A stretch of DNA of 64,000 bases from a virus. Made by a program: the position numbers and the translations under genes. The DNA lies in IMG/VR virus record IMGVR_UViG_3300003886_000002. One strand, 5' to 3'. The notes under the pieces are model-generated. The model had not been told where the DNA came from. It saw only the letters and a list, made by a program, of their open reading frames with translations, and ran no database searches. Positions 1-64,000 of this stretch are shown piece after piece (within the stretch, counting starts at the first letter, position 1; the number at the start of each line of letters is the position of its first letter).

Positions 1-258
1 CGCGTCCCTGAGCGCGGCCCTGGCTGCGGCCCAGGCTGCGTCCCTGAGCGCGTCCCAGGCTGCGTCCCTGAGCGCGGCCCTGGCTGCGGCCCAGGCTGCG
101 TCCCCGGCTGCGGCCCAGGCTGCGTCCCCGACTGCGTCCCTGGCTGCGGCCAATGCGTCCGCCTCATCGGGAGTCAATGCCTCCGCTCGTGCGACCACCA
201 CGAGCACAGCGTCATGCTGCGGCCCGTAGGCCACATCTAGATTCTCATTGTCGCTCAC
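1..258 (-). CDS. Ala-rich repeat protein (AARDAAWAA-type repeats), runs off the window edge
   Basis: GTG start at 258 overlaps the upstream TGA; translates MSDNENLDVAYGPQHDAV...ALAAARDAVGDAAWAAAGDAAW; tandem repeats at 1-150. Confidence 0.7.
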   Translation of the reverse strand, partial: MSDNENLDVAYGPQHDAVLVVVARAEALTPDEADALAAARDAVGDAAWAAAGDAAWAAARAALRDAAWDALRDAAWAAARAALRDA

Positions 259-731
259 GTTATTATCCCCTTGTTGAGTGCGTCACGACACGCCGCCCAC
301 ACGGCCTGAGAGTCGGGGAACCCGGCAAGCCCAACTTTCAAAGCCATCTCCTTCGCCACACCCCGTGGCAACACGACCTGCACCGTGTGCGGCGCGTATT
401 CGACCAGGCTGTACACCCGATGAGGGGCATCGTTAGGAAATTGCGCATCCAAACTGTGGGCTCGCACGGCCGCCTCGGCCCCGGTGTCACCGAAGTAGCG
501 TTGGCGGTCGTGCCGGTCGATGATGACCCACGGGGACCTAACCAGTTCAGGCTCAGGCTCAGGTTCGGGTTCAATCCACTGGCCGTCCACCCAACGGGCG
601 ACACGCAAGTCGTCGCGTCCTCCACGACCGACGATCCACTGTCGCGCTTGTGCTGCACTCGTTTGGGTCACCCACGCGCTGCCTGTCTCCCAGTTGACAA
701 CACTCCACACATCATCATCCTCGATACTCAC
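255..731 (-). CDS. hypothetical protein
   Basis: 158-aa ORF, GAGGAG RBS, coupled to neighbours. Confidence 0.65.
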   Translation of the reverse strand: MSIEDDDVWSVVNWETGSAWVTQTSAAQARQWIVGRGGRDDLRVARWVDGQWIEPEPEPEPELVRSPWVIIDRHDRQRYFGDTGAEAAVRAHSLDAQFPNDAPHRVYSLVEYAPHTVQVVLPRGVAKEMALKVGLAGFPDSQAVWAACRDALNKGIIT

Positions 732-898
732 AAGTTCTCCTCTGTTGTATACCCCATCCTGTCTGCGGCGTACTCGATCCCGTGCCTAACTTCCCGCAAA
801 GGGATCACCCGCTTGTCTCCAAACGCTTCTACGAGACGCGCCCATGACCATCCGTGCTCGTGACGGAGATGAGCAGCCAACATCCATTGATTGTTCAC
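728..898 (-). CDS. small hypothetical protein (56 aa, not in ORF track)
   Basis: AGGAGG RBS, GTG start, MNNQWMLAAHLRHEHGWSW..., promoter motif at 928-949. Confidence 0.6.
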   Translation of the reverse strand: MNNQWMLAAHLRHEHGWSWARLVEAFGDKRVIPLREVRHGIEYAADRMGYTTEENL

Positions 899-951
899 AG
901 GTCCTCCTGGTCGGACTCAGTGAAGCAAACCTAGCATGTAGGGGTGACACC

Positions 952-3078
952 TCAATCTGAATACAAGTCAACTCCAATTCCCACCCTCCCCAGCTCATCC
1001 GCACATTTAGGGACAGTCATACTCCCTGCAAACGGATCTAAGACCACGTCCCCCGCAACAGTAGAGGGCATGATGCAACGAACGGCAAGTTCGTCAGGGA
1101 ACGGGGCCAACCCCTTATCCCCCGACCTGTTAGGAGGAAAACGCCAAACTGTCCCCGTCTGCTCCAAATTGTCGGCGTAGAAACGGTGGCTACGGTCCCT
1201 AGCCAGCATGTAAATGAACTCGTGCTGCGGACGAGGGCGGCGGGCGTGATAAACAGACTCTGGGCGTTCAACCCCCTTGTCCCAAACTATAGTCTGCCGC
1301 AACAACCATCGGCGGTGAGGCCAAATGTCGTCACAGAATCTCGCATCGTCACCAAACATGGCGGTCACCCACCACGGCTGATCGCCTACAGGAGGCCCTA
1401 TCATTGCCTCAACAAGTTTAGGTGGGACATTGCACCACGTCATCTTCTGATAACCAGATTTCCCCTGACGCCACCTAGACTTACCGTCCTTACTGCCCCC
1501 TTTGTTGTAATCGCCTCCTGAACCACCTGAACCGGAGTTACCTGTGAAAAAAGGTGTCCCGTTTCGTCGAGCGAGCCAGGACCCATTTGGAGTAGACGGA
1601 CACCAAACAACCCCGTGATGCGAAACGACTTCAGCATCACATCGTGAAGGTTTGAAGAACTTCTTCGATCCAAGTGTTACTGACCATCCGTCGTGGGCAA
1701 TTCCATTGCGGTCCGGGCGAGGATCAGCGGAACGACGGATCTTATTGAGGGTGGCGTAGCGTCCAGAAAGAAGAGCAGCGATTTGAAACGCCTCAGCACG
1801 GCACCTAGCCTGCTTCGAGTTGTCTGACTGGTTTGACTGAACAAGTGCACCGCCCTGGCTAGTGAGGGTTCCATCAGCCATCATGCTGACATCGACGAAC
1901 AAGTCAAGCTGCTGTTGAGTGAGGCTCAACAAAAAGTCCATGCAAACCACTTTGCTTGGGGCGTGCTGTCGGATTTTATCTGCCGCTGCACCGTTCAACT
2001 TCCAAACAGTCGCTCCATCTTCGCGTCGTTCCTCTCGCCACTGCGGACACACTTCTGCCCCGCCTCTGCTGCGACCCTTCAGTCTTTCAACGGGGGGACC
2101 AAAGAAGCGAGCCATGCATGAACGAATGCGGCTGCAATATTCGTCGTACACTCGGGGCGACTGAGTTATCCAGATGCCACGAGCGCCACCATAGTTACTC
2201 CGATCATTCCCCTCCGTCCAATACCATGCCACCAACTCTACTAACTCATCATTGTGCTTCTTCACTACAGCAGTGTCCGACATGGCGGCACAGACCGGGA
2301 CCCGGCACTCGACGGAGAGCAGCGCATCAGAAGTAACCGTATCCGCAACCCATTCCCGAACCAGCAAACCATGTGCATCCCGAAGCGGGGCTTTCTCGGC
2401 CTGACGCTGCTGTGCCCATGTGCGGGATGTGACAATCTTGGAAATTGTCGTCTGCGTTACCCCGTACTTGTCTGCCAGATCGACCTGCCGGGAACCTTTG
2501 TCATATTCACCCTTAAAGGTCGCCACATCCATCTCTGACAACTTCGCCGACCCGTTCTGCTCTCCTGGTCGTGATGTTCCGATACCGCTCCTGGTCGTCC
2601 GACGCTCAACAAGCCAACGATGATTCAATGTCGTCATTGACGAGTGCCCTCTTACACCTTGTAAGCGAAGCATTGGGCGCTCCATGGCTTCATATACGTG
2701 TAAATCCTCGATAGGACCCCACTCAGACTCGCGGGTTTCTGGGTTAAGGGTTACAGCTTCATCGCCAACGACAACTTCATCAACTCCAAGCCACCCGCGC
2801 TTGGTTAAAATTTCGGTTTCTTCATCGACACATGCTGAATCTCCCACATTTAGCCACATAAGACCATCTGTTTTCAGGACACGCCAGCATTCATCTGCTA
2901 CACGCTTCCACTTCTCTACATACTCCGGTAGAGACTCAACCCCCAATTCGTCGGGAGAGTTTCCATAGCGTCTAAGTCCCCAAAACGGTTATGGGGGCGA
3001 AGTCACAATGCAATCCACAGACTTATCGTCTAATGGAATCTCATCAACCGAGTTTCCTTGCAAAACCTCGATGCTCAC
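952..3078 (-). CDS. N4-C/N6-A DNA methyltransferase with intein; in-frame TAA inside catalytic motif IV
   Basis: Frame from GTG 3078 reads DKSVDCIVTSPP*PFWGLRRYG; then RVLKTDGLMWLNVGDS, APFPDELA, VLDPFAGS; TAA at 2989-2991. Confidence 0.85.
1537..2832 (-). mobile_element. intein (432 aa) with LAGLIDADG-type endonuclease region and HTH-like insert
   Basis: Starts CVDEETEILT, block B TTLNHRW, AWYWTEG and SMMADG motifs, VWCPST, ends FFTGN followed by Ser. Confidence 0.85.
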
Positions 3079-3587
3079 TTCGCCCCCACCTCCTGTCCCC
3101 TGTTGCCCTCAAATGTTTCTGTCATGTACCAACTTTCCGTTTCGCGCATCGCAACGTTTCCTTCACGCAGCATCCTTTTCTGATGGGTTGATGCTGGGGC
3201 AGGCAGACCTGCTAAACGTCGCATAAAGTCGGTTGTCCACCGCTTCCCAACGTTCTTCTTAGTTTTGCTGTACAACAGTGAGTGCAGGTGTGTTAGAGAC
3301 AGCCCCCCGTCTTCTGCAATCTGAACCCACGTTTTACCTGTTCTATGTTTGAGATCCCACATAGCATTCCTGAAAACGTTAAGAGGGATCAGGTCTTTGT
3401 TCTTACGTCGCCTGCCGTCTAGGAGCCCATGTTTTGGTTGATGGTGCAACACGTACCGTCTAGGTTTACCATTTCCGTTGAAACGGACAGGTTCGCTGCA
3501 CCCACACTCGCACTCTGGGGGTTCCCCGTGGGCTGCCAGATACTTCGAGATTTCCCGTTGCCTGTATCGCTCTTGTGCACTACGCAT
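3075..3587 (-). CDS. hypothetical protein with CECGC motif and possible HTH
   Basis: PECECGCSEPV; TWVQIAEDGGLSLTHLHSL. Confidence 0.6.
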   Translation of the reverse strand: MRSAQERYRQREISKYLAAHGEPPECECGCSEPVRFNGNGKPRRYVLHHQPKHGLLDGRRRKNKDLIPLNVFRNAMWDLKHRTGKTWVQIAEDGGLSLTHLHSLLYSKTKKNVGKRWTTDFMRRLAGLPAPASTHQKRMLREGNVAMRETESWYMTETFEGNRGQEVGAK

Positions 3588-3642
3588 AGGGACACAAACT
3601 ACTAGGTGGGCATGACATGCCCGTTTCGTGTCACCGAATCAC

Positions 3643-4098
3643 CTACTGGTCAACCCATTTCGTGTTCTCGTCGTCTATCTGTTCCCCATGCCATCCCCAT
3701 GGGGTCACAGAGAACCGAATTGCGATAGTGTCAATAACGCCTTGCAGGTCAGCCACCAGCCCTTCGTAGGTTACCCATAGGGCACTGTTGTACTTAGAGT
3801 TAATCTCCTGCATAGAAACTTCACGTCCACGGACACGATCCCCGAATCGCGCCACCCGAGACTTGTCGGTAGCTACAGGATCACGCGTTATCACCACGAC
3901 CCCAAGGTGCCCATCGAAATTGCGGGCGCCATGCGACTGATCATGGAAAGCATGAAGGTCAGGGGATGCGTCTATAACACGGGCGAGGATACGAGTCCCT
4001 GAACACGCAGGTCCGACAACAACAACAGCCCCCTCGATCGGCGGGAGTTTATCGACATGTTGGTCTTGTAGAAAATTTGGGACGTGTCTTAAATCCAT
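3643..4098 (-). CDS. sulfotransferase-like / P-loop-fold protein
   Basis: VVGPACSGTRIL, ITRDP and VTYEGLVAD resemble PAPS-binding motifs. Confidence 0.5.
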   Translation of the reverse strand: MDLRHVPNFLQDQHVDKLPPIEGAVVVVGPACSGTRILARVIDASPDLHAFHDQSHGARNFDGHLGVVVITRDPVATDKSRVARFGDRVRGREVSMQEINSKYNSALWVTYEGLVADLQGVIDTIAIRFSVTPWGWHGEQIDDENTKWVDQ

Positions 4099-4107
4099 AT
4101 GCGGGCA

Positions 4108-4611
4108 CTACCGAATCTCAAAGTCGTAGACATAAGTAGGGACTCCCTTGTCAGTCAAAGACCTCTCAACTATCGGTTCAATCATCCCCCAATTAGACCC
4201 ACCAAGCCCGCACCCTATACGTGGCATGTGGACGGAATATGGGATACCTGATGCCGCAACCATACGCTCAACGCTATTGAGACACTGCTCCAAACAGTCG
4301 TAGCGTATGCTGGGCTCTGACTCTCTACGTGTATACCCTGCCTGCGCCACCATGTTACAAACAACCAAGCCTCCGCCTACCGGGACCACCTGTATTTGAC
4401 CGAGTGCGAATGGGACATACCCTACCCCGTCTTTGCTGCAAACCCTGTCGCGATGCCACCTACGGTATGCTGCCTCAGGGGCAGCCCACCTGTCGGAGAG
4501 GGATAGCACAAACCCTCTCCCCCATCCGCCCAAGCTGTTGCACACATGTGCGATGACAGCAGGGCCTTTAGTCTGCGGTTGTGTAGCGTCCCCACTCAGG
4601 TACGTGATCAT
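4108..4611 (-). CDS. macro domain protein (Appr-1-p processing family)
   Basis: GDAT, IAHVCNSLGGWGRGF, MPRIGCGLGG. Confidence 0.9.
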   Translation of the reverse strand: MITYLSGDATQPQTKGPAVIAHVCNSLGGWGRGFVLSLSDRWAAPEAAYRRWHRDRVCSKDGVGYVPFALGQIQVVPVGGGLVVCNMVAQAGYTRRESEPSIRYDCLEQCLNSVERMVAASGIPYSVHMPRIGCGLGGSNWGMIEPIVERSLTDKGVPTYVYDFEIR

Positions 4612-4639
4612 GGAAGCAACCTAACAGATGGGGGTGACG

Positions 4640-5260
4640 TCACCCAAGGAGGCCGTCCTGGCGCTGTTGGCGGGTAACCGCCAAATGGCATTCTCCACAC
4701 AGGGTTTCCAAGCCGTCGAGATGGTGTATGCACCCGTAATCTGCGTGGCGGCCCTTGACAGGCTGTATGTGGTTAACCTCAAGAGAATAGTTCGTTATGA
4801 CGCGTTTAGCGAGCCTCTCGAACTCTGCCATCATGTCCTCATACCCAATGCCTGTTTCCTTATGGAACTCGCGACGTTGCCTCTTCCCCCGTGTCCCCCC
4901 AGCCATGTAACGGAACCGACCGGGGTCCTTTCGCAGTTCCCCACTAACCCATTCCCGAAACGCGAACCGTTGAGGGTGACGATTTACGATTCGACGCATC
5001 CAACCAACAAAATATGTAACATCGTCAGGGACTGTTCCGTCACGGCCACACTTCACACAGCCACCATCACGTTTAATCGCAGCAGAACGAGCGTCCTGCC
5101 AAGAGTGTTGACAAAGGAAGAGTCTGGTGCACTCATAAGAACACCAGCGGCGGGTAGGTTTCCCAAGATCCTTGTTACACCCACAACAGAACCCGGGGCC
5201 GTCCCAATTGTAGAGCGGGCACGACTCGACGACAAGTTGGGTCTGGGACTTGCGGGCCAT
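4640..5260 (-). CDS. HNH endonuclease
   Basis: RDGGCVKCG...LEVNHIQP...LETLCGECH. Confidence 0.8.
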   Translation of the reverse strand: MARKSQTQLVVESCPLYNWDGPGFCCGCNKDLGKPTRRWCSYECTRLFLCQHSWQDARSAAIKRDGGCVKCGRDGTVPDDVTYFVGWMRRIVNRHPQRFAFREWVSGELRKDPGRFRYMAGGTRGKRQRREFHKETGIGYEDMMAEFERLAKRVITNYSLEVNHIQPVKGRHADYGCIHHLDGLETLCGECHLAVTRQQRQDGLLG

Positions 5261-5296
5261 GAAAGCAGACTAGCCGGTGGGGGGGACAGGCTCGAC

Positions 5297-5548
5297 TCAG
5301 CCGAACCCAATGTAGATTAGGTCCTCATCCATGACGGACTCGGGCACCACGATATCGTCGACATCCGTTTCACCGAAGTCGAACCGCAGCCGAGCCGCAC
5401 CATCACCGTCGTAGTGAACCTCAATCGTGCGAGAAGCGCCAGCCGAACCGAGAAGGTGCATCGTCTTACACAGCTCTACGAACTGGGAGAGGTGTTCCTC
5501 CCTACCGGTTACGGTCGCAACCAGAGTCATCTCGTCGTCATCAGCCAT
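5297..5548 (-). CDS. hypothetical protein
   Basis: 83-aa acidic ORF co-oriented with neighbours. Confidence 0.6.
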   Translation of the reverse strand: MADDDEMTLVATVTGREEHLSQFVELCKTMHLLGSAGASRTIEVHYDGDGAARLRFDFGETDVDDIVVPESVMDEDLIYIGFG

Positions 5549-5686
5549 AGGACAAGGCTACATGCTTTTGTGCCCCGCCACAAGGGTTGAACCCCAGACC
5601 GTCAAATCGTTGATTTCGCTTCTCCCGATACTTGCGATTGTATAGACTCATGGCCCCCCGACACGACAGATGATAGCATCAGCGCC

Positions 5687-5878
5687 ATGCCCTACGCCTC
5701 CGCGACGATCATCATTGAACCCCTTGGGGCGGAGGTGGGCTGGTGGTGCAACGACTGCCTTCTCCCATCGGGAGTGAATTTCACGTTTGCTATGCGGATC
5801 GGCACTTCACTCGACTCAATCAATCAAGACATCGTTTGCTGCGACTGTGGGGGAAGGGATTTGTCGCCGCCCGAGTAG
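5687..5878 (+). CDS. small CxxC zinc-binding protein
   Basis: WCNDC...CCDCGG. Confidence 0.5.
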   Translation: MPYASATIIIEPLGAEVGWWCNDCLLPSGVNFTFAMRIGTSLDSINQDIVCCDCGGRDLSPPE

Positions 5879-6017
5879 ATGTCCTTTCAGAAATCTTACA
5901 TCGCGACTGCCGTCCATCCAGGGCAACACTCCGCTTGTAAAACTCCTCCAGCAATTTGTCTTGGCCGCAGCAGAGACACGTCTTCGTCACCATAGACGAG
6001 TCTTAACACTTTCTCAG

Positions 6018-6090
6018 TACCTCGCAGTGGACTCGAACCACTATCTCCAAATTAAGAGTTTGGCCGTCTAACCAGTTGACATAGCGAGGC
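6018..6090 (-). tRNA. tRNA-Lys(CTT)
   Basis: Cloverleaf, CCAAA-CTCTTAA-TTTGG, GTTCGAGTC; no CCA. Confidence 0.9.
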
Positions 6091-6091
6091 A

Positions 6092-6169
6092 TGGTGAGGG
6101 CGACAGGAATCGAACCTGCGTTTGAACCGGGTAAAAGCCGGATGCAAGACCAACGTTTGCTACACCCTC
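6092..6169 (-). tRNA. tRNA-Lys(TTT)
   Basis: CCGG-CTTTTAC-CCGG, GTTCGATTC, CCA. Confidence 0.85.
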
Positions 6170-6189
6170 AGGGGGCGCGCCTGGGGTAA

Positions 6190-6306
6190 TCAGCGATGTT
6201 TCTTGAAGCCAGAGCGCCCCACGCCAGGTTTCGCTCCGCCAGCATCGTCCGACGCCTTCCGGCACGCCATGAGCTTTCGTTTGGCATTCGCTTCGCTGTT
6301 TCTCAT
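6190..6306 (-). CDS. 38-aa Lys-rich ORF upstream of the tRNA-Lys pair (candidate internal leader)
   Basis: AAGGAGGT RBS; MRNSEANAKRKLMACRKASDDAGGAKPGVGRSGFKKHR. Confidence 0.6.
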   Translation of the reverse strand: MRNSEANAKRKLMACRKASDDAGGAKPGVGRSGFKKHR

Positions 6307-6385
6307 GACGCACCTCCTTGGCGTGTCGGTTGCGAAAATATAGTTTGCTTTAAGTGCCCTAATGGGAACTTTACTTTCTATTGTG

Positions 6386-6459
6386 CTGTAGAGGAGAGAC
6401 TCGAACTCTCAACATCGGCCTTAACAGGACCGCTCCCCTGCCAATAGGGACCCTCTACA
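6386..6459 (-). tRNA. tRNA-Asn(GTT)
   Basis: CGGTC-CTGTTAA-GGCCG, GTTCGAGTC. Confidence 0.85.
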
Positions 6460-6570
6460 CCGTCACAGCGGACCATCAAGAGCAGCAAGTAAAACTTCTC
6501 GATCATTCAACCTTGATGCCATTGTGCAATTGTACCACGATTGACCCGTCGACTGCGGTCCAATTTCCTA

Positions 6571-6646
6571 TGGCTGAGGGGGCGAGAATCGAACTCACGT
6601 GCCCCTGATTCAAAGTCAGGACGGGATGCCAGCAACCCTCCCCTCA
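6571..6646 (-). tRNA. tRNA-Gln(TTG)
   Basis: CCTGA-CTTTGAA-TCAGG, CCA. Confidence 0.9.
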
Positions 6647-6691
6647 ATGCACTCTTCCTTATTCCGGAAGATATCTTCCAGAATAAGGAAC

Positions 6692-7207
6692 CTATGTGAC
6701 TTGATACTGTAAATAAGGAGCCCAAGATTCTTTAGGACTGAACCCGAATACAACCATCAGATCCCCCTTGGGGACAAACGGTTTGACACGAAGAGTCCAT
6801 CTCTCCGCCCCGAAACGCGTTTGAAGCTCTGAAAGCGTCATATCGTCCTTATCTGTGTTGCAACGACGGCATGCCGCTACAACATTCTCCCAACGATGCA
6901 AACCCCCACGAGACCGTGGAACAATATGGTCCACAGTATGTGCCCTCCCGCCACAGTACCCACACTTGTGACTATCCCTACCCAAAACGTTGCGTGTGTT
7001 AAGAGGAATACGTGAACGGTAGGGAACCTTAACGAAACGGTTCAACCTGATTACATCTGGCATAGGGACAGACACAGAAGGGGAACGCACCTCCCCGTTC
7101 CCGCGCTCAACTATCTCTGCCATGTCTTGCAACACAAGGACAACCGCGCGCCTCCACGTAATAACCCTTAACGGCTCCCATGTAGCATTCAGCAACAAAG
7201 TAGACAT
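6692..7207 (-). CDS. HNH endonuclease (McrA-like), inside the tRNA operon
   Basis: LLLNATWEPL, RDSHKCGYCG, TVDHIVPRSRGG, WENVVAACRRCN. Confidence 0.9.
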   Translation of the reverse strand: MSTLLLNATWEPLRVITWRRAVVLVLQDMAEIVERGNGEVRSPSVSVPMPDVIRLNRFVKVPYRSRIPLNTRNVLGRDSHKCGYCGGRAHTVDHIVPRSRGGLHRWENVVAACRRCNTDKDDMTLSELQTRFGAERWTLRVKPFVPKGDLMVVFGFSPKESWAPYLQYQVT

Positions 7208-7271
7208 TCCACACCTCCCTATACTTTCGTCCAACTACAGAAACCTGAGCTTCCCATCTTCCCTATCCTCC

Positions 7272-7343
7272 GGGTGGCTGAAGGGACTCGAACCCTCGCT
7301 AGCAGGGACACAACCTGCTGTGCTGCCACTACACTACAGCCAC
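7272..7343 (-). tRNA. tRNA-His(GTG)
   Basis: GCAGG-TTGTGTC-CCTGC, GTTCGAGTC. Confidence 0.85.
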
Positions 7344-7366
7344 ATCCTATAGCGAATCTCTTCGCT

Positions 7367-7445
7367 TGGCTGGGAAGGTAGGAATCGAACCTACGCATCT
7401 CCTGATCCAGAATCAGGCGGGTTTGCCAACGTCCCCCACTCCCCA
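7367..7445 (-). tRNA. tRNA-Gln(CTG)
   Basis: CCTGA-TTCTGGA-TCAGG, CCA. Confidence 0.9.
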
Positions 7446-7557
7446 TCACGACAGATAAAAGAACGAATCGTCAATACACTTTCCCGTAGACACCCCACAC
7501 CCCGGTTACTAAACTGCTGGGGATAGATGCCCACGAAACAATCTATTCTATTATCAG

Positions 7558-7631
7558 TCGGGTGTGTGAGAATCGAACTCACCTGATGTCCGCGCCCCAA
7601 ACGCGGCGTCCCTCCTTGAGACCGACACCCG
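7558..7631 (-). tRNA. tRNA-Pro(TGG)
   Basis: CCGCG-TTTGGGG-CGCGG; CGG/CCGA acceptor. Confidence 0.85.
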
Positions 7632-7716
7632 CTATGTGCAAACCATTACCACCTATCCATCATCTACCATTATAGGCACATCTACCACAGATCAACCACA
7701 CCTATTCTATTGCCTG

Positions 7717-7796
7717 TGCCCGTGGGGGGAGTCGAACCCCCATGCCGAAGCGCTCGTCCTTGAAGCGAGTGTGTATACCAGTTCCACCACACGGGC
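7717..7796 (-). tRNA. tRNA-Leu(CAA)
   Basis: CTCGC-TTCAAGG-ACGAG, long variable arm. Confidence 0.85.
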
Positions 7797-7890
7797 ATGT
7801 GAGCATACGGTTACAAACATCCTTCCTGCTGGTCTGCCTATGTGACATGTACAGAGCCCTAGATTTTCACAAAAGTTTTCATGCATGCTG

Positions 7891-7976
7891 TGCCCCCTGT
7901 GGGATTCGAACCCACACCGGGAATTCTCCCACGCGGGTCTAAACCGCGCCTCTCGACCAAATTGGAGTAAAGGGGC
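7891..7976 (-). tRNA. tRNA-Leu(TAG)
   Basis: CGCGG-TTTAGAC-CCGCG, long variable arm. Confidence 0.85.
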
Positions 7977-8007
7977 TTTGAACATCCTTTCCTACTATCT
8001 ATTTACG

Positions 8008-8081
8008 TGCTCCCCCCGGGACTCGAACCCGGAATACCTCAGGCTTAAACCGAGTGCCTTTACCAATTAGGCCAGGGGAGC
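8008..8081 (-). tRNA. tRNA-Leu(TAA), short variable loop
   Basis: CTCGG-TTTAAGC-CTGAG; variable region about 5 nt. Confidence 0.8.
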
Positions 8082-8152
8082 AGACATGCTGCACGCCACT
8101 GCAAAAGAGAAGTGCCTAGGGTTGGGCCTAAACCCACATGGCTACAAGCAGA

Positions 8153-8263
8153 CTAGATGTGCAGCGGTAACTGCTCGGCATCGAACGGTCGAGGCTTGTC
8201 ACGCCCCAAGCGTTGCCGATTCTTATGGGCATGTGCCCCTGTGAGTCGCAGCCGCTTCATCAT
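8153..8263 (-). CDS. leader peptide of tRNA operon A (Leu/Pro/Gln/His/Asn/Lys)
   Basis: MMKRLRLTGAHAHKNRQRLGRDKPRPFDAEQLPLHI; ATG 9 nt after TATGAT. Confidence 0.7.
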   Translation of the reverse strand: MMKRLRLTGAHAHKNRQRLGRDKPRPFDAEQLPLHI

Positions 8264-8272
8264 GGTGACCCT

Positions 8273-8300
8273 ATCATATCAGGTGGGCATGACACGTCAA
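8273..8300 (-). promoter_or_regulatory. promoter of tRNA operon A
   Basis: TTGACG-N16-TATGAT with TGTCATGCCCA motif in the spacer. Confidence 0.75.
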
Positions 8301-8304
8301 GTGG

Positions 8305-9048
8305 TTATCTGCCCCCACCTGGGATATGGAACCTGCTACCCATGACATCTACAGCCCGGGGGTTCGAATCCACTAGGAGGGAGTGCCGTCCAAGACGCAT
8401 AGCGGCATCCCCTGTCGTTCCGCTTCCAGCCATCGGATCGAGGACCAGATCACCAGGGTCGGTGAATGCTGTTATGAGACGGTTCAGCAACGCTACAGGC
8501 TTCTGAGTGGAATAGCCTGTCCTCTCAGAAGCAGAGGTAGACAGAAACGGGATCTGCCACCAATCATTCATTATCCGACCATCCGGGTGAAACCCTTTAC
8601 GGTCACCGTAATCGTGAGGATACGGTTCTCTAAGGGTATTGAACCTGTACAGATCCGATTTCGAATACACCAGCAGGTCATCATGCTTTCGACTGAAATG
8701 CCGTTTAGACGCACCCCCGGAGGCGTAACACCAAACAATGCTGTTGACAAACCTGTTCTCTCCGAACACGTCATCCAACTCTATGCGTATCCTGTGGGAC
8801 GCATGCCAATCACAGTGCACGACGATACAGGCCCTATCATCCATAACTCTTTGGCAAGCAGACAAAACACTGTTAATCCATATGCAATAATCTTGCAAAG
8901 TTCCCCGCCGATCGTCGAAATCAACGAGCCGTTTACCAGACCTAAAGGGCGGGTCGACGTAAACAAACTGCACCTGACCATCCCCAACATGGCTCAAAGC
9001 GTCGATACAGTCTCCGCACACCATGGAAGGCATAAACTCATTAGACAT
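8305..9048 (-). CDS. DNA adenine/N4-cytosine methyltransferase (beta class)
   Basis: YVDPPF, YSTQKPVALL, VLDPMAGSGTT. Confidence 0.9.
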   Translation of the reverse strand: MSNEFMPSMVCGDCIDALSHVGDGQVQFVYVDPPFRSGKRLVDFDDRRGTLQDYCIWINSVLSACQRVMDDRACIVVHCDWHASHRIRIELDDVFGENRFVNSIVWCYASGGASKRHFSRKHDDLLVYSKSDLYRFNTLREPYPHDYGDRKGFHPDGRIMNDWWQIPFLSTSASERTGYSTQKPVALLNRLITAFTDPGDLVLDPMAGSGTTGDAAMRLGRHSLLVDSNPRAVDVMGSRFHIPGGGR

Positions 9049-9073
9049 CAACGCTGCACCCAAACCTTCGCAC

Positions 9074-10255
9074 TCAAGTCCCCTTGTAGTTGAGGACGGC
9101 CTCTAGGGTATGGACAACATCAACCAGGTCAGATTGGGCGTCCATAACAGTCGCAATGTCCTTGTACGCCCCAGGGTGCTCATCTACCAGTTTGGCAGCC
9201 CGCCCGCGGTCCCACGAACGACCCCCCATGGCGGCAGTCAAACTATCTGCATCAAACATCTTTTTCGCTTGCCTGCGCGACATTTTCCGGCCCGCCCCAT
9301 GGCTACATGAGTGATAGGCAGCATCATTGCCTAAACCACGGACAACATATGTAGATGTGCCCATCGACCCTGGGATGACCCCAAGATCCCCCGACCGTGC
9401 ACGGATAGCCCCTTTACGCGTTAACCAGACAGACTTTCCGTGATGCTGTTCCCGGACCGTATAGTTGTGGTGGCAATTGATTCGGCTCTCCTGCAAACCC
9501 ACGCTGACCCCAAGTTCTTCTGCAATGCACCCCAGCACTGCGTCCATCATCTCTTCACGACTCAACAGGGCATAATCCTGTGCCCACAGCATGTCAGATA
9601 TGTAAGCATCGAACTCTAAAGAGCCCTCCACAAGGTATGCAAGATCAGGGTTAGGGATGCTGATGAACCACTCCTGCATCAGATGCTTAGCACGATCAAT
9701 ATGGAAACGAGCCAACTGATTCCCAATTCCGCGGCTACCCGAATGCAAAACTACCCAAACTCCGCCACCCTCGTCTATGCAAACCTCTACGAAATGGTTG
9801 CCTGAGCCGAGTGACCCGAACTGATCGAATACCTTACATGTCTGCCTGTCGTCGAACTCTGTGAACGAATTCGTCTCAGTCCAAAACTTGTGGAACCGTG
9901 TCGACGGCGCTTTCCCGTCATGACCCTTCCCAACCCCCGCGGGGATACTCTGCTCAATCCTTGAGTGAAGCCCCCCAAGGTCATCGGGAAGTTCATCGCC
10001 GCTAATGTTTAGCTTTGCTGCACACATTCCACATCCGATGTCCACCCCGATAGCCGCTGGGATGATTGCCCCACGGGTAGGGATAACTGACCCGATAGTG
10101 GACCCAAGCCCAAAGTGTGCGTCAGGCATCAAAGCTATGTGCCCCTGTACGAACGGCATCAGGGCTGTCTGTGCAGCTTGGGCACATGTGTTATGGTCGA
10201 TGCCCTCAACCCCCCAGGCGAGGACACCTTCTGCTGCCTTCGTTGGTTTTGACAT
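9074..10255 (-). CDS. rtcB: RtcB RNA ligase
   Basis: MPDAHFG, GVDIGCGM, GSGNHF, HSGSRG, HHNY, SCSHGAGR, DEHPGAYK. Confidence 0.97.
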   Translation of the reverse strand: MSKPTKAAEGVLAWGVEGIDHNTCAQAAQTALMPFVQGHIALMPDAHFGLGSTIGSVIPTRGAIIPAAIGVDIGCGMCAAKLNISGDELPDDLGGLHSRIEQSIPAGVGKGHDGKAPSTRFHKFWTETNSFTEFDDRQTCKVFDQFGSLGSGNHFVEVCIDEGGGVWVVLHSGSRGIGNQLARFHIDRAKHLMQEWFISIPNPDLAYLVEGSLEFDAYISDMLWAQDYALLSREEMMDAVLGCIAEELGVSVGLQESRINCHHNYTVREQHHGKSVWLTRKGAIRARSGDLGVIPGSMGTSTYVVRGLGNDAAYHSCSHGAGRKMSRRQAKKMFDADSLTAAMGGRSWDRGRAAKLVDEHPGAYKDIATVMDAQSDLVDVVHTLEAVLNYKGT

Positions 10256-10293
10256 GGCAGCAACCTACCACGTAGACATGACGCTACAGTCCA

Positions 10294-11061
10294 TCAGGAC
10301 CTTAGTCGTGCAATCTCTTCATCTAGCGCATCAGTATCCAAAATCTTCCAAGCCAAAGACCCCGTTTTCGAGTGATTCAAACCAAGGATAGATGTGTCCC
10401 CTCGCTTGCCAACTAGCCGATGGTGATAGTGGGCATGGACTGCAAGCCTAGGGTTAAGTTCATCTACTACCCCATCCAAGGCGTGACGATTAGCCATCGA
10501 CTGATGCTCTAGATTGTACGACAGATTGAACTGTCGCAATATTGCAGACAGATCACTGTAATTAGGGGAATCGTGCGTCAGCAGGACATCGACACCGCCG
10601 CCCCCGTTGCGTAAAGCACGCTCTACGTCCCCATAAGTGATTGTCTCCTGAGGCCACCACGAGATGAATGGGATACGGTGGCTGACGTCAACAGAGAACG
10701 CCCCCCCTAGAGACATGAAGCGCACCCCACCCCACTCCCACACTAAGCCGCGTGGGAGATAAGTAATGTGGCTATGCAACTGCACCATAGAAGGAGCATC
10801 CACCTTCGCCCCCAAGAATTCCATTACCTCAAAATTCTCATGGTTCCCATCCAACCAGTAAAGAGGCATATCTGCCTCAGAAAACCACCTGTTAAGGTTC
10901 CCCAAAGTCCTGTTGACATCTTCCTGGTTACACGACCATATAAACCCGAAGTCCCCCAGTTGCACCACTGCGTCAGCACGGACCCTCTTCGCGTAACGAA
11001 TTACCTTTGATTGCATCCACGCGAAGTCGCCGTGTGTGTCCCCAAGTAGCAACAATCTCAT
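10294..11061 (-). CDS. calcineurin-like metallophosphoesterase
   Basis: GDTHG, QLGDFG, DGNHEN, LTHDSP, HAHYH. Confidence 0.9.
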   Translation of the reverse strand: MRLLLLGDTHGDFAWMQSKVIRYAKRVRADAVVQLGDFGFIWSCNQEDVNRTLGNLNRWFSEADMPLYWLDGNHENFEVMEFLGAKVDAPSMVQLHSHITYLPRGLVWEWGGVRFMSLGGAFSVDVSHRIPFISWWPQETITYGDVERALRNGGGGVDVLLTHDSPNYSDLSAILRQFNLSYNLEHQSMANRHALDGVVDELNPRLAVHAHYHHRLVGKRGDTSILGLNHSKTGSLAWKILDTDALDEEIARLRS

Positions 11062-11093
11062 GGCAGACACATTATCATACAGGGTGGACAAGA

Positions 11094-11657
11094 CTAAATG
11101 TGTTGGAACAGCAGACCTGTATAGGCGCCAGTGCTTACCACTAGTGGCTGTCCAGGCAGCAGTGCCTGCTCTGCGATTGCAGCCACATCATCCACATCCA
11201 AACCCACTTGGAAAGTGTTGCGCTTCGCTGACGAAATCCACCCGTCGCCATAGCATTCCCACCGTCCACGTAACGCAGCAGATGCAACGTCCCCCCTGGT
11301 GCGCACAGCCACAAATACGTCACCCCCAAGATACGCAGACTCTCTCAAAACCCCCACCCTCTCTATGGGTGACGCGATCACATTGAGAACATAGACACAG
11401 GCAACAAGATCGAACCGCTGTATAGAACACTGTCCGTACCCATAAGACCCGTATGGATCGAAGCCCTCTGACTCAAACCCATTATCCCTATAGAACTCTA
11501 CATCTGTGCCGCGCCCGCATCCGTAATCCAGAACAGATCCCCAATGCTGCCCGCCACACAACCCCAGCAGATCGCGCGCAGGACGCGACGGCGTTCGCCT
11601 AGCAATAGCAGTTAAATGTGATGCTGCCCCAGGGAAACTACGCTCACCGGATCTCAT
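11094..11657 (-). CDS. class I SAM-dependent methyltransferase
   Basis: VLDYGCGRG, FDLVACVYVLNVI. Confidence 0.8.
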   Translation of the reverse strand: MRSGERSFPGAASHLTAIARRTPSRPARDLLGLCGGQHWGSVLDYGCGRGTDVEFYRDNGFESEGFDPYGSYGYGQCSIQRFDLVACVYVLNVIASPIERVGVLRESAYLGGDVFVAVRTRGDVASAALRGRWECYGDGWISSAKRNTFQVGLDVDDVAAIAEQALLPGQPLVVSTGAYTGLLFQHI

Positions 11658-12372
11658 CGATCAAACCGAATCGGAGTGCGTCATCAGATGACAGCCACCA
11701 ATCCTTGCGACGCCACCTATTCTTTAGCTTCGCCTTAGAAAGGTTAGACCGCTCAGCAAAGATGTCCAAGATTCTTTCCTGAACCATCTTAACCCACTCA
11801 ACAATATCCTCCACCTCCCCGATTTTCCCTGATGTACCAAAACTCGCCTCATGTATCATGAGCCAAGATTCTGCCCCCATGACACGGTGGTCTCCTGCCT
11901 GTAGTAAAATGCCTGCCATCGACGCGGCATACCCAATGGATGATGTAGTCACATTGAATCCGGCAGAACGCATTGCCTGTATGCAGTCAAAGAGGGCCAT
12001 CCCCGGGACGATAGTACCGCCCGGCGAATTGAATTGGACTTCAATAGGGTTTCCCTCAGGGCTCTCAATAGTGCGACGCCACTTTGTAAGCTGCTCAATA
12101 CACTTATTCACTGATCCAGATTCCACTGCACCAGTAAAGGCATAGAACAAGTGGTGTTCATCGTCGGCAAGTTCTCTACGTCGCTTATGGCGCTCCCGAT
12201 CAAGCACAATCTGAGCTGTCTGAATGTCTATCCTGGCTTCCTCCGACTCAAGATCTACCCTAACCCGTTCAGCGTTAAACTTTGCTGCCTCCGCGTCGAG
12301 ACAACCTGCTGCGGCTTTACGCCTAGATTTCTCAACGTCTATAAGCTCAGCAGGAATGTGTTCTTCCTCCAT
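11644..12372 (-). CDS. clpP: ClpP-family protease with N-terminal coiled coil
   Basis: FNSPGG, GYAASMAG, LMIHE, DWWLSSDDALRFGLIDEI. Confidence 0.9.
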   Translation of the reverse strand: MEEEHIPAELIDVEKSRRKAAAGCLDAEAAKFNAERVRVDLESEEARIDIQTAQIVLDRERHKRRRELADDEHHLFYAFTGAVESGSVNKCIEQLTKWRRTIESPEGNPIEVQFNSPGGTIVPGMALFDCIQAMRSAGFNVTTSSIGYAASMAGILLQAGDHRVMGAESWLMIHEASFGTSGKIGEVEDIVEWVKMVQERILDIFAERSNLSKAKLKNRWRRKDWWLSSDDALRFGLIDEIR

Positions 12373-12457
12373 ACACGCTCCTTCCCTTACACGACTATAT
12401 CAAAGTGGGCATCGACTAAAATCCGTGGCACCTTTACCGCACATACCTTGAGGGGTC

Positions 12458-12531
12458 GGAGCCTCCGGGGAGAATCGAACTCACCGCTTCCATCGTACCA
12501 AGATGGCGTGCCACCACAACACTTCAGAGGC
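12458..12531 (-). tRNA. tRNA-Thr(GGT)
   Basis: CCATC-TTGGTAC-GATGG. Confidence 0.85.
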
Positions 12532-12532
12532 T

Positions 12533-12603
12533 TGGAGCCGTACCGGGGAGTCGGACCCCGCCTTGTCAGGTACAAACCGACAGTCCTGCCACCAGGGCAC
12601 GGC
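12533..12603 (-). tRNA. tRNA-Thr(TGT), atypical D arm
   Basis: TGTCGG-TTTGTAC-CTGACA, CCA; no 8/9 linker. Confidence 0.75.
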
Positions 12604-12604
12604 T

Positions 12605-12679
12605 TGGAGCACCCACTCCGACTTGAACGGAGTTCCGTCGCTTACGAGGCGACTGCATCACCATCAATGCTTTAGGTGC
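12605..12679 (-). tRNA. tRNA-Thr(CGT)
   Basis: GTCGC-CTCGTAA-GCGAC, CCA. Confidence 0.9.
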
Positions 12680-12691
12680 ATATCTCCTTCG

Positions 12692-12763
12692 TGCGCAGAG
12701 GAGGAATCGAACCCCAAAGGCGGTGGAATAAGCACCGCTGTGGCAACCAACCACACTCCACGC
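12692..12763 (-). tRNA. tRNA-Ile(TAT)
   Basis: GCGGTG-CTTATTC-CACCGC, GTTCGATTC. Confidence 0.7.
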
Positions 12764-12776
12764 ATATCATTGCCTG

Positions 12777-12847
12777 TAGCGCCGGAGGGAATCGGACCCT
12801 CATCGCCCGAATATGAGTCGAGCACTCTACCATTGAGCTACGGCGCA
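12777..12847 (-). tRNA. tRNA-Met/Ile2(CAT)
   Basis: CTCGA-CTCATAT-TCGGG; T1:T72 mismatch. Confidence 0.8.
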
Positions 12848-12890
12848 GCGCAGATACCGTACCTGCTGAGGTACAGGTCGATCATATCAG

Positions 12891-12963
12891 TTGCCAGCCA
12901 GAGACTCGAACTCTGCACGGCCGCGATATCAGCACGGCACCATCACCCGATGGTCCACTGGCA
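12891..12963 (-). tRNA. tRNA-Ile(GAT)
   Basis: CCGTG-CTGATAT-CGCGG. Confidence 0.85.
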
Positions 12964-12970
12964 CTGGTTG

Positions 12971-13045
12971 AGCACCGGGTGAGATTTGAACTCACGACTA
13001 TACGGATTTGCAGTCCGTTCCTTTGGGCCGCTCAGGCACCGGTGC
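12971..13045 (-). tRNA. tRNA-Cys(GCA)
   Basis: ACGGA-CTGCAAA-TCCGT, U73. Confidence 0.9.
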
Positions 13046-13058
13046 TTACTTCGTTACG

Positions 13059-13131
13059 TACCCGAAGAGGGATTCGAACCCCCGTCACCTCGGTGTAAAC
13101 GAGGAGCTAGGCCAGACTCAGCTATTCGGGC
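13059..13131 (-). tRNA. tRNA-Val(TAC)
   Basis: CCTCG-TTTACAC-CGAGG. Confidence 0.9.
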
Positions 13132-13138
13132 TCGTTAT

Positions 13139-13213
13139 TGGTGGCCCCCGTGGGATTCGAACCCACCTCTCTTGCTCTTCAAACAAACGCTAATCCACCT
13201 CAGCTAGAGGGCC
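13139..13213 (-). tRNA. tRNA-Phe(GAA)
   Basis: TTTGT-TTGAAGA-GCAAG, CCA. Confidence 0.85.
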
Positions 13214-13253
13214 ATGGGCATCAGCCTTTAGGCATCTGCGATCTACTCCCGTA

Positions 13254-13328
13254 TGGAGCGAGTGCGGAGAGTCGAACTCCGTTTTCCGACTTGGAAGGAC
13301 GGCGCATCACCACCAATGCTTCACTCGC
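13254..13328 (-). tRNA. tRNA-Gly(TCC)
   Basis: CCGTC-CTTCCAA-GTCGG, GCG/CGC-T-CCA. Confidence 0.9.
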
Positions 13329-13394
13329 TAGATCTCTTTTGTTGTCAAGTGAAAGGCCCCTGTGAGAACCAGGGCACATTCTGTGCTGTTTCCG

Positions 13395-13467
13395 TGGAGC
13401 ATCGGGGCTTTGATCCCCGCACCTCCTGTTTGCAAAACAGGTGCTCTTCCAAATGAGCTAATGCCCC
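13395..13467 (-). tRNA. tRNA-Ala(TGC)
   Basis: CCTGT-TTTGCAA-ACAGG, G3:U70. Confidence 0.9.
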
Positions 13468-13545
13468 ATGGGGTGGGGACGGTTGCATTCAGCAGAACGC
13501 CTACTAACCGTCCCCACCCACCCAGCCCATCGCCTCTGGCAAGGT

Positions 13546-13620
13546 TGGGGGCGGGAGGGAGAATCGAACTCCCGGAACCTGGCTTATGAGGCCAAGTGGG
13601 CTACCAGCAGCCTTCCCGCA
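13546..13620 (-). tRNA. tRNA-Met(CAT), possibly initiator-like
   Basis: TTGGC-CTCATAA-GCCAG; 1:72 mismatch; CCA. Confidence 0.8.
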
Positions 13621-13638
13621 CGATCCTGGAACCTGAGG

Positions 13639-13731
13639 TCAGTCTATGCAGACTGTGCCTGTCCCTAAGGCGCCACCACGCGTAAACGTGGCAGCGGTGA
13701 TGATTCGTGCCGCTCGCTGTACTGTTCTCAT
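13639..13731 (-). CDS. leader peptide of tRNA operon B (Met/Ala/Gly/Phe/Val/Cys/Ile/Thr)
   Basis: GAGGAGG RBS; MRTVQRAARIITAATFTRGGALGTGTVCID. Confidence 0.8.
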   Translation of the reverse strand: MRTVQRAARIITAATFTRGGALGTGTVCID

Positions 13732-13769
13732 TGCGTTGGGCCTCCTCTCAGGTCCAGACCTGTGAAAGC

Positions 13770-13797
13770 ATCATAGCATAGATGCATGCCAGGTCAA
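13770..13797 (-). promoter_or_regulatory. promoter of tRNA operon B
   Basis: TTGACC-N16-TATGAT with extended TGn -10. Confidence 0.75.
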
Positions 13798-13804
13798 CCC
13801 CATA

Positions 13805-14488
13805 CTAGATGTTGTTACCTAAACGAATATCAACCAATAAGTCGTTGACCGCCCCCACGTTGGGGACTTCTGGCAAAAGGGAGTCAATGTTGCCTAGGCG
13901 GTCCAACAACTCCATAATCATTTGTTCGTAGTGCCCCACATTTGATACAGCAAGTTCCCCAGCCTCGAAACATGCATCTGCCTCTTCAGGCTCCAAACGC
14001 ACCTTTAACTGCCCCTCACGGAGAATATGCGCCCCCTGGATGGCCAACCGGTAACAGTGACGGCCGTGCTTCTCCGTTCGTTTCCTGAGATCCGATGAGA
14101 AGTCCCCACGCTGTTTAAGCCGATTCAGTTGCTGAAAGGCATACCCACCGTAGGTGTTACGGACCCGCTGTGACAAGAACAGGCTACGTGCATCGATAAG
14201 AACGTCTCCAATCTGTGTTCTAAGCACATATTCTGGGAGCCACAACAACTCGCTTATCGTTGGGTTAGCAGCCAAGGCAAGACGGCAGAACTTCCCCAAC
14301 TCGTGTATCGTACGATCCGGGGATCTCTGAACATAAGACTGATCCGTTTTGGATGCACCATTCAAACCCAAGACAGCATCTAGGGGTTCTACATAGATCC
14401 CAAGGAAATCTTGGTCACTATATGGGGTCGCGAGCCCATATGCACGAGACCCTACCATCCCCTCTAAAACAACATTGTGCCCACTCAT
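13805..14488 (-). CDS. Pol-beta-family nucleotidyltransferase (YcgL/RlaP-like)
   Basis: VGSRAYGLATPYSDQDFLGIY, ELGKFCRLALAANPTISELLW. Confidence 0.85.
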   Translation of the reverse strand: MSGHNVVLEGMVGSRAYGLATPYSDQDFLGIYVEPLDAVLGLNGASKTDQSYVQRSPDRTIHELGKFCRLALAANPTISELLWLPEYVLRTQIGDVLIDARSLFLSQRVRNTYGGYAFQQLNRLKQRGDFSSDLRKRTEKHGRHCYRLAIQGAHILREGQLKVRLEPEEADACFEAGELAVSNVGHYEQMIMELLDRLGNIDSLLPEVPNVGAVNDLLVDIRLGNNI

Positions 14489-14519
14489 CCGCCAAACCTA
14501 CCATACAGACATGACGCAT

Positions 14520-14654
14520 CTAAGCAGGCTGAGGGACAGGTTCCCTTACAGGTGGGGTTGTGGGCTGCGGTGATGGTTCCACACGCGCAGGCTCACGAAT
14601 AGGGGCGGGAACCACCAGGGGTTCTTCCCGTGTTGGCTGACCGATCTTACCCAT
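14520..14654 (-). CDS. 44-aa Pro-rich peptide (not in ORF track)
   Basis: MGKIGQPTREEPLVVPAPIREPARVEPSPQPTTPPVREPVPQPA, overlaps upstream stop, GGAG RBS. Confidence 0.6.
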   Translation of the reverse strand: MGKIGQPTREEPLVVPAPIREPARVEPSPQPTTPPVREPVPQPA

Positions 14655-15459
14655 TATCAATCTCCTCTAATTCATTTAGATACTGTAACATCTGTTTCCG
14701 CCGCAGCAAATGCATCCGTGCAGTTACCAGTAATAGGACTAGGATGACCAAGTTCCATACTGCTGGCAGCCAATCTGCTTTTCCGAGTAGAGACGATAAC
14801 CTTGACCAAGATTCCCAAGATAAACCGATGAATAGAATTCCCCACATCAAATCAAGACGGGTATCCCCACGGACTACCTTGATAGCGTCGCTTAAATCGT
14901 CACCAGATAGGTTCACCAAAGGGATATAAGAGTCACGTACCATCCGGGTGTGCTGCAACAGAGCCTCGCGTTCTGTTATAGGCGCTTCCTGGACAGGAAC
15001 CCCATAGGTTTTCCCCAAACGTTCGTGTCGTGTCAGTTTGATAGGACGATCCCTAAAGAATGCAAGACTCCTAATCTGCGCGTGCTGTGCACGATACCCC
15101 TTATCGTGTTCAAACACATTCCCGAACAACAATATCTGCCCGAACACGAGCCCATTCTCAAATGTCGCCGGGTCGAAATCTGCGAAGATGTCTGCAATGT
15201 CCTTATACCCATAGATCCCACACCCGTAAATGCCCTGTTTGCACTCTCTAGATGGAGATGCATGATCTGAATATGGGTCGGTCCCAGAGATTGCCACACA
15301 TTTTGCAGTCAGATACGTGGTATTCGGCCACACTGTGTTATTCATCGACAACAATACAGGAACATCCGCGTCATCAAACACACCCCACACCCGCCACGCA
15401 ACAATAGGCTCTGCCACGTCAGGGGTGAGGGCGTCGTCAAGGATAATCCCGATTGCCAT
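14647..15459 (-). CDS. hypothetical protein with C-terminal TM helices; paralog of next gene
   Basis: EPIVAWRVW, GCGIYGY, GNVFEHDKGYRAQHA. Confidence 0.75.
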   Translation of the reverse strand: MAIGIILDDALTPDVAEPIVAWRVWGVFDDADVPVLLSMNNTVWPNTTYLTAKCVAISGTDPYSDHASPSRECKQGIYGCGIYGYKDIADIFADFDPATFENGLVFGQILLFGNVFEHDKGYRAQHAQIRSLAFFRDRPIKLTRHERLGKTYGVPVQEAPITEREALLQHTRMVRDSYIPLVNLSGDDLSDAIKVVRGDTRLDLMWGILFIGLSWESWSRLSSLLGKADWLPAVWNLVILVLLLVTARMHLLRRKQMLQYLNELEEIDNG

Positions 15460-15494
15460 AGGGGAGATGCTAACAGGTGGGCATGACCGATGTT

Positions 15495-16115
15495 TCAGAG
15501 ATCTCTGATCGGGTCGGCTGTGTGAGAAGAATCTATCTTGTTTCCCCCTGGTTCGAGCACACGTGTGGTCGCGTTCCACTGTCCTCGTTCCCAAACCTTA
15601 CGTGCATCATGGATTAGCCCAACGCCATAAGCTTTAGAGAGTGCCCGCGCTACCTCTTCTACGCGCGACCCCAGTGTCCAAGCAAAAGCAGAAGGGTACG
15701 CATACTGTGCACGGAAACCGTACTCGTGTTCATAGACGTTCCCCCACATTAAGACCTCACCCCAAATCCTACCCCTCAAGTGCATGGGGTCGTTGTTCAT
15801 TGCGGCCATAGGCGGATCTCTGTAGGCATAAATGCCACAACCAAACCCATAGTGTGCACGCGAATCAGGTGATGGGCATTCCCCACAGTCTTTACCCTGC
15901 GTGCGACTGTCGATTGACGGGATGAGGCTATTTGCGCATACAGCGACAACATCTTTACCCGGCTCCCATATTTCTATATCAAGTTTCGACGACACACGTA
16001 CAGAAGGGGAAACATGGCTGTCCTGTAAACCTTTTACGTTCCAACCCCTATAGCCGACAATCGGCTCAATGACGTCAGGGATCAGAAAATCTAGTGGCTC
16101 TTCACCGAAGTCCAT
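15495..16115 (-). CDS. hypothetical protein; paralog of previous gene
   Basis: EPIVGYRGW, GCGIYAY, GNVYEHEYGFRAQYA; start trimmed to exclude tRNAs. Confidence 0.75.
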   Translation of the reverse strand: MDFGEEPLDFLIPDVIEPIVGYRGWNVKGLQDSHVSPSVRVSSKLDIEIWEPGKDVVAVCANSLIPSIDSRTQGKDCGECPSPDSRAHYGFGCGIYAYRDPPMAAMNNDPMHLRGRIWGEVLMWGNVYEHEYGFRAQYAYPSAFAWTLGSRVEEVARALSKAYGVGLIHDARKVWERGQWNATTRVLEPGGNKIDSSHTADPIRDL

Positions 16116-16170
16116 GTGGGACAGGTTACCTGATGGGGATGACACCACTGCCAATCTGATCCTATCTAAG

Positions 16171-16241
16171 TGCCCCGCCGGGGAGTCGAACCCGCGAACG
16201 GTAGAGGTAGAAACCCCACCTGAGCTTCCGGCTCGCGAGGC
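16171..16241 (-). tRNA. tRNA-Arg(TCT), atypical
   Basis: GGTGGGG-TTTCTAC-CTCTACC; no 8/9 linker. Confidence 0.75.
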
Positions 16242-16242
16242 G

Positions 16243-16314
16243 TGGCGCCCTTGGCGGGAGTCGAACCCGCTCGCCGCGTGTAGGAGACGCGTGTCTGGGT
16301 CCACCAGCAAGGGC
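16243..16314 (-). tRNA. tRNA-Arg(CCT), atypical
   Basis: CGCGT-CTCCTAC-ACGCG, CCA. Confidence 0.8.
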
Positions 16315-16318
16315 ATTG

Positions 16319-16392
16319 TCGGGCACCCGAGATTCGAACTCGGACTACCGGCCCCCCAGGCCGGGGTGCAACCAAACCGACACTCGTGCCCG
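16319..16392 (-). tRNA. tRNA-Pro(GGG)
   Basis: CCGGC-CTGGGGG-GCCGG. Confidence 0.85.
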
Positions 16393-16394
16393 CG

Positions 16395-16463
16395 CACCCA
16401 GGGTGAGACTCGAACTCACTAAACGTGGCTTCGGATGCCGCGTCCCATTCCTTTGGCCTGGGT
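16395..16463 (-). tRNA. tRNA-Arg(CCG), atypical
   Basis: ACGCGGC-ATCCGAA-GCCACGT. Confidence 0.75.
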
Positions 16464-16587
16464 AAATCGTCACCGTATCCCCTTTCAACCAAGTGTTTGC
16501 AGCAAACCCCTACAGTCTACCTGCACCCATATGTGTTGGCTTCCCCCACCACGGTAGAGACTAGTTTATCCTTGTGTGGCGAAGTTG

Positions 16588-16656
16588 CACCCCCGGCGCG
16601 AATCGAACGCGCTCGCCAGGATTCGTAGTCCTAGGTCCCTATCCATGGGCGGGGGT
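16588..16656 (-). tRNA. tRNA-Arg(ACG), atypical
   Basis: CTAGGA-CTACGAA-TCCTGG. Confidence 0.8.
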
Positions 16657-16743
16657 ATTGTTACCTACCCTGTCTTCTGTGTTCCGTGTTCTGGTATACC
16701 CGAACAGTGTAACCTATTCCATTCTTTAACATTCTTGTTTATG

Positions 16744-16821
16744 TGGCAGGGTCGTGAGGAGTCGAACCCCATCGTGTATCAGCAGGTTTGGAAGCTGCCC
16801 GGCAACCGTCGCCTCGACCCC
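16744..16821 (-). tRNA. tRNA-Trp(CCA)
   Basis: GCAGC-TTCCAAA-CCTGC, G73 CCA. Confidence 0.75.
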
Positions 16822-16837
16822 AGGTTGTAAATCTCAG

Positions 16838-16910
16838 TACCCCCAACGGGATTTGAACCCGTGTTACCTACGTGAAAGGCAGGCGTCCTGGGCCGCTAGA
16901 CGATGGGGGC
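16838..16910 (-). tRNA. tRNA-Glu(TTC)
   Basis: Canonical; CCTGC-CTTTCAC-GTAGG. Confidence 0.95.
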
Positions 16911-16927
16911 TTGTTCTGTGTGTTCCG

Positions 16928-17000
16928 CGGTCCTGCGGGGAGTCGAACCCCGATCTTCGCCTCGACAGGGCGTTATAATGAGCCGTTATACGACAGGACC
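16928..17000 (-). tRNA. tRNA-Asp(GTC)
   Basis: CGCC-CTGTCGA-GGCG. Confidence 0.9.
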
Positions 17001-17004
17001 TCAG

Positions 17005-17076
17005 TACCCCGTAGGAGAATCGAACTCCTGTTTCTGCCATGAGAAAGCAGTGTCCTAGCCACTAAACGAACGGGGC
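17005..17076 (-). tRNA. tRNA-Glu(CTC)
   Basis: CTGCT-TTCTCAT-GGCAG. Confidence 0.9.
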
Positions 17077-17111
17077 AGGTAGTGACAGCAAGGGCATCCC
17101 GCCCCCGTCAC

Positions 17112-17207
17112 TCAGATATCTCGTCTGCGCCTGGGCTCAGAATCAACGCGCGGCGAACGGGGCCATCGTGGCTCAACCTGTTCTACGGGTACCTCTCGCG
17201 TTTCCAT
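17112..17207 (-). CDS. leader peptide of tRNA operon C (Glu/Asp/Trp/Arg/Pro)
   Basis: METREVPVEQVEPRWPRSPRVDSEPRRRRDI; ATG 9 nt after TATAGT. Confidence 0.8.
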   Translation of the reverse strand: METREVPVEQVEPRWPRSPRVDSEPRRRRDI

Positions 17208-17216
17208 AGCAAAGCC

Positions 17217-17244
17217 ACTATAACAGGTAGCCATGACATGTCAA
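17217..17244 (-). promoter_or_regulatory. promoter of tRNA operon C
   Basis: TTGACA-N16-TATAGT. Confidence 0.8.
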
Positions 17245-17250
17245 GGCAGC

Positions 17251-17292
17251 AATAAAACAACCTACGCCCCCTGCCGAAACAGGGGGCGTAGG
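17251..17292 (-). terminator. intrinsic terminator
   Basis: CCTACGCCCCCTG-TTTCGG-CAGGGGGCGTAGG followed by TTGTTTTATT. Confidence 0.85.
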
Positions 17293-17515
17293 AGAAGCGA
17301 GGACTTGGCTGCCTCGAACAGGGGGCATCGGGTTGCCAATGCATTTGCCCCTGTACCACTCAATTGTCTGCCGACATCAGATTCCACCATCCACCGATGG
17401 CAGCCCTCCGCACAGACGTGCCTCGGGACCTTCTGACTTAAGTGTGCTGTGCGGCCAGCCGATGCGTACCGCTATTGAGCCACTCCTTACTCTCAGGAAG
17501 CTATCCCTTGAGCAA
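17255..17515 (-). ncRNA. candidate structured ncRNA (about 260 nt)
   Basis: Own promoter (17521-17542) and terminator, no credible ORF, several nested helices. Confidence 0.5.
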
Positions 17516-17542
17516 CCGACACCCTACCACATGGGGGTGACA

Positions 17543-18088
17543 CTAACCGGATGGGAAATGTTCGCAACCAAATACTTCCGACAGCGGTACCATTGCAACT
17601 ATGTCATCGCGCCCTGCAACGGGACGTGTGACCAAACGAACGGCCCCGTGCTCCTCGCATTCAGGGGAATGAAACCAGACGTCGTTGTTTCCGCTAGGGC
17701 CAGATGGGTAATCGACTAGGCAGTGTGAGCATATGGTCCACTTGGGATAGTCCCCATGAACCCGCATGACAATCTTTGCCAAAGCAATGATAGCGTCCTC
17801 AAACGTATCCCCGCCACAGTCCAATTCCCAATCATGCGTCTGGCCCCCATCGTCCTCCAACGGCCCACACTCTACCCAAATGTTGGTCTTGGTGTTCAGG
17901 GAATCATCATCTTCGACACGATCATTAACAGGATTCACTTTTACCACAATGAGATCGTATGCGATGGTGAAACCCTCGCTTCCCTTCATCGGGCCGTCCC
18001 TATAGCGAAAGTATGGATGTCCATAGAGCCAATCCCATGCTTCATGGAAATCGTCAAGGTTCGGGGTGAGCAATGGAAGATCAGTCAT
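17543..18088 (-). CDS. hypothetical protein
   Basis: 181-aa ORF, ATGA coupling. Confidence 0.7.
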   Translation of the reverse strand: MTDLPLLTPNLDDFHEAWDWLYGHPYFRYRDGPMKGSEGFTIAYDLIVVKVNPVNDRVEDDDSLNTKTNIWVECGPLEDDGGQTHDWELDCGGDTFEDAIIALAKIVMRVHGDYPKWTICSHCLVDYPSGPSGNNDVWFHSPECEEHGAVRLVTRPVAGRDDIVAMVPLSEVFGCEHFPSG

Positions 18089-18474
18089 CGTCTAAACCTC
18101 GGCCACCATCTGCGATGGGAGTAGGCCAATATGAGGTGTGAGAATAGGTGCGCCACGCTTGGGGAAGGGATCGCAGCAAATGCTGTCGCCTCAAAGGACA
18201 AATCGGGTTCACGGAATACTTCACGTACATCAACCCAATGCTTGATCCTGTAGTAGAAGTCAAGTAGCGCTTGCTGGTCATCTACTTCTAGAACGATAAG
18301 GTAATTCCCGTTAGGGTCGTCATGCCAACTCTTTGATGCGTCAGGAGCCCGTAGGCACATCTCTGCGACTGCGTGGCCAACCTGGGCGGCACGAAGCCCC
18401 GGGGGGAGATCCCCGCGGACAACGACATACATTTTCGTTTTTCCTGCCATTGCAGGAAGATCATCCGGTCTCAC
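18085..18474 (-). CDS. peptidyl-tRNA hydrolase, Pth2-like
   Basis: KMYVVVRGDLPPGLRAAQVGHAV, YLIVLEV, FREPDL. Confidence 0.8.
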   Translation of the reverse strand: MRPDDLPAMAGKTKMYVVVRGDLPPGLRAAQVGHAVAEMCLRAPDASKSWHDDPNGNYLIVLEVDDQQALLDFYYRIKHWVDVREVFREPDLSFEATAFAAIPSPSVAHLFSHLILAYSHRRWWPRFRR

Positions 18475-19133
18475 CTATAGTCCTTCCGTTTTATCTTCAC
18501 AGTGATACGTTTCCCTCTACCGTCGTAGATGTCAACTGCTGGACGCCCTACGATCCCTTCGGGGTGTGCAACCCCTTGCCACTGCGACCCTATATGGCCA
18601 TTTACGACGAAACCTTCTGCTGTGCAAATGTCGGCGGTAGCAGCCCCATCGAATTGGACCGTAGGGACTACGTCAATGCCCAATTTGTTGGCAATATCAA
18701 CAACGTTTGCACGTGAAAGCCAATAACGCCCTACCCGCACATCGAACAGCACGAAGTCTACGCTGTCCGCAATGTAATCCCCGCCTCCTTTCTGGATGCC
18801 AGCCCCATATCCTTCACCATACAACGTCACGTAATAGTTGGTGTCTGGGAAGGATTCGCGCCATGGGATAGTCTCTTGCAAACCTATCAGGCGTGCCAAA
18901 AGAGCAGAAGGGATCTGGGCACGGTCAGTGCGACCCCCGATATCGTATAGGGAATCATCTGGGTCTGTGAGGTCCTTCCCAAGCCTAATGTTGGTTCCGT
19001 CGATCTTCTCGGTCCAAACCCATTGGTTGTAGCGAAGGTACTCGAATACGGGGAGGCTAAACTGACCGTCGATGATCTTGCCTTTCTCCCCCCGCTTGTA
19101 CAGGCCGTTGATCTTAGGGTAGGCAGCGAACAT
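18471..19133 (-). CDS. ATP-dependent RNA ligase (Rnl2-type)
   Basis: YPKI, TEKIDGTN, LYGEGYG, FVLFDV, EGIV, VKIK. Confidence 0.9.
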   Translation of the reverse strand: MFAAYPKINGLYKRGEKGKIIDGQFSLPVFEYLRYNQWVWTEKIDGTNIRLGKDLTDPDDSLYDIGGRTDRAQIPSALLARLIGLQETIPWRESFPDTNYYVTLYGEGYGAGIQKGGGDYIADSVDFVLFDVRVGRYWLSRANVVDIANKLGIDVVPTVQFDGAATADICTAEGFVVNGHIGSQWQGVAHPEGIVGRPAVDIYDGRGKRITVKIKRKDYR

Positions 19134-19167
19134 GGGGATCACCTTACTAGGTGGGCATGACCCTGGG

Positions 19168-19581
19168 TCACGCCAAGTATGTTTCATGCATCTTGCGGAT
19201 GACCGCCTCACCAACGTGTCCCACCTCGCGGGATGCGTCGCGGCGAATGCACTCATCTAGGGGGACGCTGCGAAAATCTCGTATAAGGAACCTGGCCCCA
19301 TAGATGACAGCGAAACCCTCCAGGGCTGCAATGCACGATGGGTGAAAATTCGTGTCATCGCAGACAACAGAAAATCCTCTCCCCAGGAAACAACCCAGGA
19401 TGACGTCGCGGGCAGCTATGATCGTGACCTCGTTTTCCTCAGACCAAACCCCCACATCGACCATGCAACGTAAATCATCCCTGTTGATCCTCTTCACGGC
19501 ACCCCCCGAGCGAGACACGATACCTTTGGCCCAGGTTGTCTTACCAGATGCAGGGAGCCCAATGGTTGCGATCAAATCCAT
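19168..19581 (-). CDS. polynucleotide kinase (kinase domain only)
   Basis: GLPASGKTT, INRDDLR, DDTN, ECIRRDASR. Confidence 0.9.
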   Translation of the reverse strand: MDLIATIGLPASGKTTWAKGIVSRSGGAVKRINRDDLRCMVDVGVWSEENEVTIIAARDVILGCFLGRGFSVVCDDTNFHPSCIAALEGFAVIYGARFLIRDFRSVPLDECIRRDASREVGHVGEAVIRKMHETYLA

Positions 19582-19656
19582 GCTCGCACAGTAGCAGGTA
19601 GGGGGGACAACGCTTAGAGAAAGTGGCACAACCCGCTGTCCCGGTCCCATCTGTAT

Positions 19657-20829
19657 GTGGAAACCCTACACTTTGCCCCCCAACTATGGCAGACTGGTCG
19701 TATGACTTTCGGAGAAACAGAAGCATATTTAAACGCTAACGGACTCACTCCCCAATCGGTTTTCCAAACCCTTTTGATGCAACGAGTGGTAAACGGCGAC
19801 TTCAACTACATCGCGACAAAAGTGTTTGACAGCCCGTCAACGTGGTCTAGCGTCATCGAAGTATTAGCAGCAACCCCCGGTATACAGATCAAACAGGTTG
19901 GGGAAGTCAAATCGACCCTAAACGTTGCAGCCTTTGAACGTAAGAACTCTACGGCAGTGCTTACACAAGACCATTGGGGGGAGTGGGAGCTGCTAGTCGC
20001 CGTCAACGACTCAGGTGAAGCAGACCGCTGGATCGGGGCAGTTAAATCTCTACTTCCCCCGCACCCCCCCATCCCTGTCCCAGATCTTCCAAACAACATT
20101 GTCCCAGTGATGTTCTGGATGCAAAACCCCTACACAGGGGGAGCGGACTATCGACGCAGGAACATTGAAGTCACTAAATGGGAAGAGATCGAAGCCAACT
20201 ATCCCTGCGACACACGACACCAAATATCCGAGGTCATGGGCTCCGTCCAACCGGATGGGGAAGGCAAACTGATACTCTTCCAGGGTCCGCCGGGGACAGG
20301 GAAGACAAGGTCGATCCTGTCGCTGATCAGTGAATGGCGTGACTGGTGTTTCTCGTCTGTCGTTACGGACGCTGACAGGCTGCTAGGTGACCCAACCTAT
20401 CTCAACGATCTGCTATTCAGCATGGAAGGCCGAGGGGATTATCTCCTACTGATCATAGAAGACGGTGACGAATTCGTCAATGTTGACGAACGCTCATCTA
20501 AAGGCCAGGCACTTAGCCGTATCCTCAACATCGCCGACGGCATTATGGGGCAGGGGCTCAACATGTTGACCCTCATATCTACGAATGTATCCGTAGACAA
20601 ACTGAACCCGGCAATGGCACGCCCTGGGCGCTGCATGGCGAACATCCACTTCCCAGGGTTCTCATCTGATGAGGCTGCACAGTGGATGGAAGGGAAGATT
20701 GCAGAAAGTGATCTTGTCCCCGATGCCATTGAGGCGCTTACGCAAAGCAAATATGGGGTTTCTACAGACGACGTATCTTCGCCAGAACACATGTTCACTC
20801 TGGCAGAGCTTTACGATGCGCTGCGTTAA
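19657..20829 (+). CDS. AAA+ ATPase
   Basis: GPPGTGKT, LLIIEDGD, LNIADG, ARPGRC. Confidence 0.85.
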   Translation: METLHFAPQLWQTGRMTFGETEAYLNANGLTPQSVFQTLLMQRVVNGDFNYIATKVFDSPSTWSSVIEVLAATPGIQIKQVGEVKSTLNVAAFERKNSTAVLTQDHWGEWELLVAVNDSGEADRWIGAVKSLLPPHPPIPVPDLPNNIVPVMFWMQNPYTGGADYRRRNIEVTKWEEIEANYPCDTRHQISEVMGSVQPDGEGKLILFQGPPGTGKTRSILSLISEWRDWCFSSVVTDADRLLGDPTYLNDLLFSMEGRGDYLLLIIEDGDEFVNVDERSSKGQALSRILNIADGIMGQGLNMLTLISTNVSVDKLNPAMARPGRCMANIHFPGFSSDEAAQWMEGKIAESDLVPDAIEALTQSKYGVSTDDVSSPEHMFTLAELYDALR

Positions 20830-20832
20830 CGA

Positions 20833-21069
20833 CTAGTCCTCGACAAATATGCATTCGCCTGGGCAAGACTCAGCCGCCTCTGATACATCATCCTCGCATT
20901 CTTGAGGGACGACAGCCGCCTGTTCGCTCCCCCCGGGGGTATCCAGGACAACCCCATTCTGAACTGCGTAGGCCAAGGGGTTACGGCCGCGCATAATGAA
21001 CACGTTAGGGCAAATCTCTTCGCAGAGCCCATCGCCTGTGCAATCTTCTTGTATGATCCATACCTTCAT
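20833..21069 (-). CDS. ferredoxin
   Basis: MKVWIIQEDCTGDGLCEEICP...AAESCPGECIFVE. Confidence 0.9.
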   Translation of the reverse strand: MKVWIIQEDCTGDGLCEEICPNVFIMRGRNPLAYAVQNGVVLDTPGGSEQAAVVPQECEDDVSEAAESCPGECIFVED

Positions 21070-21132
21070 AACGTACCCCCGTGGCGCTACTCCCACCATA
21101 CGCGCAAGAGCCACCCCGTAGGGTGACCCTTT

Positions 21133-21548
21133 TGGTGGAGCCGGGGGGTATCGAACCCCCGTCCAATGAGAGATTACGCTGTCCGATGTACAACCATCCT
21201 TCGTCTTTCCGAAGCGTCAGTGCAATGGGGTTTCCCCTGTCGCAACTAGCGGGTCTTTCCCCGCAGTCGTGAACAGTATGCCTGTCCCGGCATTCAGTCT
21301 TTCCTGAATGTCAACTCGTCTGTCCGTGTTGTCAGACTGATTGGATAGCAAGGTTCAGTCAGACCCCGTCCTGCTCGTCTATCAAACGAGGACGCTTTCG
21401 CAAGCATCAAACTCTGCCCAAAGGGCGTCAGATTCAGGAGCCTCGGTGTTGTCCTCGGCGTGTATTTTGGTGCCCCGTTTCACGAGTCTGAGCAACTCGG
21501 GTTGCGTTCGGCGCTCACAGGCTCATTGTCGAATCCTGTTTCAGCCCC
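21133..21548 (-). ncRNA. ssrA: tmRNA
   Basis: 5' GGGGCTGAAACAGGATTCGAC; 3' GTTCGATACCCCCCGGCTCCACCA; tag ORF 21459-21382. Confidence 0.95.
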
Positions 21549-21585
21549 TAGTTGTTGCTACACACCCTACCACATGGGGGTGACA

Positions 21586-21867
21586 TCAGTTGTACCCCAT
21601 GCGACCCTTCATCGCATTCATTGCAACATCCGAATTAGCGATAATCGTTTCAATCGCATCTGGGTTGTCTACATTGTGTAGGTTTACCCCAGACATGCGG
21701 GCCAATACCCCATAGGCTGCTGCTACCGCTAGGAAGGCCCCACGTAACTCGTCGAGATCCATCGCTATAAGCACACTATGTGCTGCACCCATGTCGCCTC
21801 GTTCTACGGGGCCTAAGAACTTGCAGATATTGGTGAGGTTGCGGCGGATTATCTGAGAATCTTCCAT
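21586..21867 (-). CDS. hypothetical protein
   Basis: 93-aa ORF behind promoter motif. Confidence 0.6.
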   Translation of the reverse strand: MEDSQIIRRNLTNICKFLGPVERGDMGAAHSVLIAMDLDELRGAFLAVAAAYGVLARMSGVNLHNVDNPDAIETIIANSDVAMNAMKGRMGYN

Positions 21868-21921
21868 ACGGCATCATACCCCATTCTATGGTCACCCGGG
21901 ATGCTGCATCTTTCTACTTTG

Positions 21922-22004
21922 CGGAGAGCGGAGGACACGATCCCCAAGCCTTACGACTCCGGCCACTTTCCAGGTGGCGTCAACACCTTGTCGATTCACT
22001 CTCC
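21922..22004 (-). tRNA. tRNA-Ser(GGA)
   Basis: GCCAC-CTGGAAA-GTGGC, long variable arm. Confidence 0.85.
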
Positions 22005-22086
22005 ATGTTGAGAGAATCATGTATCTAAATCCTCTCAAGGAATATAAGACTCATGACCCTTAACGCAGGGACATGTATCTCATTTG

Positions 22087-22169
22087 CGGAAGGAGAGGGA
22101 TTCGAACCCCCAACTCCTGACGAAGCCACAGTTTTCAAAACTGCTTGGCACCCCAATGCCGGTCCTTCC
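22087..22169 (-). tRNA. tRNA-Ser(TGA)
   Basis: GCAGT-TTTGAAA-ACTGT. Confidence 0.9.
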
Positions 22170-22188
22170 TTGTCTAATCTATCCTGAG

Positions 22189-22271
22189 CGGAGAGTGGAG
22201 GAGTTGCACCCCATGCCTCGCGACACGTATCGCTTTCGAAACGACCCCAGCGCTTTGCCGGTTCGCCCTCC
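22189..22271 (-). tRNA. tRNA-Ser(CGA)
   Basis: GTCGT-TTCGAAA-GCGAT. Confidence 0.85.
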
Positions 22272-22324
22272 AATATGTAACCGAACGTCTACATTCGTTC
22301 CCTGTAAAGGTTCGGTTACATAAG

Positions 22325-22411
22325 CGGAACGTCGAGGACTTGCACCCCAACCCCATGTGGGATCGAACGCCTTAGCAGGGCGCCCCGGCACGCTTGTCCG
22401 GTTGGCATTCC
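22325..22411 (-). tRNA. tRNA-Ser(GCT)
   Basis: GCGCC-CTGCTAA-GGCGT. Confidence 0.85.
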
Positions 22412-22475
22412 ATCGCTTACATCTAAACCGGATTCGCTGCCGAGAACACACAGATTCCGGTATGGATCTAAGTCG

Positions 22476-22554
22476 TGAGAGGGGTGAGAATCGAACTCAC
22501 CATGCCTAAGCACCTGGGTTACAGCCAGGTTGTCCACCTTGGAGCGTCCCTCCC
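22476..22554 (-). tRNA. tRNA-Tyr(GTA)
   Basis: CCTGG-CTGTAAC-CCAGG, long variable arm. Confidence 0.85.
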
Positions 22555-22576
22555 GAGAGAGGACACGCGCGTGCCC

Positions 22577-22633
22577 TCAGTCGCTAGATGAGCGACTCGA
22601 ATACGATGCGGACGAATACAGAAGACGATTCAT
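22577..22633 (-). CDS. leader peptide of tRNA operon D (Tyr/Ser)
   Basis: MNRLLYSSASYSSRSSSD; ATG 9 nt after TATGAT. Confidence 0.85.
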   Translation of the reverse strand: MNRLLYSSASYSSRSSSD

Positions 22634-22673
22634 GACTATCTCATCATAACACACGGGGGGGACATCGATAGAC

Positions 22674-23309
22674 CTAGGGTCGAGCTAATGCACACTCCAC
22701 CACTTCAAGAGCATCAATTTCGTTCCATGCCCCATCACGCCCACCGTCAGAAATCAACCATCGGTATAGATCGTTTACCTGTTCGAATACAGGGGACACA
22801 GGGGTCCCATCTGTAATGGTTTCGTACACTTGCCAGCTAGTCGGGGCCTCATCGAATGTCGGGCGGAACGTGGTACTGTTCTGCCGTTGAGATGGTTTAG
22901 GCCCATGCCATTCGTCGAAAGCCGGGCCTGTTTGCGGCATGTCGTCGGGCTGATTGGGATACTCCCCAGAAATCCACTGCAACAGATATGACTCCCATTC
23001 CACACAAGCCTCATCAAATGTCTGGTCGTGCATAGGGATAAACGTCTCCCCGTCAGATAACCCGAGGTCGAGACGGTACTTAGTGACAGCGTCCATACGG
23101 GCCTCATTGCCCTCTGGGTCACCGGGAGACATTCGGCCAAGATACCTGTCCTCTAACGATGCCCTAATGTAAGAGTCATGTGCCATCTCGTTACGCGTAA
23201 TCACAGATGGGTGTGCCCACGCGGCAGAAGGAAACGCATCGGTGTCTGTAGACTTTGGGTGCTGCCATCCAGGCGGAACCCTACGGATCTCACGATTCTT
23301 TTTCGACAA
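22674..23309 (-). CDS. hypothetical phage protein
   Basis: REIRRVPPGWQHP...WQVYETITDGTPVSPVF; GGAGG RBS. Confidence 0.75.
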   Translation of the reverse strand: MSKKNREIRRVPPGWQHPKSTDTDAFPSAAWAHPSVITRNEMAHDSYIRASLEDRYLGRMSPGDPEGNEARMDAVTKYRLDLGLSDGETFIPMHDQTFDEACVEWESYLLQWISGEYPNQPDDMPQTGPAFDEWHGPKPSQRQNSTTFRPTFDEAPTSWQVYETITDGTPVSPVFEQVNDLYRWLISDGGRDGAWNEIDALEVVECALARP

Positions 23310-23318
23310 TGTTCCTCC

Positions 23319-23876
23319 CTAAGGTTTCGGGGCTATCCTATCTAACATTCCGAGCACCCGCCGAGGCAAATCATCCAAAACCCCATTGTTGTAGATGGTG
23401 TGACCGAAATCCCATTGGTCCAAATCCTTTTCGGACGTGTGTCCGTTCACTGCTTGCACCCCTGGCCTTATAATGCGTACAGCAGTTCCGCCAGCAGCAA
23501 CAATTGCGCCTGCTTCATTAGCGAAACGCATATCTGTGAAAACGACTCGTTCGAATTTCTTAGCTCGCATCATCCCGATGGTAACCCACGTGTCCTTGCC
23601 TATGATTTCCCGCACTGCTTCTGTGCCTAGGACTTGCAAGAAACGTCGTACCTCTAGGTGATCACGTTTTGCCCTTTCGTATCCCACGTCATCCAGCAGA
23701 TCACTGTACCTGATGAAACGAAGCCCTTCATCGCTGTCGATAATTGGGTTTATTGCAAGTGCCATCTCACGGAGGGGATCAGCAAAACCCATTTTCGTAA
23801 ACGAAAAGTCGTCGACAAGTATGTCTGCTATGGCGTCTTTGCCACTACCTGCCCAGCCTGATAAACCAATGATCAT
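23319..23876 (-). CDS. deoxynucleoside monophosphate kinase
   Basis: MIIGLSGWAGSGKD, FADPLRE, RRFLQVLGTE, DMRFANE, HTSE. Confidence 0.9.
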   Translation of the reverse strand: MIIGLSGWAGSGKDAIADILVDDFSFTKMGFADPLREMALAINPIIDSDEGLRFIRYSDLLDDVGYERAKRDHLEVRRFLQVLGTEAVREIIGKDTWVTIGMMRAKKFERVVFTDMRFANEAGAIVAAGGTAVRIIRPGVQAVNGHTSEKDLDQWDFGHTIYNNGVLDDLPRRVLGMLDRIAPKP

Positions 23877-23939
23877 GGGGTCTGCCCACACGCGCTGATA
23901 ACGGAACTGCTGGTGACTCCCAAGGAGGTACACGCATTT

Positions 23940-24260
23940 TCACTCATCTGTATCGTCCCCACTGTCCTGTTCTCTCCGGGTGCGTACGCGTTCGCGTCTT
24001 ACTCTACGCCGCTCACGTTCACTTAACCCACCCCATATCCCAAACTTTTCGTTGTATTCAAGAGCAGACTCCAAACACTGTGCCCTCACCTTACAATCGC
24101 TACAAACCTGTTTTGCCGCCCTAGTTGACGCCCCCCGCTCGGGGAAGAACATGCCAGGATTAGCCCCTCGGCACTTAGCTTCTGCTTCCCACAGGTAATC
24201 TAAGCTATCTTCCCATTTAGGGTGCACTGACTCTCTCTTTACCATTGGATACAGAAACAA
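23940..24260 (-). CDS. whiB: WhiB-family transcription factor
   Basis: AKC...FFPERG...AKQVCSDCKVRAQCLESAL...GIWGG. Confidence 0.95.
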   Translation of the reverse strand: MFLYPMVKRESVHPKWEDSLDYLWEAEAKCRGANPGMFFPERGASTRAAKQVCSDCKVRAQCLESALEYNEKFGIWGGLSERERRRVRRERVRTRREQDSGDDTDE

Positions 24261-24296
24261 TAGTGCATCTTAGACTATTCAGTCATGATGATTCAA

Positions 24297-27200
24297 CTAC
24301 AGGATTCTCAAGAAATCGTACCCAAGTTCATTACCCTGGTTAGCCCCAACGGTACACACAAGTGCCCCTGGGGACGATTGTGACCCTGTTGCGTTCTGCC
24401 ACCAGATAGAACCCCCGTCCTGTGCAGGGCACTGTATCCATGTACGCGGCCCAAAGTTCTTAACGCATAGGTGGTGGTAATGCCCTGTGAAAAGAAGTCG
24501 GGCATCCCCTACAGGACGCTCCCCTGCCATTTGCCCCGTCCACCAGTTATAGACCTTCTGTTCCACAGCTCCCCCCTTGGTACATAGATGACCGTGGGTG
24601 AAACCTACCACAACCCCACCGATGTCTAACACTATCGCCAACTCTTCATCCGGGATCACATATTTTACATGACCAAAGGCATCGTCGTTCATCGACAGGA
24701 TTTCGGCAACCATCTCGAAGATAGCGACATCGTCGTTATCCCCCGGGGTTGTAAATGCCTTAGCCTTCCCACCCGATGAAGATGACCCGCCACGGTTCTC
24801 CCCATGGTTTCCCCCCACCCCACCTAATATCAGGCGTGGAACAATCTTCGAGAGTCCTATCGTTCCATCCCTGAGGCAACGACGCGTAAGCCTAAGCTGC
24901 TCACGCCGATTCAGTTCAACTGTAAAGGGTTGCGACGGATAGTTCCCCCAACAATTGCCTGTCAGGAGATCGTTCACCAATGCGAAGGCGTGCGTCTCAG
25001 ACACCACAGCACAATACACTTCGTCTTCTCGTCCCACATCTTCAACTGATTCGATACACCAATACCTGTCACGATCACAACATGACAAGTAGTTAGATAA
25101 GGCACCGACCATCTGCTTGAACGCAAGCCTGTGGGGTTCTTCTACAAAGAACCATTCTGGGATGGTTGACTCAATGAGTGCAAGTCTATATGAGGAAGCA
25201 AACCCCCCGTCAGCAGTTGTGTATCGTTTGCATGTAATGGGCTGTGTCCCTATACCTACATGTGAACAGACCCAAGCATAGCGTTCTAGGGCAGACACAT
25301 CCGTTGAAGAAACATGGACAGTTTCGTCCACATCTCCCGCAGTAGCGAAATATCCTGCGGCCCAACCCATCAGGTACTCAGGAGTCTCGTCTCCTCTTGG
25401 GAAGGGTCTGACATCCGGCGATGTAGGTATAGGGCTATTAAGGGAACTACTGTGTCCATCGGGGCAACCGTATCCGTGTTGCACCCCAAGCGCGTCTATC
25501 TGGTATGGGTTGTCCGCAAATGTGCTTGCCAGGAAGTCTCCTTGACCAAGTTCTGCGGTAACAACCTCTTCTCCATCTGTCGCATCTAGCGAACTATCTA
25601 GACGGAACCAGCGGTGCCCAGGGGTCGCCCACTCTGTCCGCTCTACCCCCATACGTGACATCGTGATCTTTAGGAGTCTCTGCTTCCCAAACGACTTGAC
25701 GTCCGCGTTTACCCACTCCCCGCGGGTGGTTTGCAGCACTGCATGCCCTTCAATGGCAAGTTTATCAATCCTCTGTGTCCCGCTGTTAGTCACCACTTGA
25801 GTTTCTGGGGCAACACACTGCTCTACAAGGTCCCCCATACCAATAAGGTATAGGCAGCCGATATCAATGTTGATTCTTCGGAGATCTGCAACATAGTCTG
25901 CCACGCGGTCAAATGATGTCATAACCCGGTCAATTGTTCCCTTAACTCCATCCCCGTCACTATTATGTGTCACAACAAGGTCGTGTCCTGCAAGGTATAG
26001 GCCACCTTCAACAGTGATGCACTGTGCGCTCACCATCCCTGCGGGCTCCACAGACCTAACCAACAGCGAACGGGACTGTCCACTATCCGATGTAGTCAGC
26101 TGTGCGAGTTTCGGCTTCATCCTAAACACTTGGTGATCTTCACGATCCCCGTCCGGCATGAACTCCACACTATAGATAGGCTTCCCTGACGTATTGGGCA
26201 GTAGCCCTTGTACCTGTGAGCGTAATGTTTTCATCCCAAGGCTTGCCACTAGCCAATCCACAGCATCTACAATCTGGATATCGGCAGTGACTTTAACTAT
26301 CCCGGATGATGTAACACTAGCCCCCACGTCAAGCAGCCCTTGTAGGAGCCTTAAACGCTGGGATACAGAACCAAGCAACAGATTGGGTGGGATCTGCCCA
26401 GGGGACAATAGCCCGGCAATATACAGATCATCTAACAACCCTTCTATAGCAATACCTACATATCCAATCTGAGGGACAGCATGGAATGTTGCCTGTGTCT
26501 CAAACAAGTTAGCCCAGTGGGCAGCATCACCTAATGGAACTACTATCTTGCCTGTATCTGCGTCCCCTCCACTGATCCACGCCCCCCATAGGTATGGGTC
26601 AACCCCCATTTGGACAGAGTCAAGGAGCACGGGCTGTGGCAGACCAATACGGAAACCCTCACCTGCCTGATCAGGGGCGTCTTGGTCAATGAATCTTCGT
26701 TGAATAATCTCCTGTGTTGTGTATACCAACTGTTGTTGCGGAGGTTGACCATCTGATGCTTTTCGTGAGTCCCACCCAAGCCAGCCATGCTGACCAGAGG
26801 CAACCAACGAAACCCCATTGTCAAACCCAATACGGGAGCAAGGCTGTTCAGCAGAACCTGTTACAGACAGAACCCTGACAGGGTTGCCATTTACTCCATA
26901 CACACTGTCCCCTGCCCGGAGATGCCCATGCAGCACCCACCCTCCTGGGGTAAGAACCGGAGTGTCATCCGATAAAGCTTTACCTATCTGCCAATCAGAC
27001 AGGCACATGAGCAGGTCAACGGGTTCGTCAGGAATCAGGAGTGAACGTTTAGGTTTCTTGTGCCTCCCGATACCAACTAAAAGTTCTTTAATGTCAAGGC
27101 CATAGTATGCTGCTCGCAGCCTTATACGTGCCTTGTAGTAATAGAACCGTTCAATGCTCCCGGCCCCCATGTTGGCGTCCCATGCACGAAACTCTGGGTT

Positions 27201-27449
27201 GTAGTTTGGGTCTATCTCATATACTTCTGGGTCCAGATCCCATACATTCAGTAGATCTGTCCATTCAGCATTGCTAGGAGCCCCTGGGACTGTACGGGGG
27301 CCTGTAGACAGAACCCCTGTTTGTCCTGTGAATTCGACCCCCGACTCCCATCCTTTAGGGTGGGTGCGCTCAACGCGTTGCGCCTCTGCTTGCCGCCGCT
27401 TCGTCCCCTGCACTACCTCAAGATTCTCGATGTCGTCGGATAAACCCAT
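24297..27449 (-). CDS. metallophosphoesterase/nuclease with two inteins
   Basis: Extein motifs SDWQIGK, GDLVE, GGNHGE, THGH, GHYHH. Confidence 0.85.
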   Translation of the reverse strand: MGLSDDIENLEVVQGTKRRQAEAQRVERTHPKGWESGVEFTGQTGVLSTGPRTVPGAPSNAEWTDLLNVWDLDPEVYEIDPNYNPEFRAWDANMGAGSIERFYYYKARIRLRAAYYGLDIKELLVGIGRHKKPKRSLLIPDEPVDLLMCLSDWQIGKALSDDTPVLTPGGWVLHGHLRAGDSVYGVNGNPVRVLSVTGSAEQPCSRIGFDNGVSLVASGQHGWLGWDSRKASDGQPPQQQLVYTTQEIIQRRFIDQDAPDQAGEGFRIGLPQPVLLDSVQMGVDPYLWGAWISGGDADTGKIVVPLGDAAHWANLFETQATFHAVPQIGYVGIAIEGLLDDLYIAGLLSPGQIPPNLLLGSVSQRLRLLQGLLDVGASVTSSGIVKVTADIQIVDAVDWLVASLGMKTLRSQVQGLLPNTSGKPIYSVEFMPDGDREDHQVFRMKPKLAQLTTSDSGQSRSLLVRSVEPAGMVSAQCITVEGGLYLAGHDLVVTHNSDGDGVKGTIDRVMTSFDRVADYVADLRRINIDIGCLYLIGMGDLVEQCVAPETQVVTNSGTQRIDKLAIEGHAVLQTTRGEWVNADVKSFGKQRLLKITMSRMGVERTEWATPGHRWFRLDSSLDATDGEEVVTAELGQGDFLASTFADNPYQIDALGVQHGYGCPDGHSSSLNSPIPTSPDVRPFPRGDETPEYLMGWAAGYFATAGDVDETVHVSSTDVSALERYAWVCSHVGIGTQPITCKRYTTADGGFASSYRLALIESTIPEWFFVEEPHRLAFKQMVGALSNYLSCCDRDRYWCIESVEDVGREDEVYCAVVSETHAFALVNDLLTGNCWGNYPSQPFTVELNRREQLRLTRRCLRDGTIGLSKIVPRLILGGVGGNHGENRGGSSSSGGKAKAFTTPGDNDDVAIFEMVAEILSMNDDAFGHVKYVIPDEELAIVLDIGGVVVGFTHGHLCTKGGAVEQKVYNWWTGQMAGERPVGDARLLFTGHYHHLCVKNFGPRTWIQCPAQDGGSIWWQNATGSQSSPGALVCTVGANQGNELGYDFLRIL
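24954..25817 (-). mobile_element. intein (288 aa)
   Basis: CVAPETQ...ATPGHRW...VYCAVV...LLTGN/C. Confidence 0.85.
25962..26978 (-). mobile_element. intein (339 aa), Ala1, class-3-like
   Basis: ALSDDTPV...SGQHGW...LQGLLDVG...AQCITV...VVTHN/S. Confidence 0.85.
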
Positions 27450-27742
27450 CACTCCACCTGCGTCCATTGGCAACGGCAAACGCTACGACGATGCCTCTGT
27501 ATCGAGCTGCTAACCACCCTGCTGGCTGCGTCCCTAAACAGGGACGGAAATGACTCATCGGATGCCCATACAGCAACCATTTCGGCTATGTGGGTTCCAT
27601 AAATATGGGAGTCTAATAATTCCTTAAAGGCGGAACAGTCTTTATCAGACATCTGCTCCATGAGTGTGGCAACTCCGCATGATGGGCCTGAACTAGGCCG
27701 CCACCCTTTGCGAAAGTTTTGGATCTCGTCTGCCAGATTCAA
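27449..27742 (-). CDS. hypothetical protein
   Basis: 97 aa, coupled to the phosphoesterase; SIQRHRRSVCRC. Confidence 0.7.
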   Translation of the reverse strand: MNLADEIQNFRKGWRPSSGPSCGVATLMEQMSDKDCSAFKELLDSHIYGTHIAEMVAVWASDESFPSLFRDAASRVVSSSIQRHRRSVCRCQWTQVE

Positions 27743-27790
27743 GATAGCCCCCCTCGGCGTAGCTTCAAAGCATTGAGGGTGAAACCTAAA

Positions 27791-30700
27791 TCATGTACCA
27801 CAGCATGGGGGCTCTGCCTCATCTTGCACATCTGCAACCTCGGGGTTGATTGTCTCTACCCCATTATCGTTGCCGACGCGTCCCAAGATTGCAAAAAGAC
27901 GTGACGCTGCACGTTCTGCACGGATAGGTCGCAGAGCCCCACGAAGCTCAACAATCTCTGCACGAAGCTCAGCCACGTCAGCCCCAAGTGATCCCACCTG
28001 GGGAAATGTGCGCTGCACCATACCTGCCGCGACAAGTGACCTCATTTCACCAGAACCTGAATCGTAGATACCCTGAGGGTTACGACCAGCAGATGCAACC
28101 AAACTGTCTTGGACAATGAACCCTGAGAGGTTCACAGCCAACAGCCCAACCACCTCAAGGTTCTTCCTGATCCTACGCCAGTCAGGAGAGATATCTGAGC
28201 CACGGAGCGCTTGCACCTGCTCCGGAGAAGCGCTAGGTCGAACCGCCCCAGCGGCAACAATTCCCCACGCATTCTCATACAGGTGAACGTCTGCTACAGC
28301 ACACCCCGTATCTGCATAGTGCGCCTCAGCATCCGAAGCCAACAACCGCAGGTTGGGGTGAACCGTATCCATGTAGACAGGGCCACATAGCACCTGCTCG
28401 CCCTCATCAGTAACAACCCCGGGCTTATGGAATGCACTGAACCTGTTCTCTGTATGTGGGACACCCACACACTTATCGGAGAACCCGATATGGCAAGATC
28501 CCCACCGGGCAATCAACCCATAGCAGCGTCCATCTGCATATACCTGAAACTCCTCAGGCTCACCCATGTCGTCAAGTTCGAACCAAGAAGTAGGGGGATT
28601 CAAAGGAGGCGTCAAATTCTTGTTCCCTGCACTGGCGACAAGCGAATCAGGACTCACACGCTGCATGCGCTCTCCCTGCAAAGCGATAGGGACTGGTGAT
28701 GTAAAGCGCCACACATCCCCACGCTCATACCCAGAGGCAACCAATGCTTCGTCATCAGATGCTATGTCTGCGTCAATCACGTGTACCTGTGCCTCTTGGA
28801 ACGCTGGAAAAGGTGTAAGCGTGGCTCCCATGAGCCTGCCTTCTATGAGGACCTGTAGTATATCGTCATCAGAAAGCATCGCGTCAAGAGGGTCTACCTG
28901 ACCGCCACTTGCGTCTTGGAACTCGATAGTTACCATGTCTATGTCTGCGGAAACTCCACGCATGGTACCTTCCGCTATGAGGCGGCGCGCTTCCTTCCCT
29001 TGCTCCCCAGAATCAAAGGAACCACGTCCTATGATCTCTTGGCCTACACGCTCAATCTCCTGTATAGACCCGGCGATAGCTGCACCATCGTGGCCCTCAG
29101 CGTTTACTGTCTGCAACATGAGGGGCAGTGGCAGCTTGCGCCACGTTAGGGTACCTTCGCTTATGAGGCGCCCATCACCAGAAACAACCCCTTCCACAAT
29201 GAGTACCCCCTCCCATTCGAAGTCGCCGCTGACAACGTCCCCATCGATGATCGTATCGTCGCTAGACGTTGCGCTATCCCCATCTGTTCCATCTGGCTGA
29301 GAGTTCGGGCCGTCAACGATTTCATCGTCTCCTGCAAGCTCCTGTACGGAGTCGTCGCTCAACCCCAGTTCGGTTTCTAGTTCCTGTTGTTCCTGAGGGG
29401 TCAATGTTGACTGGCTCTGCTCAACCCATCGGTGAACAATTTCACCAATAAGTTCCCCGTCATTGAGTTCAGTAATATCGCGCTTGCCTGCAAGGTTCGC
29501 TACCTGTTCAAACCACTGAGCCCTCATGTCGCCTATAGCGCTTTCTACATCTGTGATGGGCTCGGCCTCACCTAGATCTGGGACGTTGACCCCTCCGTCG
29601 CGGAGGTGGCGGGCAAGGTGGTTAAAGACCCCTTGGTAATCGCTTGTTGGGATGGTGGAATCATCGATTACGGTAATGGCAGAATGGGCTGCCCACATGA
29701 CTGCTGCCCCAGGGTTGCCATCTTGGTCCACCACGTGGTGAATGAACTTGTATGCGGTCTTTGACCCGGCGGCTCTGTCCTCGTCTCGCCAAGCGAAGAT
29801 ACGTGCGTAGTAGCTTTGGTCTTCTCCCTGGCGGGTACGTTTCTTCGCCTCGTCACCGTTCCACCCTTCGAAGGTGGCAGGGTTGATCGTGGGGGTGCTA
29901 TGGGATGCTAGTGGCCCAAACTCTGCCACTATTTCAGTGGCTGTTGTGTCAAAGTCTTCGTTGGGGTCTACAGGGTTGTTGATGTAGTAGAGATCTACTA
30001 AGTCTGACATGTACCTATGGTCAGTAGGGTTAACAACTACCCCTTCTTCTACGGCCTGTGCGAGCAGTCCAGCATCTTGCAGCGACATCAGCTCAGGTGG
30101 TTCAAGGTCCGCATCGCTCAAATGGGATGCCAGGTGTTTGTAAACCCCTTCCCTGTCTCCACTCGGGATGGTTGTTCCCCCACGTGCCCCATTTAGGACA
30201 CCGATGCCTGTAGACGCCGCGACTGTTGATGCATCCCCTGGGGTTCCGTCATCACCAACGAAGTGATGTATGAACCTGTAGGCGGCTTTCACAGTAGTGT
30301 CTGCCTCATCATCACGCCACGCGTAGATACGAGCGAAATAGTCCTCGTCGCTAGGGGACGTAACCTTCTTCTCGTTCTCCGGCCCATCCCAAGTGTCGAC
30401 AGATGTAGGGGTGTCATGAGGGCTGATAGCAGCAAACGGTTCACTTCCGTCGTCCATCTCGTCTTCATCATCTGTCGTGTCTGTGCCCAAATCGGCAGCA
30501 ATGCCACTCATGAATTCCAAGATGGCTGCCCACTGATCTTCCGTAACCGATGACGATTCTTCACCGTCAGGAGTATCCTCGCTTTCAACCAACTTATCCA
30601 TAGCTTCCTGGGCGGACTCTACAGAATCGTGGCAGCTGATGACAGCCCCGGATTCTGGATCTACGAGTGCCACTGTTGATTCCCCATCGGTGCTCTCGAC

Positions 30701-31417
30701 ACAGTCAGCAGAGTCCTCAACAATGTCCAACCCCGCGGGGTCACCTACAAAGGTCTCCTGTGTACTACCTACTACGGTCTTTGCGGCCACGGTCAATTCC
30801 TCCTCAGTCGGCCCGGAAAGACCCACGTCAACGATTTCTGTACCCCAACGTAATGTGATGTTATCTAAATTCAATGGTAGACCAACTAGGTCCGCGCTGT
30901 CGGGAACTGGCCCATAGTTCAACGTAATATGTGGCTGGAAGTCGTGGTCTTGACGCACTGAGACGCCATTCTCGTTTAGCAGATGCACCAAATCGCTTCT
31001 GAACTCACCTAACCCAGGGGCATCTACCAACGCCAAAGTAATCCCATCAGTCCCGCTCTTCCCGAAAGATCCGATACCTGCTACTTCCCCATCGAAAGGG
31101 GAATAACGCTCTGCAACCCCAGCGATAACTGCCTCTACTGTTTCGCGATCCAACCCGTCACTGATAGCCCCCAGGGAAGCAAGAGTGACATGTAGAGATT
31201 CAGGCTGTTCCCCGCCTGACCGGGCCAACTCTTGTTTCTGGTCGTCTGTAGGCTCAACAGTAACGATGGCACTGTTGGAATGGTCAGCAAACGCCTGTGC
31301 GCGTTCCATCTTTGACGATAGAAGCACAAACAGGTTCTCAGGGAACTCCCCTACACTAACCAGCCCAGGGGTAGACACATCGGCAGAGCCACCGCTTATG
31401 GTAGTGATATCAGTCAT
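27791..31417 (-). CDS. head maturation protease-like protein fused to 2H phosphoesterase and duplicated domain
   Basis: LHVTL and PHITL motifs; two ARI[YF]AWRD...Y[RK]FIHH repeats; WEGVLIVEG..SGDGR..LPLPL..GHDGA..GVSAD; directly after portal. Confidence 0.75.
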   Translation of the reverse strand: MTDITTISGGSADVSTPGLVSVGEFPENLFVLLSSKMERAQAFADHSNSAIVTVEPTDDQKQELARSGGEQPESLHVTLASLGAISDGLDRETVEAVIAGVAERYSPFDGEVAGIGSFGKSGTDGITLALVDAPGLGEFRSDLVHLLNENGVSVRQDHDFQPHITLNYGPVPDSADLVGLPLNLDNITLRWGTEIVDVGLSGPTEEELTVAAKTVVGSTQETFVGDPAGLDIVEDSADCVESTDGESTVALVDPESGAVISCHDSVESAQEAMDKLVESEDTPDGEESSSVTEDQWAAILEFMSGIAADLGTDTTDDEDEMDDGSEPFAAISPHDTPTSVDTWDGPENEKKVTSPSDEDYFARIYAWRDDEADTTVKAAYRFIHHFVGDDGTPGDASTVAASTGIGVLNGARGGTTIPSGDREGVYKHLASHLSDADLEPPELMSLQDAGLLAQAVEEGVVVNPTDHRYMSDLVDLYYINNPVDPNEDFDTTATEIVAEFGPLASHSTPTINPATFEGWNGDEAKKRTRQGEDQSYYARIFAWRDEDRAAGSKTAYKFIHHVVDQDGNPGAAVMWAAHSAITVIDDSTIPTSDYQGVFNHLARHLRDGGVNVPDLGEAEPITDVESAIGDMRAQWFEQVANLAGKRDITELNDGELIGEIVHRWVEQSQSTLTPQEQQELETELGLSDDSVQELAGDDEIVDGPNSQPDGTDGDSATSSDDTIIDGDVVSGDFEWEGVLIVEGVVSGDGRLISEGTLTWRKLPLPLMLQTVNAEGHDGAAIAGSIQEIERVGQEIIGRGSFDSGEQGKEARRLIAEGTMRGVSADIDMVTIEFQDASGGQVDPLDAMLSDDDILQVLIEGRLMGATLTPFPAFQEAQVHVIDADIASDDEALVASGYERGDVWRFTSPVPIALQGERMQRVSPDSLVASAGNKNLTPPLNPPTSWFELDDMGEPEEFQVYADGRCYGLIARWGSCHIGFSDKCVGVPHTENRFSAFHKPGVVTDEGEQVLCGPVYMDTVHPNLRLLASDAEAHYADTGCAVADVHLYENAWGIVAAGAVRPSASPEQVQALRGSDISPDWRRIRKNLEVVGLLAVNLSGFIVQDSLVASAGRNPQGIYDSGSGEMRSLVAAGMVQRTFPQVGSLGADVAELRAEIVELRGALRPIRAERAASRLFAILGRVGNDNGVETINPEVADVQDEAEPPCCGT

Positions 31418-34400
31418 TGTTCTGATAGGGGTCTACATCCACCTCATACGCCTTCTCTAATGATCCCACAACGAACCCTGTAGGAACACTCAATCCGTTT
31501 ACCCCTGTACGTATAGGCTTTATGAATGCTGTCGCCATATGGGCTGTAAGCACAACAGACAGGTACTGCGAAGCCGCTTTTGCACGCTCGTCCGCCATGA
31601 AAGGATTCTCACCCTTTACTATAAAGTATTCCCTGACCCAAGCTGTGACATCTACCTCAAGGTTGACCCATGCGTCACGCATGAGATCTTCCTTGTGAAG
31701 ATTCATAACGCTGTAGTCATTCTCAGAGAGAACAGAAAGCATCTCATACTTATCGTGCTTGCGGATCTCATCCTTCACAGGCAGATCCGTCCCGTTCAGT
31801 CTAGATATGATTCGATTCGATGCGCGTTCAATAGCTCGTTTCAGCGCAGCATCAGCGGCAGTCTGCAAACGTTCCAGGAGAGCAGCCTCGCCTCCACCCC
31901 CTGGGATACTTGGTCCCCGCGCCTCAGGAACCTGCTGCCCTGTATCAGAATCTGGGATATCTACATCTGTCCCCCCGTCACCCGCCCTTGGCCCCTGGCC
32001 ACGCTGACGCGCCTCATTACCCGGAGATGTCAAATCTTCAGGAGTGAAAATGTCCCCTAGATCTGGGTAAAGTTCTCCAATAACCCGTGTACCCCACAAG
32101 ATGGGTTCTGAGAACATAAGCTTCTCAAGGGTGCGCCTCTTACGCTCCTCCTCATCAGGGGCATCTGAAACATCGAACCCGTTTGCACGCAGATACGACG
32201 CCTCTTTGATAGCTATACGGTCATATGCCCCACGGGCTGCCGGTCCCGTATCTGTACGAGACGTCAACAAGGTTGCATCAAAATTGAGCCTGTAACGAGC
32301 CGCCTTCTCCTCAGTCATGCTCTCACATGTAATTAGCATCGGACGCAAATACGCAACCGTAAGAAACTCAGCTATCTTCTGACCCTTAGGAACAATATGC
32401 TTATCAATGAAATCTGCGTCAATGTTGTAGGAGGTCTGCCCCGTATAGACAACCTTGCCGCTACGCCGGATCATCACGCTGTGATGCGGGGGAACCGTCG
32501 GGCACCAGATCGTGCCCGTATACGATTCGACAGACATCTCCTTCCGCCCCAGGCCGAATGTCGTTTTCCGTGAAATCGACAGCATCGTGCCATTTTGCTT
32601 CGTCTCATAAATATGCGTGGACCGCCCAGAAAGGATGGCTGCCAACTCCAACGGAGCGAGACGATCGCGTTCGGACTGAGTGATGTGCATGGTCCCTGCG
32701 GAGAGAACTGTTCCATCAGCACGAACAGACACATCAATGAACAACTCAATCTGAGATGCCGTCAGGTCATGAATGAATCCCAAATCAAGAACCTTGCGTT
32801 CTGGGTCGGAAAAGAACGGAACCAGCAAGTCCGCTGCGGAAGCGTTCAAACGGAAATCGGTCATGTCGGGACGTTCTGGCCGAATTTGCTCAGCCCACGC
32901 AGGGTCACGCCTCCCTCCGGTCGGACGACCCACGTGACCATCCGTCAAATGCTCTTTGGCATTCCCTAACAAAAGTGTCAAGGAGTTACGAATCCGCTCG
33001 ACATGGAAGGGGTTCACCTTATTCGACTGACATATCGATACCTGTGGGGACTGGTCACGATTTTTGAATCGAATGTTCCCTTCAGTCCAGAGCCACGCAA
33101 GGACCTCGACTAATTCGTCGGACCACTTCATCTCCTTCGGGCGGTCCGATGAAGGGGCTGCCACAAGGAGCGAATCATTTGAGTTGAGTTCTTCACTGGT
33201 GGTCCAGATACGGTCCTGACCGACCACACGGGATGTTGTGCGGCCATCCACGTCAGTCACATTTTCTCGGATCTTGTGAAGTGTCGGCCAACGGTGGTCC
33301 ATCGTGGTCAACGACGAATGTCGGTCACCCTCTATAGAGAGCATCGGTAAATCAACCACGTCGGCTCGGTAAACGTCAGTCGATGGGCGCCACTCGGTTG
33401 CCCCTGTCTCATGGTTCAATGACAGCAGAATGTCCCCCACCTCAAATTCGTCTATCCCCTTCCAACCATCAGTGGTAAGAACCTCCGTCTTGTCGTCGCA
33501 ACACCAATGGTTAAGCCCACCCTTTCCACCAATCACTTCTGGAGGGGCGTCCATACCTGTTGCAAGACGCTGTAGCGCCTCTTGACGCAGCGACTGGTAC
33601 AGGGTGTCTAATCCACGTGCAAGGTCTACCAAACCCATCAGGTCCTTAGCAGGCTTGCCGTCGATCATGGCAGGGCCACGCATAAGGAGCGGGATCAGCG
33701 ATGCGGCAGATGTACGGTCTTCGACCGGTGCTTTGATCTGGTCGATCCACTCTTCTGAGAACTCGTCAATTTCGTCAGTATCTGCCCCATCATTCTCCGT
33801 TTCGTCGAATGACCCGAATGAGAACTCGTCGGGAAGATAGTAGATTCCTGCGTTGAGACGACCCTTAGCAATTGCATCCACAACCTGGGTAAGTAAAACG
33901 ATTTCACGACAGTTGTGAACCACGACCCCCTGTACAATGAAGTTGGCTGGTCCCGGCACCGTCAGGTCCCATACAGGGGCAACTCCGTCCGGTTCTACGG
34001 ACTGCACCCGGGTGACTGCGAACCCGTCCCCGACAGCGCCTTCGTCAGCGGTGACGATGCAATGATCACCAGTGAGTTCCTGGACCTGCACCCATTGAAC
34101 GTCATCTGATGGAACTATTCCCCCGTCACCCACAACATGCTGGGTTGCCAGGATGCGGTGGTCTGCTGTAGCCCGTACAGTGTAGACGCCTGCCTGAACC
34201 TTCAACACGGGTTTGTCACCATTCGCTGTCACGGCAGACACAGGGGAGAGGACGGCGCGCCCACCATCCCACGCCCATACTTCGTCGCCAACACTGACAT
34301 CCTGAATCGCAACTAACCCTAAATCTGTGGAAACCAGTTCTCCTTCTGCTACACAGATGGGGAGCAAACGTTTAACCGCAGAATATGCTCTGTGATAGAA

Positions 34401-35051
34401 GCGGGGGTCAGGCTGCCATAAGCGTGCTACGTAAGTTTCTTTCGGAAGGTCTACCCGCCCACCTGAGCCTGTCTCCCCGATACGCTGTATCTTGTTTCCG
34501 CTAGGCTTGAGTTCCTCTGTAGACAAGAACTCCCACACAATTCCTTCGTCTACACCTGTAAGCTCATTCTTTATTGGGGTGCCCACAAGGTAGGATTCCC
34601 CTGCCGTGTACAAGTGTTCTGATGCACGTTTGATAAGTTCTTTCTTCCCCCCCTGCGGACCTACGAAGGCGTCCCATATGCTGTTAACCTTTTCATCTGC
34701 CGTATCAACCCAGCCGAAATCATTGGCAAGGTCACGTTCTTGTGTCCGTATGACACACGACGATATTGCGTCTGATGTCAACTCAATCAGATAGCCCAGC
34801 TCGCCTATCACCTCTGCAAACCCATACGCGTCCCGCTGCCACGCCTCATTTGGGGTAAGGGGAATCGCAAGATCCCCAAGCTTGGTTAGGCGTCCCGGAG
34901 CAAAAATGGCAGACTGCCCCGGCTTGATGATTGCAAACTCTGCCCCTCGGCCCCGCATGGAACCGCTGCGGCGAAGTGGTCCTTGTCTCGGCACGCGTGT
35001 AAACCTCTCCACATTCGTTACATCTAGAGCGTAGCCTACTCGGCGACGCAA
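31410..35051 (-). CDS. portal protein with two inteins
   Basis: WQRDAYGFAEVIGEL, RLWQPDP, RLATGMDAPPEVIGG..LNHW; position upstream of protease. Confidence 0.8.
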   Translation of the reverse strand: MRRRVGYALDVTNVERFTRVPRQGPLRRSGSMRGRGAEFAIIKPGQSAIFAPGRLTKLGDLAIPLTPNEAWQRDAYGFAEVIGELGYLIELTSDAISSCVIRTQERDLANDFGWVDTADEKVNSIWDAFVGPQGGKKELIKRASEHLYTAGESYLVGTPIKNELTGVDEGIVWEFLSTEELKPSGNKIQRIGETGSGGRVDLPKETYVARLWQPDPRFYHRAYSAVKRLLPICVAEGELVSTDLGLVAIQDVSVGDEVWAWDGGRAVLSPVSAVTANGDKPVLKVQAGVYTVRATADHRILATQHVVGDGGIVPSDDVQWVQVQELTGDHCIVTADEGAVGDGFAVTRVQSVEPDGVAPVWDLTVPGPANFIVQGVVVHNCREIVLLTQVVDAIAKGRLNAGIYYLPDEFSFGSFDETENDGADTDEIDEFSEEWIDQIKAPVEDRTSAASLIPLLMRGPAMIDGKPAKDLMGLVDLARGLDTLYQSLRQEALQRLATGMDAPPEVIGGKGGLNHWCCDDKTEVLTTDGWKGIDEFEVGDILLSLNHETGATEWRPSTDVYRADVVDLPMLSIEGDRHSSLTTMDHRWPTLHKIRENVTDVDGRTTSRVVGQDRIWTTSEELNSNDSLLVAAPSSDRPKEMKWSDELVEVLAWLWTEGNIRFKNRDQSPQVSICQSNKVNPFHVERIRNSLTLLLGNAKEHLTDGHVGRPTGGRRDPAWAEQIRPERPDMTDFRLNASAADLLVPFFSDPERKVLDLGFIHDLTASQIELFIDVSVRADGTVLSAGTMHITQSERDRLAPLELAAILSGRSTHIYETKQNGTMLSISRKTTFGLGRKEMSVESYTGTIWCPTVPPHHSVMIRRSGKVVYTGQTSYNIDADFIDKHIVPKGQKIAEFLTVAYLRPMLITCESMTEEKAARYRLNFDATLLTSRTDTGPAARGAYDRIAIKEASYLRANGFDVSDAPDEEERKRRTLEKLMFSEPILWGTRVIGELYPDLGDIFTPEDLTSPGNEARQRGQGPRAGDGGTDVDIPDSDTGQQVPEARGPSIPGGGGEAALLERLQTAADAALKRAIERASNRIISRLNGTDLPVKDEIRKHDKYEMLSVLSENDYSVMNLHKEDLMRDAWVNLEVDVTAWVREYFIVKGENPFMADERAKAASQYLSVVLTAHMATAFIKPIRTGVNGLSVPTGFVVGSLEKAYEVDVDPYQNND
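32436..33503 (-). mobile_element. intein (356 aa) ending in Gln
   Basis: CCDDKTEVLT...TTMDHRW...AWLWTEG...IWCPT...VYTGQ/T. Confidence 0.85.
33912..34355 (-). mobile_element. mini-intein (148 aa)
   Basis: CVAEGELV...ATADHRI...VWDLTV...VVHN/C. Confidence 0.9.
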
Positions 35052-35101
35052 GTGTCACACCCAGGTGTTAGCATACCGAAGTTCACTAAGAAAGGGTTTC
35101 C

Positions 35102-35896
35102 ATGGCTATCGATGAACAATACGCCTCCCCCGGGTTGAGATGGGGGCTGCTACAGGACGATTATCCTGAGGCAACCAATGAGTACACTCTGATCACAGCG
35201 GAGGGCATCCCGGGAGGACACCCGTTCGCAGGTCCGGACGATGAGTTCGTTCTATGCACCATCGCTTTCCCTCTCCCATGCCGCAAGGCTCCTGCCTATG
35301 GGTGGAAACCACTGTCAGAGGCACGCAACAGGGATGACGAATCGTACGCTGCCCTGAGGACCAAAGCGCTTGGGCGCGCCCTCAAGGACGCAGGGTACCC
35401 TGACAAGTTGCCGGATCTCAAGGCTTTAACATTTTGGCGGAAGCGTTCTGCTGAGATCGATGCTATGACTCTTGGGCACCCCCTAGAAATCGACTCAACC
35501 AACGAGGTTGTGGCGGCACTTGATGCTGCGGCTGAGTCAACCCCTGATGCTGTCGGTCACGATGAGCGGGGGGACGTAGTGGACGCAACTGTATCGCAGA
35601 TCCAAGAAATAGTGGATGACCGTGAGAAGCACAGCCAGCAGGAATCTGTGCAAGTCAACAGCGACAGCACAGAGGGCGACAGTCCCGAGTTCGATATCGG
35701 AGATGGACTAGACGAGAAGCGCGTAGAACTCATGGAGGTGATCGCAGGACTTGATCCAGACACGATAGCCCGCTTGAAAGGGTTCGTGTCCGACAACGAT
35801 CTAGTGGAAGACTTGTCTACGTGGGGGGCAGAGGAACTAGACAACCTTGAAGGTTGGCTGCTGTCCCCTGTGGCAAACTCTGATGACGGCAGGTAG
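35102..35896 (+). CDS. hypothetical acidic protein
   Basis: 264-aa ORF behind promoter motif at about 35053. Confidence 0.7.
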   Translation: MAIDEQYASPGLRWGLLQDDYPEATNEYTLITAEGIPGGHPFAGPDDEFVLCTIAFPLPCRKAPAYGWKPLSEARNRDDESYAALRTKALGRALKDAGYPDKLPDLKALTFWRKRSAEIDAMTLGHPLEIDSTNEVVAALDAAAESTPDAVGHDERGDVVDATVSQIQEIVDDREKHSQQESVQVNSDSTEGDSPEFDIGDGLDEKRVELMEVIAGLDPDTIARLKGFVSDNDLVEDLSTWGAEELDNLEGWLLSPVANSDDGR

Positions 35897-35904
35897 GAGA
35901 TCTC

Positions 35905-36270
35905 ATGGTTGACAAGTTCGAATCGAAAGTCGTTGGGGTCTCGTTTGCCCCGGGGTACCCCGACAACATTCACACACTAGAAAAAGTGGCAGGGCGCGCT
36001 TTCATCGAAGGGGGGGAAGGGGTGACTGCTACCTTGATTCGAAACCCCAATAACGAATTCGACGAAAATGCGATTGAGGTTCACGTCTCCGCACTAGGGG
36101 ATGACAGTATGATAGGGCACTTGCCACGCGACTTGTCATCGAAGATAGCGCCGATGATGGATAATGGTCTGGCATGGGACGCAACGATCAAGAACGTGTA
36201 TGTGAACCCTGACCACCCCGAACGCCCAGGTATTTCGATTCTGGTGCAACGAGGGGACACTCTGCTCTGA
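35905..36270 (+). CDS. HIRAN domain protein
   Basis: VVGVSF, LIRNPNNEFDENAIEV, IGHLPR. Confidence 0.85.
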   Translation: MVDKFESKVVGVSFAPGYPDNIHTLEKVAGRAFIEGGEGVTATLIRNPNNEFDENAIEVHVSALGDDSMIGHLPRDLSSKIAPMMDNGLAWDATIKNVYVNPDHPERPGISILVQRGDTLL

Positions 36271-36340
36271 AGGCGAAGGAAGACACGAATAGCGCTGCGA
36301 TGGCGTAGAGATGCACGAATAACGTGCAGGGAGCACTGCG

Positions 36341-36589
36341 ATGGCGAAGAAAAACACGAATAGGGTATGCATCGCAGTCTTGAAGGGTGGACCACGTGAC
36401 GCAGATAAATGTAGGGTTGTTTATCCACCTCCCCCCTATTTCCGTCTTGCGTTCCCTGAATGGTCAACCTACGTGCTGGAAGAGAAAACATCAGAAGCAG
36501 ACGCCCATAGACTCGCTACATTCCTGTTTAGGTACACGGGACCGGAGCCCCCTTCGGAAGATCTGGTCAACCAAGTCAAAGGGTTCTGA
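36341..36589 (+). CDS. hypothetical protein
   Basis: 82 aa, LKGGPRD. Confidence 0.55.
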   Translation: MAKKNTNRVCIAVLKGGPRDADKCRVVYPPPPYFRLAFPEWSTYVLEEKTSEADAHRLATFLFRYTGPEPPSEDLVNQVKGF

Positions 36590-36701
36590 CCGTCTGCTAC
36601 GACCATCCGTGTATAAGGAACGACATGCGTCATGCCTATGTGGTAAGCATGTTAGCCACAACTTGTGTTGCGTAAGCAGCCTATAAGGAGAATCAACATC
36701 T

Positions 36702-37199
36702 ATGTCCTCACATGAGAATACGACAACGCTGACAGGGAACATCACCCGCGACCCAGAGATACTCTTCACCAATAGTGGCGCGGCTGTGTGTACCTTCGGT
36801 TTGGCAGTCAACCGTAGTTGGCGCAACAAAAAGACTAACGAATGGGAGGAGGCGACATCGTTCTTTGATGTGAAGGTCTGGAAGGATGTCGCCGAGAACG
36901 TAGCGAACTGTCTCCAAAAGGGGGACAGGGTCACACTTGTCGGGCGTATAGATCAAGAGACGTGGGAGGACAAGGACACAGGAGCTAACCGATCCAAGAT
37001 CGTGCTCGTGGCAGATGAGGTTGCGGTATCGCTACGGTGGGCCACTGTGCAGATAGTGAAGAATCCGCGTGCGGGGGAAGGCAAGGGGCAGGGGGGGTTT
37101 GGGGACTCCAAAACTCAGGGTTCAGGCTCTCAGGGCTGGACACAAAAGGGTGGAAGCGGATTCGGCCAAGGCCAAGCATCTGACGGAGACCCGTTCTGA
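36702..37199 (+). CDS. ssb: single-stranded DNA-binding protein
   Basis: LTGNITRDPE, FGLAVNR, KGDRV, Gly-rich tail ending DPF. Confidence 0.97.
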   Translation: MSSHENTTTLTGNITRDPEILFTNSGAAVCTFGLAVNRSWRNKKTNEWEEATSFFDVKVWKDVAENVANCLQKGDRVTLVGRIDQETWEDKDTGANRSKIVLVADEVAVSLRWATVQIVKNPRAGEGKGQGGFGDSKTQGSGSQGWTQKGGSGFGQGQASDGDPF

Positions 37200-37219
37200 T
37201 CGTCTGAGGAGATGGTACG

Positions 37220-37645
37220 TTGAAAAGAAGTTCCCCTATCCGTAGGGATACGGAGAAGTCCCGTGAATGGGCACGTAAGCGCACCCCGCTTCGTTCACGA
37301 TCCGGGAAACGCAAGAAGTTCATGGCGGAGGTCCGTGTCCCCGCGATACGTAAACTTGTAGAAGCGGGATGTGGATGTGAGATTGGTCCGGTACTGGCCA
37401 ACGCAGGGATGTATGAAGCCTTGCATTGCCGGGGGGTGATCGAGGGTTTGCACGAACGCAGGAAACGATCTGCGGGGGGGTCGCTAATCAACGAAGCGAA
37501 CTTGGTCCCATCCTGCAACTGGTGCAATGGGTTGATAGAGTCTGAACCAAACATGATACGTAGACTGACAGGGTCAATGTTTATCGTCTCAGAGGGGGAT
37601 GACGAGTGGGACAACCTAGGGAAACGGAACGATGATTCCCTGTGA
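37220..37645 (+). CDS. HNH-like protein
   Basis: CEIG...LHERRKRSAGGS...NLVPSCNWCN. Confidence 0.65.
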   Translation: MKRSSPIRRDTEKSREWARKRTPLRSRSGKRKKFMAEVRVPAIRKLVEAGCGCEIGPVLANAGMYEALHCRGVIEGLHERRKRSAGGSLINEANLVPSCNWCNGLIESEPNMIRRLTGSMFIVSEGDDEWDNLGKRNDDSL

Positions 37646-37675
37646 GCCCCTTCGGGCTGCAAGGAGGGAACTGAT

Positions 37676-38002
37676 ATGAGTAGCACATTCGCCATACAGG
37701 AAATAGCGATTGAACGTAAACGCATGTCCCAGGTTTCGGAATGGGATGATGAATGGGAAGACCAACAGAGGGTGCAGCAGTTGCTGCATGCTGCGTCTTG
37801 CTACCTGCGGGAACCACGCAACCGCCCGTCTATCCGATATAAGCCACCTGTGGATTGGCCATTCCGCAAAGACGTATGGGACCCACTAGTCTCCGCTACC
37901 CGCCCTGACACGGATGCACGGATAGTTGAGCTGGTGCGTGCCGCCGCGTTTATCTCTGCGGAGGTAGACCGCCTGAACCGCATCAGGAACTCGTCGCAAT
38001 AG
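37676..38002 (+). CDS. conserved phage hypothetical protein
   Basis: IAIERKR...WP...ELVRAAAFISAEVDRL. Confidence 0.7.
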   Translation: MSSTFAIQEIAIERKRMSQVSEWDDEWEDQQRVQQLLHAASCYLREPRNRPSIRYKPPVDWPFRKDVWDPLVSATRPDTDARIVELVRAAAFISAEVDRLNRIRNSSQ

Positions 38003-38191
38003 CGGCTACCAGGTATGGTGTCAGGCATGGCTGACAGTGATGAAACTAAGTCGAAGCAGCGTTGCCCCGACTGCAAAGGAACGGGGCTTGTTGACACAGA
38101 GATAGGAACTACTTGTTGTGACTGTCCCGTTGGTCGTATCAGGAAAGCAGCAGAGAGTGGCTTGGACTTCATGGACTGATGGGGTGCCCCT

Positions 38192-39028
38192 ATGAATGGG
38201 AAACTTCCTAAGTCGTTGTCTCCATCGTCTATCGACCTGTATCAACAATGTCCTCGGCGATTCTACTTTGAGAAAGTTGTCGGAGAGTATTCTCCGTCAG
38301 GCCCTGAGGCGCTCCTGGGGACTTTCGTGCACGCCATATTAGAAGAGCTGATGGGCAACCCCCCTGAGAAGCGGACACTTGATGTCGCTAGGGAATGTGC
38401 CCGAAGGGTTTGGCCTAAGACTGAGAACCATGGGGATTTCAAACGGCTCACACTCGATGCTGAATCCATCAGGGTGTTCAAATGGGATGCATGGCGTTCA
38501 ATAGAAACATATTTCACGATGGAAGACCTTGGTAAGGTTGAAGTAGTTGCGACAGAGCGGCGTGTTAAAGCCGAAGTTGCGGGCATCCCTATGTCAGGGA
38601 TCGTTGACCGTCTTGACCTTGAAGGCGATGATCTGATCGTCGCAGATTACAAGAACGGGAAGGTTCCTGTCCCTAAGTATCGTGGCTCTAAATGGAGGCA
38701 ACTGAATTACTACGCGAATCTCATTGAGGTTACTGAACATCAGCGCCCGTTAGAGGGCCGCCTCATTTTCACTGCTCACGGCCAAATCTTGACGACCAAG
38801 TTCACAGACGAGTCAATGGAAGAGGCACGTACGGTCCTAACGGATACGTGGAACGGGATGCATGCCGACTTTGATCTTGATGAGTGGGAGCCTAAGCCTC
38901 AACCTCTTTGCGGTTGGTGTGATGGGATAGGCCAATGTCCTGAGGGGTTAGCGAACACAAGAATGACCTACAAGAAAGGGCGACTTAAGAAGACTGCTCC
39001 CGCATATGAGGTTGTAGCAAACCTTTAG
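38192..39028 (+). CDS. PD-(D/E)XK RecB/Cas4-like exonuclease
   Basis: LSPSS..CPRR, GIVDRLD, DYKNG, QLNYY, CGWC...C. Confidence 0.9.
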   Translation: MNGKLPKSLSPSSIDLYQQCPRRFYFEKVVGEYSPSGPEALLGTFVHAILEELMGNPPEKRTLDVARECARRVWPKTENHGDFKRLTLDAESIRVFKWDAWRSIETYFTMEDLGKVEVVATERRVKAEVAGIPMSGIVDRLDLEGDDLIVADYKNGKVPVPKYRGSKWRQLNYYANLIEVTEHQRPLEGRLIFTAHGQILTTKFTDESMEEARTVLTDTWNGMHADFDLDEWEPKPQPLCGWCDGIGQCPEGLANTRMTYKKGRLKKTAPAYEVVANL

Positions 39029-39693
39029 GCTGTGTTGCGGGTGGCGTCGTAGGCTTCACGGACAGCTATCTGACGGTCGAATAAGTTCTCGAAATCTCCT
39101 CCGCCGTCGGTGTATGCATGCAGGTATGCATCTATGGATGTGACGACTTTGTAGAACTCTGCCCAATCTTCGACACGCCGCCCGGGGTGGCTTGCGTTCC
39201 ATGGTTGTGTGAACAGTACAGGCATGGTTTCTGCCCCCATATCTAAAAGGTTATAATTGTCTGGGGAGTCATCGAGGAATAGATCTGTAGGGAGTATCCC
39301 TTTGTCGGGGGAAATGACTGCCCCCTCTAGTGGGATGCTGTAATGGGCCAGCCACTTCAATGTCGCACAGCATACTTGTTTTTCTGCCCCTTTCACTGAG
39401 CGTGATGTGACTGCAATGAGATGGTGTCCTTGGTCAGAGAGCCTATTGATTACATCAAGGGACCCGGGGACAGGTTCACCTTCGATGAACATGAATCCTG
39501 CATTGATTGAGTCCCTGAGTTCTTTAGCAAATTCGGTGGAGGTCAAACCCCAGTCTTCGTAGAATTCCCATTTTACCGCCGGTGGGCATTGTTCTGTTCC
39601 CAAACAGCCCTGCTCGTCAACCATCCATTTGCGTAACGTAGCAACGAATGGGTACAGCACACCGTCGAGGTCTAAACCTATTTGTAGAGTCAT
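39025..39693 (-). CDS. 5'(3')-deoxyribonucleotidase, HAD family
   Basis: GLDLDGVL, VTSR, FLDDSPDN, QPWN. Confidence 0.85.
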   Translation of the reverse strand: MTLQIGLDLDGVLYPFVATLRKWMVDEQGCLGTEQCPPAVKWEFYEDWGLTSTEFAKELRDSINAGFMFIEGEPVPGSLDVINRLSDQGHHLIAVTSRSVKGAEKQVCCATLKWLAHYSIPLEGAVISPDKGILPTDLFLDDSPDNYNLLDMGAETMPVLFTQPWNASHPGRRVEDWAEFYKVVTSIDAYLHAYTDGGGDFENLFDRQIAVREAYDATRNTA

Positions 39694-39806
39694 GCACCTA
39701 ACCTATATCTAGAGTGCCCTTAGGATGCAACAATCTTGTAGGCTGGCGCCAGTAAAGGTAGCGGCCGCGGTGCGCCGACCGATAATCCATATGCAACACA
39801 ACAGGA

Positions 39807-40136
39807 GTGTCCATGCAGAATCAGACAGAACCCATCGTGGGGAGTTCCCCTGACGGGGCGGCACTGAACGATCCAGATGAACTATGTGATGCTGCGCGTG
39901 TGCTGCGTGATGTGTCTGCCGGGTCCGCATCTGTACATGATTCCGATGTGTGGACTCAAGAGTTCTGGGAGGATCTCAGCGTTGCGGAGACTCATGCCCA
40001 GGATGCCCTGGATGCCCTGTGGGAAGCGTCGTCTAGCGGTTCTGCATGTGCGTGTGGGGTTTGCATCACCCGTCTCGTCCTTGAGGTAGTGATGCCTGTG
40101 ATCACGGGACACGTGGAGTCCGTCACAGGAAGCTAG
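39807..40136 (+). CDS. hypothetical protein
   Basis: 109 aa, CACGVC, AGGAG RBS. Confidence 0.6.
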   Translation: MSMQNQTEPIVGSSPDGAALNDPDELCDAARVLRDVSAGSASVHDSDVWTQEFWEDLSVAETHAQDALDALWEASSSGSACACGVCITRLVLEVVMPVITGHVESVTGS

Positions 40137-40191
40137 TGTCACCTCGACCTGTTAGTATCGCATTCAATCTGATTCTTGTAGAGGCAGGGCA

Positions 40192-41589
40192 ATGACGGAT
40201 TTCGTTCCACCGAGTGATATCGACGCTGAGAACTCGGTGCTCGGGGCTATGTTGCTGAGCAGCGACGCTATAGAACGCGTCCAACGGATTTTAACCCCGG
40301 CAGATTTCTACGTCCCAAGTAATATCTGTATCTACGATGCGATTCTGCTGCTGTGGAATGATGGCAAAAAGGTGGATGCGGTAACGGTCGCAGATGTGCT
40401 CAGATCAGATGGGACTTTGGACCGTATAGGTGGCTCAGCCGCATTGGTGTCACTGATGGCGTCTACCCCTGCTATCTCATCTGCTGGTCGTTACGCTGAG
40501 ATCATTGCGAATAAGTCAATGTACCGGCAGGCGATTCGTGTAGCGGGGGACATTCGTCAAACTGCTGTGAGCCAGTCTATGGACCCTTCTGCTTTGATCG
40601 ACGAGGCTGTCAGGCAGTTGAAGGCTGCTCAGGTGAGTTTGGGGGACATGCCTTCTTCTGTATGGCGTATAGATGACTTCATAGATCAGCCTCCTGAGGA
40701 TACCCCTGGGTGGATCATCAAGGATGTGATCCGGAAGGGGTGGCGGGTCATGTTGGTGGCGTCGGAGGGATCAGGGAAAACTGTTCTGTTTCGCCAAATT
40801 GCGATATGTACTGCGCAGGGGATACACCCGTTTCTGCATACCCCTATGCCCCCTAGACGCACGTTGATTGTTGACTGTGAGAATCCGCAGGATTCAATTG
40901 TGGATGTTTGCCATCCCATTAGGCAAGAGGCTATGCGCCGAGTGGGGGATGACTATGACGCCGATAGGGCGTGGCTGTGGTGGCAGCCGCAGGGGATCAA
41001 CTTGCGGAACAGGTCAGATCGGATACGTTTGGAGACTGTGATCCAAAATGTGAACCCTGATTTGGTTGCTATCGGTCCTGTGTACAAGGTGTACCAGGTT
41101 GCCGCCCACGAGAACGACGAGCTTGCCGCGAGGGAAGTGATGTCCACTCTCGACGATTTGAGGACACGTTACGGCTTTGGGCTGATGCTTGAGCATCATG
41201 CCCCGAAGGGGACCGGGGGGAAGCGTGACATGATGCCTTACGGCACGTCGCTGTGGTTGCGGTGGCCAGAGTTGGGGATATCTATGGAACCTGTTGACGG
41301 CCCCGGGGGGGATATGACCCATATGAAGGTTGGGCGCTGGAGGGGTGACCGTCTGAGGAACGATTGGCCTATTGAACTTCACCATAGTGACATTTGGCCG
41401 TGGGAGGGGATTTATGAGACGGGAACCCATATGTCTACCCCATCACGAGCTACCCCCCAGGATTTCTCTGACCCTGCTGCATCTGAGCATGATTCTGCAT
41501 CAACTGATGAGCAGATAAGGTTGCTTCAGAGCACAGTGGAGGATAACGGGGTGGTGCGGGGGTACGGTCCGCGGGATGAACCGTTCTAA
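40192..41589 (+). CDS. replicative helicase-like protein (DnaB N-domain plus RecA-fold ATPase)
   Basis: PPSDIDAENSVLGAMLL, DFY, ASEGSGKT, DCEN, LEHH; ends DEPF. Confidence 0.85.
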   Translation: MTDFVPPSDIDAENSVLGAMLLSSDAIERVQRILTPADFYVPSNICIYDAILLLWNDGKKVDAVTVADVLRSDGTLDRIGGSAALVSLMASTPAISSAGRYAEIIANKSMYRQAIRVAGDIRQTAVSQSMDPSALIDEAVRQLKAAQVSLGDMPSSVWRIDDFIDQPPEDTPGWIIKDVIRKGWRVMLVASEGSGKTVLFRQIAICTAQGIHPFLHTPMPPRRTLIVDCENPQDSIVDVCHPIRQEAMRRVGDDYDADRAWLWWQPQGINLRNRSDRIRLETVIQNVNPDLVAIGPVYKVYQVAAHENDELAAREVMSTLDDLRTRYGFGLMLEHHAPKGTGGKRDMMPYGTSLWLRWPELGISMEPVDGPGGDMTHMKVGRWRGDRLRNDWPIELHHSDIWPWEGIYETGTHMSTPSRATPQDFSDPAASEHDSASTDEQIRLLQSTVEDNGVVRGYGPRDEPF

Positions 41590-41610
41590 CACTTTAGGAG
41601 GTATTGGCTT

Positions 41611-41970
41611 ATGTCGTTCGACACGTTACATGGCGATTTGTTCAAGGTTCTGCTGTCGCGGTGGCAGGAGATCTGTGACGCACAGCAAGTTGAGGTGGAG
41701 TTCGTGTGCCGTCAAGCTGCCACAGAGATGAGTGCTGTTGTGATGCAACACTTCAATGAGACCCTGATGCGGCACATGGGGGATTTACGGCACCGTGACG
41801 AGGGGGTGGCGTATGAGAAGGCTGCTCGTTGGCGTGCAGAGCGGCGCTGCGCGGAAGCGTATTCGATCATTAGGGCTGCTGGGCGAACTCCGCCACATCG
41901 TTGGGGGGAGTGGGAGCAGTCGGCAAGGGAGTGGCTGTCTACCCAGGAGTCGTCAGGTGTCTCGGGGTGA
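41611..41970 (+). CDS. hypothetical protein
   Basis: AGGAGG RBS, 119 aa. Confidence 0.65.
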   Translation: MSFDTLHGDLFKVLLSRWQEICDAQQVEVEFVCRQAATEMSAVVMQHFNETLMRHMGDLRHRDEGVAYEKAARWRAERRCAEAYSIIRAAGRTPPHRWGEWEQSAREWLSTQESSGVSG

Positions 41971-42146
41971 TGTAGGTTCTTGCGGTTCTGCCGCGCACAG
42001 GTACGGGGGGGACACGACACGTGGGGTTGAGTCCTGTTGACATGTTTTCCACGGGCAGTTTCCGTCTCTGCGTTCACACACCACGGTGCGCCATACGTGT
42101 CCTTCACGGAACTCTAGTGCTATTTCGGCACCGCATATTGAGTCGG

Positions 42147-42371
42147 TCACTGCTTGAGTCCTCCGACGAACGCGAGGTCTTGTTCCACGAGTTCCCGTAT
42201 CCTGTCTATGGCTTTTGGGTCATCCTGGCTTTGCGTGACGCTTTCCTCTACTAGGTTGCGGCACAAACCTGTGACGGTGTTGCCTTCGATCCGGGACAGG
42301 AGTTCAAGGAACCGATACGTTTCGGTGTCGATGCGAAAGTTGACTTGCTTGGTCTTTGTAGTATCCATCAT
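42147..42371 (-). CDS. ribbon-helix-helix DNA-binding protein
   Basis: KQVNFRIDTETYRFLELLSRIEGNTVTGLCR. Confidence 0.65.
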   Translation of the reverse strand: MMDTTKTKQVNFRIDTETYRFLELLSRIEGNTVTGLCRNLVEESVTQSQDDPKAIDRIRELVEQDLAFVGGLKQ

Positions 42372-42904
42372 GTTGCTAGAACCTACCATATGGGGGTGAC
42401 ACTCATCTTTTGGGTTGTGTGTTGCGGGGACGGAGATGCCTAAAGGCATCTAACAGTGCAGCAGGGAAGATCCTACACACATGTGGGGGGCTGCGCCAGG
42501 TGGGGCCGGGGTTCGGTTATTCCCACACCAGTTCCATGTGTTCGTAGGGGTCGTCGGGGTTAACCCCGTGTGCCGTGAATGTCATTCGAACATTCGTTTC
42601 TATGGCAGACGCTTCCGGTGCGTTGACTGTGCCACCTATGAGTCTTGTGATTGTTTCGTGGTGGGCTTCCAGGAGGTGGTGTGTCGTGTATGCCGCTATG
42701 AGAGGGTGGACGATGACCGTCTGGTTGGATGATAGGAAGTTTTCGATTTCCCAGGAACATCCTCTTTGCTGGCACGCGATGGTTACTGCGGCGGTGTCTC
42801 CCATCAGCAGCTGTGGCGATAGGCCCCCTGTCGATTTCATGGTCGAACCTCTTTTGGGTTTGGGTTGTAATGCAACTTCACTTTGCAGCCATTACCATTG
42901 GGGT

Positions 42905-43117
42905 ATGGACTGTGTTTGCAGTGTAGTTGGACTTAAGGAGATTGCTGAGTTGCTTGGGGTGGCGGCACGTACCCCTCATACTTGGGCGCATCGCGGGGTC
43001 CTCCCTCCACCTGACCATAGCAGCATTAATGGATATCGTGCATGGGATCGCGCTACGATCATTGCTTGGGCAGCGGAAACTGACCGTTTACCTGACTGTT
43101 TGCGCAAAGAGTTGTGA
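42905..43117 (+). CDS. HTH DNA-binding protein (MerR/excisionase-like)
   Basis: VVGLKEIAELLGVAARTPHTWAHRGVLPPPD. Confidence 0.75.
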   Translation: MDCVCSVVGLKEIAELLGVAARTPHTWAHRGVLPPPDHSSINGYRAWDRATIIAWAAETDRLPDCLRKEL

Positions 43118-43164
43118 CCTAACATGTTTCCGTGTCCTGTAGGGTCAAATAGTTTCGTTGGGTA

Positions 43165-43584
43165 GTGGAAGGGAGTGTTGTGGATACACGTTTGGCTGTA
43201 GGGGCTTTAGAGTTGGTGGTGTTGATTGCTGCCAGCTACAGGGTTACGCGTTTCTTGGTTGAGGATTCACTGTTCGGGTTCGGTCCTTCGTCTGAGTCGC
43301 GTATGAGTGTGCGGGTGGATCGTTTCGCATATTTCGATGCTACCGACAGTGAGGTGTTGTCTGGGGATCGTCTAGACGGGGAGGGTCGCACTTGGGTCCG
43401 TGAGAAGATTGGCGATTTGCTGACATGCGTTTTCTGTCTAGGGTTTTGGGTGAGTGCCGCAGTGTATATGGCGTTTATTCTGGCTACAGGTTCCTGGGGG
43501 GCTGCTGATCCTGTGGTGCACGGCATCTCTGTGTTTGCTGTGGCGGGTGGTCAAGCGTTTCTGAATTCTCGTCTCAATGCCTAA
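43165..43584 (+). CDS. DUF1360-like membrane protein
   Basis: ASYRVTRFLVEDS...GDLLTCVFCLGFW. Confidence 0.75.
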   Translation: MEGSVVDTRLAVGALELVVLIAASYRVTRFLVEDSLFGFGPSSESRMSVRVDRFAYFDATDSEVLSGDRLDGEGRTWVREKIGDLLTCVFCLGFWVSAAVYMAFILATGSWGAADPVVHGISVFAVAGGQAFLNSRLNA

Positions 43585-43951
43585 ACGGTTGTCTGCGCAG
43601 GAGCGGGCCTACCGTTCTGTGTCTGAGAAGGACTTTCAGGGGCAGATCATTGACCTTGCTGTAATGTATGGTTGGGCGTGGTGCCATTTACAGGATTCGC
43701 GTAAGATGGTGCGTAGAGGGGATACAACGTTTCTGGTTGGGGATGTGGGGGCGAAGGGGTGGCCTGATCTTGTTCTCGTTAGGGCACCGGAGGTCCTGTT
43801 TTGGGAGGTGAAGAAAGAGTTGGGGAAGACTACACCGGAGCAGGATGAGTGGCTGTTGCGGCTTTCAGAATGTGGTTTAGAGGCGCGGGTTGTGCGCCCT
43901 AGTGACTTTGACGATTATGTGTCTGTGCGTTTGAAGCGTCGAAAGTTTTGA
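43577..43951 (+). CDS. VRR-NUC nuclease
   Basis: SEKDFQ, GWPDLVL, EVK..GKTTPEQ..W. Confidence 0.9.
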   Translation: MPKRLSAQERAYRSVSEKDFQGQIIDLAVMYGWAWCHLQDSRKMVRRGDTTFLVGDVGAKGWPDLVLVRAPEVLFWEVKKELGKTTPEQDEWLLRLSECGLEARVVRPSDFDDYVSVRLKRRKF

Positions 43952-44098
43952 TGTTGGGAACCAGTTTTTGTGTCATGAATGCGCGTATCCCTTGGGCGAG
44001 CAGGTATGGGATTGTTTCTTGTGGGATGGTTACGGGTGTTTCGTTGTCGATGGCGAATGTGTAGTCACCGTTTGCGTCGGGTCCCTCTGTTTGGATGT

Positions 44099-45505
44099 TC
44101 ATATTTCTAGTTTATGCTGTAAAGGGAGTTGGGGGCGGGATCGTTTCTTGGTTCGGGGTCCGGGGTCGTGGGGGAGTTGTGGGACTGTGAGACCGTTTTG
44201 TCGAATGTATTCTTCTAAAGCTTCGACTCGTTGTTTGATTATGGTTACCCGATGCTCTTTCCACTGTCGCTGTTGAGCGTTTTGTGCATGTTTTTGGTAG
44301 TGCCCGGATTCTTCTGTACGCCATTTGGCTAGTTTGATGTAGTCTGTGGAGAGGTCTAGTCCTATTCCGTGTCGCCCTAGTGCGTTGGCTACCATGATGG
44401 TTGTGCCTGTTCCTGCGAATGGGTCGAGGATGACTGCTGGGCGGGTTGGGGGCTGGTTGGGTTGCCCTGTGTGCCAGCAGTCGCATTGGGTGCCGACGTT
44501 GGTGGTTTCTGTTTGGTGTCCGAGTGTGGACCGTTTTGTGCCGCCTGTAACAGTTCCGCCTGTGGCGGCGACGCGTTCGTTTGCACGTTGCTCACTGATG
44601 TCGTAGTTGACGTTGCTGCGGTCCTTTTGTACCAGGGGGCGTCGCCCTTCCCCGCAGGCGGTGCAGATCCCGCTTGGGGACCAGCCTTTGATGATGCGGT
44701 GGGGGAGTTCTTGGGGGAACGCTGCGTAGTGGTCGACGCCTAAATGTTGGGGGACGTGTAGTGGTTGGCTGGCGATTGACCATACGGAGCCGGGAAGTTT
44801 GCCGAGAGGGTTGTGTGTCAGGTCGTGTTCGATGGCGATGCAGGGATTGGAGGTTTGGTGTGCTTGTGTTGCAGACGATTTTTGTGCTTGTGCCGGGGGT
44901 GACGTGTAGGGTTCACGGATTTCGTCTATGGCACTGTAGTATCGCCCCTCTTTTGTGAGGTGGAACCATTGTTCGTGGCTGCGTCGCACCCGGTCGGTGA
45001 CAGGTTCGGGTAGACCGTTGCGTTTTCCCCACACTATTTCGGCTCGTAGAATCCATTGCTGCCCGTCGGGTGCGGCCGCGCCGTCGATGCATCCGATGGC
45101 GTATCGCCACGGGAGTCCCATGAGGGATTTGGGGCGCATGGGGGCGGTGATGTGTTGTGTGCGGGTTTGGTTTCTGTCACGGACCGATGGGGTTCCCACT
45201 AGAGTTGAGGAGCCGGTGCCGTTGTTGTTTGTTGCGTTGCTGCCTGCGTATTTGTCGCCCAAATTTATCCAAAGGTTGCCGGTTGGTTTGAGTACCCGCC
45301 AGCATTCTGTGGTGACGGTCCATAGGGCTTGTAGGAACGCGTCCGGTGTTGCTTCTGAGCCGATCTGCCCGTCGTAGTGCTCTCCGCCGTCTGTGTAGGA
45401 ACGTAAAGCGAAATACGGAGGCGATGTCACAATTAAGTCCACGGTGGCGTCGGCCAAAGGGATTTGGACTGCGTCGGCTTTCAAAAGTGACGTGGCGGCT
45501 GTCAT
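44099..45505 (-). CDS. N4-C/N6-A DNA methyltransferase
   Basis: VTSPPYF, INLGD, HYAAFP, ILDPFAGTGTT. Confidence 0.92.
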   Translation of the reverse strand: MTAATSLLKADAVQIPLADATVDLIVTSPPYFALRSYTDGGEHYDGQIGSEATPDAFLQALWTVTTECWRVLKPTGNLWINLGDKYAGSNATNNNGTGSSTLVGTPSVRDRNQTRTQHITAPMRPKSLMGLPWRYAIGCIDGAAAPDGQQWILRAEIVWGKRNGLPEPVTDRVRRSHEQWFHLTKEGRYYSAIDEIREPYTSPPAQAQKSSATQAHQTSNPCIAIEHDLTHNPLGKLPGSVWSIASQPLHVPQHLGVDHYAAFPQELPHRIIKGWSPSGICTACGEGRRPLVQKDRSNVNYDISEQRANERVAATGGTVTGGTKRSTLGHQTETTNVGTQCDCWHTGQPNQPPTRPAVILDPFAGTGTTIMVANALGRHGIGLDLSTDYIKLAKWRTEESGHYQKHAQNAQQRQWKEHRVTIIKQRVEALEEYIRQNGLTVPQLPHDPGPRTKKRSRPQLPLQHKLEI

Positions 45506-45945
45506 GTTTGTTGTTTCTTGTGTTTGGCAGCATTTTTGAGACGGTTTTTTTGTACACGTTGTTTATGGCATTGTCTGCATTTGCGGGATGTGGTGCCGTT
45601 GGAGCGTTTATCTGTGTAGGCGTCATGGAGGCTGTGTCCGTGTTTGCAGTGTGTTTGCTGTGCTTTGCTGCCTCGTTGTATGTTTTCGCGGGTGGTGACG
45701 GCTTCCAAATGTCGGGGGTTGACGCATCTGGGGTTGCGGCACAGGTGGTCGATGGTGAGTTTGTCAGGTATGGGTCCTATGAACAGTTGGTAGGAGAGTC
45801 TGTGGGCGTACTGTTTTTTACCGTCAGGTCCTGTGGCGCGTCCGTACCCTGATTGGTTTGTGTATCCACCCCATTCCCAACAGTTGGGGCCTGTACAGAT
45901 TTTTGACATGAATTTCGTGACCCACGGCTGCCGTACCTCATCCAT
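45502..45945 (-). CDS. HNH endonuclease
   Basis: CWEW..GYG..AHRLSY..DHLCRNPRCVNPRHLEAV..HCKHGH. Confidence 0.92.
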   Translation of the reverse strand: MDEVRQPWVTKFMSKICTGPNCWEWGGYTNQSGYGRATGPDGKKQYAHRLSYQLFIGPIPDKLTIDHLCRNPRCVNPRHLEAVTTRENIQRGSKAQQTHCKHGHSLHDAYTDKRSNGTTSRKCRQCHKQRVQKNRLKNAAKHKKQQT

Positions 45946-46162
45946 AGGGGCAGTCTAACCGTTACCGTGCGGGTTGTCGAGTTTGCCCCACGTTTTACGT
46001 GCCCTGCGTTCCGCACGTGCAGCTGTGAAGGCCACGCCACCCGTGACCGTCCCCCACGGGGTCACCCCCCCGGGGGGGCGATCCTGTATGACCCATGTGT
46101 ATCGAAAAAACTTTTTGGAAGGATCGTGCACAATTCGGATACGGTATTGGATACCCATGGGG

Positions 46163-46375
46163 CTACCGGTACAGGGGGTTGACGTCAGGAAGATCCGGGG
46201 CCACCTGTGCGACATACCCCCAGAGGGCGTCAACAAAATTTTCGTCACCAATCACAGACGGATCACCCCCGCAGGCGTTCACAATGATTTCCCCCAACCC
46301 CAAATCAGGGTACAGGTGTGCAGCCACATGCAACGCCGCAACGAAACGCCTGTACTGCCCGTCACTCACCACCAC
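46163..46375 (-). CDS. hypothetical protein
   Basis: 70 aa co-oriented with neighbours. Confidence 0.5.
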   Translation of the reverse strand: MVVSDGQYRRFVAALHVAAHLYPDLGLGEIIVNACGGDPSVIGDENFVDALWGYVAQVAPDLPDVNPLYR

Positions 46376-46378
46376 AAC

Positions 46379-46585
46379 TCAACCACCCTCAACCCCACCA
46401 TCCCCAGGTGCCCCCGCCTCAACAGGCGGCACCACCTCAACCATCCGATCAGCAACCTCCCCAGACAAATACTGCTCAAAAAGCAGGGCACGCCCAACAA
46501 TCACCTGCGCAGACTCCCGATCAGCAGACTCAACCGCCAAAGCCAAACAAGTCCTACGCATCTCATTCGTAATCTTATAAGCCAT
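46379..46585 (-). CDS. hypothetical protein
   Basis: 68 aa, MAYKITNEMRRTCLALAV. Confidence 0.55.
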   Translation of the reverse strand: MAYKITNEMRRTCLALAVESADRESAQVIVGRALLFEQYLSGEVADRMVEVVPPVEAGAPGDGGVEGG

Positions 46586-46815
46586 AAACCCAACCTACCC
46601 CAACCACAAACCCCAACACAACCAAACCACACCCGGCCCATACTATCACCACAAACGGCCGCCACACCCAACCCATACTATCACCACAAAACCCGGGACC
46701 CCACCCAACCCCCACCCGACCCCCACACCCCCGACACCAACACAAACCCACACCAACACATCAACACAAAACCCACAAAACCCACAAAACATGCAAAAAC
46801 ATGCAAAAACATGTC
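46586..46815. repeat. A/C-rich low-complexity tract with direct repeats
   Basis: CATACTATCACCACAAA x2, AAAACCCAC x2, CATGCAAAAA tandem repeat. Confidence 0.8.
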
Positions 46816-46920
46816 AACGCAGGTAGGGGGGTGTCAACAGCTGCTGTGTGTGGGTTTCGGTGCTCGGGAGCTGAACAATGCGTACGTGTGTTCGGTCTGG
46901 GTGGATGGTCGTTTTTGGTG

Positions 46921-46970
46921 CGAACGTTTGTTCGATGATCGAACGTTTGTTCGATGCGAACGTTTGTTCG
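46921..46970. promoter_or_regulatory. three tandem LexA/SOS boxes
   Basis: CGAACGTTTGTTCG at 46921, 46940 and 46957 matches CGAAC-N4-GTTCG. Confidence 0.75.
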
Positions 46971-47306
46971 GTTGTTGTTGGTCTATGTGGATGATCCCGA
47001 TATTGTTACGATCGTATGACGATATCGGATATTCGCTAGACAGATCGGCCGCCATGGGGGATGGTCGAGACGCGCCCCGCTCGGGGCGCCCGATTCAGGA
47101 GATGACGATATGCGGAATCACTTGTGCGACGCGACGGGGGCTGAGCTGTGCGTAGTGTGCGGCGAGGACTTCGGCCTATGCAACGATCCCATGGACAAGT
47201 GGGCTATCACCATCATGTGGGATCATTACGACGGGGATCATGCGCAGTGCCATCCCGCGGGTTGCGCGGTTGCTTCTACCCGGTTCTACAACTAAGGGGT
47301 GTAGCG

Positions 47307-47717
47307 ATGCAGACTCTATCATCCACCATCGTCATCACGACAGACGATGATGGTCACCAAGAGCTACAGGTAGTAGTAGTGGGCGCTCTTGTGAGCGTCC
47401 GCTACTCCGCGCCGGGCGGCGTCCGCGGCCGCGGCGCGCACCACGAGAACGAGGGGAGCGTGGAGCGGGAGCCGGGGCGCGGGACATTCGTCTCGGCGAT
47501 CGTGCGAGACCTGATAGACGCCGTGGGCAAGCACCGCGGACCTGCCATCAGGCTAGACGGCCAATGGAAGATTCGCGAGACGAACGTCCTGGCCGTGCGG
47601 CACCTAGACACCGGTGAGATCATCGGTCGTTGGCTCCCGTTGTGGCGCGCCGACGGGAGCCCATCCACCCAGCTCCGAGCTGTACTCGGACGCGACAACA
47701 ACAACAGGAGCGTGTGA
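47307..47717 (+). CDS. hypothetical protein
   Basis: AAGGGG RBS; flanked by small Cys-rich ORFs 47110-47295 and 47720-47896. Confidence 0.6.
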   Translation: MQTLSSTIVITTDDDGHQELQVVVVGALVSVRYSAPGGVRGRGAHHENEGSVEREPGRGTFVSAIVRDLIDAVGKHRGPAIRLDGQWKIRETNVLAVRHLDTGEIIGRWLPLWRADGSPSTQLRAVLGRDNNNRSV

Positions 47718-48174
47718 TAATGACCGATCTAGAGAGTGCGATCAGCGCGGGACGCGACGACGTTCACTTCTGCCCCGAGTGCCACAACTTCTACGTGTTG
47801 GGAGGGGAGCCGTGCGCGTGCGATGCGCAAACAGTCACGTGGCCATGCGTAGACGCGCCGTGTTGTGGATGTTGCGGCGATGCTCTGACCATCTGACAAC
47901 GTACGATTGTGGCGCCGCCAGAGATGGTGGCGCCACTGTCGCGCTCGGCCACGCGTCCACGCGTCGTATGTGGCCGTCTAAGCGTTCGCGATACGTAGTA
48001 TGATGCACTACAGCGCAACGTACGTAGCGACGCGTTAGGCGGCCATACGGCGCACAATGGTGGCAAGATGAGACGCGGGGCACTAGCTGACGCGTGCCAC
48101 ATACGGCCATCGTTCACCTCGACCATGCAACGCGAACCGTCGACCCCGGGAGTACTGGAACATACGTTCGGTCT

Positions 48175-48295
48175 AGGTGGATGGTTGGGTCCGATGGTCG
48201 ACCTGGATGGTCGAGCCCGATGGTCGAGGTGGATGGTCGAGCCCAATGGTCCGGCTGGACGGTCCGGGTGGATGATCTAGATGGATGGTCTATAT
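48175..48295. repeat. about 10-bp periodic GATGGTC-type repeats
   Basis: Roughly ten degenerate GGATGGTCGA units. Confidence 0.7.
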
Positions 48296-48296
48296 G

Positions 48297-49052
48297 GGTT
48301 ACTGCCTCATAGATATAGCAACATTGCATTATCCAGTTCCTTATAGGAAAAGTTGTGTCTAAACCATATATATATGACCGTGTGTCTCTATAGAGGTCAC
48401 TGCCTCACATGGACGGTATGGTGCGCGGCAGAGGCATGCTACAGGTGGCGGCACCGTCACTGCCGTAGAGGTCACTGCCTCACGGGGGTGCACCGTGCCC
48501 GTGAGTAGGTATGTCTAGAGGGTTTCCCCTGGACACTTGACAGTAACGTATACGGTGCCACAAGACTCTTGTGGACTACACCGGTGGTGACCGTTGGGAG
48601 GGGTCACTGCCTCACGCGGGGTGCCGTGGGTTCGCGGCCGTAAGAATGCTTGCCGCCGAGGCCTGCCACTATAGAGGGGCCGTGTACCATCACCTGTCTC
48701 TAGGGGGGCTGCCTCACGTGGAGAGGTCACTGCCTCCGCGGGTGCCGTGCAACACTCTAGACGTTACAGTTCCATAGTGTCAGGTGGGTTAGAGCGGTAC
48801 AGGGAACTCTACTGGATACGAAACTCGTGCTGCTCACTGTGCTGTAACGGTTGACACTGTAACACCTGTAGGGGTTGCAGGCTCCTGTAGGGGCCGCTCC
48901 ATAAATACACTTTAGGGGTTGACTACCCCACCATGCCGCGCGATAATGGTGGTGACTACAGAAAGGACACTACCCATGAAGATGTTATGGAACGGGGGCT
49001 ACAGCTACTCCATAGACCCCGCGTCACTAGACCCCGTGAGGTCACTGCCTCA
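48297..49052 (+). repeat. dispersed direct repeat GAGGTCACTGCCTC
   Basis: Copies at 48393, 48468, 48601 (one mismatch), 48723 and 49038; degenerate at 48297, 48455 and 48706. Confidence 0.85.
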
Positions 49053-49272
49053 AGCGGTAGCCCTATGCGAGCACCGGGAGAACAACCGAGACGGCCACAC
49101 CCCGTGCGTACAGTACGGGCACAACGCCCACGCCGCATGGGTCTACCAAGACCCAGACAACACCCTCACAGACAGTACCGACATGTACCCTGATTACATC
49201 ATTAGGGTAAAGGTGGTGACAGACAAGGCCGGGGAGCACCTCGGATACAGGTACCGGCCCGAGCCCGCCTAA
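48976..49272 (+). CDS. hypothetical early protein
   Basis: TTGACT-N17-GATAAT promoter, AAAGGA RBS. Confidence 0.7.
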   Translation: MKMLWNGGYSYSIDPASLDPVRSLPQAVALCEHRENNRDGHTPCVQYGHNAHAAWVYQDPDNTLTDSTDMYPDYIIRVKVVTDKAGEHLGYRYRPEPA

Positions 49273-49800
49273 CCCGCGTAACCCCCCGGGGCGCATCCCG
49301 GGGGGCGGCACCCCACACGAGATATGCAACAAACGAAACCAAACAGTCCACACTGGATCACCACACCCTCAAGAGCTTCACTGGATCACCCACCCCATCC
49401 CCCATGGGACACGACTGGACGCGTCACCGTAGGGATGCACCCCGGGGGACTGTCACACCTACCCGATACCATGTAGTGACCGCTTACGACCCGAGAGGAC
49501 ACTACCCCTATGCTCCCGTTCCCACCTACCCGCGGCACCCTCGCTATGGCGGCCGCCATACTAGCGGCCCGCGGCGGAGACATACCCTGTACGCAAGCGT
49601 GGCTACATGATCTAGCCGATACGCTGGAAGATAGGGCCATACTCCATAGCGCCGTAGGGGACATGACCACAGGGGACAGACAGGCGAACCTAGCTCACAT
49701 AGCCCGAGTAGCCGCAATGTGGATACCCTCATTCAACTGAGCCGGAGACCTACAACATTCACCTAGGTGCTGCGCTCAACATTGCTCAGGAGCGACAACG

Positions 49801-49840
49801 ACAAAAGGCCAGAGCTGCGGTAATAGCTCTGGCCTTTTGT
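49801..49840. terminator. bidirectional terminator-like hairpin
   Basis: ACAAAAGGCCAGAGCT...AGCTCTGGCCTTTTGT. Confidence 0.8.
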
Positions 49841-49975
49841 CGTGGGATGGGTTGCGGGCGCTTCAGGACTCGCGGCGGGCCTCAACCTGTCCATATGGGC
49901 CGCCGCGCGCGGAAGGGCCATTGTGCCTATGCACTCAACTTGACATGCTCGCGCGGGGCTGATACCTTAGCACTT

Positions 49976-50098
49976 GTCAGCAGGTGGGCGGGAAACCGCA
50001 GCTTGTATCCACCCCGCACCGAGCGCACCATGTCATGTGGGTAAGTCGAGCACGAACGGCCACGGCACTACGGCACACGGAAGCGCCCACCTGCTGAC
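49976..50098 (+). ncRNA. candidate sRNA
   Basis: TTGACA-N17-TACCTT promoter; perfect 15-bp 5'/3' closing stem. Confidence 0.6.
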
Positions 50099-50286
50099 AC
50101 CTAAGCCCCCACCGAACGGGGAGCGCCCAGGCGTTCCAGTCCAGATGACCGGGACCGTCCGTTTAGATGGTCGAGCGCCGCCCGCTGCCGCTAGGTCGAG
50201 CCCCACCACGCGGCCCCTCAGGGGTGTACACGTGCCCGTACGCGAAGAAAGGGCGCTCCCCTGCGCCCCTCCCTCTCTGTTGAGCC

Positions 50287-50427
50287 TCAGCCCTCGCGGG
50301 CCTCTGTGATGGCTGCACGGCGAGTGCTGGCCTTGCGGGCCTTCGCCTCAGCCTTGCGGGCCTTGCTACCCCACTCGGTCATTCCGGGGGTGGCCTTGCG
50401 AACTGAGGTGCTCGTGGGACTCTGCAT
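50287..50427 (-). CDS. 46-aa basic peptide
   Basis: AGGAG RBS behind repeat promoter; MQSPTSTSVRKATPGMTEWGSKARKAEAKARKAS... Confidence 0.65.
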   Translation of the reverse strand: MQSPTSTSVRKATPGMTEWGSKARKAEAKARKASTRRAAITEAREG

Positions 50428-50741
50428 GATCGTTGCTCCTGATCGGTGGTTGCTGACAAGGGAAGTATCTCACACTATCGCGCGCCCGGCAAGGGTTTTG
50501 TTTACCAAACACGCGCTAACAACCGCGAGCGAACACGTGTTCCAGTCCCGGGGGTTGCGCGGCGGCGCCTCTAGTGGGGTGTATCACCTCTCCATGCCCT
50601 GGCAGGGGCCTACGTGCTGCCACACGTGCACTACACCGGCCTAGTTGGTCGGCTGCGCTTGAGTTGATACACCCCTCTAGAGGCACCCCCGGGAGGGGCC
50701 TAGGTTTCTGTTGCCACCCCCTAGGCGGGGCCGAGTCTTAG

Positions 50742-50870
50742 TCAGTTGGAGTACTCTACGAGCACGGCGCCGCCGCGGGCCTCCACCCATTCTGCGGCTC
50801 TGTCCTCTGCCGCTGAGGTCTTGCGAACCTTGCGGGCCTTCTGTCGCTCTGTGAGCTGACGCTTAGTCAT
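50742..50870 (-). CDS. 42-aa basic peptide
   Basis: AAGGGGGTG RBS; MTKRQLTERQKARKVRK... Confidence 0.6.
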   Translation of the reverse strand: MTKRQLTERQKARKVRKTSAAEDRAAEWVEARGGAVLVEYSN

Positions 50871-51126
50871 TCGTTCACCCCCTTGGGACTTGCTGACATG
50901 ATGATAGTACCCTACTGGCATGTCGAAAGGCGCGCGAGGGTATTACGGTTGCGTTACAGCATAAATGGAACGAACGTTACATAAATGCTACGCATCCAGT
51001 CCCGCCCGATGCTGCACGGTGCACCATTGGATCGTAATGAGTCGAACGGCCTATAGTTACGGCTTGCACTGCTAGCCGCTAGCCCCTATAGTGATTCATG
51101 TCAGCAACCTACCCACAGGAGACCCC

Positions 51127-51567
51127 ATGTCCATAACGTTCGGATTCCACACGGAAGGCCCCCGCGCCTCCGAAACCTTCTGCAATCACACCTGTCCCAT
51201 CCCCGGGGGGTGCGATGAGCAACAGCTCTACTTCTACTGTGACCACATGCATGAGGCCACAGAGGCATGCCACAAGTGCGCTCTACGCGTCAACCTGTCC
51301 AACAGTAACGCAGAGATGGTGCTAGAGCGCCTCGGTATCCCTTTCGACTACTGCGGCACCGTCGCAGCAGACGACATGCTAGGCCGCGCACTAGTGGCAA
51401 ACGTAGGGCGCGACGACACCGGCGCAGCCCCCACGGAGGACACCTACGGGCATGCGACCATAGTCGAGTGCGGTGTACCTGAGGGCTACTACGAGAACGT
51501 TATGGGGCGCCTAGTGGCACTAGCGACAGAGGCCAAGTTCAACAACTTTGACATAGGGTGGTCCTAG
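51127..51567 (+). CDS. hypothetical Cys/His-rich protein
   Basis: AGGAG RBS, promoter with GTCAGCA leader. Confidence 0.7.
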   Translation: MSITFGFHTEGPRASETFCNHTCPIPGGCDEQQLYFYCDHMHEATEACHKCALRVNLSNSNAEMVLERLGIPFDYCGTVAADDMLGRALVANVGRDDTGAAPTEDTYGHATIVECGVPEGYYENVMGRLVALATEAKFNNFDIGWS

Positions 51568-51659
51568 CCACTGCGCAACAACTCGCAAGCGTACAAGCAC
51601 GCCGCGCACAGCACCACAGCGGCACAGCACCCCACGCCTTCCAGTCCTACCGGCGGCGC

Positions 51660-52136
51660 CTACCGTGCGATAGGTGGAAGTATCCTAGGGTCGACCACCT
51701 GCAAGACAGGTAGCCCTATCTCCCGCCACATATCTACCACTTGTTGCCGGTCGTCAACAACGTAGCGGACATCATAGAACGGGGCTATCTGCTCACGGTA
51801 TATCTCTTCTTTCACCACCGAGTCTCTACGTTGGTCACCACCTTTACGCATGATGAGCACGTCAATAGGTAGGGCGTGCTTACGTAGCCACGCGGTCATC
51901 AATAAGCGGCGGTGAGTGTCCCCTACATGGTCTCCCGCCGCACGGCCGCTTGTCATTATGCGCACCACCCCGGGCCGGATAGAACGCAACAGAGCCGCCA
52001 CTACAGGTACAGGGGCATCAAAGGGTAGAGCTGCGTTGTATTGCCGCCACGCGCTACCCGAGCGGTCAAGCGGCGCAATGTACGCGACACTAGCAAGAGT
52101 GCCATCACGATCGAAAATAACGGCAGGGGGTCTCAT
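51660..52136 (-). CDS. HAD phosphatase (PNK 3'-phosphatase-like)
   Basis: IFDRDGTLA, TSGR, MRKGGDQRRDSVVK, VDDRQQVVDMWR. Confidence 0.9.
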   Translation of the reverse strand: MRPPAVIFDRDGTLASVAYIAPLDRSGSAWRQYNAALPFDAPVPVVAALLRSIRPGVVRIMTSGRAAGDHVGDTHRRLLMTAWLRKHALPIDVLIMRKGGDQRRDSVVKEEIYREQIAPFYDVRYVVDDRQQVVDMWREIGLPVLQVVDPRILPPIAR

Positions 52137-52846
52137 TGGGCTAGCGTAGCGCTCAACCTGAGCCCATCACGAAAGATATGCAAACGCGTCAGAGCCGGAA
52201 TGTCGGCCATTAGGTCAAGTGTACCTAACGTGTTGTGAACCATCATACGCTCGACCTCATCGCGTACACGTTCTGCACTCACTAGCCCCAGCATGCGGGC
52301 CGCATCACGGCTGCATAGCGCATCCCAAGTATCGACCGTAGGCTCTAGGCCCTTGGTTATGCAGAAGCGCAACCCGCGTAGCACGCGTAGCCCGTCCTCT
52401 GCTATGCGCTCCGAAGGATTACCAACGAACCTGAGCACCCCGTTACGGAGGTCGTCTTGACCGCCGTGAGGGTCGATAAGGTCCCCCGTGAGAGGGTCGC
52501 GAGCCATAGCGTTCACGGTGAAATCTCGGCGTGCCAGATCATCGGCTAGCGTGCCGGGCTCCACAAAATCAGGGCGGCGACCGTCGCTACCGGCGGAATC
52601 TTTACGCGCCAGCACAAAATCTGCATCCCGAGTACGTTCCCGCAACACGTGCCCTTTCGGCACCCCTGCGCGGATAGTGACAAACTCAGGATGTTCCACG
52701 TGCAACACGAAACCCTCGGCGACAAGGTGTGAGCGCATGGCTTGGAACGAGGGAGCGATAACGGCAAAGTCGATATCCTTTGTAGGGATACCCATGAGGT
52801 CATCGCGTACGCACCCCCCTACCTCAAACATTTTGATGTCTGCCAT
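52133..52846 (-). CDS. CCA-adding enzyme / class II tRNA nucleotidyltransferase
   Basis: VGGCVRD, KDIDF, DLARRDFTVNAMA, EDGLRVLR, VSAERVRDE. Confidence 0.9.
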   Translation of the reverse strand: MADIKMFEVGGCVRDDLMGIPTKDIDFAVIAPSFQAMRSHLVAEGFVLHVEHPEFVTIRAGVPKGHVLRERTRDADFVLARKDSAGSDGRRPDFVEPGTLADDLARRDFTVNAMARDPLTGDLIDPHGGQDDLRNGVLRFVGNPSERIAEDGLRVLRGLRFCITKGLEPTVDTWDALCSRDAARMLGLVSAERVRDEVERMMVHNTLGTLDLMADIPALTRLHIFRDGLRLSATLAQ

Positions 52847-52866
52847 GATCCCCTCCGGGCCGTTGG

Positions 52867-52909
52867 TTGCTGACAGAAAAAGTATACAGCACTATCGCGC
52901 GTCCGTCAA
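52867..52909 (-). promoter_or_regulatory. repeat-family early promoter (example)
   Basis: TTGACG-GACGCGCGATAGTGCTG-TATACT-N6-GTCAGCAA. Confidence 0.85.
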
Positions 52910-53025
52910 GGGTTTTGTTTACCAAACACGCGCTAACAGCCGCGAGCGAACACGTGTTCCAGTCGCCCCGGGGCGGTGTGGGCGCGGCTGTAGGGTGGGC
53001 CGTGAGGCCCGCCCCTACTGCTCTG

Positions 53026-53223
53026 TCAAGGCCCGAATATGTCGCTCGGGTCGTAGGTGAGGGCCTCGCCGCAGTGCTGGCACGTAGTAGCGAGAGTGTC
53101 CTTGTGGCCCTTGTAGTTGACGGCGGCGGCCTCGTCGTAGGTCTCCTTCTCGCAGTGGTAGCACTCGGCGGTAAATGCCACCTCGAAGGGGTAATCATCT
53201 GTCGCGGGGTAAGCGGGCATCAA
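53026..53223 (-). CDS. small CxxC protein
   Basis: AGGAGGT RBS, CYHC..CQHC. Confidence 0.65.
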   Translation of the reverse strand: MMPAYPATDDYPFEVAFTAECYHCEKETYDEAAAVNYKGHKDTLATTCQHCGEALTYDPSDIFGP

Positions 53224-53913
53224 GACCTCCTGAGGTCTAGGGTTGCTGACAAGGAAAGTATCTCACACTATCGCGCGCCTGTCATGGGCCGAAAGACCCT
53301 ACAGGGCACGGCCGAACGGCCCACATGTAAACGTTCCCGTCACCGCGGCGACGGGCATCCAGTCCAGGGGGGTTTAGATGGTTCATGTAGACGGTTCGCA
53401 TGGCATTAGGCCGAATGGCCTATGGTGTTGTAGCTCCCCGTGTGAGATACTTTCCTTGTAGCAGAGATACACCTTGGCCTAGTGTGAACAGGCCCCCTCC
53501 CCAGGTAAGGGGCGCAGGGAAGCTGCGTAACGTACCCGGCGCCGTGGACCGACAGAACACGGACCGCCTAAGTCTGAGGCGGACAGAATCGGACCCTTCC
53601 ACCGGTTAGTGGCGCAGGGAAGCTGCGTAACGTGCCCGAGATGCCCCGGTGATCTGCACCGGGGCATCGTCGCGCCAACGGTAATGGCCTTCCAGTCTCC
53701 CGGGGGTGGGCGCGGCGGTAGGGTCAGACTGTATGGTCTGACCCTACCGCCATCGCTAAAGGTTGTAGCGGTCCTCATCCTCCAGCCATGGGTTGCGGTG
53801 CTCGCGCCACGGGGTGCCGTACAGGTCTATCTCCTCATCCTTCCACGCGTCATACGCGTTATCGTCGTCAAAGACGATAGGGCGCCCGGTGGTGAGGCTC
53901 CTGTAGGTTTCGC

Positions 53914-54078
53914 TCACGGTTGCACCTCACATGCGGCTATGAACAGCTCGCGGTTGAATCGGCTACTGTCTGCTTCACAGAAGTCCGCGAGTACGTGAGC
54001 CAGCTTTTCGGGACCGATACCCTGTCCAGGTATGCTGGCCACGATAGCGGCTAGCCTTTCGTAGTGCTTACGCGTCAT
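53914..54078 (-). CDS. small hypothetical protein
   Basis: GGAGGT RBS; MTRKHYERLA...RFNRELFIAAC. Confidence 0.7.
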   Translation of the reverse strand: MTRKHYERLAAIVASIPGQGIGPEKLAHVLADFCEADSSRFNRELFIAACEVQP

Positions 54079-54750
54079 GTCTTGACCTCCCGGTTGACTG
54101 CAACAAGTGCCTCGGCCTCTCGCCGGTCGATACGCAAATACTGTACCTTTGGATGGTGGTACATCTGCCCCCTCAACCGCTCCACAACACTTCGCACCGT
54201 CTCCCGTTGCCTCTCTATGTCCATATCTTGACCTCCTGAGGTCTAGGGTTGCTGACAAGGAAAGTATCTCACACTATCGCGCGCTTGGTAAGGGCCGAAA
54301 GACCCTATCGGGGGTGGCCCGGGGGTGAGCGATCCAGTACAGGTGTACCGAATCGGGCCGGGCCATCGGGTCGCCTACCATCCCCGCATCGGTGCACCTC
54401 CGCGGTTACTCTCGGCTACCGTCTAGCCCGTTCTCCCCGTTCGCTCACCTACTTGGCACATCCATCCACTACCCTTCATTCAGGGATCGCCTACCATTCC
54501 CAGGTAGGACGTGATCGTTAGCCGTCAGGGGTAGTTTCATATGGCGTGCTTGATGGCACCTCGGGGGTCCCGATTCGTTTACAAGGAAAGCCTCTCACAT
54601 TATCGCGCGGCCGTCAAGTGTTTTGTTTACCAAACACGCGCTAACCGCCGCGAGCGAACGTGTGTTCCAGTCACCGCAACTGTGGGGGCCTTCCAGTCCT
54701 TGTGGGTGACGCGCGTGTGAGGCCGACCGTTAGGTCGACCTCACTAGCGT

Positions 54751-54933
54751 CTAGATGTATCCCAGAAGCAGAAGCGGCGAACGGTGCCCATGCGGGCACC
54801 TACCGTCGGGCTCTACGATGCAGCCGTCGGCGGTCTCGGCCACGCCTTCCGACATGATCCCCTCAAGCTCAGAGAAGTCTAGGCCCTCCGCGTACTCCAC
54901 GTCGGCCCGAGCAATCTCGGTGGTATCGTGCAT
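54751..54933 (-). CDS. small hypothetical protein
   Basis: GGAGGT RBS; DGCIVEPDGRCPHG. Confidence 0.7.
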   Translation of the reverse strand: MHDTTEIARADVEYAEGLDFSELEGIMSEGVAETADGCIVEPDGRCPHGHRSPLLLLGYI

Positions 54934-55170
54934 TCTCTCACCTCCCTAGAGTTGTGCTGACAAGACAAGTCTGCCAGATAGCGGCTAGCATGTCAAGCCT
55001 AAACGGTAGGCCGAAAGACCCTATCGGGCACGGCCGAACGACCCACGTACAAACGTTCGCCCCCGCCACGTCATCCAGTGCCATCTGGCAGAACCGGGTT
55101 TTGGGTCTTGACTCACCCCCCATGACGCGCGACACTAGTAGGGATACATCACCTAACGAGAGGTCCGCCT

Positions 55171-55407
55171 ATGCGCACATGGAGACAGACATACGCCATG
55201 GTAGCTCTACTCGCCCTAGTGGCCCTAGTGCTCACATGGAGAACGGGGTACGATGCCGGGAAAGGTAGCCACCCTACCGACATACCTGTAGAGCGAACCA
55301 TTCCAAGCGAACCATCCTGTACCCTATATGAGGATGGCAGCACCTACTGTAACAGTAGCGGCGCCGATGGTTCGGCTTGCATCATACCCGAATGGGGGTG
55401 CCTATAG
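55171..55407 (+). CDS. small membrane-anchored Cys protein (paralog of 59576-59794)
   Basis: TM segment plus CTLYEDGSTYCNS...DGSACIIPEWGCL. Confidence 0.75.
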   Translation: MRTWRQTYAMVALLALVALVLTWRTGYDAGKGSHPTDIPVERTIPSEPSCTLYEDGSTYCNSSGADGSACIIPEWGCL

Positions 55408-56079
55408 ACCATCGGGTCCGACCATCCACCCGAACCATCGGACCCCGGGGGGTACTGGAACACGTGTTCGGTCGGATCGGACCATCGGGTCGGACCGTCG
55501 GATCGGATGATCGGATTTGATGGTATAGGTGATTTGTGCTGATTAGAGACTCTGTATCTAATCATATGTTTGTACCTGATTATAGATACAGTATCTAATG
55601 AGATCTAACGTATCTAACAAGGGGGGACGCGTCACATGGAAGCGCTAGAGCGGAGCGGCAGAGGCGTAGCCGCGTGTCCCAACGGTAGCGCGAAGGGCGT
55701 CCAAACTGTAGCGTGGCTACACGGTTACATGCCGCCCGGGTGCTGCCCTGCCACTAGGCAAAGCGTGTTAGATGCCCCTGGCCGCTATGTCTCATATGTC
55801 ATACGGTGCACGCTAGACATATGGCAGACGGCCCCTGTCCCCGCATGAAACTACCGACGGCACCCGTAGAGGCAACAAACCCAACCCTACCCTTGGGGAC
55901 AGTGGCCGCCTAGAGCCACCTACAGAGGCCACCTGAGGGCACCCGCGGGCTACAGGGGACAGCAGCGACAGTAGCGGCAACGGTACAGGTGGGGGCGGCG
56001 TCACGGCAAAACAGACGTGTGCCCCGTAGGGTGCGCGGAGCATGCCACGCTACCCTACAGGGCACACACCACAGGGAGT

Positions 56080-56457
56080 CTACGTGAGATACTGTACCAT
56101 GTTCTCCAGGTACTCCATCACATCACGGTCAGCGGTCCGGATCGTAGCCCCGTCGAACCAATCGGAGAAACGGTACGCCGCGGATGTCTCTGCGAGTTCC
56201 CACCCGTAGGTGCCGCGCTCGATCTCCACCTCCAGCTGATCGCCGGGGCCACCCGTGGACAGGAGCACCACCATAGTGGTATGTGTCTCTATCCCTAGAG
56301 CGTATTCGGCGATCCTATCAAGCGCGTCGTCGGAGGTTACGTCTTCCCCGTCGATCACGCCACCATCCTGATTGATGACGGCGTGCATATGGGCAAGGTC
56401 CTCTATACGGCTACGCAAGTGCCCTTCGATGCGGTCATCGCATGTAGGGTTGCTCAT
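56080..56457 (-). CDS. hypothetical protein (paralog of 60403-60783)
   Basis: MSNPTCDDR...LSTGGPGDQLE...YRFSDWFDGA. Confidence 0.8.
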   Translation of the reverse strand: MSNPTCDDRIEGHLRSRIEDLAHMHAVINQDGGVIDGEDVTSDDALDRIAEYALGIETHTTMVVLLSTGGPGDQLEVEIERGTYGWELAETSAAYRFSDWFDGATIRTADRDVMEYLENMVQYLT

Positions 56458-56660
56458 GCGTTCATCTCCTTTTCGTAGGTGATCTGCTGACACTCATACC
56501 CTCACACATGCGCGCGAAGATGTCAACCCCCGAAACGAAGAATCTTCCACACCCCAAAACCCATAGAACCACCCAGACTGGATCACCACACAGCATCCGA
56601 AACGTGTGGGACTGGATACCCGATGTCGTAGCGGCCGCGGGGGCTGCTACGGTTACCGCG

Positions 56661-56879
56661 TTACTGTCCCGTGAGGGCAGTTTCGATATCGTCTGCTATA
56701 GCAGCGATCTCTTCTGCGGCGGTCTTGCGGGCCTGTCGGTGCCACCCTATGTCTTGTAGAGCGCAGTCCATGGGGGCTGTAGGTCGATCTGTGCGACGGT
56801 CGGCGTCCCTGATATCCCCTAGGCGCTCCGCTATGCCCTGTAGCGTGCTGAGCCTCCGCATGATTAGTTCCATGTCCAT
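56661..56879 (-). CDS. small coiled-coil protein
   Basis: Behind TTGACA-N17-TAGAGT promoter. Confidence 0.6.
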   Translation of the reverse strand: MDMELIMRRLSTLQGIAERLGDIRDADRRTDRPTAPMDCALQDIGWHRQARKTAAEEIAAIADDIETALTGQ

Positions 56880-57267
56880 GTCTTTCCCCTGTCGGTTGGC
56901 TTTTGCTGACAACAGAACTCTACCATCGGCGCGCGATGCTGTCAAGCAGATTTTGTAGACCCGAGGGACACGGGCGTCCAGTCACATGAGCCCGGGCTAT
57001 CTGCCGCCGCGCCCGGCCGCTACCCCGCAGAGGTAGGCGGCAATCAAAGTAACCCACCATACGGCTAGCAGGGTGGTGGCTACCCCGCCGCTCATGGTTC
57101 GTCCCCCATGCCTACCCGTAGTTGCACCGCTGGGGTCCGCCACGCCACAACCCCTTGGTGGTAGATGTCCGCGGCACGGTGCGCCGCGTGTATCCCGTCA
57201 GTACCGTTCACCGTGACGGTACGGCCGTCCTCTAGCTTCAGCTCATACGGCCACATAGCTCGCGCGC

Positions 57268-58060
57268 TCACAAGGCGCCCCGATATATAGCGTCAAACGC
57301 ATGAGCCGTAGCGTCATCGCTAAGCGCCCCACCATCGGGCCGTACAGGGCCAGGGGACCTATCCGAATACGCATTAGGGCCGTGGCCGCTACGCACAAAG
57401 CGATGATGCCGCGCACAACACTTGACGGCCGCCCCGATGGTGCGATGCAAAATGCAGCAGCGCCCGGTAACGGGGCCGTAGCAAGTCCAGCGAACGTAAA
57501 CGTTGTTTAGGGCGGTCATCGCCACCACCCCTCGGCTTCCCATTCCCACGGCTCAGCCTCGAACTCAATCACTTCACGTGCACGCCATTCTGCGCATCCT
57601 TGGTGGATCGTCGGGTCATCTACTGACGGCGGCCCGTAGCACTTGACGATGCTCACCGCGGCGTCGGCGTCTATCACGCCAGCCCACCTCGGAGCGGTCG
57701 GGTCGAGAGCTTCCTCACAGATGAGACATACCCCGTTCGCGACGGTCCGGGCGGCGTCCTCGAACTCACGCGTGAGCATGTCGGCGTCGTTGTTCGGGTC
57801 GATCATCGCGCACCCTCGAACAGTACGCGGCCATCATACACCTCAGGGGTGAGACCGGCATCAGCGCACCCCTCTAGGGCAACCGAACCTATGTCATCCC
57901 ATATCTCGGCGCTGATAACGCGGGGCCGGATACCGTCGCCCATGAGAAGCACCGAATCGGTGATGTCCAAGACCTTCCCTGTAGCGGGGCAGAAAATCTC
58001 GCGCTGCACCGCGTAGCGGAGAATCTCGCGGTCCGCTATCTCTTGCATCGTATCGCTCAT
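57268..58060 (-). other. operon of three small coupled hypothetical genes
   Basis: ORFs 57803-58060, 57516-57806 and 57268-57519 with ATGA overlaps behind repeat promoter 58084-58127. Confidence 0.65.
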
Positions 58061-58237
58061 GTCTCGCACCTCCTGATAGATGTTTGCTGACAAAGAAAGT
58101 CTCTCACACTATCGCGCGGCCGTCAAGCGTTTTGTTTACCAAGCACACAGATAGATACTCCAGTCCCGGGGCGCCGACACGGGCCGGAGAGTGGATGGGT
58201 CTCCGGCCCGCGGGGTCAGCGATCTGTACCCGGGGGG

Positions 58238-58660
58238 TTATGCGGCTAGCGCCTGCCGCACCTTCTCGTACTTGACGCGCTCGCCGTCACAGAAGGTCCA
58301 GGGCATAGCTACCCCGGCGACAAAGAATGCATCCCCCATGTAGTCGTACACCGTGACAGGGGCGCCGCCCTCGTCGCTCTGTGCAGATACCACGGTGCAC
58401 CACGTGCCCGTATCATCCTCCGGGTGGGTACGGCAATCTCCCAGCGACGGGTTGTGGCGTAGGGCCGTCTGTGCCATCCTGTCTAGCAGGGGGATGACAA
58501 GCGCCGCTACCCCTTCCGCCGTTTCCCTGTCGGGAAGGTACCCCGTGCTCGTCACGTACGGCGACCCTAGCATGATGTTGCCGAAGTCTAGAGAGTACCC
58601 CTCGGGGTGCTCCTCTTTACCTGCCCCTAGGGCGCCTATAGCGTCTATCACGTCTACCAT
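58238..58660 (-). CDS. hypothetical protein
   Basis: GAGGAG RBS, repeat promoter. Confidence 0.7.
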   Translation of the reverse strand: MVDVIDAIGALGAGKEEHPEGYSLDFGNIMLGSPYVTSTGYLPDRETAEGVAALVIPLLDRMAQTALRHNPSLGDCRTHPEDDTGTWCTVVSAQSDEGGAPVTVYDYMGDAFFVAGVAMPWTFCDGERVKYEKVRQALAA

Positions 58661-58805
58661 CTCGTGCTCCTCTCGGTTGCTGACAAGGGAAGTCTCCCAC
58701 GTCCGCGCGAGCATGTCAAGAGGTTTCTCAAATTCCCCCCCAACCCGAACGGGCATCCAGTCCTGTAGGGCCGGTGGGGATGATGGTCCATCCCCACCAT
58801 GTGGG

Positions 58806-59402
58806 CTACATGTTCGAGAACACGTACACGGTGCCCGAGGCTACGTGAGTCCAGATGTCGCCGCCCATCTCCCACTCGCGGCCCATGCGCTCCCAATCCA
58901 CGTAAGGGGCGAGCATGTCCGTATCGCTGGGGGTACCATGCATCCCGCAGTAGGTGTCATAGGTGTAGTCGCCCAACGAGTCCCACTCGCCGCGGTAGGC
59001 GTCACAGAACAGCTCAGACCACTCCACGGGGTCGTTTGCCTCGTCTTCGCACATACTGTGCCAAGCTGAGAATGCCACGGGGTCATGCTCCGAGAGGCAC
59101 CCGGCGAGAGCCACGATAGTCGCTAGCGACTCATGCTCTCCGATACGGATAGAGGCGAACCCCTCATAGTCGTGGATCGCCCACTCTTCTGCACCGGGGC
59201 GAGGGGAGAACTTGAGCATGCACTCTATGTCCTCCGCCAGATCATCCACGTCTGCCGGAATGTCAAGCCACTCGCCGTACATCTCCCCGTTGTTGTAGTC
59301 GCTCAGACTAGCGACATAGATACGTGGTATGCTGCAACCCCGGGAGTGGCCCGGTTCGGGTACCCCTCGTGGATTGCTGATGGTGGTCTGTAGGGTGCTC
59401 AC
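58806..59402 (-). CDS. ardA: antirestriction protein ArdA
   Basis: PRIYVASLSDYNNG..GEW, AEEWAIHDYEGF, YRGEWDS, YVDWE; very acidic. Confidence 0.9.
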   Translation of the reverse strand: MSTLQTTISNPRGVPEPGHSRGCSIPRIYVASLSDYNNGEMYGEWLDIPADVDDLAEDIECMLKFSPRPGAEEWAIHDYEGFASIRIGEHESLATIVALAGCLSEHDPVAFSAWHSMCEDEANDPVEWSELFCDAYRGEWDSLGDYTYDTYCGMHGTPSDTDMLAPYVDWERMGREWEMGGDIWTHVASGTVYVFSNM

Positions 59403-59575
59403 TATTGAACCTCCTGATAGATGTTTGCTGACAAAGAAAGTCTCTCACACTATCGCGCGGCCGTCAAGCGTTTTGTTTACCAAGCACACAGATAGATACA
59501 AACATTTGGGCTTGACTTCTGCGATGAGACGCGCGAGACTTGATGTGTCAGATACAACTATTGCCGGAGGTACCT

Positions 59576-59794
59576 ATGAATCGTTGGGAAGCGCTATACG
59601 TCGTCGCCATAACGGTGGTGGCGACCGTACTCATATGGGCGTACACCGTGACCATACACATAGACCATGCAGAAGTGACGGATACGCCGCCGTGCACCCT
59701 ATACGAGGATGGCAGCGTCTACTGTAACAGTCCAACCGGGAGCGTACCAGCCGATGGTTCAGGCTGCATCATCCAAGAATGGGGATGCCTATAG
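59576..59794 (+). CDS. small membrane-anchored Cys protein
   Basis: GGAGGT RBS; CTLYEDGSVYCNS...DGSGCIIQEWGCL. Confidence 0.75.
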   Translation: MNRWEALYVVAITVVATVLIWAYTVTIHIDHAEVTDTPPCTLYEDGSVYCNSPTGSVPADGSGCIIQEWGCL

Positions 59795-59995
59795 GGGTAC
59801 CCCCCACCCCTATGGGCAGCACCGAACACACGTTCGCCCCTACTGGACACCGACAGGCCAGATATGGGCTGAATGCTCTTTGATACATATAGATACATCT
59901 GTTTCTAATAGAGAGTCCTGTATCTAATCGGGATCGTTGTATCTAAACCATGCCGCTACCCTATGGGGAATAACCCATACGGACTCACCGCCAGG

Positions 59996-60223
59996 TCACA
60001 CGTCGGTAGCGCAACGCGGACACAGCCCCGTACGGGGGTCGAGCACAACGTCATCGTACTCCCCGCACATACCGCATTCCTCTGGGACACGGTTCAAACG
60101 CCCATAGTCCCCATAGGGATCATAAGAGTCCGATGGATCGGGTTCGCTAGGGTAGTCCCACCCGAGCGGCTCGCCCGCCTCGTTGCGGTACACCACTGCA
60201 CCTGCACCGGGAAACATGCTCAT
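59996..60223 (-). CDS. small zinc-ribbon protein
   Basis: AGGAGG RBS; CGMC..CPRC. Confidence 0.65.
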   Translation of the reverse strand: MSMFPGAGAVVYRNEAGEPLGWDYPSEPDPSDSYDPYGDYGRLNRVPEECGMCGEYDDVVLDPRTGLCPRCATDV

Positions 60224-60402
60224 GATTACCCCTCCTGTAGTTGACTATCTGACACTCACATCATCCCACGCCCGCGCGAACATGTCAAGCCCCAACCCCC
60301 CAACCCCACAGCCCCCACTATGGCATCCAGTGAAACGTCTTGACGTAAAGGAGCCCTGACCCATACAGGCCAGGGCTCCGTCTGATGTGACCGTGGGGGA
60401 GG

Positions 60403-60783
60403 CTAGAACGGGAGGCGTCCCACCATGGACTGTAGATAGTCCATGACTGCATCGTCGTTGGTTCGACGTGTTGCCCCGTCCCCCCAATCCAGGAATCGGT
60501 AGATGGCGCTGGTGTCGGCCAGCTCCCACCCGTGCCCGTCGTTGATGACTTCGATCTCTAGCTGATCGCCGGGGCCACCCGTGCTGATGGTGACGATCAA
60601 GGTGGATCGGAGATCAACTGCTAAGGCGTAGTCCTCGATCATGTCGAGCACCTCATCGGAGGTCACCTCTTCCCCCTCGATGACGCCGCCATCTTCCCCT
60701 AGGGCCTCTTGCATCTGCTCAAGGTCCCGGATTCTGCTGGCCAAGTGACCTGCTACCCGATCTTCACATGTAGGGTTACTCAT
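60403..60783 (-). CDS. hypothetical protein (paralog of 56080-56457)
   Basis: MSNPTCEDR...ISTGGPGDQLE. Confidence 0.8.
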   Translation of the reverse strand: MSNPTCEDRVAGHLASRIRDLEQMQEALGEDGGVIEGEEVTSDEVLDMIEDYALAVDLRSTLIVTISTGGPGDQLEIEVINDGHGWELADTSAIYRFLDWGDGATRRTNDDAVMDYLQSMVGRLPF

Positions 60784-61090
60784 GCGTTCACCTCCTCTAG
60801 TGACTTGCTGATAAGGGAAGCGTCTCACACTATCGCGCGGCCGTCAAGGGGGATCTTTAGAATCTTCCAACAACAGAATATGTCGACACTCCACCTACAC
60901 GCTCGGGGAACCATGGTGCAGGCAGAACCATCGTGACTGGATGCCAACCCACCGGGACTGGATAACCTTTATGGTTGTTTGGGCTGTGGGGGTTGTGTTG
61001 GGTGGAGAATTTTGAGAAACCCCTTGACTGCCGCGCGAGCATGTGGTTTACTTTTGCTGTCAGCAACAACCCCACAGAAGGAGATGACCT

Positions 61091-61348
61091 ATGCAGACCC
61101 TCTCAACAATCCTATGCATCGCTCGACTTGCCCAAGTGCAGGAGTCCCTGGTAGACGCGTACTGCCAGATGGCGCACCTCGGGACAACGACCGGCACAGA
61201 CATCCGTTACGACGAAATCGTGATGGCATCAGCAAGGTGCGGTGCAGACGTAACGGCCTCCCTCCGGGCTCTCCGGATGGACCCAATCGACAGGTGGGGC
61301 ATCTCCGCTTCCGCATCCAAGAACATCAAACGGTACCCTTGGATGTGA
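61091..61348 (+). CDS. hypothetical protein
   Basis: AAGGAG RBS, repeat promoter at 61024. Confidence 0.65.
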   Translation: MQTLSTILCIARLAQVQESLVDAYCQMAHLGTTTGTDIRYDEIVMASARCGADVTASLRALRMDPIDRWGISASASKNIKRYPWM

Positions 61349-61978
61349 CCATCGGGGTCGGGGCATGAACCCCCGGCCCCGCTCACATCCCTTTGCCGCC
61401 GCTACTGGAACACATCCGCCGGTTTTGCCGATTTTGTGTATATCTGTTGGATGTCTTTGATATAGGGCAACGCGTCTGATATAGAGCAACGCGTCTGATA
61501 GGGGATAACGCGTCTGATAGGGGATAGAGCGTTTGGGGTAGGGGGAAGTCTCTATGCGGGTGGCGCAGCATTCGTCTCTAAAATGACGAAGGCCCCCGGG
61601 CACGACAGACCGGGGACCTCGTCGCAACACGAAGGGGGGTTCGTGTGCTATGGCAGCACCCTAGCACACGGGGGTGACATCTATCTACAGGTCCTTGACG
61701 GCTACCCCCAGAGGTGTAGGATGAAAACAGATCAGGGTCCTATGAGCCCATGGGGTCTGACTGGGAAAGCAAGAACCCGCCCTGGAGTGGCTCTCCGGTA
61801 GGCGGGTTCTCGTGTCTCCAACCCCCACTCTCGTTACAGCATGGGGATCAATAACTATCACACCTGTAGGGCATAAAGGACCAACCCAATGCACCCACTC
61901 AACGAAGCCTGTAGAAGGACAAACGATGCATACACATGCTAACACAAGGTACGCTAGCTGTGCAAAAGATATCACGCC

Positions 61979-62953
61979 ATGAGCGCTGAAGCGGTCGGCT
62001 GGGTCTACAAACACTCCCCGTATGACGGAGTGAACTTCGCAGTACACCTCGCTACAGCAGACTCGGCCAATGATCTACACGAATACGAGATATGGGCAAG
62101 ACAGCAGTGGATCGCGGACAAGGCGCGGGTGTCACGCTCGGGGGTCAACAGGTTCATCAAGCAGGCTATAGATGATGGTCTCCTGCTTTTGATGGAAGAC
62201 AACAGTCGTGCAGGGCATGCCAACAGGTACCGGCTTTTGATGCCTGATGATACCCCAAAGGCGTGGTCCCCATCCACAGATACTACCCCACGGGTAGGTG
62301 TCGCACCACGCTACACCCCCCCCAATAGTACCCCGTGCCTAGGTGTAGCACCACACGACAGGGGGTGTAGCACCACGCTACAGGGGGTGTCGCACCACGC
62401 TACACATAACCCAAGAGAACCCAACAGTAACCCAACCAATACGTCGGCTCCGCCTCCTGCGACTCCTTCGGAGCCGCGCGTCTTTGATGATGACGGACTG
62501 GAACAAGTTTTAGAATCAGGAAGCGCTGAGACTGGATCAAGCGTTGACCGCGATGACTGTGTGGACAGGTTTGATAAATCTGGGCGCGCGCGCGAAATGT
62601 GTGACATGCTGGCGCGCGCGATTGAAAGTGAACATGGGTTCACCCCTAAGGTGACCGACACCCAATGGGTGCGGCCCATGGACCTGCTGTTGCGGCGTGG
62701 GGCTACAGAGTGGGCTGACCCTAAACCTATTGACCGCGAGCGGGTGGAAATGATGATCGGGTATGTTTACACTTACGGGACCGAAGGGGACCGGTTCCGT
62801 TGGGCAGACCAAATCAAGTCCCCTATGGCCCTCAGACGCCATTGGGAGAAGCTTCGGGTGTGGGCTAACAGAGAACACCAGGCAAGGGCTAAGGGCGCAA
62901 CACAGGGGTCAATCAGCGAAGCGTGGATGGTGAGGTCAGGGACAAGTGGGTAA
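61979..62953 (+). CDS. HTH replication-initiator-like protein
   Basis: MSAEAVGWVY, LATADSAND, IADKARVSRSGVNR, NRYRL; C-terminal FRWADQIKSPMALRRHWEKL. Confidence 0.75.
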   Translation: MSAEAVGWVYKHSPYDGVNFAVHLATADSANDLHEYEIWARQQWIADKARVSRSGVNRFIKQAIDDGLLLLMEDNSRAGHANRYRLLMPDDTPKAWSPSTDTTPRVGVAPRYTPPNSTPCLGVAPHDRGCSTTLQGVSHHATHNPREPNSNPTNTSAPPPATPSEPRVFDDDGLEQVLESGSAETGSSVDRDDCVDRFDKSGRAREMCDMLARAIESEHGFTPKVTDTQWVRPMDLLLRRGATEWADPKPIDRERVEMMIGYVYTYGTEGDRFRWADQIKSPMALRRHWEKLRVWANREHQARAKGATQGSISEAWMVRSGTSG

Positions 62954-64000
62954 CCCGAGTAGGAAAAACCGGCGCAGCAAACGTGCACGACGAAAGAAAA
63001 AGCAACACCGGACAGGTCACGGACAACCCCCTCCACCCGAACGTGTCATGCCCCCCGTGATGACGCCAGAGCAGATAGAGACTGCATTCGCCCCCCTCAG
63101 GAAGGCATTCGCCAATGCACGAAAACCAACACCAGAAACGTCCGATATGGAGACCAACGAAAGAGTTTCCGGTACACCCACAGAAAAGTAACCCAGACAT
63201 GAAACATGTCCCCACAAACGGATGGGCAGGACGACTCGGACAAATCACTGCGTTTACCGTAACTCTGGCCGTCGCACTGCTGTTGCTGGCCCCACTGGTG
63301 TGGGGGCTCAGGCAAGCATGGGAATGGGCTCTCGGCTAGACAACACGAACCTTGATCCAGTCATGGGGACGGTAGATCACCCGGAGGCTATCTACCGTCC
63401 CCCCGCTCATCGTGGCAGCGGCGCCCAGGAGCGTCCGTCCTCAGGGCTGTAGCCGAGAAAGGTGAGGTCAGCAGTGTTGCCGCTGAAGGTGGCGTGACCG
63501 TTCGTGAGCCCGTGGTAGGTGCACACGACCCCGACAGGCTCGTCAGGATCGTCAGGGTCATCCACTCCTGTGCCGACACCACCGCTGATGTGGGCGCCGG
63601 AAAGGATGATGCGCTGCCCCACACGGGGCAGGTTGCCGGGGATAAGTGGTCTCATGTGGTTCTCCTTTGGTTGGTTCTACCTGACAAATGCCATTATACC
63701 CCTTGGGGGTGACATGTCAAGTGGGAAGTTTATCTAACCGCGCTGACCTGTCTAGTGCTGTCGGGCTAGGCGACACGACACGTCATGAGCAAAACCTCGC
63801 GGTCCGTGCCGAACCAAGGCTTGAGCGCACCGGTTCCCACAATCGTCGGGCCGTCATGGTCCAACATGTCGGCGAGGAACCTGGGGTTGAATGCACCTGG
63901 ATCGTCGGCACCCGTAACCTGCACCGCGGGGCCGGTGAGGGTGGGTCCATCGGCTTCGCTCAGCGTCATGCGCCACACGTCGCCATATTGGACGATCCGT

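Follow-up and report, generated by a model that had tools for sequence, protein, structure and literature searches.

The window, by which we mean the whole 64,000-nucleotide stretch of virus DNA analysed here (IMG/VR record IMGVR_UViG_3300003886_000002), contains a DNA methyltransferase gene interrupted by an intein and, closer to its start, by a single in-frame TAA codon (Table 1). The gene begins at a GTG (3078–3076) that shares the bases GTGA with the stop codon of the upstream ORF at 3075–3587, and its own final stop codon is located at 949–951. It matches the Pfam N6_N4_Mtase profile PF01555 (4e-22; 79.7 bits against a cut-off of 26.7) and the DNA methyltransferase family phrog_67 (3e-37), and its motif I follows motif IV and lies near the C-terminus, which is the beta-class order. 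The window carries two further intact PF01555 genes, such that loss of the interrupted one might be tolerated.

Table 1. Features of the interrupted methyltransferase locus, in window coordinates.
Feature	Coordinates	Strand	Basis or remark
Intein-bearing N6/N4 (beta-class) DNA methyltransferase gene	949..3078	minus	One internal TAA; coding 952–3078
GGAGGTG, Shine-Dalgarno-like	3087..3093	minus	8 nt 5′ of the methyltransferase GTG start; sequence read
CCA, second Pro codon of S-P-P, proposed take-off codon	2992..2994	minus	Sequence read
6-nt insert TAA CCG	2986..2991	minus	6-nt gap versus L001–L004 (DNA alignment)
Rest of N-extein, FWGLRRYG...MWLNVGDSA	2833..2985	minus	65–81% identity to P0271–P0275
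Intein, residues 83–514, CVDEETEIL ... TTLNH ... FFTGN then Ser	1537..2832	minus	Ends and site as in P0003–P0008
C-extein, SGSGGSGGDYN ... DPFAGSMTVPK ... GVDLYSD	952..1536	minus	Alignments with relatives
HNH endonuclease ORF	4640..5260	minus	phrog_144 2e-8; PF01844 3e-4
tRNA-Pro(UGG), phage-encoded	7557..7631	minus	ARAGORN; ordinary 7-nt anticodon loop

The intein starts with Cys83, includes a TLNH sequence that presumably represents block B (T-x-x-H), and ends with FFTGN followed by Ser515, from which splicing is predicted; intein-less relatives join GD[ST]A directly to SGSGG. It contains HTH and endonuclease-like segments (phrog_6156 endonuclease at 2.5e-6, plus HTH families), and its own relatives are found in actinophage portal, terminase, and methylase genes.

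The TAA is codon 30 of the methyltransferase frame (2989–2991, minus strand). Re-reading the minus strand reproduces the frame given in the preliminary description, V-T-S-P-P-stop-P-F-W-G-L-R, from the codons GTG ACT TCG CCC CCA TAA CCG TTT TGG GGA CTT AGA. The stop lies within catalytic motif IV, an [SDN]-P-P-[YF] pattern with R-x-Y three residues further on; the DNA encodes S-P-P-stop-P-F, and the motif is contiguous only if 6 nt are skipped. Protein alignments have a 2-residue gap at this point. The register of the insert is ambiguous, with CCATAA or ATAACC equivalent to TAA CCG; written in the latter form, the proposed landing codon is CCG (2986–2988) and the fourth base, following the stop, is C. 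A simple TAC-to-TAA type of change was originally thought to leave one extra residue, but 6 nt correspond to two codons and thus two extra residues, and because PP[YF] and R-x-Y stand three residues apart in 96 of 98 family members, such a product would be atypical.

Matched codons flanking in-frame stops are not rare in themselves (4/70 such stops in the window, about the chance level), and the unusual feature of CCA-TAA-CCG is its position inside a conserved catalytic motif. The three other matched-flank stops in the window are not parallels, as their frames do not look coding, and an in-frame TAG at 4108–4110, considered as a possible second broken gene, marks an ordinary gene boundary at which a macro-domain-like gene gives way to its neighbour. 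A templated origin of the insert was rejected, since the 13-mer spanning it is unique within the window. No stimulatory RNA structure is apparent in the 81 nt around the TAA, where a CCCCC/GGGG hairpin was tested (z = -1.04; 25 of 200 shuffles fold as well).

Beyond the TAA the frame is open for 678 codons to its end, intein included, as the preliminary description had stated, and the other two frames have 31 and 50 stops across the same stretch. The first in-frame start codon past the stop is a TTG 15 codons on, which has no Shine-Dalgarno-like sequence. The branch leading to the window gene is modestly longer than others (0.318 versus 0.21–0.29) and synonymous sites are saturated relative to the nearest DNA relatives, so neither branch rate nor dN/dS dates the insert. 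Motif I reads DPFAGSM, with GSG in every near relative; this Gly-to-Met change is not diagnostic of decay, because this position is not Gly in 19 of 155 family sequences (~12%), two of which have Met. With an open frame, intact start signals, conserved intein ends, and this branch length, the methyltransferase gene does not look decayed.

The 6-nt insert is a real feature of this gene. The 113-kb and 158-kb contigs encode an identical protein, and the gene calls on both begin downstream of the stop. None of the 16 near relatives examined carries the insert, and this exact site therefore shows no conservation of its own. L001–L004 all lack exactly these 6 nt in DNA alignments. All six of the intein-bearing relatives (P0003–P0008) lack the insert as well, which leaves it unlinked to the endonuclease of the intein. 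Among the five closest intein-less relatives, three (P0272, P0273, and P0274) encode SPPFWGLR, the product of normal motif length anticipated for a hop, and two (P0271 and P0275) encode SPSYWGLR. A homolog alignment had been set beforehand as a test that would refute the recoding proposal if close relatives never had the insert; this is what the near relatives show, although distant phage methyltransferases do carry analogous stop-first inserts, as described below. There are no near matches to the window in the phage collection by megablast, and the exact 23-mer beside the insert is absent from IMG/VR.

Scans of IMG/VR reveal that stop-first inserts of 4 or 6 nt recur at this motif, forming a class present in approximately 27–28 further distinct, divergent, and otherwise intact phage methyltransferase genes. 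Members of the class have an insert of 4 or 6 nt within the S-P-P-[YF]-x-G-L codons that begins with a stop, leaves the rest of the gene open, and has a last inserted codon resembling the codon before the stop; the window gene belongs here, with TAA CCG after CCA and then its long open frame. The scans covered V-T-S-P...L-R-D-Y-G contexts and these two insert sizes, and identified seven further distinct genes in which the insert is 6 nt long and 20 in which it is 4 nt long, every insert beginning with an in-frame stop. Two IMG/VR genes with CCT TGA CCT and CCA TAG CCA at the same site are complete at 557 and 484 aa, respectively, and are 43% identical to each other. An unbiased scan for 6-nt inserts returned seven matches in methyltransferase context (five distinct), all with stops and none of the five sense-only in motif IV, and allowing any codon in the slot gave two matches in such context, both of them stops. 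The 4-nt scan returned 21 matches in methyltransferase context, and in every one the stop directly follows the Tyr codon (TGAC in 16, TGAT in four, and TAAC in one). The frames past these 4-nt inserts are open for 147–504+ codons in all 21, and for 277 codons or more in 20; the exception is L129, whose contig ends after 147 codons. All five of the 21 that were checked match PF01555.

The interrupted genes are highly diverse. Clustering of 26 of them gave 25 groups at 90% identity and 21 at 60%, and their median identity is 46%; five members of one clade have diverged to pS values of 0.23–0.83 and are all still open. The sequences flanking the inserts show synonymous differences; the inserts were therefore not copied recently from a single donor. 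Some are in assemblies with direct terminal repeats rated 100% complete. An 80-locus sample of the family includes four interruptions, all of them in motif IV; no break elsewhere was found in the other 76 genes, with 73 open to motif I and three not resolvable. That the inserts recur at motif IV speaks for selection, and probably recoding, of the site rather than for random damage. A search for S-P-P-stop-P-[YF]-W-G in bacterial and archaeal genome contigs gave 12 matches, none in methyltransferase context, and S-P-P-stop-P-Y-[FY]-G has no matches in IMG/VR.

Tandem duplication does not provide a general origin for the inserts: it fits the TGAT variants (ATTG ATTG) and L061 (CCATAG CCATAC), but neither TGAC preceding TTC/TAY codons nor the window insert. 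An internal promoter was also considered, as TTGAC (T+TGA+C) resembles a -35 box; no properly spaced -10-like hexamer is seen by eye, and TTGAC does not occur at the window insert.

The codon ahead of the stop and the last codon of the insert agree in their first base in all eight 6-nt cases, and in their first two in five. The other three have poorly matched flanks (CCT/CTT, CCA/CTT, and TAT/TTC; one or two positions match). The geometry set out in the preliminary description is correct, and its proposal of a hop finds partial support. The base following the stop is C at seven of the nine sites first tallied (the eight 6-nt sites and the 4-nt TAAC of L064) and in 17 of the 21 4-nt matches. 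A hop in the 4-nt class needs a first-position mismatch (UAY to GAC, GAU, or AAC), the alternative being a +1 frameshift, which could equally account for this commoner form; the inserts thus do not establish a single hop mechanism shared by both classes.

The HNH endonuclease ORF in the window is three genes (~1.6 kb) upstream of the methyltransferase start. An HNH gene is present within ~1.6 kb in nine of 29 interrupted records and two of 50 controls (Fisher p = 0.0015), HNH being the only family scored in the control loci, and 20 of the 29 interrupted records have no nearby HNH. The pattern is suggestive of a link between stop-first inserts and homing endonucleases.

The phage encodes 29 tRNAs, and ARAGORN recovers the tRNA-Pro(UGG) reported in the preliminary description at 7558 (Table 1). 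Its normal anticodon loop rules out a special tRNA-Pro. A UGG anticodon can read CCG as well as CCA, and the two codons flanking the stop are accordingly readable by one tRNA. TAA is not reassigned, as nine of the window's 60 long open frames end in it and none of the 29 tRNAs is a suppressor.

Because about 28 divergent genes have stop-first inserts at the same spot, we infer that ribosomes likely bypass the insert and that the gene is not dead. For the window TAA itself, the prospects seem to us evenly balanced that it is a selected recoding site, at which peptidyl-tRNA-Pro, leaving CCA, would land on CCG. A ribosome with peptidyl-tRNA-Pro on CCA would stall at the slow Pro-Pro-UAA-C stop, the tRNA would re-pair on CCG 6 nt downstream, and translation would resume at TTT, yielding the canonical T-S-P-P-F-W-G-L-R and then the intein-containing remainder. 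Counting against such a bypass, both release factors recognize UAA, and termination at this codon is normally efficient. Synthetic stop-hops, moreover, are described in excerpts of PMC5009743 and bioRxiv 10.1101/2024.12.09.627546 at a low level only, which also counts against it; the same excerpts report that low-level hopping happens without stimulators, and decoding of a stop preceded by Pro is especially slow and shift-prone according to the relevant portion of PMC3082878. By analogy with known phage systems, bypass may serve to accommodate foreign bases within a DNA target that is conserved, e.g. conferring immunity to a homing endonuclease, or alternatively it may throttle methyltransferase expression. 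We tentatively extend this to the class as a whole, though at somewhat less than an even chance: the 4- and 6-nt inserts of phage beta-class methyltransferases may be the first natural stop-hops, miniature T4 gene 60 gaps that would break the target of what is probably a neighbouring homing endonuclease and keep the enzyme normal.

The main alternative, though a less likely one, is a dead or immunity-only allele: the insert would be real and perhaps selected, but ribosomes would terminate and no active enzyme would be made. Selection could then act through destruction of a target for a homing endonuclease or other nuclease, or because loss of methylation helps against methylation-dependent restriction, and the frame would still be open because the event is recent or because the intein endonuclease, made by re-initiation, is under weak selection. 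The absence of the insert from near relatives, the unusual GSM in motif I, the two intact paralogous methyltransferases in the window, and the gene calls starting past the stop on both contigs all favor a dead allele, and the HNH enrichment fits an immunity role without any translation. However, simple losses of function should be scattered along the gene and take all kinds of form, whereas all four interruptions in the family sample and all 28 scan matches are stop-first inserts inside motif IV. Moreover, despite their divergence, the interrupted genes have both halves open and conserved, and the synonymous differences around the inserts argue against a single recent donor. In L121 (37% GC), the methyltransferase frame remains open, with no stops, through an 807-nt antisense LAGLIDADG ORF, across which the other frames have seven and 33 stops. 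The signals for re-initiation at the downstream TTG are also weak.

Readthrough, with a near-cognate phage tRNA-Gln(UUG), Lys(UUU), or Tyr(GUA) reading UAA to give S-P-P-x-P-F-W-G-L-R and two extra residues in the catalytic loop, is very unlikely. UAA-C after Pro-Pro is expected to terminate slowly, judging from excerpts of PMC3082878, and there are many phage-encoded tRNAs, but these include no suppressor and TAA functions as a terminator elsewhere in the window. Readthrough is further at odds with the lack of sense-only 6-nt inserts (0/5 distinct and 0/2 in the scans) and with the canonical spacing in the family, as the longer loop looks untolerated, and it could not rescue the 4-nt class, whose inserts are the commoner ones and shift the frame. 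More improbable still is an assembly artefact or a minority variant, with the 6 nt absent from most genomes of the phage population. The window is a metagenome-type record, which is compatible with such an error, but assemblers and Illumina sequencing do not usually introduce a non-repetitive 6-nt insertion. The identical protein on two contigs, both called only after the stop, also speaks against it, as do similar inserts in ~27 unrelated assemblies, including the complete genomes with direct terminal repeats.

The proposed hop resembles synthetic stop-hops in E. coli (Weiss, Dunn, Atkins and Gesteland 1987, as cited in excerpts of PMC5009743 and bioRxiv 10.1101/2024.12.09.627546), in which an in-frame stop sits between matched codons and a single residue is specified by 9 nt; CCA UAA CCG has the same form, and CTT TAG CTG in L076 likewise has matched Leu codons flanking a stop. 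The known cases are low-efficiency laboratory constructs, whereas those described here are in natural phage genes, at one motif and in many lineages, and some have only partly matched codons. The excerpted text of a 2016 review by Atkins and colleagues (PMC5009743) states that no natural hopping over an in-frame stop was known.

There are also parallels with the T4 gene 60 gap, which, as excerpted from bioRxiv 10.1101/2022.08.31.505936, protects against MobA, lets foreign DNA occupy a conserved region, and blocks the endonuclease without a change in the protein. In both situations a non-coding insert sits where a phage gene is conserved: a take-off codon precedes a stop, the landing codon is similar, and the gene is otherwise intact. 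Endonuclease genes also lie beside or inside several of the interrupted methyltransferase genes. Bypass of the gene 60 type involves a gap of roughly 50 nt, a take-off stem-loop, and a nascent-peptide signal. Unlike T4, the methyltransferase genes have gaps of only 4 or 6 nt, the window lacks a significant take-off stem-loop, the host gene and endonucleases (HNH, LAGLIDADG, and an intein) are different, and most interrupted genes have no HNH nearby.

A further comparison is the terminase gene of the Streptomyces phage phiHau3, where a short bypass occurs at UUA with 7–10 nt blocks; bypass rather than frameshifting was argued from conserved protein length, and the junction peptide was seen by mass spectrometry in E. 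coli (excerpts of PMC10732093). As in the methyltransferases, short non-coding blocks interrupt highly conserved junctions of an actinophage gene. In phiHau3, however, the slow codon is a rare sense UUA (three of 100 terminase genes, in the same excerpts), whereas here it is a stop located in the methyltransferase catalytic motif.

The 4-nt relatives, which read UAY UGA C and so have a stop with a following C in the A site, are reminiscent of prfB-type +1 frameshifting at the 'shifty stop' CUU UGA C (excerpts of PMC3711429 and PMC3082878), and a +1 shift would next read GAC. In contrast to prfB, P-site UAY re-pairs poorly in the +1 frame, no upstream Shine-Dalgarno stimulator is seen in the 4-nt relatives, and the +1 product would gain Asp or Asn after the catalytic Tyr. 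The window insert is in frame, and a +1 shift therefore cannot rescue the window gene.

Our literature searches, whose coverage left out most subscription journals, turned up no account of inserts of this kind in methyltransferase genes. If the recoding proposal is correct, these dozens of divergent phage genes would constitute a natural test bed for stop hopping, with SPPFWGLR (window gene) and SPPYWGLR (4-nt class) as the expected junction peptides, as opposed to products with one (+1) or two (+2) additional residues. Annotation would be affected too, as gene callers truncate such methyltransferases or treat them as pseudogenes. The proposal would also bear on phage-host restriction biology and on the co-evolution of homing endonucleases and their host genes.

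The in-frame TAA lies in catalytic motif IV of a methyltransferase gene that looks intact apart from this insert, with its start signals, intein ends and C-terminal motifs all in place. Its GTG start shares a GTGA with the stop of the ORF just upstream (3075-3587), and the context of the TAA, TCG CCC CCA TAA CCG TTT TGG GGA CTT AGA, reads S-P-P-stop-P-F-W-G-L-R, which confirms the preliminary description. That description also had the remainder of the gene open, intein included, and this is borne out by 678 open codons downstream of the TAA, where the two alternative frames hold 31 and 50 stops. The product matches PF01555 (N6_N4_Mtase; 4e-22) and phrog_67. The intein is at the identical position in six relatives (P0003-P0008).

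Features of the window gene, the window and related interrupted genes
Feature	Record	Position	Strand	Remarks
Methyltransferase ORF, GTG start	window	3078 to stop 949-951	minus	sequence read
GGAGGTG ahead of GTG start	window	3087-3093	minus	sequence read
TAA, codon 30 of methyltransferase ORF	window	2989-2991	minus	sequence read
Methyltransferase intein	window	residues 83-514		starts CVDEETEIL, ends FFTGN then Ser
RtcB-like tRNA ligase	window	9074-10255
Nucleotidyltransferase	window	13805-14488
RNA ligase-like gene	window	18471-19256
tmRNA	window	21133-21548		tag AEDNTEAPESDALWAEFDACESVLV
tRNA nucleotidyltransferase	window	52133-52846
HNH	window	1.6 kb upstream of methyltransferase		besides intein
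HNH	G001	inside interrupted gene	antisense
HNH	G002	directly downstream of interrupted gene
HNH	G058	directly upstream of interrupted gene
HNH	G004	1.35 kb upstream of interrupted gene
HNH	four of twenty 4-nt records	100-260 nt upstream of motif IV
LAGLIDADG endonuclease ORF	L121	1603-2409	minus	PF14528, 5e-12; antisense inside methyltransferase frame
CCT TGA CCT TAT	42.7-kb genome with direct terminal repeats, rated 100% complete			first IMG/VR scan
CCA TAG CCA TAC	68.8-kb provirus			first IMG/VR scan
GGC CTT TAG CTG AGA	L076			G-L-stop-L-R, matched Leu codons
TAC TAA C TGG	L064			4-nt insert after catalytic Tyr, remainder of gene in +1 frame
SPP TGA CCT Y				6-nt scan, distinct sequence 1
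SPP TAA CTT YW				6-nt scan, distinct sequence 2
SPP TAA CTT YF				6-nt scan, distinct sequence 3
SPPY TAG TTC W				6-nt scan, distinct sequence 4
SPPYW TGA TGA G				6-nt scan, distinct sequence 5

Six nucleotides of the window gene form a clean gap in a DNA alignment with each of four relatives (L001, 49% protein identity; L002 and L004, 74%; L003, 77%), the last of which reads TCT CCT CCC TTC TGG at the site, and in protein alignments the window gene has two residues with no counterpart in P0003-P0008, P0001, P0271-P0276 or the paralogue elsewhere in the window (44099-45505). The proposal to look for the insert in close homologs thus found it in none of the near relatives aligned, among which the window genome alone has it. 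The tRNA-Pro hop suggested earlier, from CCA over the TAA to CCG, is predicted to yield SPPFWGLR, which is exactly the ancestral motif, as three of the five nearest relatives without an intein (C-extein identity 68-79%, N-extein 65-81%) encode it; the other two have SPSYWGLR.

Judged by sequence comparison, the window CCA-TAA-CCG belongs to a recurrent class of site-specific, stop-first mini-inserts found in phage methyltransferase genes. A first scan across IMG/VR for T-S-P-P-(TRR)-P-[YF]-W-G gave two matches, both of them methyltransferase genes with stops; at 557 and 484 aa they are otherwise complete, and they share only 43% identity. With any codon allowed in the slot there were 14 matches, of which the same two alone have methyltransferase context, the other 12 being short open frames or non-methyltransferase sequence; across 596 Gb of genome sequence from bacteria and archaea the stop pattern matched 12 times, never in methyltransferase context. 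A family sample of 80 loci (about 71 distinct) contains 76 uninterrupted and four interrupted genes, the latter being the two from the first scan together with L076 and L064. Motif-I-like DPFxG is reached in one open frame by 73 of the 76, the remaining three (L040, L072 and L101) being cut by the locus end or unresolved by the pattern, and no breaks outside motif IV were seen in any gene of the sample.

An unbiased scan that accepted any 6 nt inserted between V-T-S-P and L-R-D-Y-G gave 11 matches, four by chance and seven in methyltransferase context that represent five distinct sequences; all seven contain stops, and no sense-only insert was found among them. The equivalent 4-nt scan gave 23 matches, 21 of them in methyltransferase context (L127-L137 and L140-L149, site at ~1501-1542). 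All 21 inserts directly follow the catalytic Tyr codon of S-P-P-Y (one after Y-Y) and all open with a stop (TGAC 16, TGAT 4, TAAC 1). These genes have 20-94 open codons before the insert and 147-504+ after it in the +1 frame, with at least 277 in all except L129, which ends at 147 with the contig, and the five downstream ORFs checked all match PF01555 to the profile end.

The last codon of the insert resembles the one that precedes the stop, the pairs in the 6-nt cases (pre-stop codon first) being CCA/CCG (window), CCT/CCT, CCA/CCA, CTT/CTG, CCT/CTT, CCA/CTT, TAT/TTC and TGG/TGA. The first base is common to both codons in all eight (p about 1.5e-5; 6e-5 with a single count for TAACTT) and the first two bases in five. 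In the 4-nt class GAC, GAT or AAC stands ahead of the resume codon and agrees with the second and third bases of the Tyr codon, and a C follows the stop in 17 of the 21 matches as well as in 7/9 of the first-tallied sites (the eight 6-nt cases and the TAAC of L064). A hop from the pre-stop codon to the look-alike codon would yield the canonical motif in every case and is the most economical single reading of the class. The mechanism guessed at in the preliminary description now has comparative support beyond the window alone. The look-alike codons could also be a by-product of how the inserts arise, as TGAT amounts to a perfect duplication (ATTG ATTG) and CCATAG CCATAC to a near-perfect one. 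The 4-nt sites, UAY UGA C, resemble the shifty stop of prfB, whose frameshift motif is given in PMC3711429, and either a +4 hop or a prfB-like +1 shift adding Asp or Asn could operate there.

Were the window alone considered, a recent inactivating insertion would be the leading reading. Matched codons flank 4 of 70 comparable window stops, about the chance expectation (the other three are in frames that do not look coding), and the potential for a stimulatory hairpin at the TAA is unremarkable (z = -1.04). Motif I of the window gene is DPFAGSM (~1017-1037), where all near relatives have GSG, and this Gly to Met change at a cofactor-binding motif (GGN to ATG, at least two base changes) is unique in its clade; it is not diagnostic of decay, since the position is non-G in 19 of 155 wider-family sequences and Met in two distant members (P0193 and P0234). 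The window-only amino-acid changes are mostly conservative, synonymous sites are saturated relative to the nearest DNA relatives, and the root-to-tip length is 0.318 (0.21-0.29 for the clade); by our comparisons the age of the insert is not set by any of these. The wider class argues for selection on the frames both sides of the stop, unlike a dead gene. Clustering of the 26 interrupted genes compared yields 25 groups at an identity threshold of 90% and 21 at 60% (pairwise median 46%, range 32-99.7%), and the bases flanking the inserts vary at synonymous positions, so the inserts are not recent copies from one donor. Five TGAC members of one clade are all still open at pS of 0.23-0.83, with a raw pN/pS of 0.40-0.64 that is inflated by variable regions and saturation. 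In L121 (37% GC) the methyltransferase frame (1501-3039, plus) has no stops over the 807 nt opposite its endonuclease ORF, where the other frames have 7 and 33; it is as if coding capacity were preserved on both strands. The G001 methyltransferase gene contains a comparable antisense ORF, in this case HNH (L007:2063-2527).

We therefore put productive bypass in the window gene, a tRNA-Pro hop giving SPPFWGLR, at about an even chance, and regard a real but untranslated allele, dead or serving immunity only, as possible but rather doubtful. Readthrough of the TAA is very unlikely: it would place five residues between PP[YF] and R-x-Y, where 96 of 98 pattern-matched sequences (155 scanned) have three. 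TAA closes 9 of the window's 60 long open frames as an ordinary terminator, which dismisses its reassignment, and no suppressor tRNA is found among the 29 window tRNAs. The tRNA-Pro(UGG) on which the hop was predicated is present (7557-7631) with a normal anticodon loop, and is no special tRNA. An artefact is the least probable of these explanations. Two protein-collection entries from 113-kb and 158-kb contigs are identical to the window product, each with a gene call whose start lies beyond the TAA (635 and 664 aa), and no full-length near-identical version was returned from that collection, which suggests that the TAA is present in two assemblies. The efficiency of bypass, its mechanism (hop, or frameshift in the 4-nt class) and its purpose are what we infer.

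The association of interrupted methyltransferases with homing endonucleases is suggestive. Of 29 records with an interrupted gene, 9 have a PF01844 HNH inside that gene, adjoining it or no more than about 1.6 kb away, as do 2 of 50 uninterrupted controls (Fisher p 0.0015; 0.010 with adjacent or internal cases only), the control distances being hand-derived from coordinates and the controls checked for HNH alone; L121 adds a LAGLIDADG case beyond this count. The insert is absent from all six intein-bearing relatives of the window gene, which counts against a tie to the intein. A parallel for the proposed endonuclease link is T4 gene 60, where a 50-nt gap is described as sparing the genome that encodes the MobA endonuclease from being nicked by it, and as letting foreign DNA occupy a conserved region with the protein unchanged (bioRxiv 10.1101/2022.08.31.505936). 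A Lar-type restriction alleviation gene (L117:505-783, plus; PF14354, 4e-9) lies ~0.7 kb upstream of one interrupted methyltransferase gene.

Synthetic stop-hops in which 9 nt encode one residue are described in a review which says of in-frame stop hopping in nature that "no occurences are known" (PMC5009743), and low-level stop hopping is reported without stimulatory signals (bioRxiv 10.1101/2024.12.09.627546). Stops after Pro are described as slow, shift-prone and sites of tmRNA tagging (PMC3082878), and a short bypass in the phiHau3 terminase is supported by a junction peptide (PMC10732093). The available text of PMC3711429 covers only phase-variable type III genes among methyltransferases, with nothing at motif IV, and the literature searched, from which most subscription journals are absent, yielded no account of inserts with stops in the catalytic motif of a methyltransferase.

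The window is phage-like, with 29 tRNA genes and a tmRNA, portal, terminase, protease, RtcB-like ligase and further genes, and has no near match in the phage collection. The tRNA and tmRNA genes at 6017-22554, with the ligases and nucleotidyltransferases, resemble a module for translation and tRNA repair that is large by phage standards. Two further PF01555-type methyltransferase genes are uninterrupted, one at 8305-9063 (minus; motif IV VDPPF) and one at 44099-45505 (minus; TSPPYFALRSY, 468 aa, with a large internal insertion). Three ORFs of 1060-1213 aa (24297-27479, 27791-31417 and 31410-35051, all minus) have only partial-length matches to terminase, portal and protease families and may carry inteins or fusions; relatives of the methyltransferase intein occur in portal and terminase genes of actinophages. 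An in-frame TAG at 4108-4110, considered as a second broken gene, is a normal gene boundary. The ORF at 4108-4611 (minus, 167 aa) matches phrog_335 ('phosphatase'), with no Pfam match returned, and is presumably a macro domain from its GDATQP...AHVCN..GGWGRGF.

Follow-up and report, generated by a model that had tools for sequence, protein, structure and literature searches.

Among leader-peptide attenuators, the multivalent thrL and ilvL switch on under shortage. A mycobacterial poly-Cys sORF affects translation through pairing with the Shine-Dalgarno site, without a terminator (bioRxiv 10.1101/834739). An earlier note on the DNA considered here had drawn a parallel with this sORF. We analyzed a stretch of 64,000 nucleotides of DNA from an uncultured phage (IMG/VR record IMGVR_UViG_3300003886_000002; hereafter, the window) and confirmed that each of its four phage tRNA blocks is preceded by a tiny frame rich in the amino acids of the block's own tRNAs. 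A literature search on tRNA genes found no description of leader control of this kind.

All features for which coordinates are given below lie on the minus strand. Operon A (6017..8081) comprises ten tRNAs (three Leu, Pro, Gln, His, Gln, Asn and two Lys) and houses an ORF for an HNH endonuclease (7234..6692). The eleven tRNAs of operon B (12458..13620) are specific for Met, Ala, Gly, Phe, Val, Cys, Met, Ile and Thr (three genes). Operon C (16170..17076) carries Glu, Asp, Glu, Trp, Arg(acg), Pro(ggg), Arg(cct) and Arg(tct), of which Trp and Arg(acg) were detected at the relaxed threshold only; an Rfam search gave a weak match at 16747-16822. Operon D (21921..22554) consists of Tyr, Ser(gct), Ser(tga) and Ser(gga), two of the Ser genes again being detected at the relaxed threshold only. 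ARAGORN retrieved 29 tRNAs with default settings and 34 tRNA-like genes at the relaxed threshold, one of which, in operon B (12890-12963), has no readable anticodon. Since an Rfam search of the operon A gaps revealed no further tRNAs, the total of 36 tRNAs given in the earlier note is unconfirmed. Genes for RtcB, an RNA ligase, a kinase, the RlaP nucleotidyltransferase and PTH2, as well as tmRNA, are interleaved with the tRNA operons, and it is from this context, RNA-repair genes among tRNA operons, that a tie of the leaders to cleaved host tRNAs may be drawn.

The four leader frames and their cognate residue counts proved exact on recount. Leader A (8263..8153) has 36 codons and a stop, with 17 of 36 residues being Leu, Pro, Gln, His, Asn or Lys; leader B (13731..13639, or 13745..13639 with its GGAGG) has 30 codons and a stop, with 23 of 30 residues belonging to its set (Met, Ala, Gly, Phe, Val, Cys, Ile, Thr). 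In leader C (17207..17112; 31 codons and a stop), 21 of 31 residues, including a single Trp, are Glu, Asp, Trp, Arg or Pro, and in leader D (22633..22577; 18 codons and a stop), which uses all six Ser codons, Tyr and Ser account for 10 of 18. The ORF listing gives longer ORFs for C and D; however, their start codons fall within the promoter or before it, which justifies the choice of the inner ATG. A check of residues also bore out that every leader contains all amino acids of its own operon and that, among the four leaders of the window, some residues are exclusive to a single leader: Trp to C, Cys to B, Tyr to D, and His and Lys to A. When residues of each leader were counted against each of the four sets (A, B, C, D), a diagonal table was obtained, with rows of 17, 10, 12 and 0 for leader A, 2, 23, 5 and 0 for B, 6, 7, 21 and 2 for C, and 3, 2, 3 and 10 for D. 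About 40% of leader codons are non-cognate to their own operon, and Arg is common in leaders A, B and D, where it is not cognate.

Promoter A (8273..8300) consists of a -35 element (8300-8295), a 16-nt spacer and a -10 element (8278-8273), and matches the consensus at 10 of 12 positions. Promoter B (13770..13797; -35 at 13797-13792, -10 at 13775-13770) also scores 10/12, and promoter C (17217..17244; -35 at 17244-17239, -10 at 17222-17217) scores 11/12. These are three of the four best σ70-type matches in a 19-kb region (5500-24500), with promoter C ranking first. For operon D, a -10 box was located at 22643..22648, and the promoter scan found no -35 match. In all four cases, TG precedes the -10 element. 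The gene upstream of promoter C is closed by a canonical terminator (17261..17292), a 14-pair stem followed by a T tract, which is an example of the standard terminator used by this phage.

As noted earlier, the ATG of leaders A, C and D lies 9 nt after the -10 element, a TGnTAnnnT box being found at that distance. Of the 15 A, C and D leaders in five genomes of the group described below, 14 have the box ending 6-9 nt ahead of the start. The distance is 6-7 nt in relatives versus 9 nt in the window, so the transcripts of the latter may bear 2-3 extra bases, which makes leaderless translation less sure there. Leader B is preceded by GGAGG (13745-13741), 9 nt 5' of its ATG; the same motif is found 5-9 nt 5' of the start in B leaders of all five genomes and also in relatives L020 and L022 (7/7 examined). 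By these motifs, translation signals are present at the leaders.

To assess the match against chance, we used the window's own sORF composition as the null, which yielded binomial p values of 1.1e-2, 2.0e-4, 6.8e-7 and 8.0e-6 for leaders A, B, C and D, respectively. Of the window's 557 ATG sORFs with 15-60 aa, a pool that contains leaders A, B and D themselves, 11, 2, 0 and 2 were as extreme. In a choice-free test, the minimum p was taken over all ATG, GTG and TTG ORFs, nested ones included, within 200 nt upstream of the first tRNA. With the leaders' own windows counted, 62, 4, 2 and 4 of 2552 null windows were as extreme as A, B, C and D, and combining the four own-set enrichments gave a Fisher p of 1.2e-7. 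The enrichment is thus greater than chance would give.

Relatives were located via the adjacent nucleotidyltransferase (47-56% identical), and seven uncultured ones share the four-block tRNA arrangement. All 25 positions examined, in eight genomes, have a matched leader: 20 positions in five genomes, three in L020 and L022, and two in G003; counterparts of leader A occur in each of the five relatives that hold this position. In all 20 regions of the five genomes, the operon's own set is the top-scoring one, and all 20 leaders contain every amino acid of their own set. Trp is found once per C leader and Cys once per B leader, and nowhere else, in 5/5 genomes. Leader peptides of three lineages are 26-54% identical and keep their composition, while those of G1, L011, L012 and G003 are closely similar. 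Since all eight genomes form one clade, the match may have arisen once; the data therefore amount to four independent operon-level observations, maintained afterwards. As controls, 60 tRNA clusters from six other phages were put through the same pipeline. Phages BRock and LuckySocke, with 36 upstream gaps, gave no convincing leader, although two ORFs of at most 12 aa were flagged; nor did 24 clusters of four other loci (best p at least 0.067). We conclude that leader composition is genuinely, and not by chance, coupled to the tRNA set.

When leaders are aligned, an in-set residue is exchanged for another in-set residue at 55 of 90 differing positions versus 28.6 expected, a count to be read with the preference of the underlying BLOSUM alignment for similar residues. 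All 14 gap runs are multiples of three, and substitutions are distributed over codon positions as 58:86:113, with a modest third-position excess. In-frame indels and composition-preserving substitutions point to selection on decoding and not on peptide sequence. Own-operon tRNAs can read 305 of 515 leader codons, while tRNAs of other operons can read 166 of 1545. Synonymous codons had been described as spread across isoacceptors; indeed, the leaders contain a wobble-cognate codon for every tRNA of their operons (33/33), but the spread does not go beyond chance (P = 0.13 in the window and 0.05-0.26 per genome, given the peptides and genome codon usage).

Pairing that overlaps or abuts the stop codon, another feature reported earlier, occurs in all four leaders, but only in D (z -2.5; 2 of 200 as good) and C (z -2.05; 6 of 200) is it more stable than dinucleotide shuffles; the structures in A (z -0.23) and B (z -0.53) are not. 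Hairpin C (17081..17112; tail, -19.7 kcal/mol) extends from the last base of the stop codon to 4 nt before tRNA-Glu, and hairpin D (22559..22578), with eight G+C-rich pairs, from the second base of the stop codon to 4 nt before tRNA-Tyr. A small hairpin (13655-13640) overlaps the leader B stop codon. The 71-nt spacer between the leader A stop and tRNA-Leu (8082..8152) contains a weak hairpin (8133-8114) that resembles a terminator and precedes a T-rich run, and a long-range stem pairs the last leader codons with bases just 5' of tRNA-Leu. In all five genomes, leaders C and D have a hairpin within a few nucleotides of the stop codon, with differing sequences; in relatives, the D hairpin occupies the same place, its arms being changed yet still complementary. 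The hairpins end 0-9 nt ahead of the first base of the mature first tRNA, and those of C and D disappear when a ribosome is modelled over the last four codons. A T-rich window (at least 5 T in 8 nt) is absent from 19 of 20 leader-tRNA spacers, whose longest T run is 2, spacer A of the window being the sole exception; no canonical terminator was found after the leaders. Nor was a conserved antiterminator found in the five genomes, a 1:2, 2:3, 3:4 layout being present in operon B of G1, L011 and L012 only.

We consider it slightly better than an even bet that the leaders act as a ribosome gauge of tRNA supply that, on slow decoding, likely increases transcription of the tRNA genes, a proposal that resembles leader-peptide attenuation. 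The leader frames would be translated, and the ribosome would move along them more slowly whenever any tRNA of the set is scarce, whether poorly supplied or cleaved. If it were held over the final four or five codons, the stop-codon hairpin could not form, and with the hairpin open, RNA polymerase could proceed into the tRNA genes; with fast decoding and ribosome release, the hairpin would form and output would be cut. The step controlled by the hairpin may be a termination that needs no U tract, a pause in combination with Rho, or another process. The tRNA-depletion sensor suggested in the earlier note gains from the coupling, its clade-wide conservation and the translation signals, but it lacks a canonical terminator, and the classic alternative pairing is confined to operon B of one sub-lineage.

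It is unlikely, in our view, that the sensor has the opposite sign, with the hairpin pausing polymerase at the first tRNA and a ribosome that finishes the leader melting the hairpin and releasing the polymerase. Transcription of each tRNA block would then depend on its own codons being decodable (licensing, or positive coupling), a device for which pause release in trp and coupling in pyrBI are models. A hairpin that starts at the stop codon must be opened by an arriving ribosome, the absent U tract suits a pause hairpin better than a terminator, and a leader so short would probably need a pause for the ribosome to catch the polymerase. However, such a device would lower the supply of exactly the scarce tRNAs, which is poor logic; a multi-amino-acid design that responds to any shortage fits multivalent attenuators; and the cognate codons of leader D are packed at its end, and a ribosome stalled there would already prevent the hairpin from closing. 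We likewise see little chance that ribosome position acts post-transcriptionally on precursor folding, RNase P cutting or degradation, for example, through pairing of leader RNA with the first tRNA or through blocked nucleases. Such control would resemble the mycobacterial translational attenuators, where RNA pairing and not termination is used and where the Cys sORF works without transcription termination (bioRxiv 10.1101/834739); the missing terminator-like U tract and the closeness of the hairpins to the first tRNA's mature 5' end (0-9 nt) agree with it. With the whole leader attached, the first tRNA's acceptor stem is lost in 11 of 20 predicted folds, but codon-order shuffles disrupt it as often or more (intact mean 0.30 versus 9/20 native), so the predicted pairing is not specific. 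Furthermore, in 18 of 20 cases the tRNA adopts its normal fold when the RNA is taken from the stop codon on, and the effect would reach the first tRNA only, yet the leaders list the amino acids of the whole block.

Two readings dispense with sensing altogether, and we regard both as very improbable. The leaders could be small functional peptides, or be translated without consequence, their likeness to the tRNA sets being coincidental or due to local base composition; the close similarity of the G1, L011, L012 and G003 peptides and the Arg-richness of all leaders, including A, B and D, agree with this. Against it stand the four-way diagonal match (Fisher p = 1.2e-7 in the window alone), the own set scoring best in 20/20 regions, composition kept as sequences drift to 26-54% identity, the single Trp and single Cys restricted to the matching leader in 5/5 genomes, and the negative result with six other phages. 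Alternatively, the regions could be untranslated promoter-proximal RNA or DNA elements (initial transcribed sequences, processing signals or 5' stabilisers) with incidental frames, as conserved hairpins and promoter-flanking motifs, and an ATG 9 nt from the -10 element that is not ideal for a leaderless start, would allow. But such elements give no reason for amino-acid composition to follow tRNA identity, and they are at odds with the properly spaced GGAGG in 7/7 B leaders examined, the in-frame indels (14/14 gap runs) and a frame that is open at 25/25 positions.

A ribosome-based sensor is the only reading we found that explains the four-way match. If the leaders do gauge tRNA supply in the way proposed, the resulting loop would keep each tRNA subset of the phage at the level that translation needs.

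In the window, all tRNA genes lie on the minus strand in four blocks, or operons (A to D), each introduced by a short leader ORF, and the first gene behind each leader is a tRNA; the operons comprise 8-12 tRNA genes each, and D has 4. The earlier note had placed a short frame in front of the first tRNA of every block, and all four frames were found where it had put them, with residue counts that proved exact when recounted in the sequence. In leader A (8263..8153, minus strand), 17 of 36 residues belong to the set of amino acids served by its own operon (Leu, Pro, Gln, His, Asn and Lys). The corresponding values are 23 of 30 for leader B (13731..13639, minus strand; Met, Ala, Gly, Phe, Val, Cys, Ile and Thr), 21 of 31 for leader C (17207..17112, minus strand; Glu, Asp, Trp, Arg and Pro) and 10 of 18 for leader D (22633..22577, minus strand; Tyr and Ser). 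Every amino acid of the own set is present in each leader, and Trp, Cys, Tyr, His and Lys are each restricted to the matching leader, just as had been noticed from the sequence; when the leaders are tabulated against the four sets, the table is diagonal.

The promoters of operons C, B and A are three of the four best σ70-type matches in 19 kb, and all of them are TG-extended, while promoter D consists of an extended -10 element only. The fourth strong promoter-like site (20452-20480, minus strand, 10 of 12 positions matching) lies inside a plus-strand AAA ATPase ORF (19657-20829) and has no tRNA or leader downstream. In leaders A, C and D of the window, the ATG is located 9 nt past a TGnTAnnnT extended -10 element, the distance claimed for them previously, and leader B has GGAGG 9 nt ahead of its ATG. 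The longer ORFs listed for C and D begin within or upstream of the promoter, which makes the inner ATG the earliest on the transcript. A short ORF with translation signals is therefore found, at the level of sequence, in each 5′ leader.

To compare the leader composition with chance, we took the composition of the window's 557 short ATG ORFs as the background of a binomial test, which returned p values of 1.1e-2, 2.0e-4, 6.8e-7 and 8.0e-6 for leaders A to D. Among the 557 ORFs, a pool that contains leaders A, B and D themselves, 11, 2, 0 and 2 were as extreme, respectively. A second test, which does not depend on the choice of ORF, used the minimum p over all ORFs, nested ones too, that start with ATG, GTG or TTG, have 15 codons or more and lie within the 200 nt upstream of the first tRNA, and its null was formed by 2552 windows of 200 nt taken from both strands of the whole window. 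With the leaders' own windows counted, 62, 4, 2 and 4 null windows were as extreme for A to D. The Fisher combination of the four leaders in this test gave p = 1.2e-7, and no region went under 1.6e-2 with a mismatched set. The leaders are thus enriched, beyond what the null windows show, in codons cognate to the supply of their own operons.

The G+C content of the uncultured phage that carries region 6018-22664 is 53%, and a megablast search of this region against 50,697 phage records yielded no near match. Judged from its genes, the phage probably infects Actinobacteria, since a WhiB gene is present in the window, the best protein matches of its nucleotidyltransferase are from phages of Streptomyces, Gordonia, Mycobacterium and Arthrobacter, and the closest match in the genome collection is a contig from an Actinomycetes metagenome bin. 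The count of 36 tRNAs given in the earlier note was not reproduced: ARAGORN finds 29 tRNAs in the window at its default setting and 34 tRNA-like genes at a relaxed threshold, and an Rfam search of the gaps of block A revealed no additional tRNAs. The genes seen only at the relaxed threshold include those for Trp and Arg(acg) in C, two for Ser in D and one in B that lacks a readable anticodon. This last gene (12890-12963, minus strand) has a two-base "anticodon"; near the corresponding place the relatives carry tRNA-Ile(gat), and leader B of the window contains two ATC codons.

RNA-repair and translation-rescue genes are interleaved with the tRNA operons (9074-19650, minus-strand genes, and 21133-21548). 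The genes of this island code for RtcB, a metallophosphoesterase, a methyltransferase, ClpP, an RlaP nucleotidyltransferase, a PTH2 peptidyl-tRNA hydrolase, an RNA ligase, an AAA_33 kinase and a phage tmRNA. Operon A contains an HNH endonuclease ORF (6692-7234, minus strand; Pfam E 1e-12) between tRNA-His and tRNA-Gln(ttg), and in three relatives (G1, G2 and L012) the same two tRNAs lie close together, without the ORF, which looks like a homing-endonuclease insertion. Directly after operon C lie two adjacent minus-strand ORFs without a Pfam match (14647-15594 and 15495-16130), and a Gly/Tyr/Cys-rich stretch common to their translations suggests that they are paralogous. Elsewhere, the composition of positions 42001-46000 is strongly anomalous, unlike that of the remainder of the window (AT skew -0.27 to -0.40, GC skew +0.22 to +0.24).

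Uncultured relatives were traced through the RlaP-type nucleotidyltransferase encoded directly upstream of promoter B, with 47-56% identity. Four IMG/VR contigs (G1, G2, L011 and L012) share the four blocks with the window, with neither the order nor the grouping of amino acids changed, and parts of the array are present on metagenome contigs L020 and L022 and on IMG/VR contig G003. The metagenome scan retrieved 48 loci, two of which were the G2 and L012 contigs again; ARAGORN was run on 43 of them, and L020 and L022 were the only syntenic ones among the 43. A 14-base motif scan of 42 of the 64 parts of the viral contigs retrieved at least 120 loci, at least four of them in a tRNA-Tyr context, namely three known contigs and the new G003. 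A 15-base motif scan retrieved 36 loci with two known relatives and no new one, and a scan of genome contigs retrieved five, with tRNAs in none of the three checked.

The coupling recurs throughout these genomes. A short frame lies between promoter and first tRNA at all 25 positions available, i.e., 20 in the window and the four relatives G1, G2, L011 and L012, three in L020 and L022 and two in G003; the weakest of these 25 leaders is that of operon A in L022, with 13 of 32 residues in its set. In the test that is free of ORF choice, the own set scored best of the four in 20/20 regions, and all 20 leaders contain the complete set of their own amino acids. Each C leader has a single Trp and each B leader a single Cys, both residues being absent from the other leaders, and His is restricted to A leaders. 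The start signals follow the same pattern: GGAGG is found 5-9 nt before an ATG or GTG in all seven B leaders, and 14 of the 15 leaders of A, C and D have an extended -10 element whose end is 6-9 nt upstream of the start codon. The latter distance is 6-7 nt in 11 of 12 such leaders of the relatives and 9 nt in the window's three, which fits predicted leaderless mRNAs in the relatives and near-leaderless ones in the window. We conclude that the occurrence of matched leaders before the tRNA blocks is real and conserved.

Matched leaders are clade-specific among the phages examined and not general to phage tRNA arrays, because no convincing matched leader turned up in six other phages or phage loci. 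In Streptomyces phages BRock and LuckySocke (30 and 31 tRNAs), 36 upstream gaps yielded two trivial flags, both of them ORFs of at most 12 codons, and in loci L003, L028, L062 and L063, no short ORF before any of 24 tRNA clusters had a p value below 0.067. A search of the operons' internal gaps for second-tier leaders also returned nothing convincing, with two exceptions. In the window, a 38-codon ORF (6190-6306, minus strand) occupies a 215-nt gap directly before two tRNA-Lys genes, has an AGGAGG-type site 6 nt before its ATG and contains six Lys and two Asn codons; it may be a second-tier leader within operon A. In L012, a 50-codon ORF with a leaderless-type start precedes Asn and Lys tRNAs. 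A conserved frame of 10-11 codons was also seen in locus L009 (ca. 8575-8610), with counterparts in L011 and L012; it contains five Arg codons, including AGA and AGG, and lies ca. 300 nt before tRNA-Arg(cct) and tRNA-Arg(tct). This frame runs antisense through an apparent small membrane-protein gene, and it is probably conserved because of that opposite-strand gene.

The leaders have diverged considerably, with only 26-54% identity among the three lineages represented by the window, G1 and G2. Where the aligned leaders differ, an in-set residue gives way to another member of the set in 55 of 90 cases versus 28.6 expected, the observed value being an upper estimate, as BLOSUM alignment favours similar residues. 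Among closer relatives, all 14 gap runs in the leader frames are multiples of three, and substitutions at codon positions 1, 2 and 3 number 58, 86 and 113. Together, these comparisons provide evidence that selection would act on the decoding of the leaders rather than on the peptide sequence.

At the codon level, with standard wobble allowed, tRNAs of the leader's own operon can decode 305 of 515 leader codons, versus 166 of 1545 for tRNAs of other operons. When genes without a readable anticodon are excluded, and with block A of L011 cut by the locus end, a cognate codon in the own leader is found for 33/33 tRNAs in the window and for 35/37, 39/40, 30/32 and 39/42 in the relatives; those left without one are Val isoacceptors and a single doubtful Trp call. 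Resampling of synonymous codons from genome usage gave nearly equal coverage of isoacceptors (P 0.05-0.26). Thus, the spread of synonymous codons over the isoacceptors that had been pointed out earlier does exist, all tRNAs of the window being covered, but it does not exceed chance, and the signal lies in the choice of amino acids and not in that of synonymous codons.

We then considered how leader translation might be read out. In C and D of all five genomes compared, a stable predicted hairpin extends from the stop codon to a point 0-6 nt short of the tRNA, and the hairpin sequences differ. In single-sequence folds and on reading of the sequences, the stem appears to be kept by paired changes among G1, L011 and G003. 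RNAalifold, applied to a MAFFT alignment of six D tails, returned three pairs and no covariation, the hairpins being out of register, so that the case for compensating arms is made from the single-sequence folds and that reading. Compared with dinucleotide shuffles, the window's hairpins of D (z -2.5) and C (z -2.05) stand out, while those of B and A are no better than the shuffles; the pairing at the stop codon previously ascribed to the leaders is present in all four but exceeds the shuffles only in C and D. When RNA covered by a ribosome was masked, the hairpins of C and D were lost only with the ribosome at the last four codons or the stop codon, and D leaders carry four consecutive Ser codons at this very place in four of five genomes. 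Masked-ribosome folds of A and B of the window gave no clear picture, and an alternative-pairing chain, in which the hairpin is lost with a ribosome in the middle of the leader, was predicted only for operon B of G1, L011 and L012.

No intrinsic terminator composed of a hairpin and a U tract was found between leader and first gene. A stretch with at least five T in 8 nt is absent from 19 of the 20 spacers between leader stop codon and first tRNA, the longest T run in those 19 being 2, and no U tract follows the stop-codon hairpins of C or D. The sole terminator-like site, a weak one, is located after leader A (8133-8114). A textbook terminator just upstream of promoter C demonstrates that the phage does have such elements. 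A switch in which free leader RNA would sequester the 5′ acceptor strand of the first tRNA was also considered. Pairing between leader and the 5′ strand of the first tRNA was predicted in 11/20 native leaders, and this switch was rejected because leaders shuffled in codon order pair equally or more often.

The four-way match of leader demand with downstream supply is a signature of leader-peptide control. In the reading that we favour, leader translation gauges the supply of tRNAs and sets the output of the leader's own tRNA block: slow decoding of a leader would likely raise that output, and the stop-codon hairpin may serve as a terminator that needs no U tract, as a site of pausing in conjunction with Rho, or otherwise. 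The sign of the response is taken from the logic of the arrangement. A tRNA-supply sensor in this form is the best available reading, and we consider it slightly better than an even bet; that there is some translation-coupled control can be put forward with greater confidence.

Multivalent leader-peptide attenuators are well known: thrL senses Thr and Ile, ilvL senses Ile, Leu and Val, and trpL and hisL belong to the same class. As in these systems, the phage frames are short, predicted to be translated and located between the promoter and the first regulated gene; they are enriched in codons that, when decoded, report on the very supply restored by the operon, one leader combines several amino acids, and RNA pairing is found at the end of the frame. 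Unlike the bacterial leaders, they precede tRNA genes and not enzymes, so that the molecule sensed and the product are of the same kind. Four parallel leaders share out the amino acids, three of the four have leaderless-type starts, a hairpin-plus-U-tract terminator is missing (T-rich spacers, 1/20), and there is no conserved antiterminator. The phage system, as proposed, thus works like multivalent attenuators but fails two of their defining features, a U-tract terminator and enzyme-coding targets, its regulated genes being neither amino-acid biosynthesis enzymes nor aminoacyl-tRNA synthetases. The principle of leader-peptide attenuation is restated in PMC1183508 and bioRxiv 10.1101/834739.

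A closer parallel in some respects is offered by the leaderless poly-Cys short ORFs of mycobacteria, which are described as cysteine-responsive attenuators that act, without a terminator, on the Shine-Dalgarno site of the downstream gene (bioRxiv 10.1101/834739). The two systems share an actinobacterial-type short ORF as the first cistron, leaderless in mycobacteria and possibly so in the phage, cognate codons concentrated at the 3′ end (in phage leader D), RNA pairing beside the stop codon that is altered by ribosome position (a prediction in the phage) and the lack of an intrinsic terminator (bioRxiv 10.1101/834739). They differ in that the poly-Cys ORF frees a downstream Shine-Dalgarno site, whereas nothing is translated downstream in the phage operons, and in that it senses one amino acid, whereas the phage leaders would sense 2-8 each (bioRxiv 10.1101/834739). 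The pairing between the 3′ part of the short ORF and the downstream start would have its analogue in the pairing of leader RNA with the acceptor strand of the first tRNA, which did not exceed the shuffled controls.

Other leaders, i.e., tnaC of the tna operon, pyrBI, and mgtL and mgtP of Salmonella, are read out through Rho or polymerase pausing. As proposed for the phage, whether transcription continues depends there on the position of the ribosome at or near a short leader's stop codon, and no classic terminator/antiterminator pair adjoins the leader. These leaders, in contrast to those of the phage, respond to a free amino acid, to nucleotides or to Mg/proline and control protein genes. Of the 20 phage spacers, 17 measure only 13-38 nt, so that a Rho loading site could hardly be accommodated outside the leader. 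The T-box, a tRNA-sensing leader of aminoacyl-tRNA synthetase genes, is likewise a cis-acting 5′ leader that reports tRNA status, and it binds uncharged tRNA directly and has no need of translation. Rfam searches detected no T-box at the gathering score or at E ≤ 1 over 5800-23000, none at E ≤ 10 over 6000-8300 and no known cis-regulatory RNA family at the leaders; by these searches, the phage leaders are not T-boxes.

The tRNA arrays of phages and plasmids are viewed, in the accessible parts of three reports, as codon-supply or counter-defence sets (PMC5966550; PMC12803027; PMC13096335). The present array resembles those described there in being a large accessory tRNA set on an actinobacterial-type mobile element, beside RNA-repair genes. 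As far as the accessible text extends, PMC5966550, PMC12803027 and PMC13096335 treat the gene content and role of arrays and not their regulation, and the words "leader", "promoter" and "terminator" are absent from the main text of the mycobacterial tRNA-array paper (PMC5966550). Full-text literature searches, which covered few subscription journals, retrieved no report of leader peptides before tRNA genes and no case of the ribosome itself reporting decoding capacity to tRNA genes.

The regulation of tRNA genes known so far takes place mainly at the promoter, as growth-rate and stringent control. It is conceivable, though we would bet modestly against it, that the array is a self-referential sensor of four parallel ribosome "test tracks", each of which spells out the amino acids of one tRNA block and activates the matching replacement block when host tRNAs of that group run short or are cleaved by a defence nuclease directed at tRNAs, and that it represents the first case of tRNA genes under leader-peptide control; the link to cleavage of host tRNAs is circumstantial. 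The interest of the system is high because a direct test by leader recoding is possible: the amino-acid "address" of each leader is simple enough for such tests, and conservation across the clade supplies natural variants for them. The address could also be a template for synthetic circuits that control tRNA supply by feedback, and the hairpin that lacks a U tract may indicate a not-yet-understood mode of termination or pausing in high-G+C hosts. If the sensor reading is true, the leaders would show that leader-peptide attenuation can be turned on tRNAs themselves, would account for the way in which a phage adjusts the dose of 30 or more accessory tRNAs group by group, and would provide a direct read-out of its contest over tRNAs with tRNA-cleaving host defences.

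Follow-up and report, generated by a model that had tools for sequence, protein, structure and literature searches.

A short leader ORF matched to its own tRNA array, set in a structured leader RNA of an uncultured phage

The locus described here lies on the minus strand between the gene of an RlaP-type nucleotidyltransferase and a tRNA-Met(cat) which opens an array of tRNA genes (array M). It was analysed within a window of 64,000 nucleotides of phage DNA, and "the window" below refers to this whole stretch. Features are written from the higher to the lower coordinate.

14488-13805, minus strand: RlaP gene; 184 nt separate it from tRNA-Met
13797-13770, minus strand: sigma-70-like promoter, 10 of 12 matches
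13797-13792, minus strand: -35 element of this promoter, 16-nt spacer to the -10
13775-13770, minus strand: -10 element of this promoter, preceded by TG
13763-13732, minus strand: predicted 5' UTR of the leader (32 nt), counted from the putative start site
13760-13747, minus strand: 5' strand of a predicted long-range helix (MFE, centroid and duplex test), 3 nt past the predicted 5' end
13747-13741, minus strand: Shine-Dalgarno (SD) site of the GGAGG type, 9 nt upstream of the ATG
13731-13639, minus strand: leader ORF B, 30 codons plus TGA, with the stop 18 nt ahead of tRNA-Met
13695-13672, minus strand: predicted internal hairpin of 10 bp with three G-U pairs, over codons 13-20
13655-13640, minus strand: predicted 6-bp hairpin (13655-13650 with 13645-13640) on the last codons, the 3' arm ending in the TG of the stop
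13637-13622, minus strand: 3' strand of the predicted long-range helix, starting 2 nt after the stop and ending 1 nt before the tRNA
13620-13546, minus strand: tRNA-Met(cat), first gene of array M (ARAGORN), initiator-like with a 1:72 mismatch
13519-13471, minus strand: predicted hairpin in the gap between tRNA-Met and the next tRNA, very stable, with 14 perfect pairs, an inner stem and no U tract
13467-12458, minus strand: ten further tRNAs of array M, namely Ala, Gly, Phe, Val, Cys, Met, Ile, Thr, Thr and Thr (ARAGORN)

Transcription of the leader would start near 13763. An identical promoter word heads three arrays of the window, that is, L, M and E (8300-8273, 13797-13770 and 17244-17217, respectively). 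The same word with two mismatches is also located at 63720-63693 (minus strand), ahead of an ordinary SD-led gene.

The window has a G+C content of ~53% across its first 46 kb and of 57-61% past that. Its phage genes include those of a portal protein, a large terminase, RtcB, the RlaP-type nucleotidyltransferase, RNA ligases and DNA methylases, and a Clp-type protease, labelled by PHROGs as head-maturation protease, is also encoded. The ORFs of the terminase and portal region (24297-35051, minus strand) are very long (1060-1213 aa) and contain extra domains, that is, an exonuclease, a LigT-like 2'-5' RNA ligase and Hint/intein pieces. ARAGORN and Rfam detected 29 tRNA genes and a tmRNA in the window, all of them on the minus strand. 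Array T is followed by the tmRNA (21548-21133, minus strand), which encodes a tag of 25 residues; a 68-codon ORF ends 37 nt upstream of this tmRNA.

DNA searches against cultured phages returned no match, either for the window or for the leader region. The nearest cultured proteins to RlaP are from Streptomyces phages, with at most 46.5% identity (492 records, mostly actinophages). In the cultured Streptomyces phages with the nearest RlaP, LuckySocke and Satis, tRNAs are interspersed with protein genes and a tRNA array next to RlaP was not found.

Searches with RlaP provided 64 fetched loci, among which six distinct ones carry a tRNA-Met-led array downstream of RlaP. These relatives comprise four IMG/VR records, for which the whole tRNA regions were fetched, and two metagenome contigs; four of the six are near-identical within the leader. 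The synteny of RlaP, leader and tRNA-Met is kept in all of them, and their RlaP proteins share only about 47-56% identity with that of the window. The distance from the RlaP match to the array is 190-216 nt in five relatives and about 950 nt in L056. Before tRNA-Met, each relative shows a -10-like hexamer, then a GGAGG-containing 5' UTR (34-38 nt) and a 26-29-codon ORF. Within the seven array-M leaders (window included), GGAGG is always placed 5-9 nt upstream of the start codon and the stop 11-18 nt from tRNA-Met. The leader ORF, its SD site and its position ahead of tRNA-Met are conserved in the six relatives. Leader B, which had been described from the letters of the window as a leader with a ribosome-binding site, holds as a short ORF with SD site and ATG; it is kept in the relatives and, as shown below, matched to its array. 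A 14-nt word from the relatives' leader was found in viral contigs at a minimum of 120 loci; among the matches listed, two were followed by a tRNA, and both were already known.

In the window and the four IMG/VR relatives there are four arrays each (T, E, M and L), in the same order, and a promoter with a short ORF stands at the head of each. In total, 22 leaders were compared, seven from array M and 15 from arrays T, E and L. The leaders are built on two scaffolds. All seven array-M leaders are SD-led, with a 5' UTR of ~32-38 nt containing GGAGG. In all 15 leaders of the other arrays, the start codon is located 7-9 nt past a -10-like hexamer and no GGAGG was seen by eye. The T, E and L leaders would therefore be leaderless or nearly so, whereas leader B, with its predicted 32-nt UTR and SD site, would not start in this way. 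As far as the sequences go, the difference between the scaffolds is real and conserved, in agreement with the earlier remark that leader B is unlike the other three.

The four leaders were then compared with the amino acids served by the arrays that they precede. Background fractions refer to 8062 residues from the long ORFs of the window.

Array T (Tyr, Ser; in the window also the tmRNA), leader ORF 22633-22577, minus strand: 10 of 17 residues among the amino acids served by this array (the own set), background 0.09
Array E (Glu, Asp, Trp, Arg, Pro), leader ORF 17207-17112, minus strand: 21 of 30 residues, background 0.28
Array M (Met, Ala, Gly, Phe, Val, Cys, Ile, Thr), leader ORF 13731-13639 (leader B), minus strand: 22 of 29 residues, background 0.42
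Array L (Leu, Pro, Gln, His, Asn, Lys), leader ORF 8263-8153, minus strand: 17 of 35 residues, background 0.27

For leader B, the binomial P is 1.9e-4 and the own-set fraction of the two other frames is 0.24. The match extends to all 22 leaders (P from 3.5e-9 to 4.7e-3), which are not independent cases because the five genomes are related. The reading frame matters, as the own-set fraction is 0.49-0.81 in frame 0 vs 0-0.40 in the two other frames. When leaders were permuted among arrays, the true assignment ranked first of 24 in each of the five genomes (2.53-2.86 vs 1.84-1.96 for the runner-up). The match persists up to the stop, with 72 of the 88 last-four residues in the own set. It still holds when the tRNA sets are taken from ARAGORN for each genome, being weaker at the codon level. 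For instance, under strict wobble only 13 of the 29 codons of leader B are readable by the anticodons of the array, vs 22 by amino acid. For the codons singled out by the sequence-only reading, tRNAs are found in the window for Thr (tgt, ggt, cgt), Ile (tat), Val (tac), Cys (gca) and Phe (gaa); a tRNA with the GAT anticodon of Ile, which it had also listed, is not found, according to ARAGORN and to Rfam with E up to 1.

The sequence of the leader itself is variable. Between the window and the relatives, 1-6 codons of the array-M leader are identical, 4-8 are synonymous and 13-20 are non-synonymous. A composition that is held while the sequence drifts, at this divergence, points to selection on composition. 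As predicted from sequence, both the ORF and its agreement with the array stand firm. A preference of the leaders for maximal codon variety was examined and dropped: leader B has 16 different codons vs 14.6 expected, which is not significant, and the sum for 20 leaders of the related genomes is 227 vs 203.2 (sd 5.0).

Some further observations were made on the arrays and their leaders. Arg occupies position 2, 3 or 4 in 20 of the 22 leaders, and of the 137 residues of the T, M and L leaders that do not belong to the own set, 53 are Arg; the four leaders may have inherited this feature from a common ancestor, or may share a need for it. A probable tRNA-Trp with anticodon CCA and a C:C pair closing the anticodon loop was seen by eye at about 16830-16745 (minus strand), where ARAGORN had missed it. 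A tRNA-Trp is located at the equivalent place in three of the four relatives (G002, G003 and G004), G001 being the one where it was not detected; a single codon of leader E is for Trp. Inside array L of the window, tRNA-Lys(ttt) is preceded at a distance of 20 nt by an SD-led small ORF of 38 codons (6306-6190, minus strand), among them six for Lys and two for Asn. The SD and first codons of this ORF are flanked by a short helix, and it was weakly flagged by the covariance model described below (E 0.35). No counterpart of this ORF was found in the arrays of the relatives, and it was the only one that stood out in a search for further SD-led ORFs in intra-array gaps of 100-700 nt.

The RNA of the leader is predicted to be structured. 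The fold of the whole leader has an energy of -53.7 kcal/mol (z -2.7), matched by one of 200 shuffles. The sequence-only reading had linked the ribosome-binding site to the stop by a long-range helix. In detail, the two 9-mers that it had picked, 13755-13747 and 13637-13629, pair with one G-U, the second beginning 2 nt past the TGA. In both the MFE and the centroid structure of the transcript 13763-13621 the helix is longer than was claimed, with 14 bp and two single-base bulges (13760-13747 with 13637-13622), and it encloses three or four inner hairpins. Its overlap with the GAGGAGG word, which the original description had stated, amounts to only 1 nt. The claimed hairpin over the last codons is present, with 6 bp that take in the TG of the stop, and is unexceptional in stability: the fold of the last seven codons and the spacer, this hairpin included, is within the range of shuffles (fraction 0.26).

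Is such a helix expected by chance? The duplex of the 5' UTR with the stop and spacer has an energy of -20.6 kcal/mol, which was reached by 2.2% of 1000 shuffles of the 3' side and by 0.6% of 1000 shuffles of the 5' side. Inverted repeats of at least 9 nt within 130 nt are common, with 28 pairs in 11.9 kb. The extended helix is therefore suggestive and the 9-mer alone is not, because the shuffle fractions are low but bare repeats of this length are ordinary. An explanation by chance complementarity in a G+C-rich, structured leader, with only the ORF and its composition being functional, draws on the frequency of these repeats and on the fact that the pairing was first picked by eye among many possible ones. 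It has to face the low shuffle fractions and the presence of the 14-bp helix in both MFE and centroid. By these predicted folds, the long-range helix is real in this genome.

The relatives add to both sides of this question. Pairing of the 5' UTR with the stop and spacer is no better than in shuffles in any of the six (0.23-0.84), and a short version of 5-6 bp appears in the MFE of two. The helix from ribosome-binding site to stop is thus formed in the predicted fold of the window but is not conserved. In five of the six relatives, the best partner of the 5' UTR is instead placed inside the ORF, 35-41 nt before the stop. In their consensus fold, a UTR strand just upstream of the SD has as its partner the best-conserved part of the ORF, where synonymous sites do not vary either. 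Covariation in homologs had been put forward as a check of the helix. In the relatives' helix 80% of cells are paired, with one compensatory pair and two or three G-U changes; this is no proof, because 73 of 500 shuffles do as well. The UTR strand of the relatives has two possible partners, within the ORF and before the tRNA, neither of them above shuffles.

The 5' strand of the window has the same place relative to the SD as that of the relatives. On visual comparison, the 3' strands of the window and of the relatives look alike, except that in the window the stop has moved ahead of the strand; two compensatory pairs would be gained by this alignment. A covariance model of the six relatives was tried as an objective test of the alignment and recovered the leader of the window only at E 9.3 and in a shifted place; because the model misses this leader, the matching of the two helices is by eye and biased towards structure. 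The lack of UTR-to-spacer pairing above shuffles in the relatives, the weak covariation and the failure of the model favor chance, whereas the shared location of the 5' strand, whose partner in the relatives is the most conserved nucleotide stretch of the ORF, speaks against it. On balance, we consider chance complementarity unlikely, though a serious contender. As a conserved switch, the long-range helix is weakly supported.

Masking of the ribosome-binding site by the helix was considered as well. In the full-length fold of the window, the SD core is unpaired with a probability of 0.58, above the mean of 0.38 obtained with a shuffled 3' part, which rules out this role for the window. Among the relatives, the drop in SD accessibility was below shuffles in only one of six.

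The position of the helix directs attention to the first tRNA. On one side, 3 nt separate the helix from the predicted 5' end; on the other, 1 nt separates it from the tRNA. In five of the seven array-M leaders, the acceptor stem of the first tRNA is predicted to remain intact with the real leader (0.95-0.99), vs means of 0.15-0.44 with shuffled leaders; the test is crude because ViennaRNA ignores the tertiary structure of tRNAs. Mispairing of the leader with the first tRNA, which had been considered as a switch, is ruled out, since shuffled leaders mispair more than the real ones. With the T leaders, the tRNA fold is preserved no better than with shuffles.

The first tRNA of array M has a 1:72 mismatch in all seven genomes (window, L065, L001, L002, L068, L008 and L006), and the later CAT tRNA of the array has this position paired in most genomes. 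Bacterial initiator tRNAs have a mismatch at 1:72, and on this feature the first tRNA-Met may be an initiator. The hairpin that follows it varies in sequence but is above shuffles in six of six genomes (the window and five relatives; fraction at most 0.005). Because this hairpin follows the first tRNA, tRNA-Met sits between the leader ORF and a strong hairpin. Hairpins are also found at the other side, next to the stop of the leaders. They lie 0-9 nt from the tRNA in 21 of the 22 leaders and 16 nt from it in the M leader of G003, and are above shuffles in five of five T, four of five E and three of five L leaders, but in none of the seven M leaders.

These features would suit an insulating or stabilizing role, in which the helix and the stop-proximal hairpins only make the leader fold on itself, avoid mispairing with the tRNA and protect the ends, the ORF being translated without any switch. 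The sparing of the acceptor stem by the real M leaders, the placing of the helix ends, the T/E/L hairpins (12 of 15 above shuffles, each 0-9 nt before the tRNA and without a U tract) and the strong hairpin of variable sequence after the first tRNA are all in favor. On the contrary, the tRNA fold fares no better with the T leaders than with shuffles, the acceptor-stem test is crude as stated, and the mirroring of its own array by each leader is left unexplained. As a complete account of the locus, insulation is rather improbable. For the helix alone, the preservation of the acceptor stem fits a closing or insulating stem, and we read it as such on the basis of the predicted folds, not as a proven switch arm.

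A classical attenuator of the trp type, where the helix or the small hairpin would be an arm of a terminator/antiterminator switch set by the position of the ribosome, is suggested by the presence of an ORF rich in cognate codons between promoter and structural genes. It is very unlikely, however, on several grounds. No U tract follows the last stop-proximal hairpin in any of the 22 leaders, with 0-3 T in the following 8 nt (one T in leader B), and because of this the leaders do not qualify as classical terminator attenuators. The same phage does possess a canonical U-tract terminator elsewhere (17292-17261). In the folds of the window, no antiterminator pairing exclusive with a terminator, or other alternative pairing, was seen. 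Array-M leaders leave no more than 11-18 nt between stop and tRNA, and a ribosome in the middle of the ORF would touch neither strand of the helix, judging from the geometry of the fold. The suggestion that leader B follows the "same logic" on another scaffold fails on the lack of U tracts if it is taken to mean terminator attenuation.

A separate function for the peptide encoded by the small ORF is hardly credible: the presence and length of the ORF are conserved and six residues near the C-terminus form a motif shared by the six relatives, but non-synonymous changes outnumber synonymous ones between the window and the relatives, which share only the few codons counted above, the motif is conserved at synonymous sites too and coincides with the 3' strand of an RNA helix, and the composition tracks the own array in all four leader classes.

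In our interpretation, an operon of 11 tRNAs in an uncultured phage of the actinophage type has its promoter, its SD-led leader ORF of 30 codons and its structured leader RNA within 13797-13621 (minus strand), and the ORF would act as a ribosome-read gauge of the supply of the operon's own tRNAs. This interpretation is tentative, and our confidence in it stays somewhat below even. It is preferred because it is the only reading which explains why each leader mirrors its own array. The signal would be the supply of the tRNAs of the array or of their charged forms. By analogy with leader-peptide transcription attenuation, the general principle of which is outlined in the available text of PMC1183508, ribosomes would linger on the leader when these tRNAs are scarce, for instance, after an attack of the host on tRNAs, and the output of the array would go up; with plentiful tRNAs, the leader would be cleared and the output damped. 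The likeness is one of working only and does not make the leaders members of that class.

Since no U-tract terminator is present, the candidate steps of output are pausing or termination at hairpins without a U tract, Rho, and processing or stability of the precursor. Once the leader RNA is complete, the helix would fold it back on itself as far as the first tRNA, and the 5' end, apart from 3 free nt, would be tied to the base that precedes this tRNA. According to the geometry of the fold, a ribosome at the start or the stop codon would melt one strand of the helix, and a ribosome stalled in the middle of the ORF would leave it intact.

A bolder version, which goes beyond the gauge reading and which we would sooner expect to be wrong than right, can be proposed. 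The four leader ORFs might form a phage "ribulon", in which each one reports the depletion of one class of tRNAs (e.g., by anticodon nucleases of the host) and raises transcription or maturation of the matching array without a U-tract terminator. The SD-led start of leader B, its closing helix and the initiator-like tRNA ahead of a strong hairpin would then exist because this leader must also work when the initiator tRNA is short.

To our knowledge, hardly anything has been established on how phages control their tRNA arrays, which are currently viewed as a means of countering host tRNA depletion. Among the papers listed in literature searches, none dealt with leader ORFs before tRNA arrays or operons. 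If the gauge reading is true, leaders that mirror their arrays, kept where the flanking protein is about half identical, would be a simple way to supply replacement tRNAs on demand, and would carry leader-peptide sensing over from the supply of amino acids to that of tRNAs. Being without standard terminators, the leaders force the question of what the ribosome actually controls, and they offer two natural scaffolds for comparison, that is, a leaderless one and an SD-led one with a closing helix.

Leader-peptide attenuators of amino-acid operons can be multivalent, as in the thr and ilvGMEDA operons, and are also known from trp, his, leu and pheA. The phage leaders are similar to them in having a short ORF between promoter and structural genes, codons cognate to what the operon supplies, and several amino acids per leader. 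They differ in that tRNAs and not enzymes are controlled and in being phage-borne. Moreover, a hairpin with U-tract terminator and an antiterminator are lacking here, and the own-set codons occur throughout the ORF as far as the stop, instead of being clustered in runs.

T-boxes bind uncharged tRNA directly and translation is not needed. The common point with the leaders is that the status of tRNAs is sensed in order to control genes of the decoding apparatus. Unlike a T-box, the leader B region (13621-13800) matched neither the T-box nor any other family of Rfam, at the gathering score and with E up to 1.

Leader peptides also precede genes of aminoacyl-tRNA synthetases, as in pheST of E. coli. 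In Streptomyces, trpS and leuS have leader peptides which, in the available text of Seliverstov et al. (2005; PMC1262725), sense a single amino acid, control protein genes and carry poly-U terminators. The same text mentions leader peptides of mycobacterial cys operons without terminators, for which Rho was suggested. The resemblance to these leaders, as far as that text goes, is that genes of the translation apparatus are placed under a codon-sensing leader and that actinobacterial cases without an obvious terminator exist.

The "Cys ribulon" of mycobacteria consists, in the portion of Canestrari et al. (10.1101/834739) that is available, of leaderless polycysteine short ORFs which unmask a downstream ribosome-binding site. 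In comparison with that description, the next gene is here a tRNA-Met located 18 nt past the stop, without a ribosome-binding site, and leader B is SD-led. On the other hand, the same portion of the source shows the similarities of an actinobacterial setting, of sensory 5' short ORFs, which in the case of the T, E and L leaders would be leaderless too, and of several loci that respond to one signal through the pausing of ribosomes.

Follow-up and report, generated by a model that had tools for sequence, protein, structure and literature searches.

A short leader reading frame that mirrors the tRNA cluster behind it in an uncultured actinobacterial-type phage: a probable gauge of tRNA supply

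Why phages carry tRNA genes, and how these genes are controlled, are open questions. Current ideas on the roles of phage tRNAs are that they compensate for codon usage or let the phage evade defences aimed at tRNAs (PMC10264068). The locus analyzed here puts the question of control in a concrete form: what does a short reading frame do directly ahead of a tRNA cluster when most of its codons call for the amino acids that the same cluster serves? The locus lies in the window, that is, the whole stretch of 64,000 nucleotides that was analyzed (IMG/VR record IMGVR_UViG_3300003886_000002), whose source contig measures 158,210 nt. PHROG matches in the window comprise terminase, portal, head protease, RtcB, RNA ligase, nucleotidyltransferase and methyltransferases, and terminase-like tblastn matches were all below 60% identity and came mostly from actinobacterial phages. 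Together these results argue for an actinobacterial-type phage and, judged from its sequence, the window belongs to a large and uncultured one; megablast found no close cultured phage, and a more distant search returned generic tRNA matches only. ARAGORN identified 29 tRNAs and 1 tmRNA in the window, arranged in four blocks that are all on the minus strand. Codon usage of the phage is nearly even, with a GC3 of 0.55.

To place the locus we used 70 metagenome loci, 18 of which were scanned for tRNAs. Only two of the scanned metagenome contigs, L002 and L003, are syntenic with the window; in both, an ortholog of the upstream 181-residue gene is followed by the leader, here called leader C, and then by tRNA-Glu(CTC), and the tRNA order of L003 is identical to that of the window. 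A further relative, L001, is an IMG/VR contig. In the direction of transcription, the locus contains the following elements:

17261..17292, minus strand: intrinsic terminator of the upstream unit, a 14-bp stem followed by a T-run (-29.9 kcal/mol, equalled by 0 of 200 shuffles)
17217..17244, minus strand: leader C promoter, with the -35 hexamer at 17244-17239, a 16-nt spacer and an extended -10 at 17222-17217
17112..17207, minus strand: leader ORF C, with the start codon at 17207-17205, the stop codon at 17114-17112 and 31 sense codons
17160..17174, minus strand: ORF-internal hairpin predicted by RNAalifold, codons 12-16, including the sole Trp codon
17081..17112, minus strand: stop-codon hairpin, 12 pairs and a 3-nt bulge, starting at the last base of the stop codon
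17077..17080, minus strand: spacer of 4 nt between the hairpin and tRNA-Glu
16170..17076, minus strand: tRNA cluster C, with Glu-CTC, Asp-GTC, Glu-TTC, Trp-CCA, Arg-ACG, an Arg-CCG-like gene, Pro-GGG, Arg-CCT and Arg-TCT

A first-pass annotation had proposed a leader ORF rich in E, D, W, R and P at 17080..17244, followed by a hairpin that begins at its stop codon. The ORF is borne out, and it, its promoter and its hairpin now have coordinates of their own: the edge at 17244 is the start of the -35 hexamer, and the hairpin does begin in the stop codon, at its last base (17112). The codon counts given there, namely 8 Arg including AGG and AGA, both Glu codons, three CCC, one Trp and 4 Val, are also correct, and the leader holds 8 Arg, 5 Glu, 5 Pro, 2 Asp, 1 Trp and 4 Val in all.

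The terminator at 17292-17261 closes the upstream unit and isolates the leader C promoter. This promoter agrees with the consensus at 11 of 12 positions and ranks first among the 11 promoter-like sites of an 18-kb region, a number of sites that is not above chance (shuffle mean 13.5). Both of its hexamers are retained in L002 and L003. Its spacer holds a phage-wide motif that also stands ahead of about 20 other starts in the window; this motif, which lies in the spacer next to the -10 (for instance at 4625-4639, 15474-15488, 19148-19162 and 42387-42401), was matched 28 times, where shuffles average 14.4. The motif is combined with a near-consensus -35 only at the promoters of tRNA clusters A, B and C and at one site at 63700. 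At many protein genes of the phage the ATG lies 6-8 nt past the -10 of this motif, so that these mRNAs are predicted to be leaderless, and leaderless mRNAs are common in Actinobacteria. The distance from -10 to ATG is 9 nt in leaders A, C and D of the window, 7 nt in leader C of L003 and 10 nt in that of L002. Leader C is thus predicted to be near-leaderless, with a 5' UTR of 0-3 nt; given the 9-nt spacing against the 6-8 nt of protein genes, a 5' UTR of 2-3 nt could weaken leaderless initiation.

The first gene of cluster C is tRNA-Glu(CTC), with its 5' end at 17076. With default settings ARAGORN called the two Glu genes, Asp, Pro-GGG, Arg-CCT and Arg-TCT; Trp-CCA and Arg-ACG were called only at a relaxed threshold, and default calls were obtained at the syntenic positions of L003. 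The Arg-CCG-like gene (approximately 16395-16463, minus strand) was called neither by ARAGORN, default or relaxed, nor by Rfam. Inspected by eye, it has good acceptor, anticodon and T arms and an aberrant D-arm; its 3' end belongs to a family of tRNA 3'-end repeats, and a counterpart is present in L003 at approximately 5170-5240. No tRNA of the cluster matches the four Val codons of the leader, for which the loss of a tRNA-Val had been suggested, together with a check of the operon in relatives. That idea is not supported: L003 carries the same tRNA set with no Val, no more than two of the four leader Val codons are conserved, and the tRNA-Val of the phage is located in cluster B.

We then asked how specific the composition of leader C is. 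Of the 30 codons that follow its start, 21 encode Glu, Asp, Trp, Arg or Pro, the amino acids of its own cluster; measured against the six-frame background of the window, this has a binomial tail of 1.3e-6. None of 457 other short ATG ORFs in the window is as enriched, and none of 20,000 dinucleotide shuffles of the ORF reached 21. The alternative frames of the same DNA hold 12/29 and 6/29 residues of this set. At the level of codons, 19 of the 30 can be read by cluster C anticodons under wobble rules. The enrichment of leader C is specific to its frame and, by the assignment given below, to its cluster.

The other tRNA clusters of the window have leaders too, each listed here with the number of residues from its own cluster's set and the number of shuffles reaching it:

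8153..8300, minus strand: sister unit A, with a promoter at 8300-8273 and a 36-codon ORF at 8263-8153, before tRNAs for Leu (three), Pro, Gln and His and, further on, Gln, Asn and Lys (two); own-set residues 17/35, reached by 11 of 20,000 shuffles
13639..13797, minus strand: sister unit B, with a promoter at 13797-13770, a Shine-Dalgarno site and a 30-codon ORF at 13731-13639, before tRNAs for Met, Ala, Gly, Phe, Val, Cys, Met, Ile and Thr (three); own-set residues 22/29, reached by 3 of 20,000 shuffles
22577..22664, minus strand: sister unit D, with a promoter motif and -10 and an 18-codon ORF at 22633-22577, before tRNAs for Tyr and Ser; own-set residues 10/17, reached by 35 of 20,000 shuffles

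All 4 leaders match their own cluster best, and among the 24 permutations of leaders over clusters the identity assignment scores 70 and the runner-up 50. Because the amino-acid sets of the four clusters jointly cover all 20 amino acids, general codon usage of the phage cannot explain this pattern. Two further features of cluster A were recorded. A fifth mini-ORF of 38 codons, which has a Shine-Dalgarno site, sits inside the cluster (6190-6306, minus strand), immediately ahead of tRNA-Lys(TTT) and tRNA-Lys(CTT); by raw count, 6 of the 37 codons after its start are Lys codons (3 AAA and 3 AAG), which fits the same mirror rule. Between tRNA-His and tRNA-Gln, an ORF at approximately 6692-7206 (minus strand) has Cys/His motifs of HNH type, seen by eye, and resembles a homing endonuclease insertion. 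A terminator-like hairpin considered for leader A was discarded as unstable, since 184 of 200 shuffles fold as well.

These observations lead us to regard leader C as a presumably translated mini-gene whose codons mirror the downstream tRNAs and which, with some reserve, we think probably serves as a ribosome-read gauge of their supply that sets the output of the cluster. The direction of the response and the step that is blocked are each much less certain than this reading as a sensor. The element through which a ribosome on the leader could act is the stop-codon hairpin, which in all 5 C- and D-type leaders begins within the stop codon and leaves 3-6 nt to the tRNA (in leader D of the window it lies just downstream of the ORF, at approximately 22559-22578). 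Its stability in the window is -17.7 kcal/mol (4 of 200 shuffles equal), and in L002 and L003 it is -21.7 and -25.1 kcal/mol (0 and 1 of 200 shuffles equal). In the alignment of the three sequences, both partners have changed in 3 of the 14 consensus pairs and a single partner in another 3, and 94.7% of the cells are paired. This covariation gives modest support to the hairpin; the two relatives, the only ones with leader C, are close to each other (78% identity in the flanking gene), and the evidence from covariation is therefore thin. Two exact repeats at the locus were rejected: a 12-nt repeat shared by the hairpin 3' arm (17086-17097) and the 5' end of tRNA-Arg(CCT) (16305-16316), and a 10-nt repeat shared by the leader ORF and the 5' end of tRNA-Glu. 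The first is probably due to chance and the second looks so, and neither is kept in L003 or L002.

The chain of events that we favor would start from scarce cognate charged tRNAs, on which ribosomes would slow on the leader ORF. A ribosome held on the final codons, which include the invariant AGA, CGA and GAT, all decoded by cluster tRNAs, would cover the 5' arm of the hairpin and leave it open; in the folding model, the hairpin is lost only with a ribosome at about codon 28 or later. Once open, the hairpin would no longer hold back expression of the whole cluster. Since the leader codons mirror every member of the cluster and not the first tRNA alone, the controlled step should act on the transcript as a whole. 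The block would most likely be hairpin-dependent pausing of the host polymerase, or its termination with the aid of a factor, just inside the first tRNA gene, and less likely a restriction of RNase P access to the first tRNA. As a result, tRNA output would go up in a shortage of these tRNAs and down when supply is ample. Judged by composition, the leaders have no clear Rho loading site, as they show no marked excess of C over G (C/G ratio of leader C 0.82 in the window and 1.02 and 1.30 in the relatives; leaders overall 0.82-1.78).

Extended to the genome, this reading describes a demand-driven supply circuit: a complete tRNA set split into separately promoted clusters, each gated by a codon-mirror mini-gene, which reads, per codon family, what tRNAs are missing in the infected cell and raises only the matching cluster through a ribosome-gated stop-codon hairpin, without a canonical terminator. 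We put this wider proposal forward tentatively and would stop short of calling it likely. Defences that cut tRNAs, or host tRNAs that are rare to begin with, could cause the shortfall sensed by such a circuit.

The simple kinetic reading of the same layout has the opposite sign, since a ribosome following close behind the polymerase would likewise prevent the hairpin. In pyrBI, the position of the ribosome occludes a hairpin, and in tnaC, a ribosome stalled at the stop codon blocks Rho. Leader C resembles both in that the ribosome would act by its position; unlike pyrBI it has no U-tract terminator, and unlike tnaC it has no evident C-rich Rho site, and what it senses would be codon supply and not UTP (pyrBI) or free tryptophan (tnaC). 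If the coupling were positive as in pyrBI, only a ribosome pacing the polymerase would prevent the hairpin, and transcription would track decoding as a stringent-like brake. The stop codon within the base of the hairpin would suit this arrangement, as a ribosome that completes the ORF would melt the hairpin, and so would the predicted near-leaderless start, which would permit very early ribosome loading. However, tRNA supply would then be cut as decoding fails, which seems maladaptive for a phage with a full tRNA set and tRNA repair genes, and the arrangement requires a polymerase stop at the hairpin that is itself hypothetical. We therefore consider positive coupling unlikely.

A classical attenuator of the trp type, in which the hairpin is an intrinsic terminator and stalling of the ribosome favors an exclusive antiterminator, is a shade less probable still. 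The order of elements is the expected one, with a leader ORF containing regulatory codons, then a GC-rich hairpin, then the structural genes; the ORF is promoter-proximal, its translation is suggested by the substitution patterns of the leaders, and its codons match the product of the operon. In addition, the predicted free RNA of the window, also in its minimum-energy fold, pairs ORF codons 14-19 with the 5' arm of the hairpin, so that the hairpin itself has a probability of 0.04. In L002 and L003, however, this competing pairing is missing and the hairpin probability is 0.94 and 0.99; since the pairing is seen in the window only, a trp-style switch is not a conserved feature of the leader. 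The hairpin also lacks a U-tract in the window (spacer of 4 nt), L002 (3 nt) and L003 (6 nt), whereas the clear terminators of the phage carry T-runs. With neither an intrinsic terminator with a U-tract nor a conserved exclusive antiterminator, the locus is not a classical trp-type attenuator.

The leaders were compared between relatives, using the following orthologs:

L002 1115-1210: leader C, 31 codons
L003 4571-4663: leader C, 30 codons
L003 7845-7937: leader B
L001 9062-9118: leader D

The three C leaders have the same start and frame, and their stops align with one another even though the stop codons are not the same; the sole indel among them is an in-frame one of 3 nt in L003. Identity to the window at the DNA level is 68-69% in leader C and 58-61% in the flanking gene (L002 and L003). 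The flanking gene has 85 invariant residues with degenerate codons, of which 20 use one codon in all three sequences; in the leader this holds for 10 of 14 (tail 2e-4), among them the AGA, CGA and GAT that form the final three conserved sense codons. This high codon identity could reflect RNA stems within the ORF instead of codon sensing: the ORF-internal hairpin is enclosed by a 5-bp long-range stem that pairs codons 3-4 with 20-21, the inner helix has 94% of its cells paired, and the outer helix has 100% paired and one compensatory pair. Leader C as a whole is not unusually stable (z = -0.13). Its own-set content is lower in the relatives, at 17/30 in L002 and 17/29 in L003. In leader B, 4 codons differ synonymously and 13 non-synonymously between the window and L003, 11 of the 13 new residues stay within the cluster B set (tail 0.0016), and the Shine-Dalgarno site is conserved. 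The substitutions thus keep the composition and not the peptide. In leader D, 8 codons differ between the window and L001 and 7 of these differ synonymously. Taken together, the substitution patterns bear what looks like the mark of a translated frame that is selected for which tRNAs it uses.

This comparison bears on the two remaining alternatives. In one, the ORF is translated without any control of tRNAs, either for a function of the peptide or to protect the 5' leader, and the hairpin stabilizes the leader RNA released by RNase P. A seven-residue core is indeed invariant in the three C leaders, two of its residues are from outside the own set, and a 3' hairpin is a common stabilizer of RNA. 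This leaves unexplained, however, why every one of the four leaders matches its own cluster best and why the residue changes of leader B stay in the cluster set, and we rate it as improbable, on a par with trp-type attenuation. In the other, which is very improbable, the leader is a non-coding structured RNA or processing signal with a fortuitous reading frame, as the conserved stems within the ORF, a nucleotide conservation that could act at the RNA level, and a frame +2 that is stop-free in leader C of L003 and in both leader Bs might suggest, but against which stand the frame-specific enrichment, the conserved start and stop position, the in-frame indel, the single non-synonymous change in leader D and the Shine-Dalgarno site of leader B.

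How, then, does the proposed tRNA gauge relate to known systems? Leader-peptide attenuators include trpL, hisL and pheL, the multivalent thrL and ilv leaders, and pheM of pheST. Leader C is similar to them as a short 5' ORF rich in codons that would report the supply of the operon product, with several amino acids sensed at once as in the multivalent leaders; it differs in that the genes under the proposed control are tRNAs, that there is neither a U-tract terminator nor a conserved antiterminator, and that its start is predicted to be near-leaderless. Translational attenuation, as in ermC or the mycobacterial Cys short ORFs, does not fit the site downstream of the hairpin, where we found no ribosome-binding site or ORF and where the tRNA begins 4 nt on. 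The polycysteine short ORFs of mycobacteria are described as leaderless, with a stalled ribosome that blocks an RNA helix and no intrinsic terminator (Canestrari et al., 10.1101/834739). Leader C shares with them the short ORF, predicted to be near-leaderless, the actinobacterial setting, the proposed ribosome-blocked helix and the lack of a terminator; their helix, in contrast, masks the ribosome-binding site of a protein gene that lies downstream (10.1101/834739). As the genes downstream of leader C are tRNAs, its output step must be a different one. According to an account of the whiB7 uORF of mycobacteria, its sequence drifts across species while the amino-acid enrichment is kept, and stalling is thought to switch expression on (PMC10274678). 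Leader B likewise drifts while its enrichment is kept; unlike leader C, the whiB7 uORF as described there uses antitermination, senses mainly alanine and controls a transcription factor (PMC10274678). These two are the nearest systems in the likely host clade, and neither controls tRNA genes. A literature search, with subscription journals largely outside its scope, turned up no description of leader ORFs ahead of tRNA genes. If leader C is the gauge we propose, the phage would measure decoding directly and make tRNAs on demand, and sensing by leader peptides would extend from amino-acid synthesis to the tRNA pool. The design without a classical terminator asks for a different output mechanism. 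The window offers a clean test case, because four to five units in one genome partition the 20 amino acids and so provide built-in specificity controls.

Wider searches with elements of the system returned little. Rfam gave no match on leader C, and the only homolog of a 40-codon extended form of its ORF in the protein collection was itself. A pattern of the leader core hit 6 loci, none with a tRNA, which we took as chance matches. A leader D pattern scanned over the collection found L001 again and no other locus. No match was obtained with the flanking protein and two promoter patterns against viral contigs, with an alignment of the flanking protein against genome contigs, or with a tRNA-Met pattern against viral and genome contigs. 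Two loci with relatives of RtcB (L078 and L079) have no syntenic tRNA clusters, and two distant loci (L007 and L025) have tRNA clusters with no obvious leader ORF ahead of them, as judged by eye.

Several neighbors of the leaders are worth recording. Upstream of leader C, the unit closed by the terminator (17261-17542, minus strand) consists of a phage-type promoter motif, approximately 230 nt without a convincing ORF and the strong terminator; it folds well (z = -3.45, partly from the terminator), is absent in L003, and in L002 an extra ORF takes its place. This unit is a possible small RNA. The tmRNA, at 21133-21548 (minus strand) in the window and at 332-744 in L003, encodes an unusual acidic tag of 25 residues whose last residues are not the usual Ala-Ala; L003 conserves most of the tag, and the corresponding place in L001 is occupied by a protein gene. 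Genes for an RtcB ligase, a metallophosphoesterase, a nucleotidyltransferase and an RNA ligase are interleaved with the tRNA clusters (9074-10255, 10294-11091, 13805-14488 and 18471-19256, respectively, minus strand) and form a tRNA repair kit beside the full tRNA set. Finally, a protein of 1208 residues (27791-31417, minus strand) has RNA-ligase-like PHROG matches in its N-terminal part and PHROG matches to portal or virion proteins in its C-terminal part, an unusual fusion.
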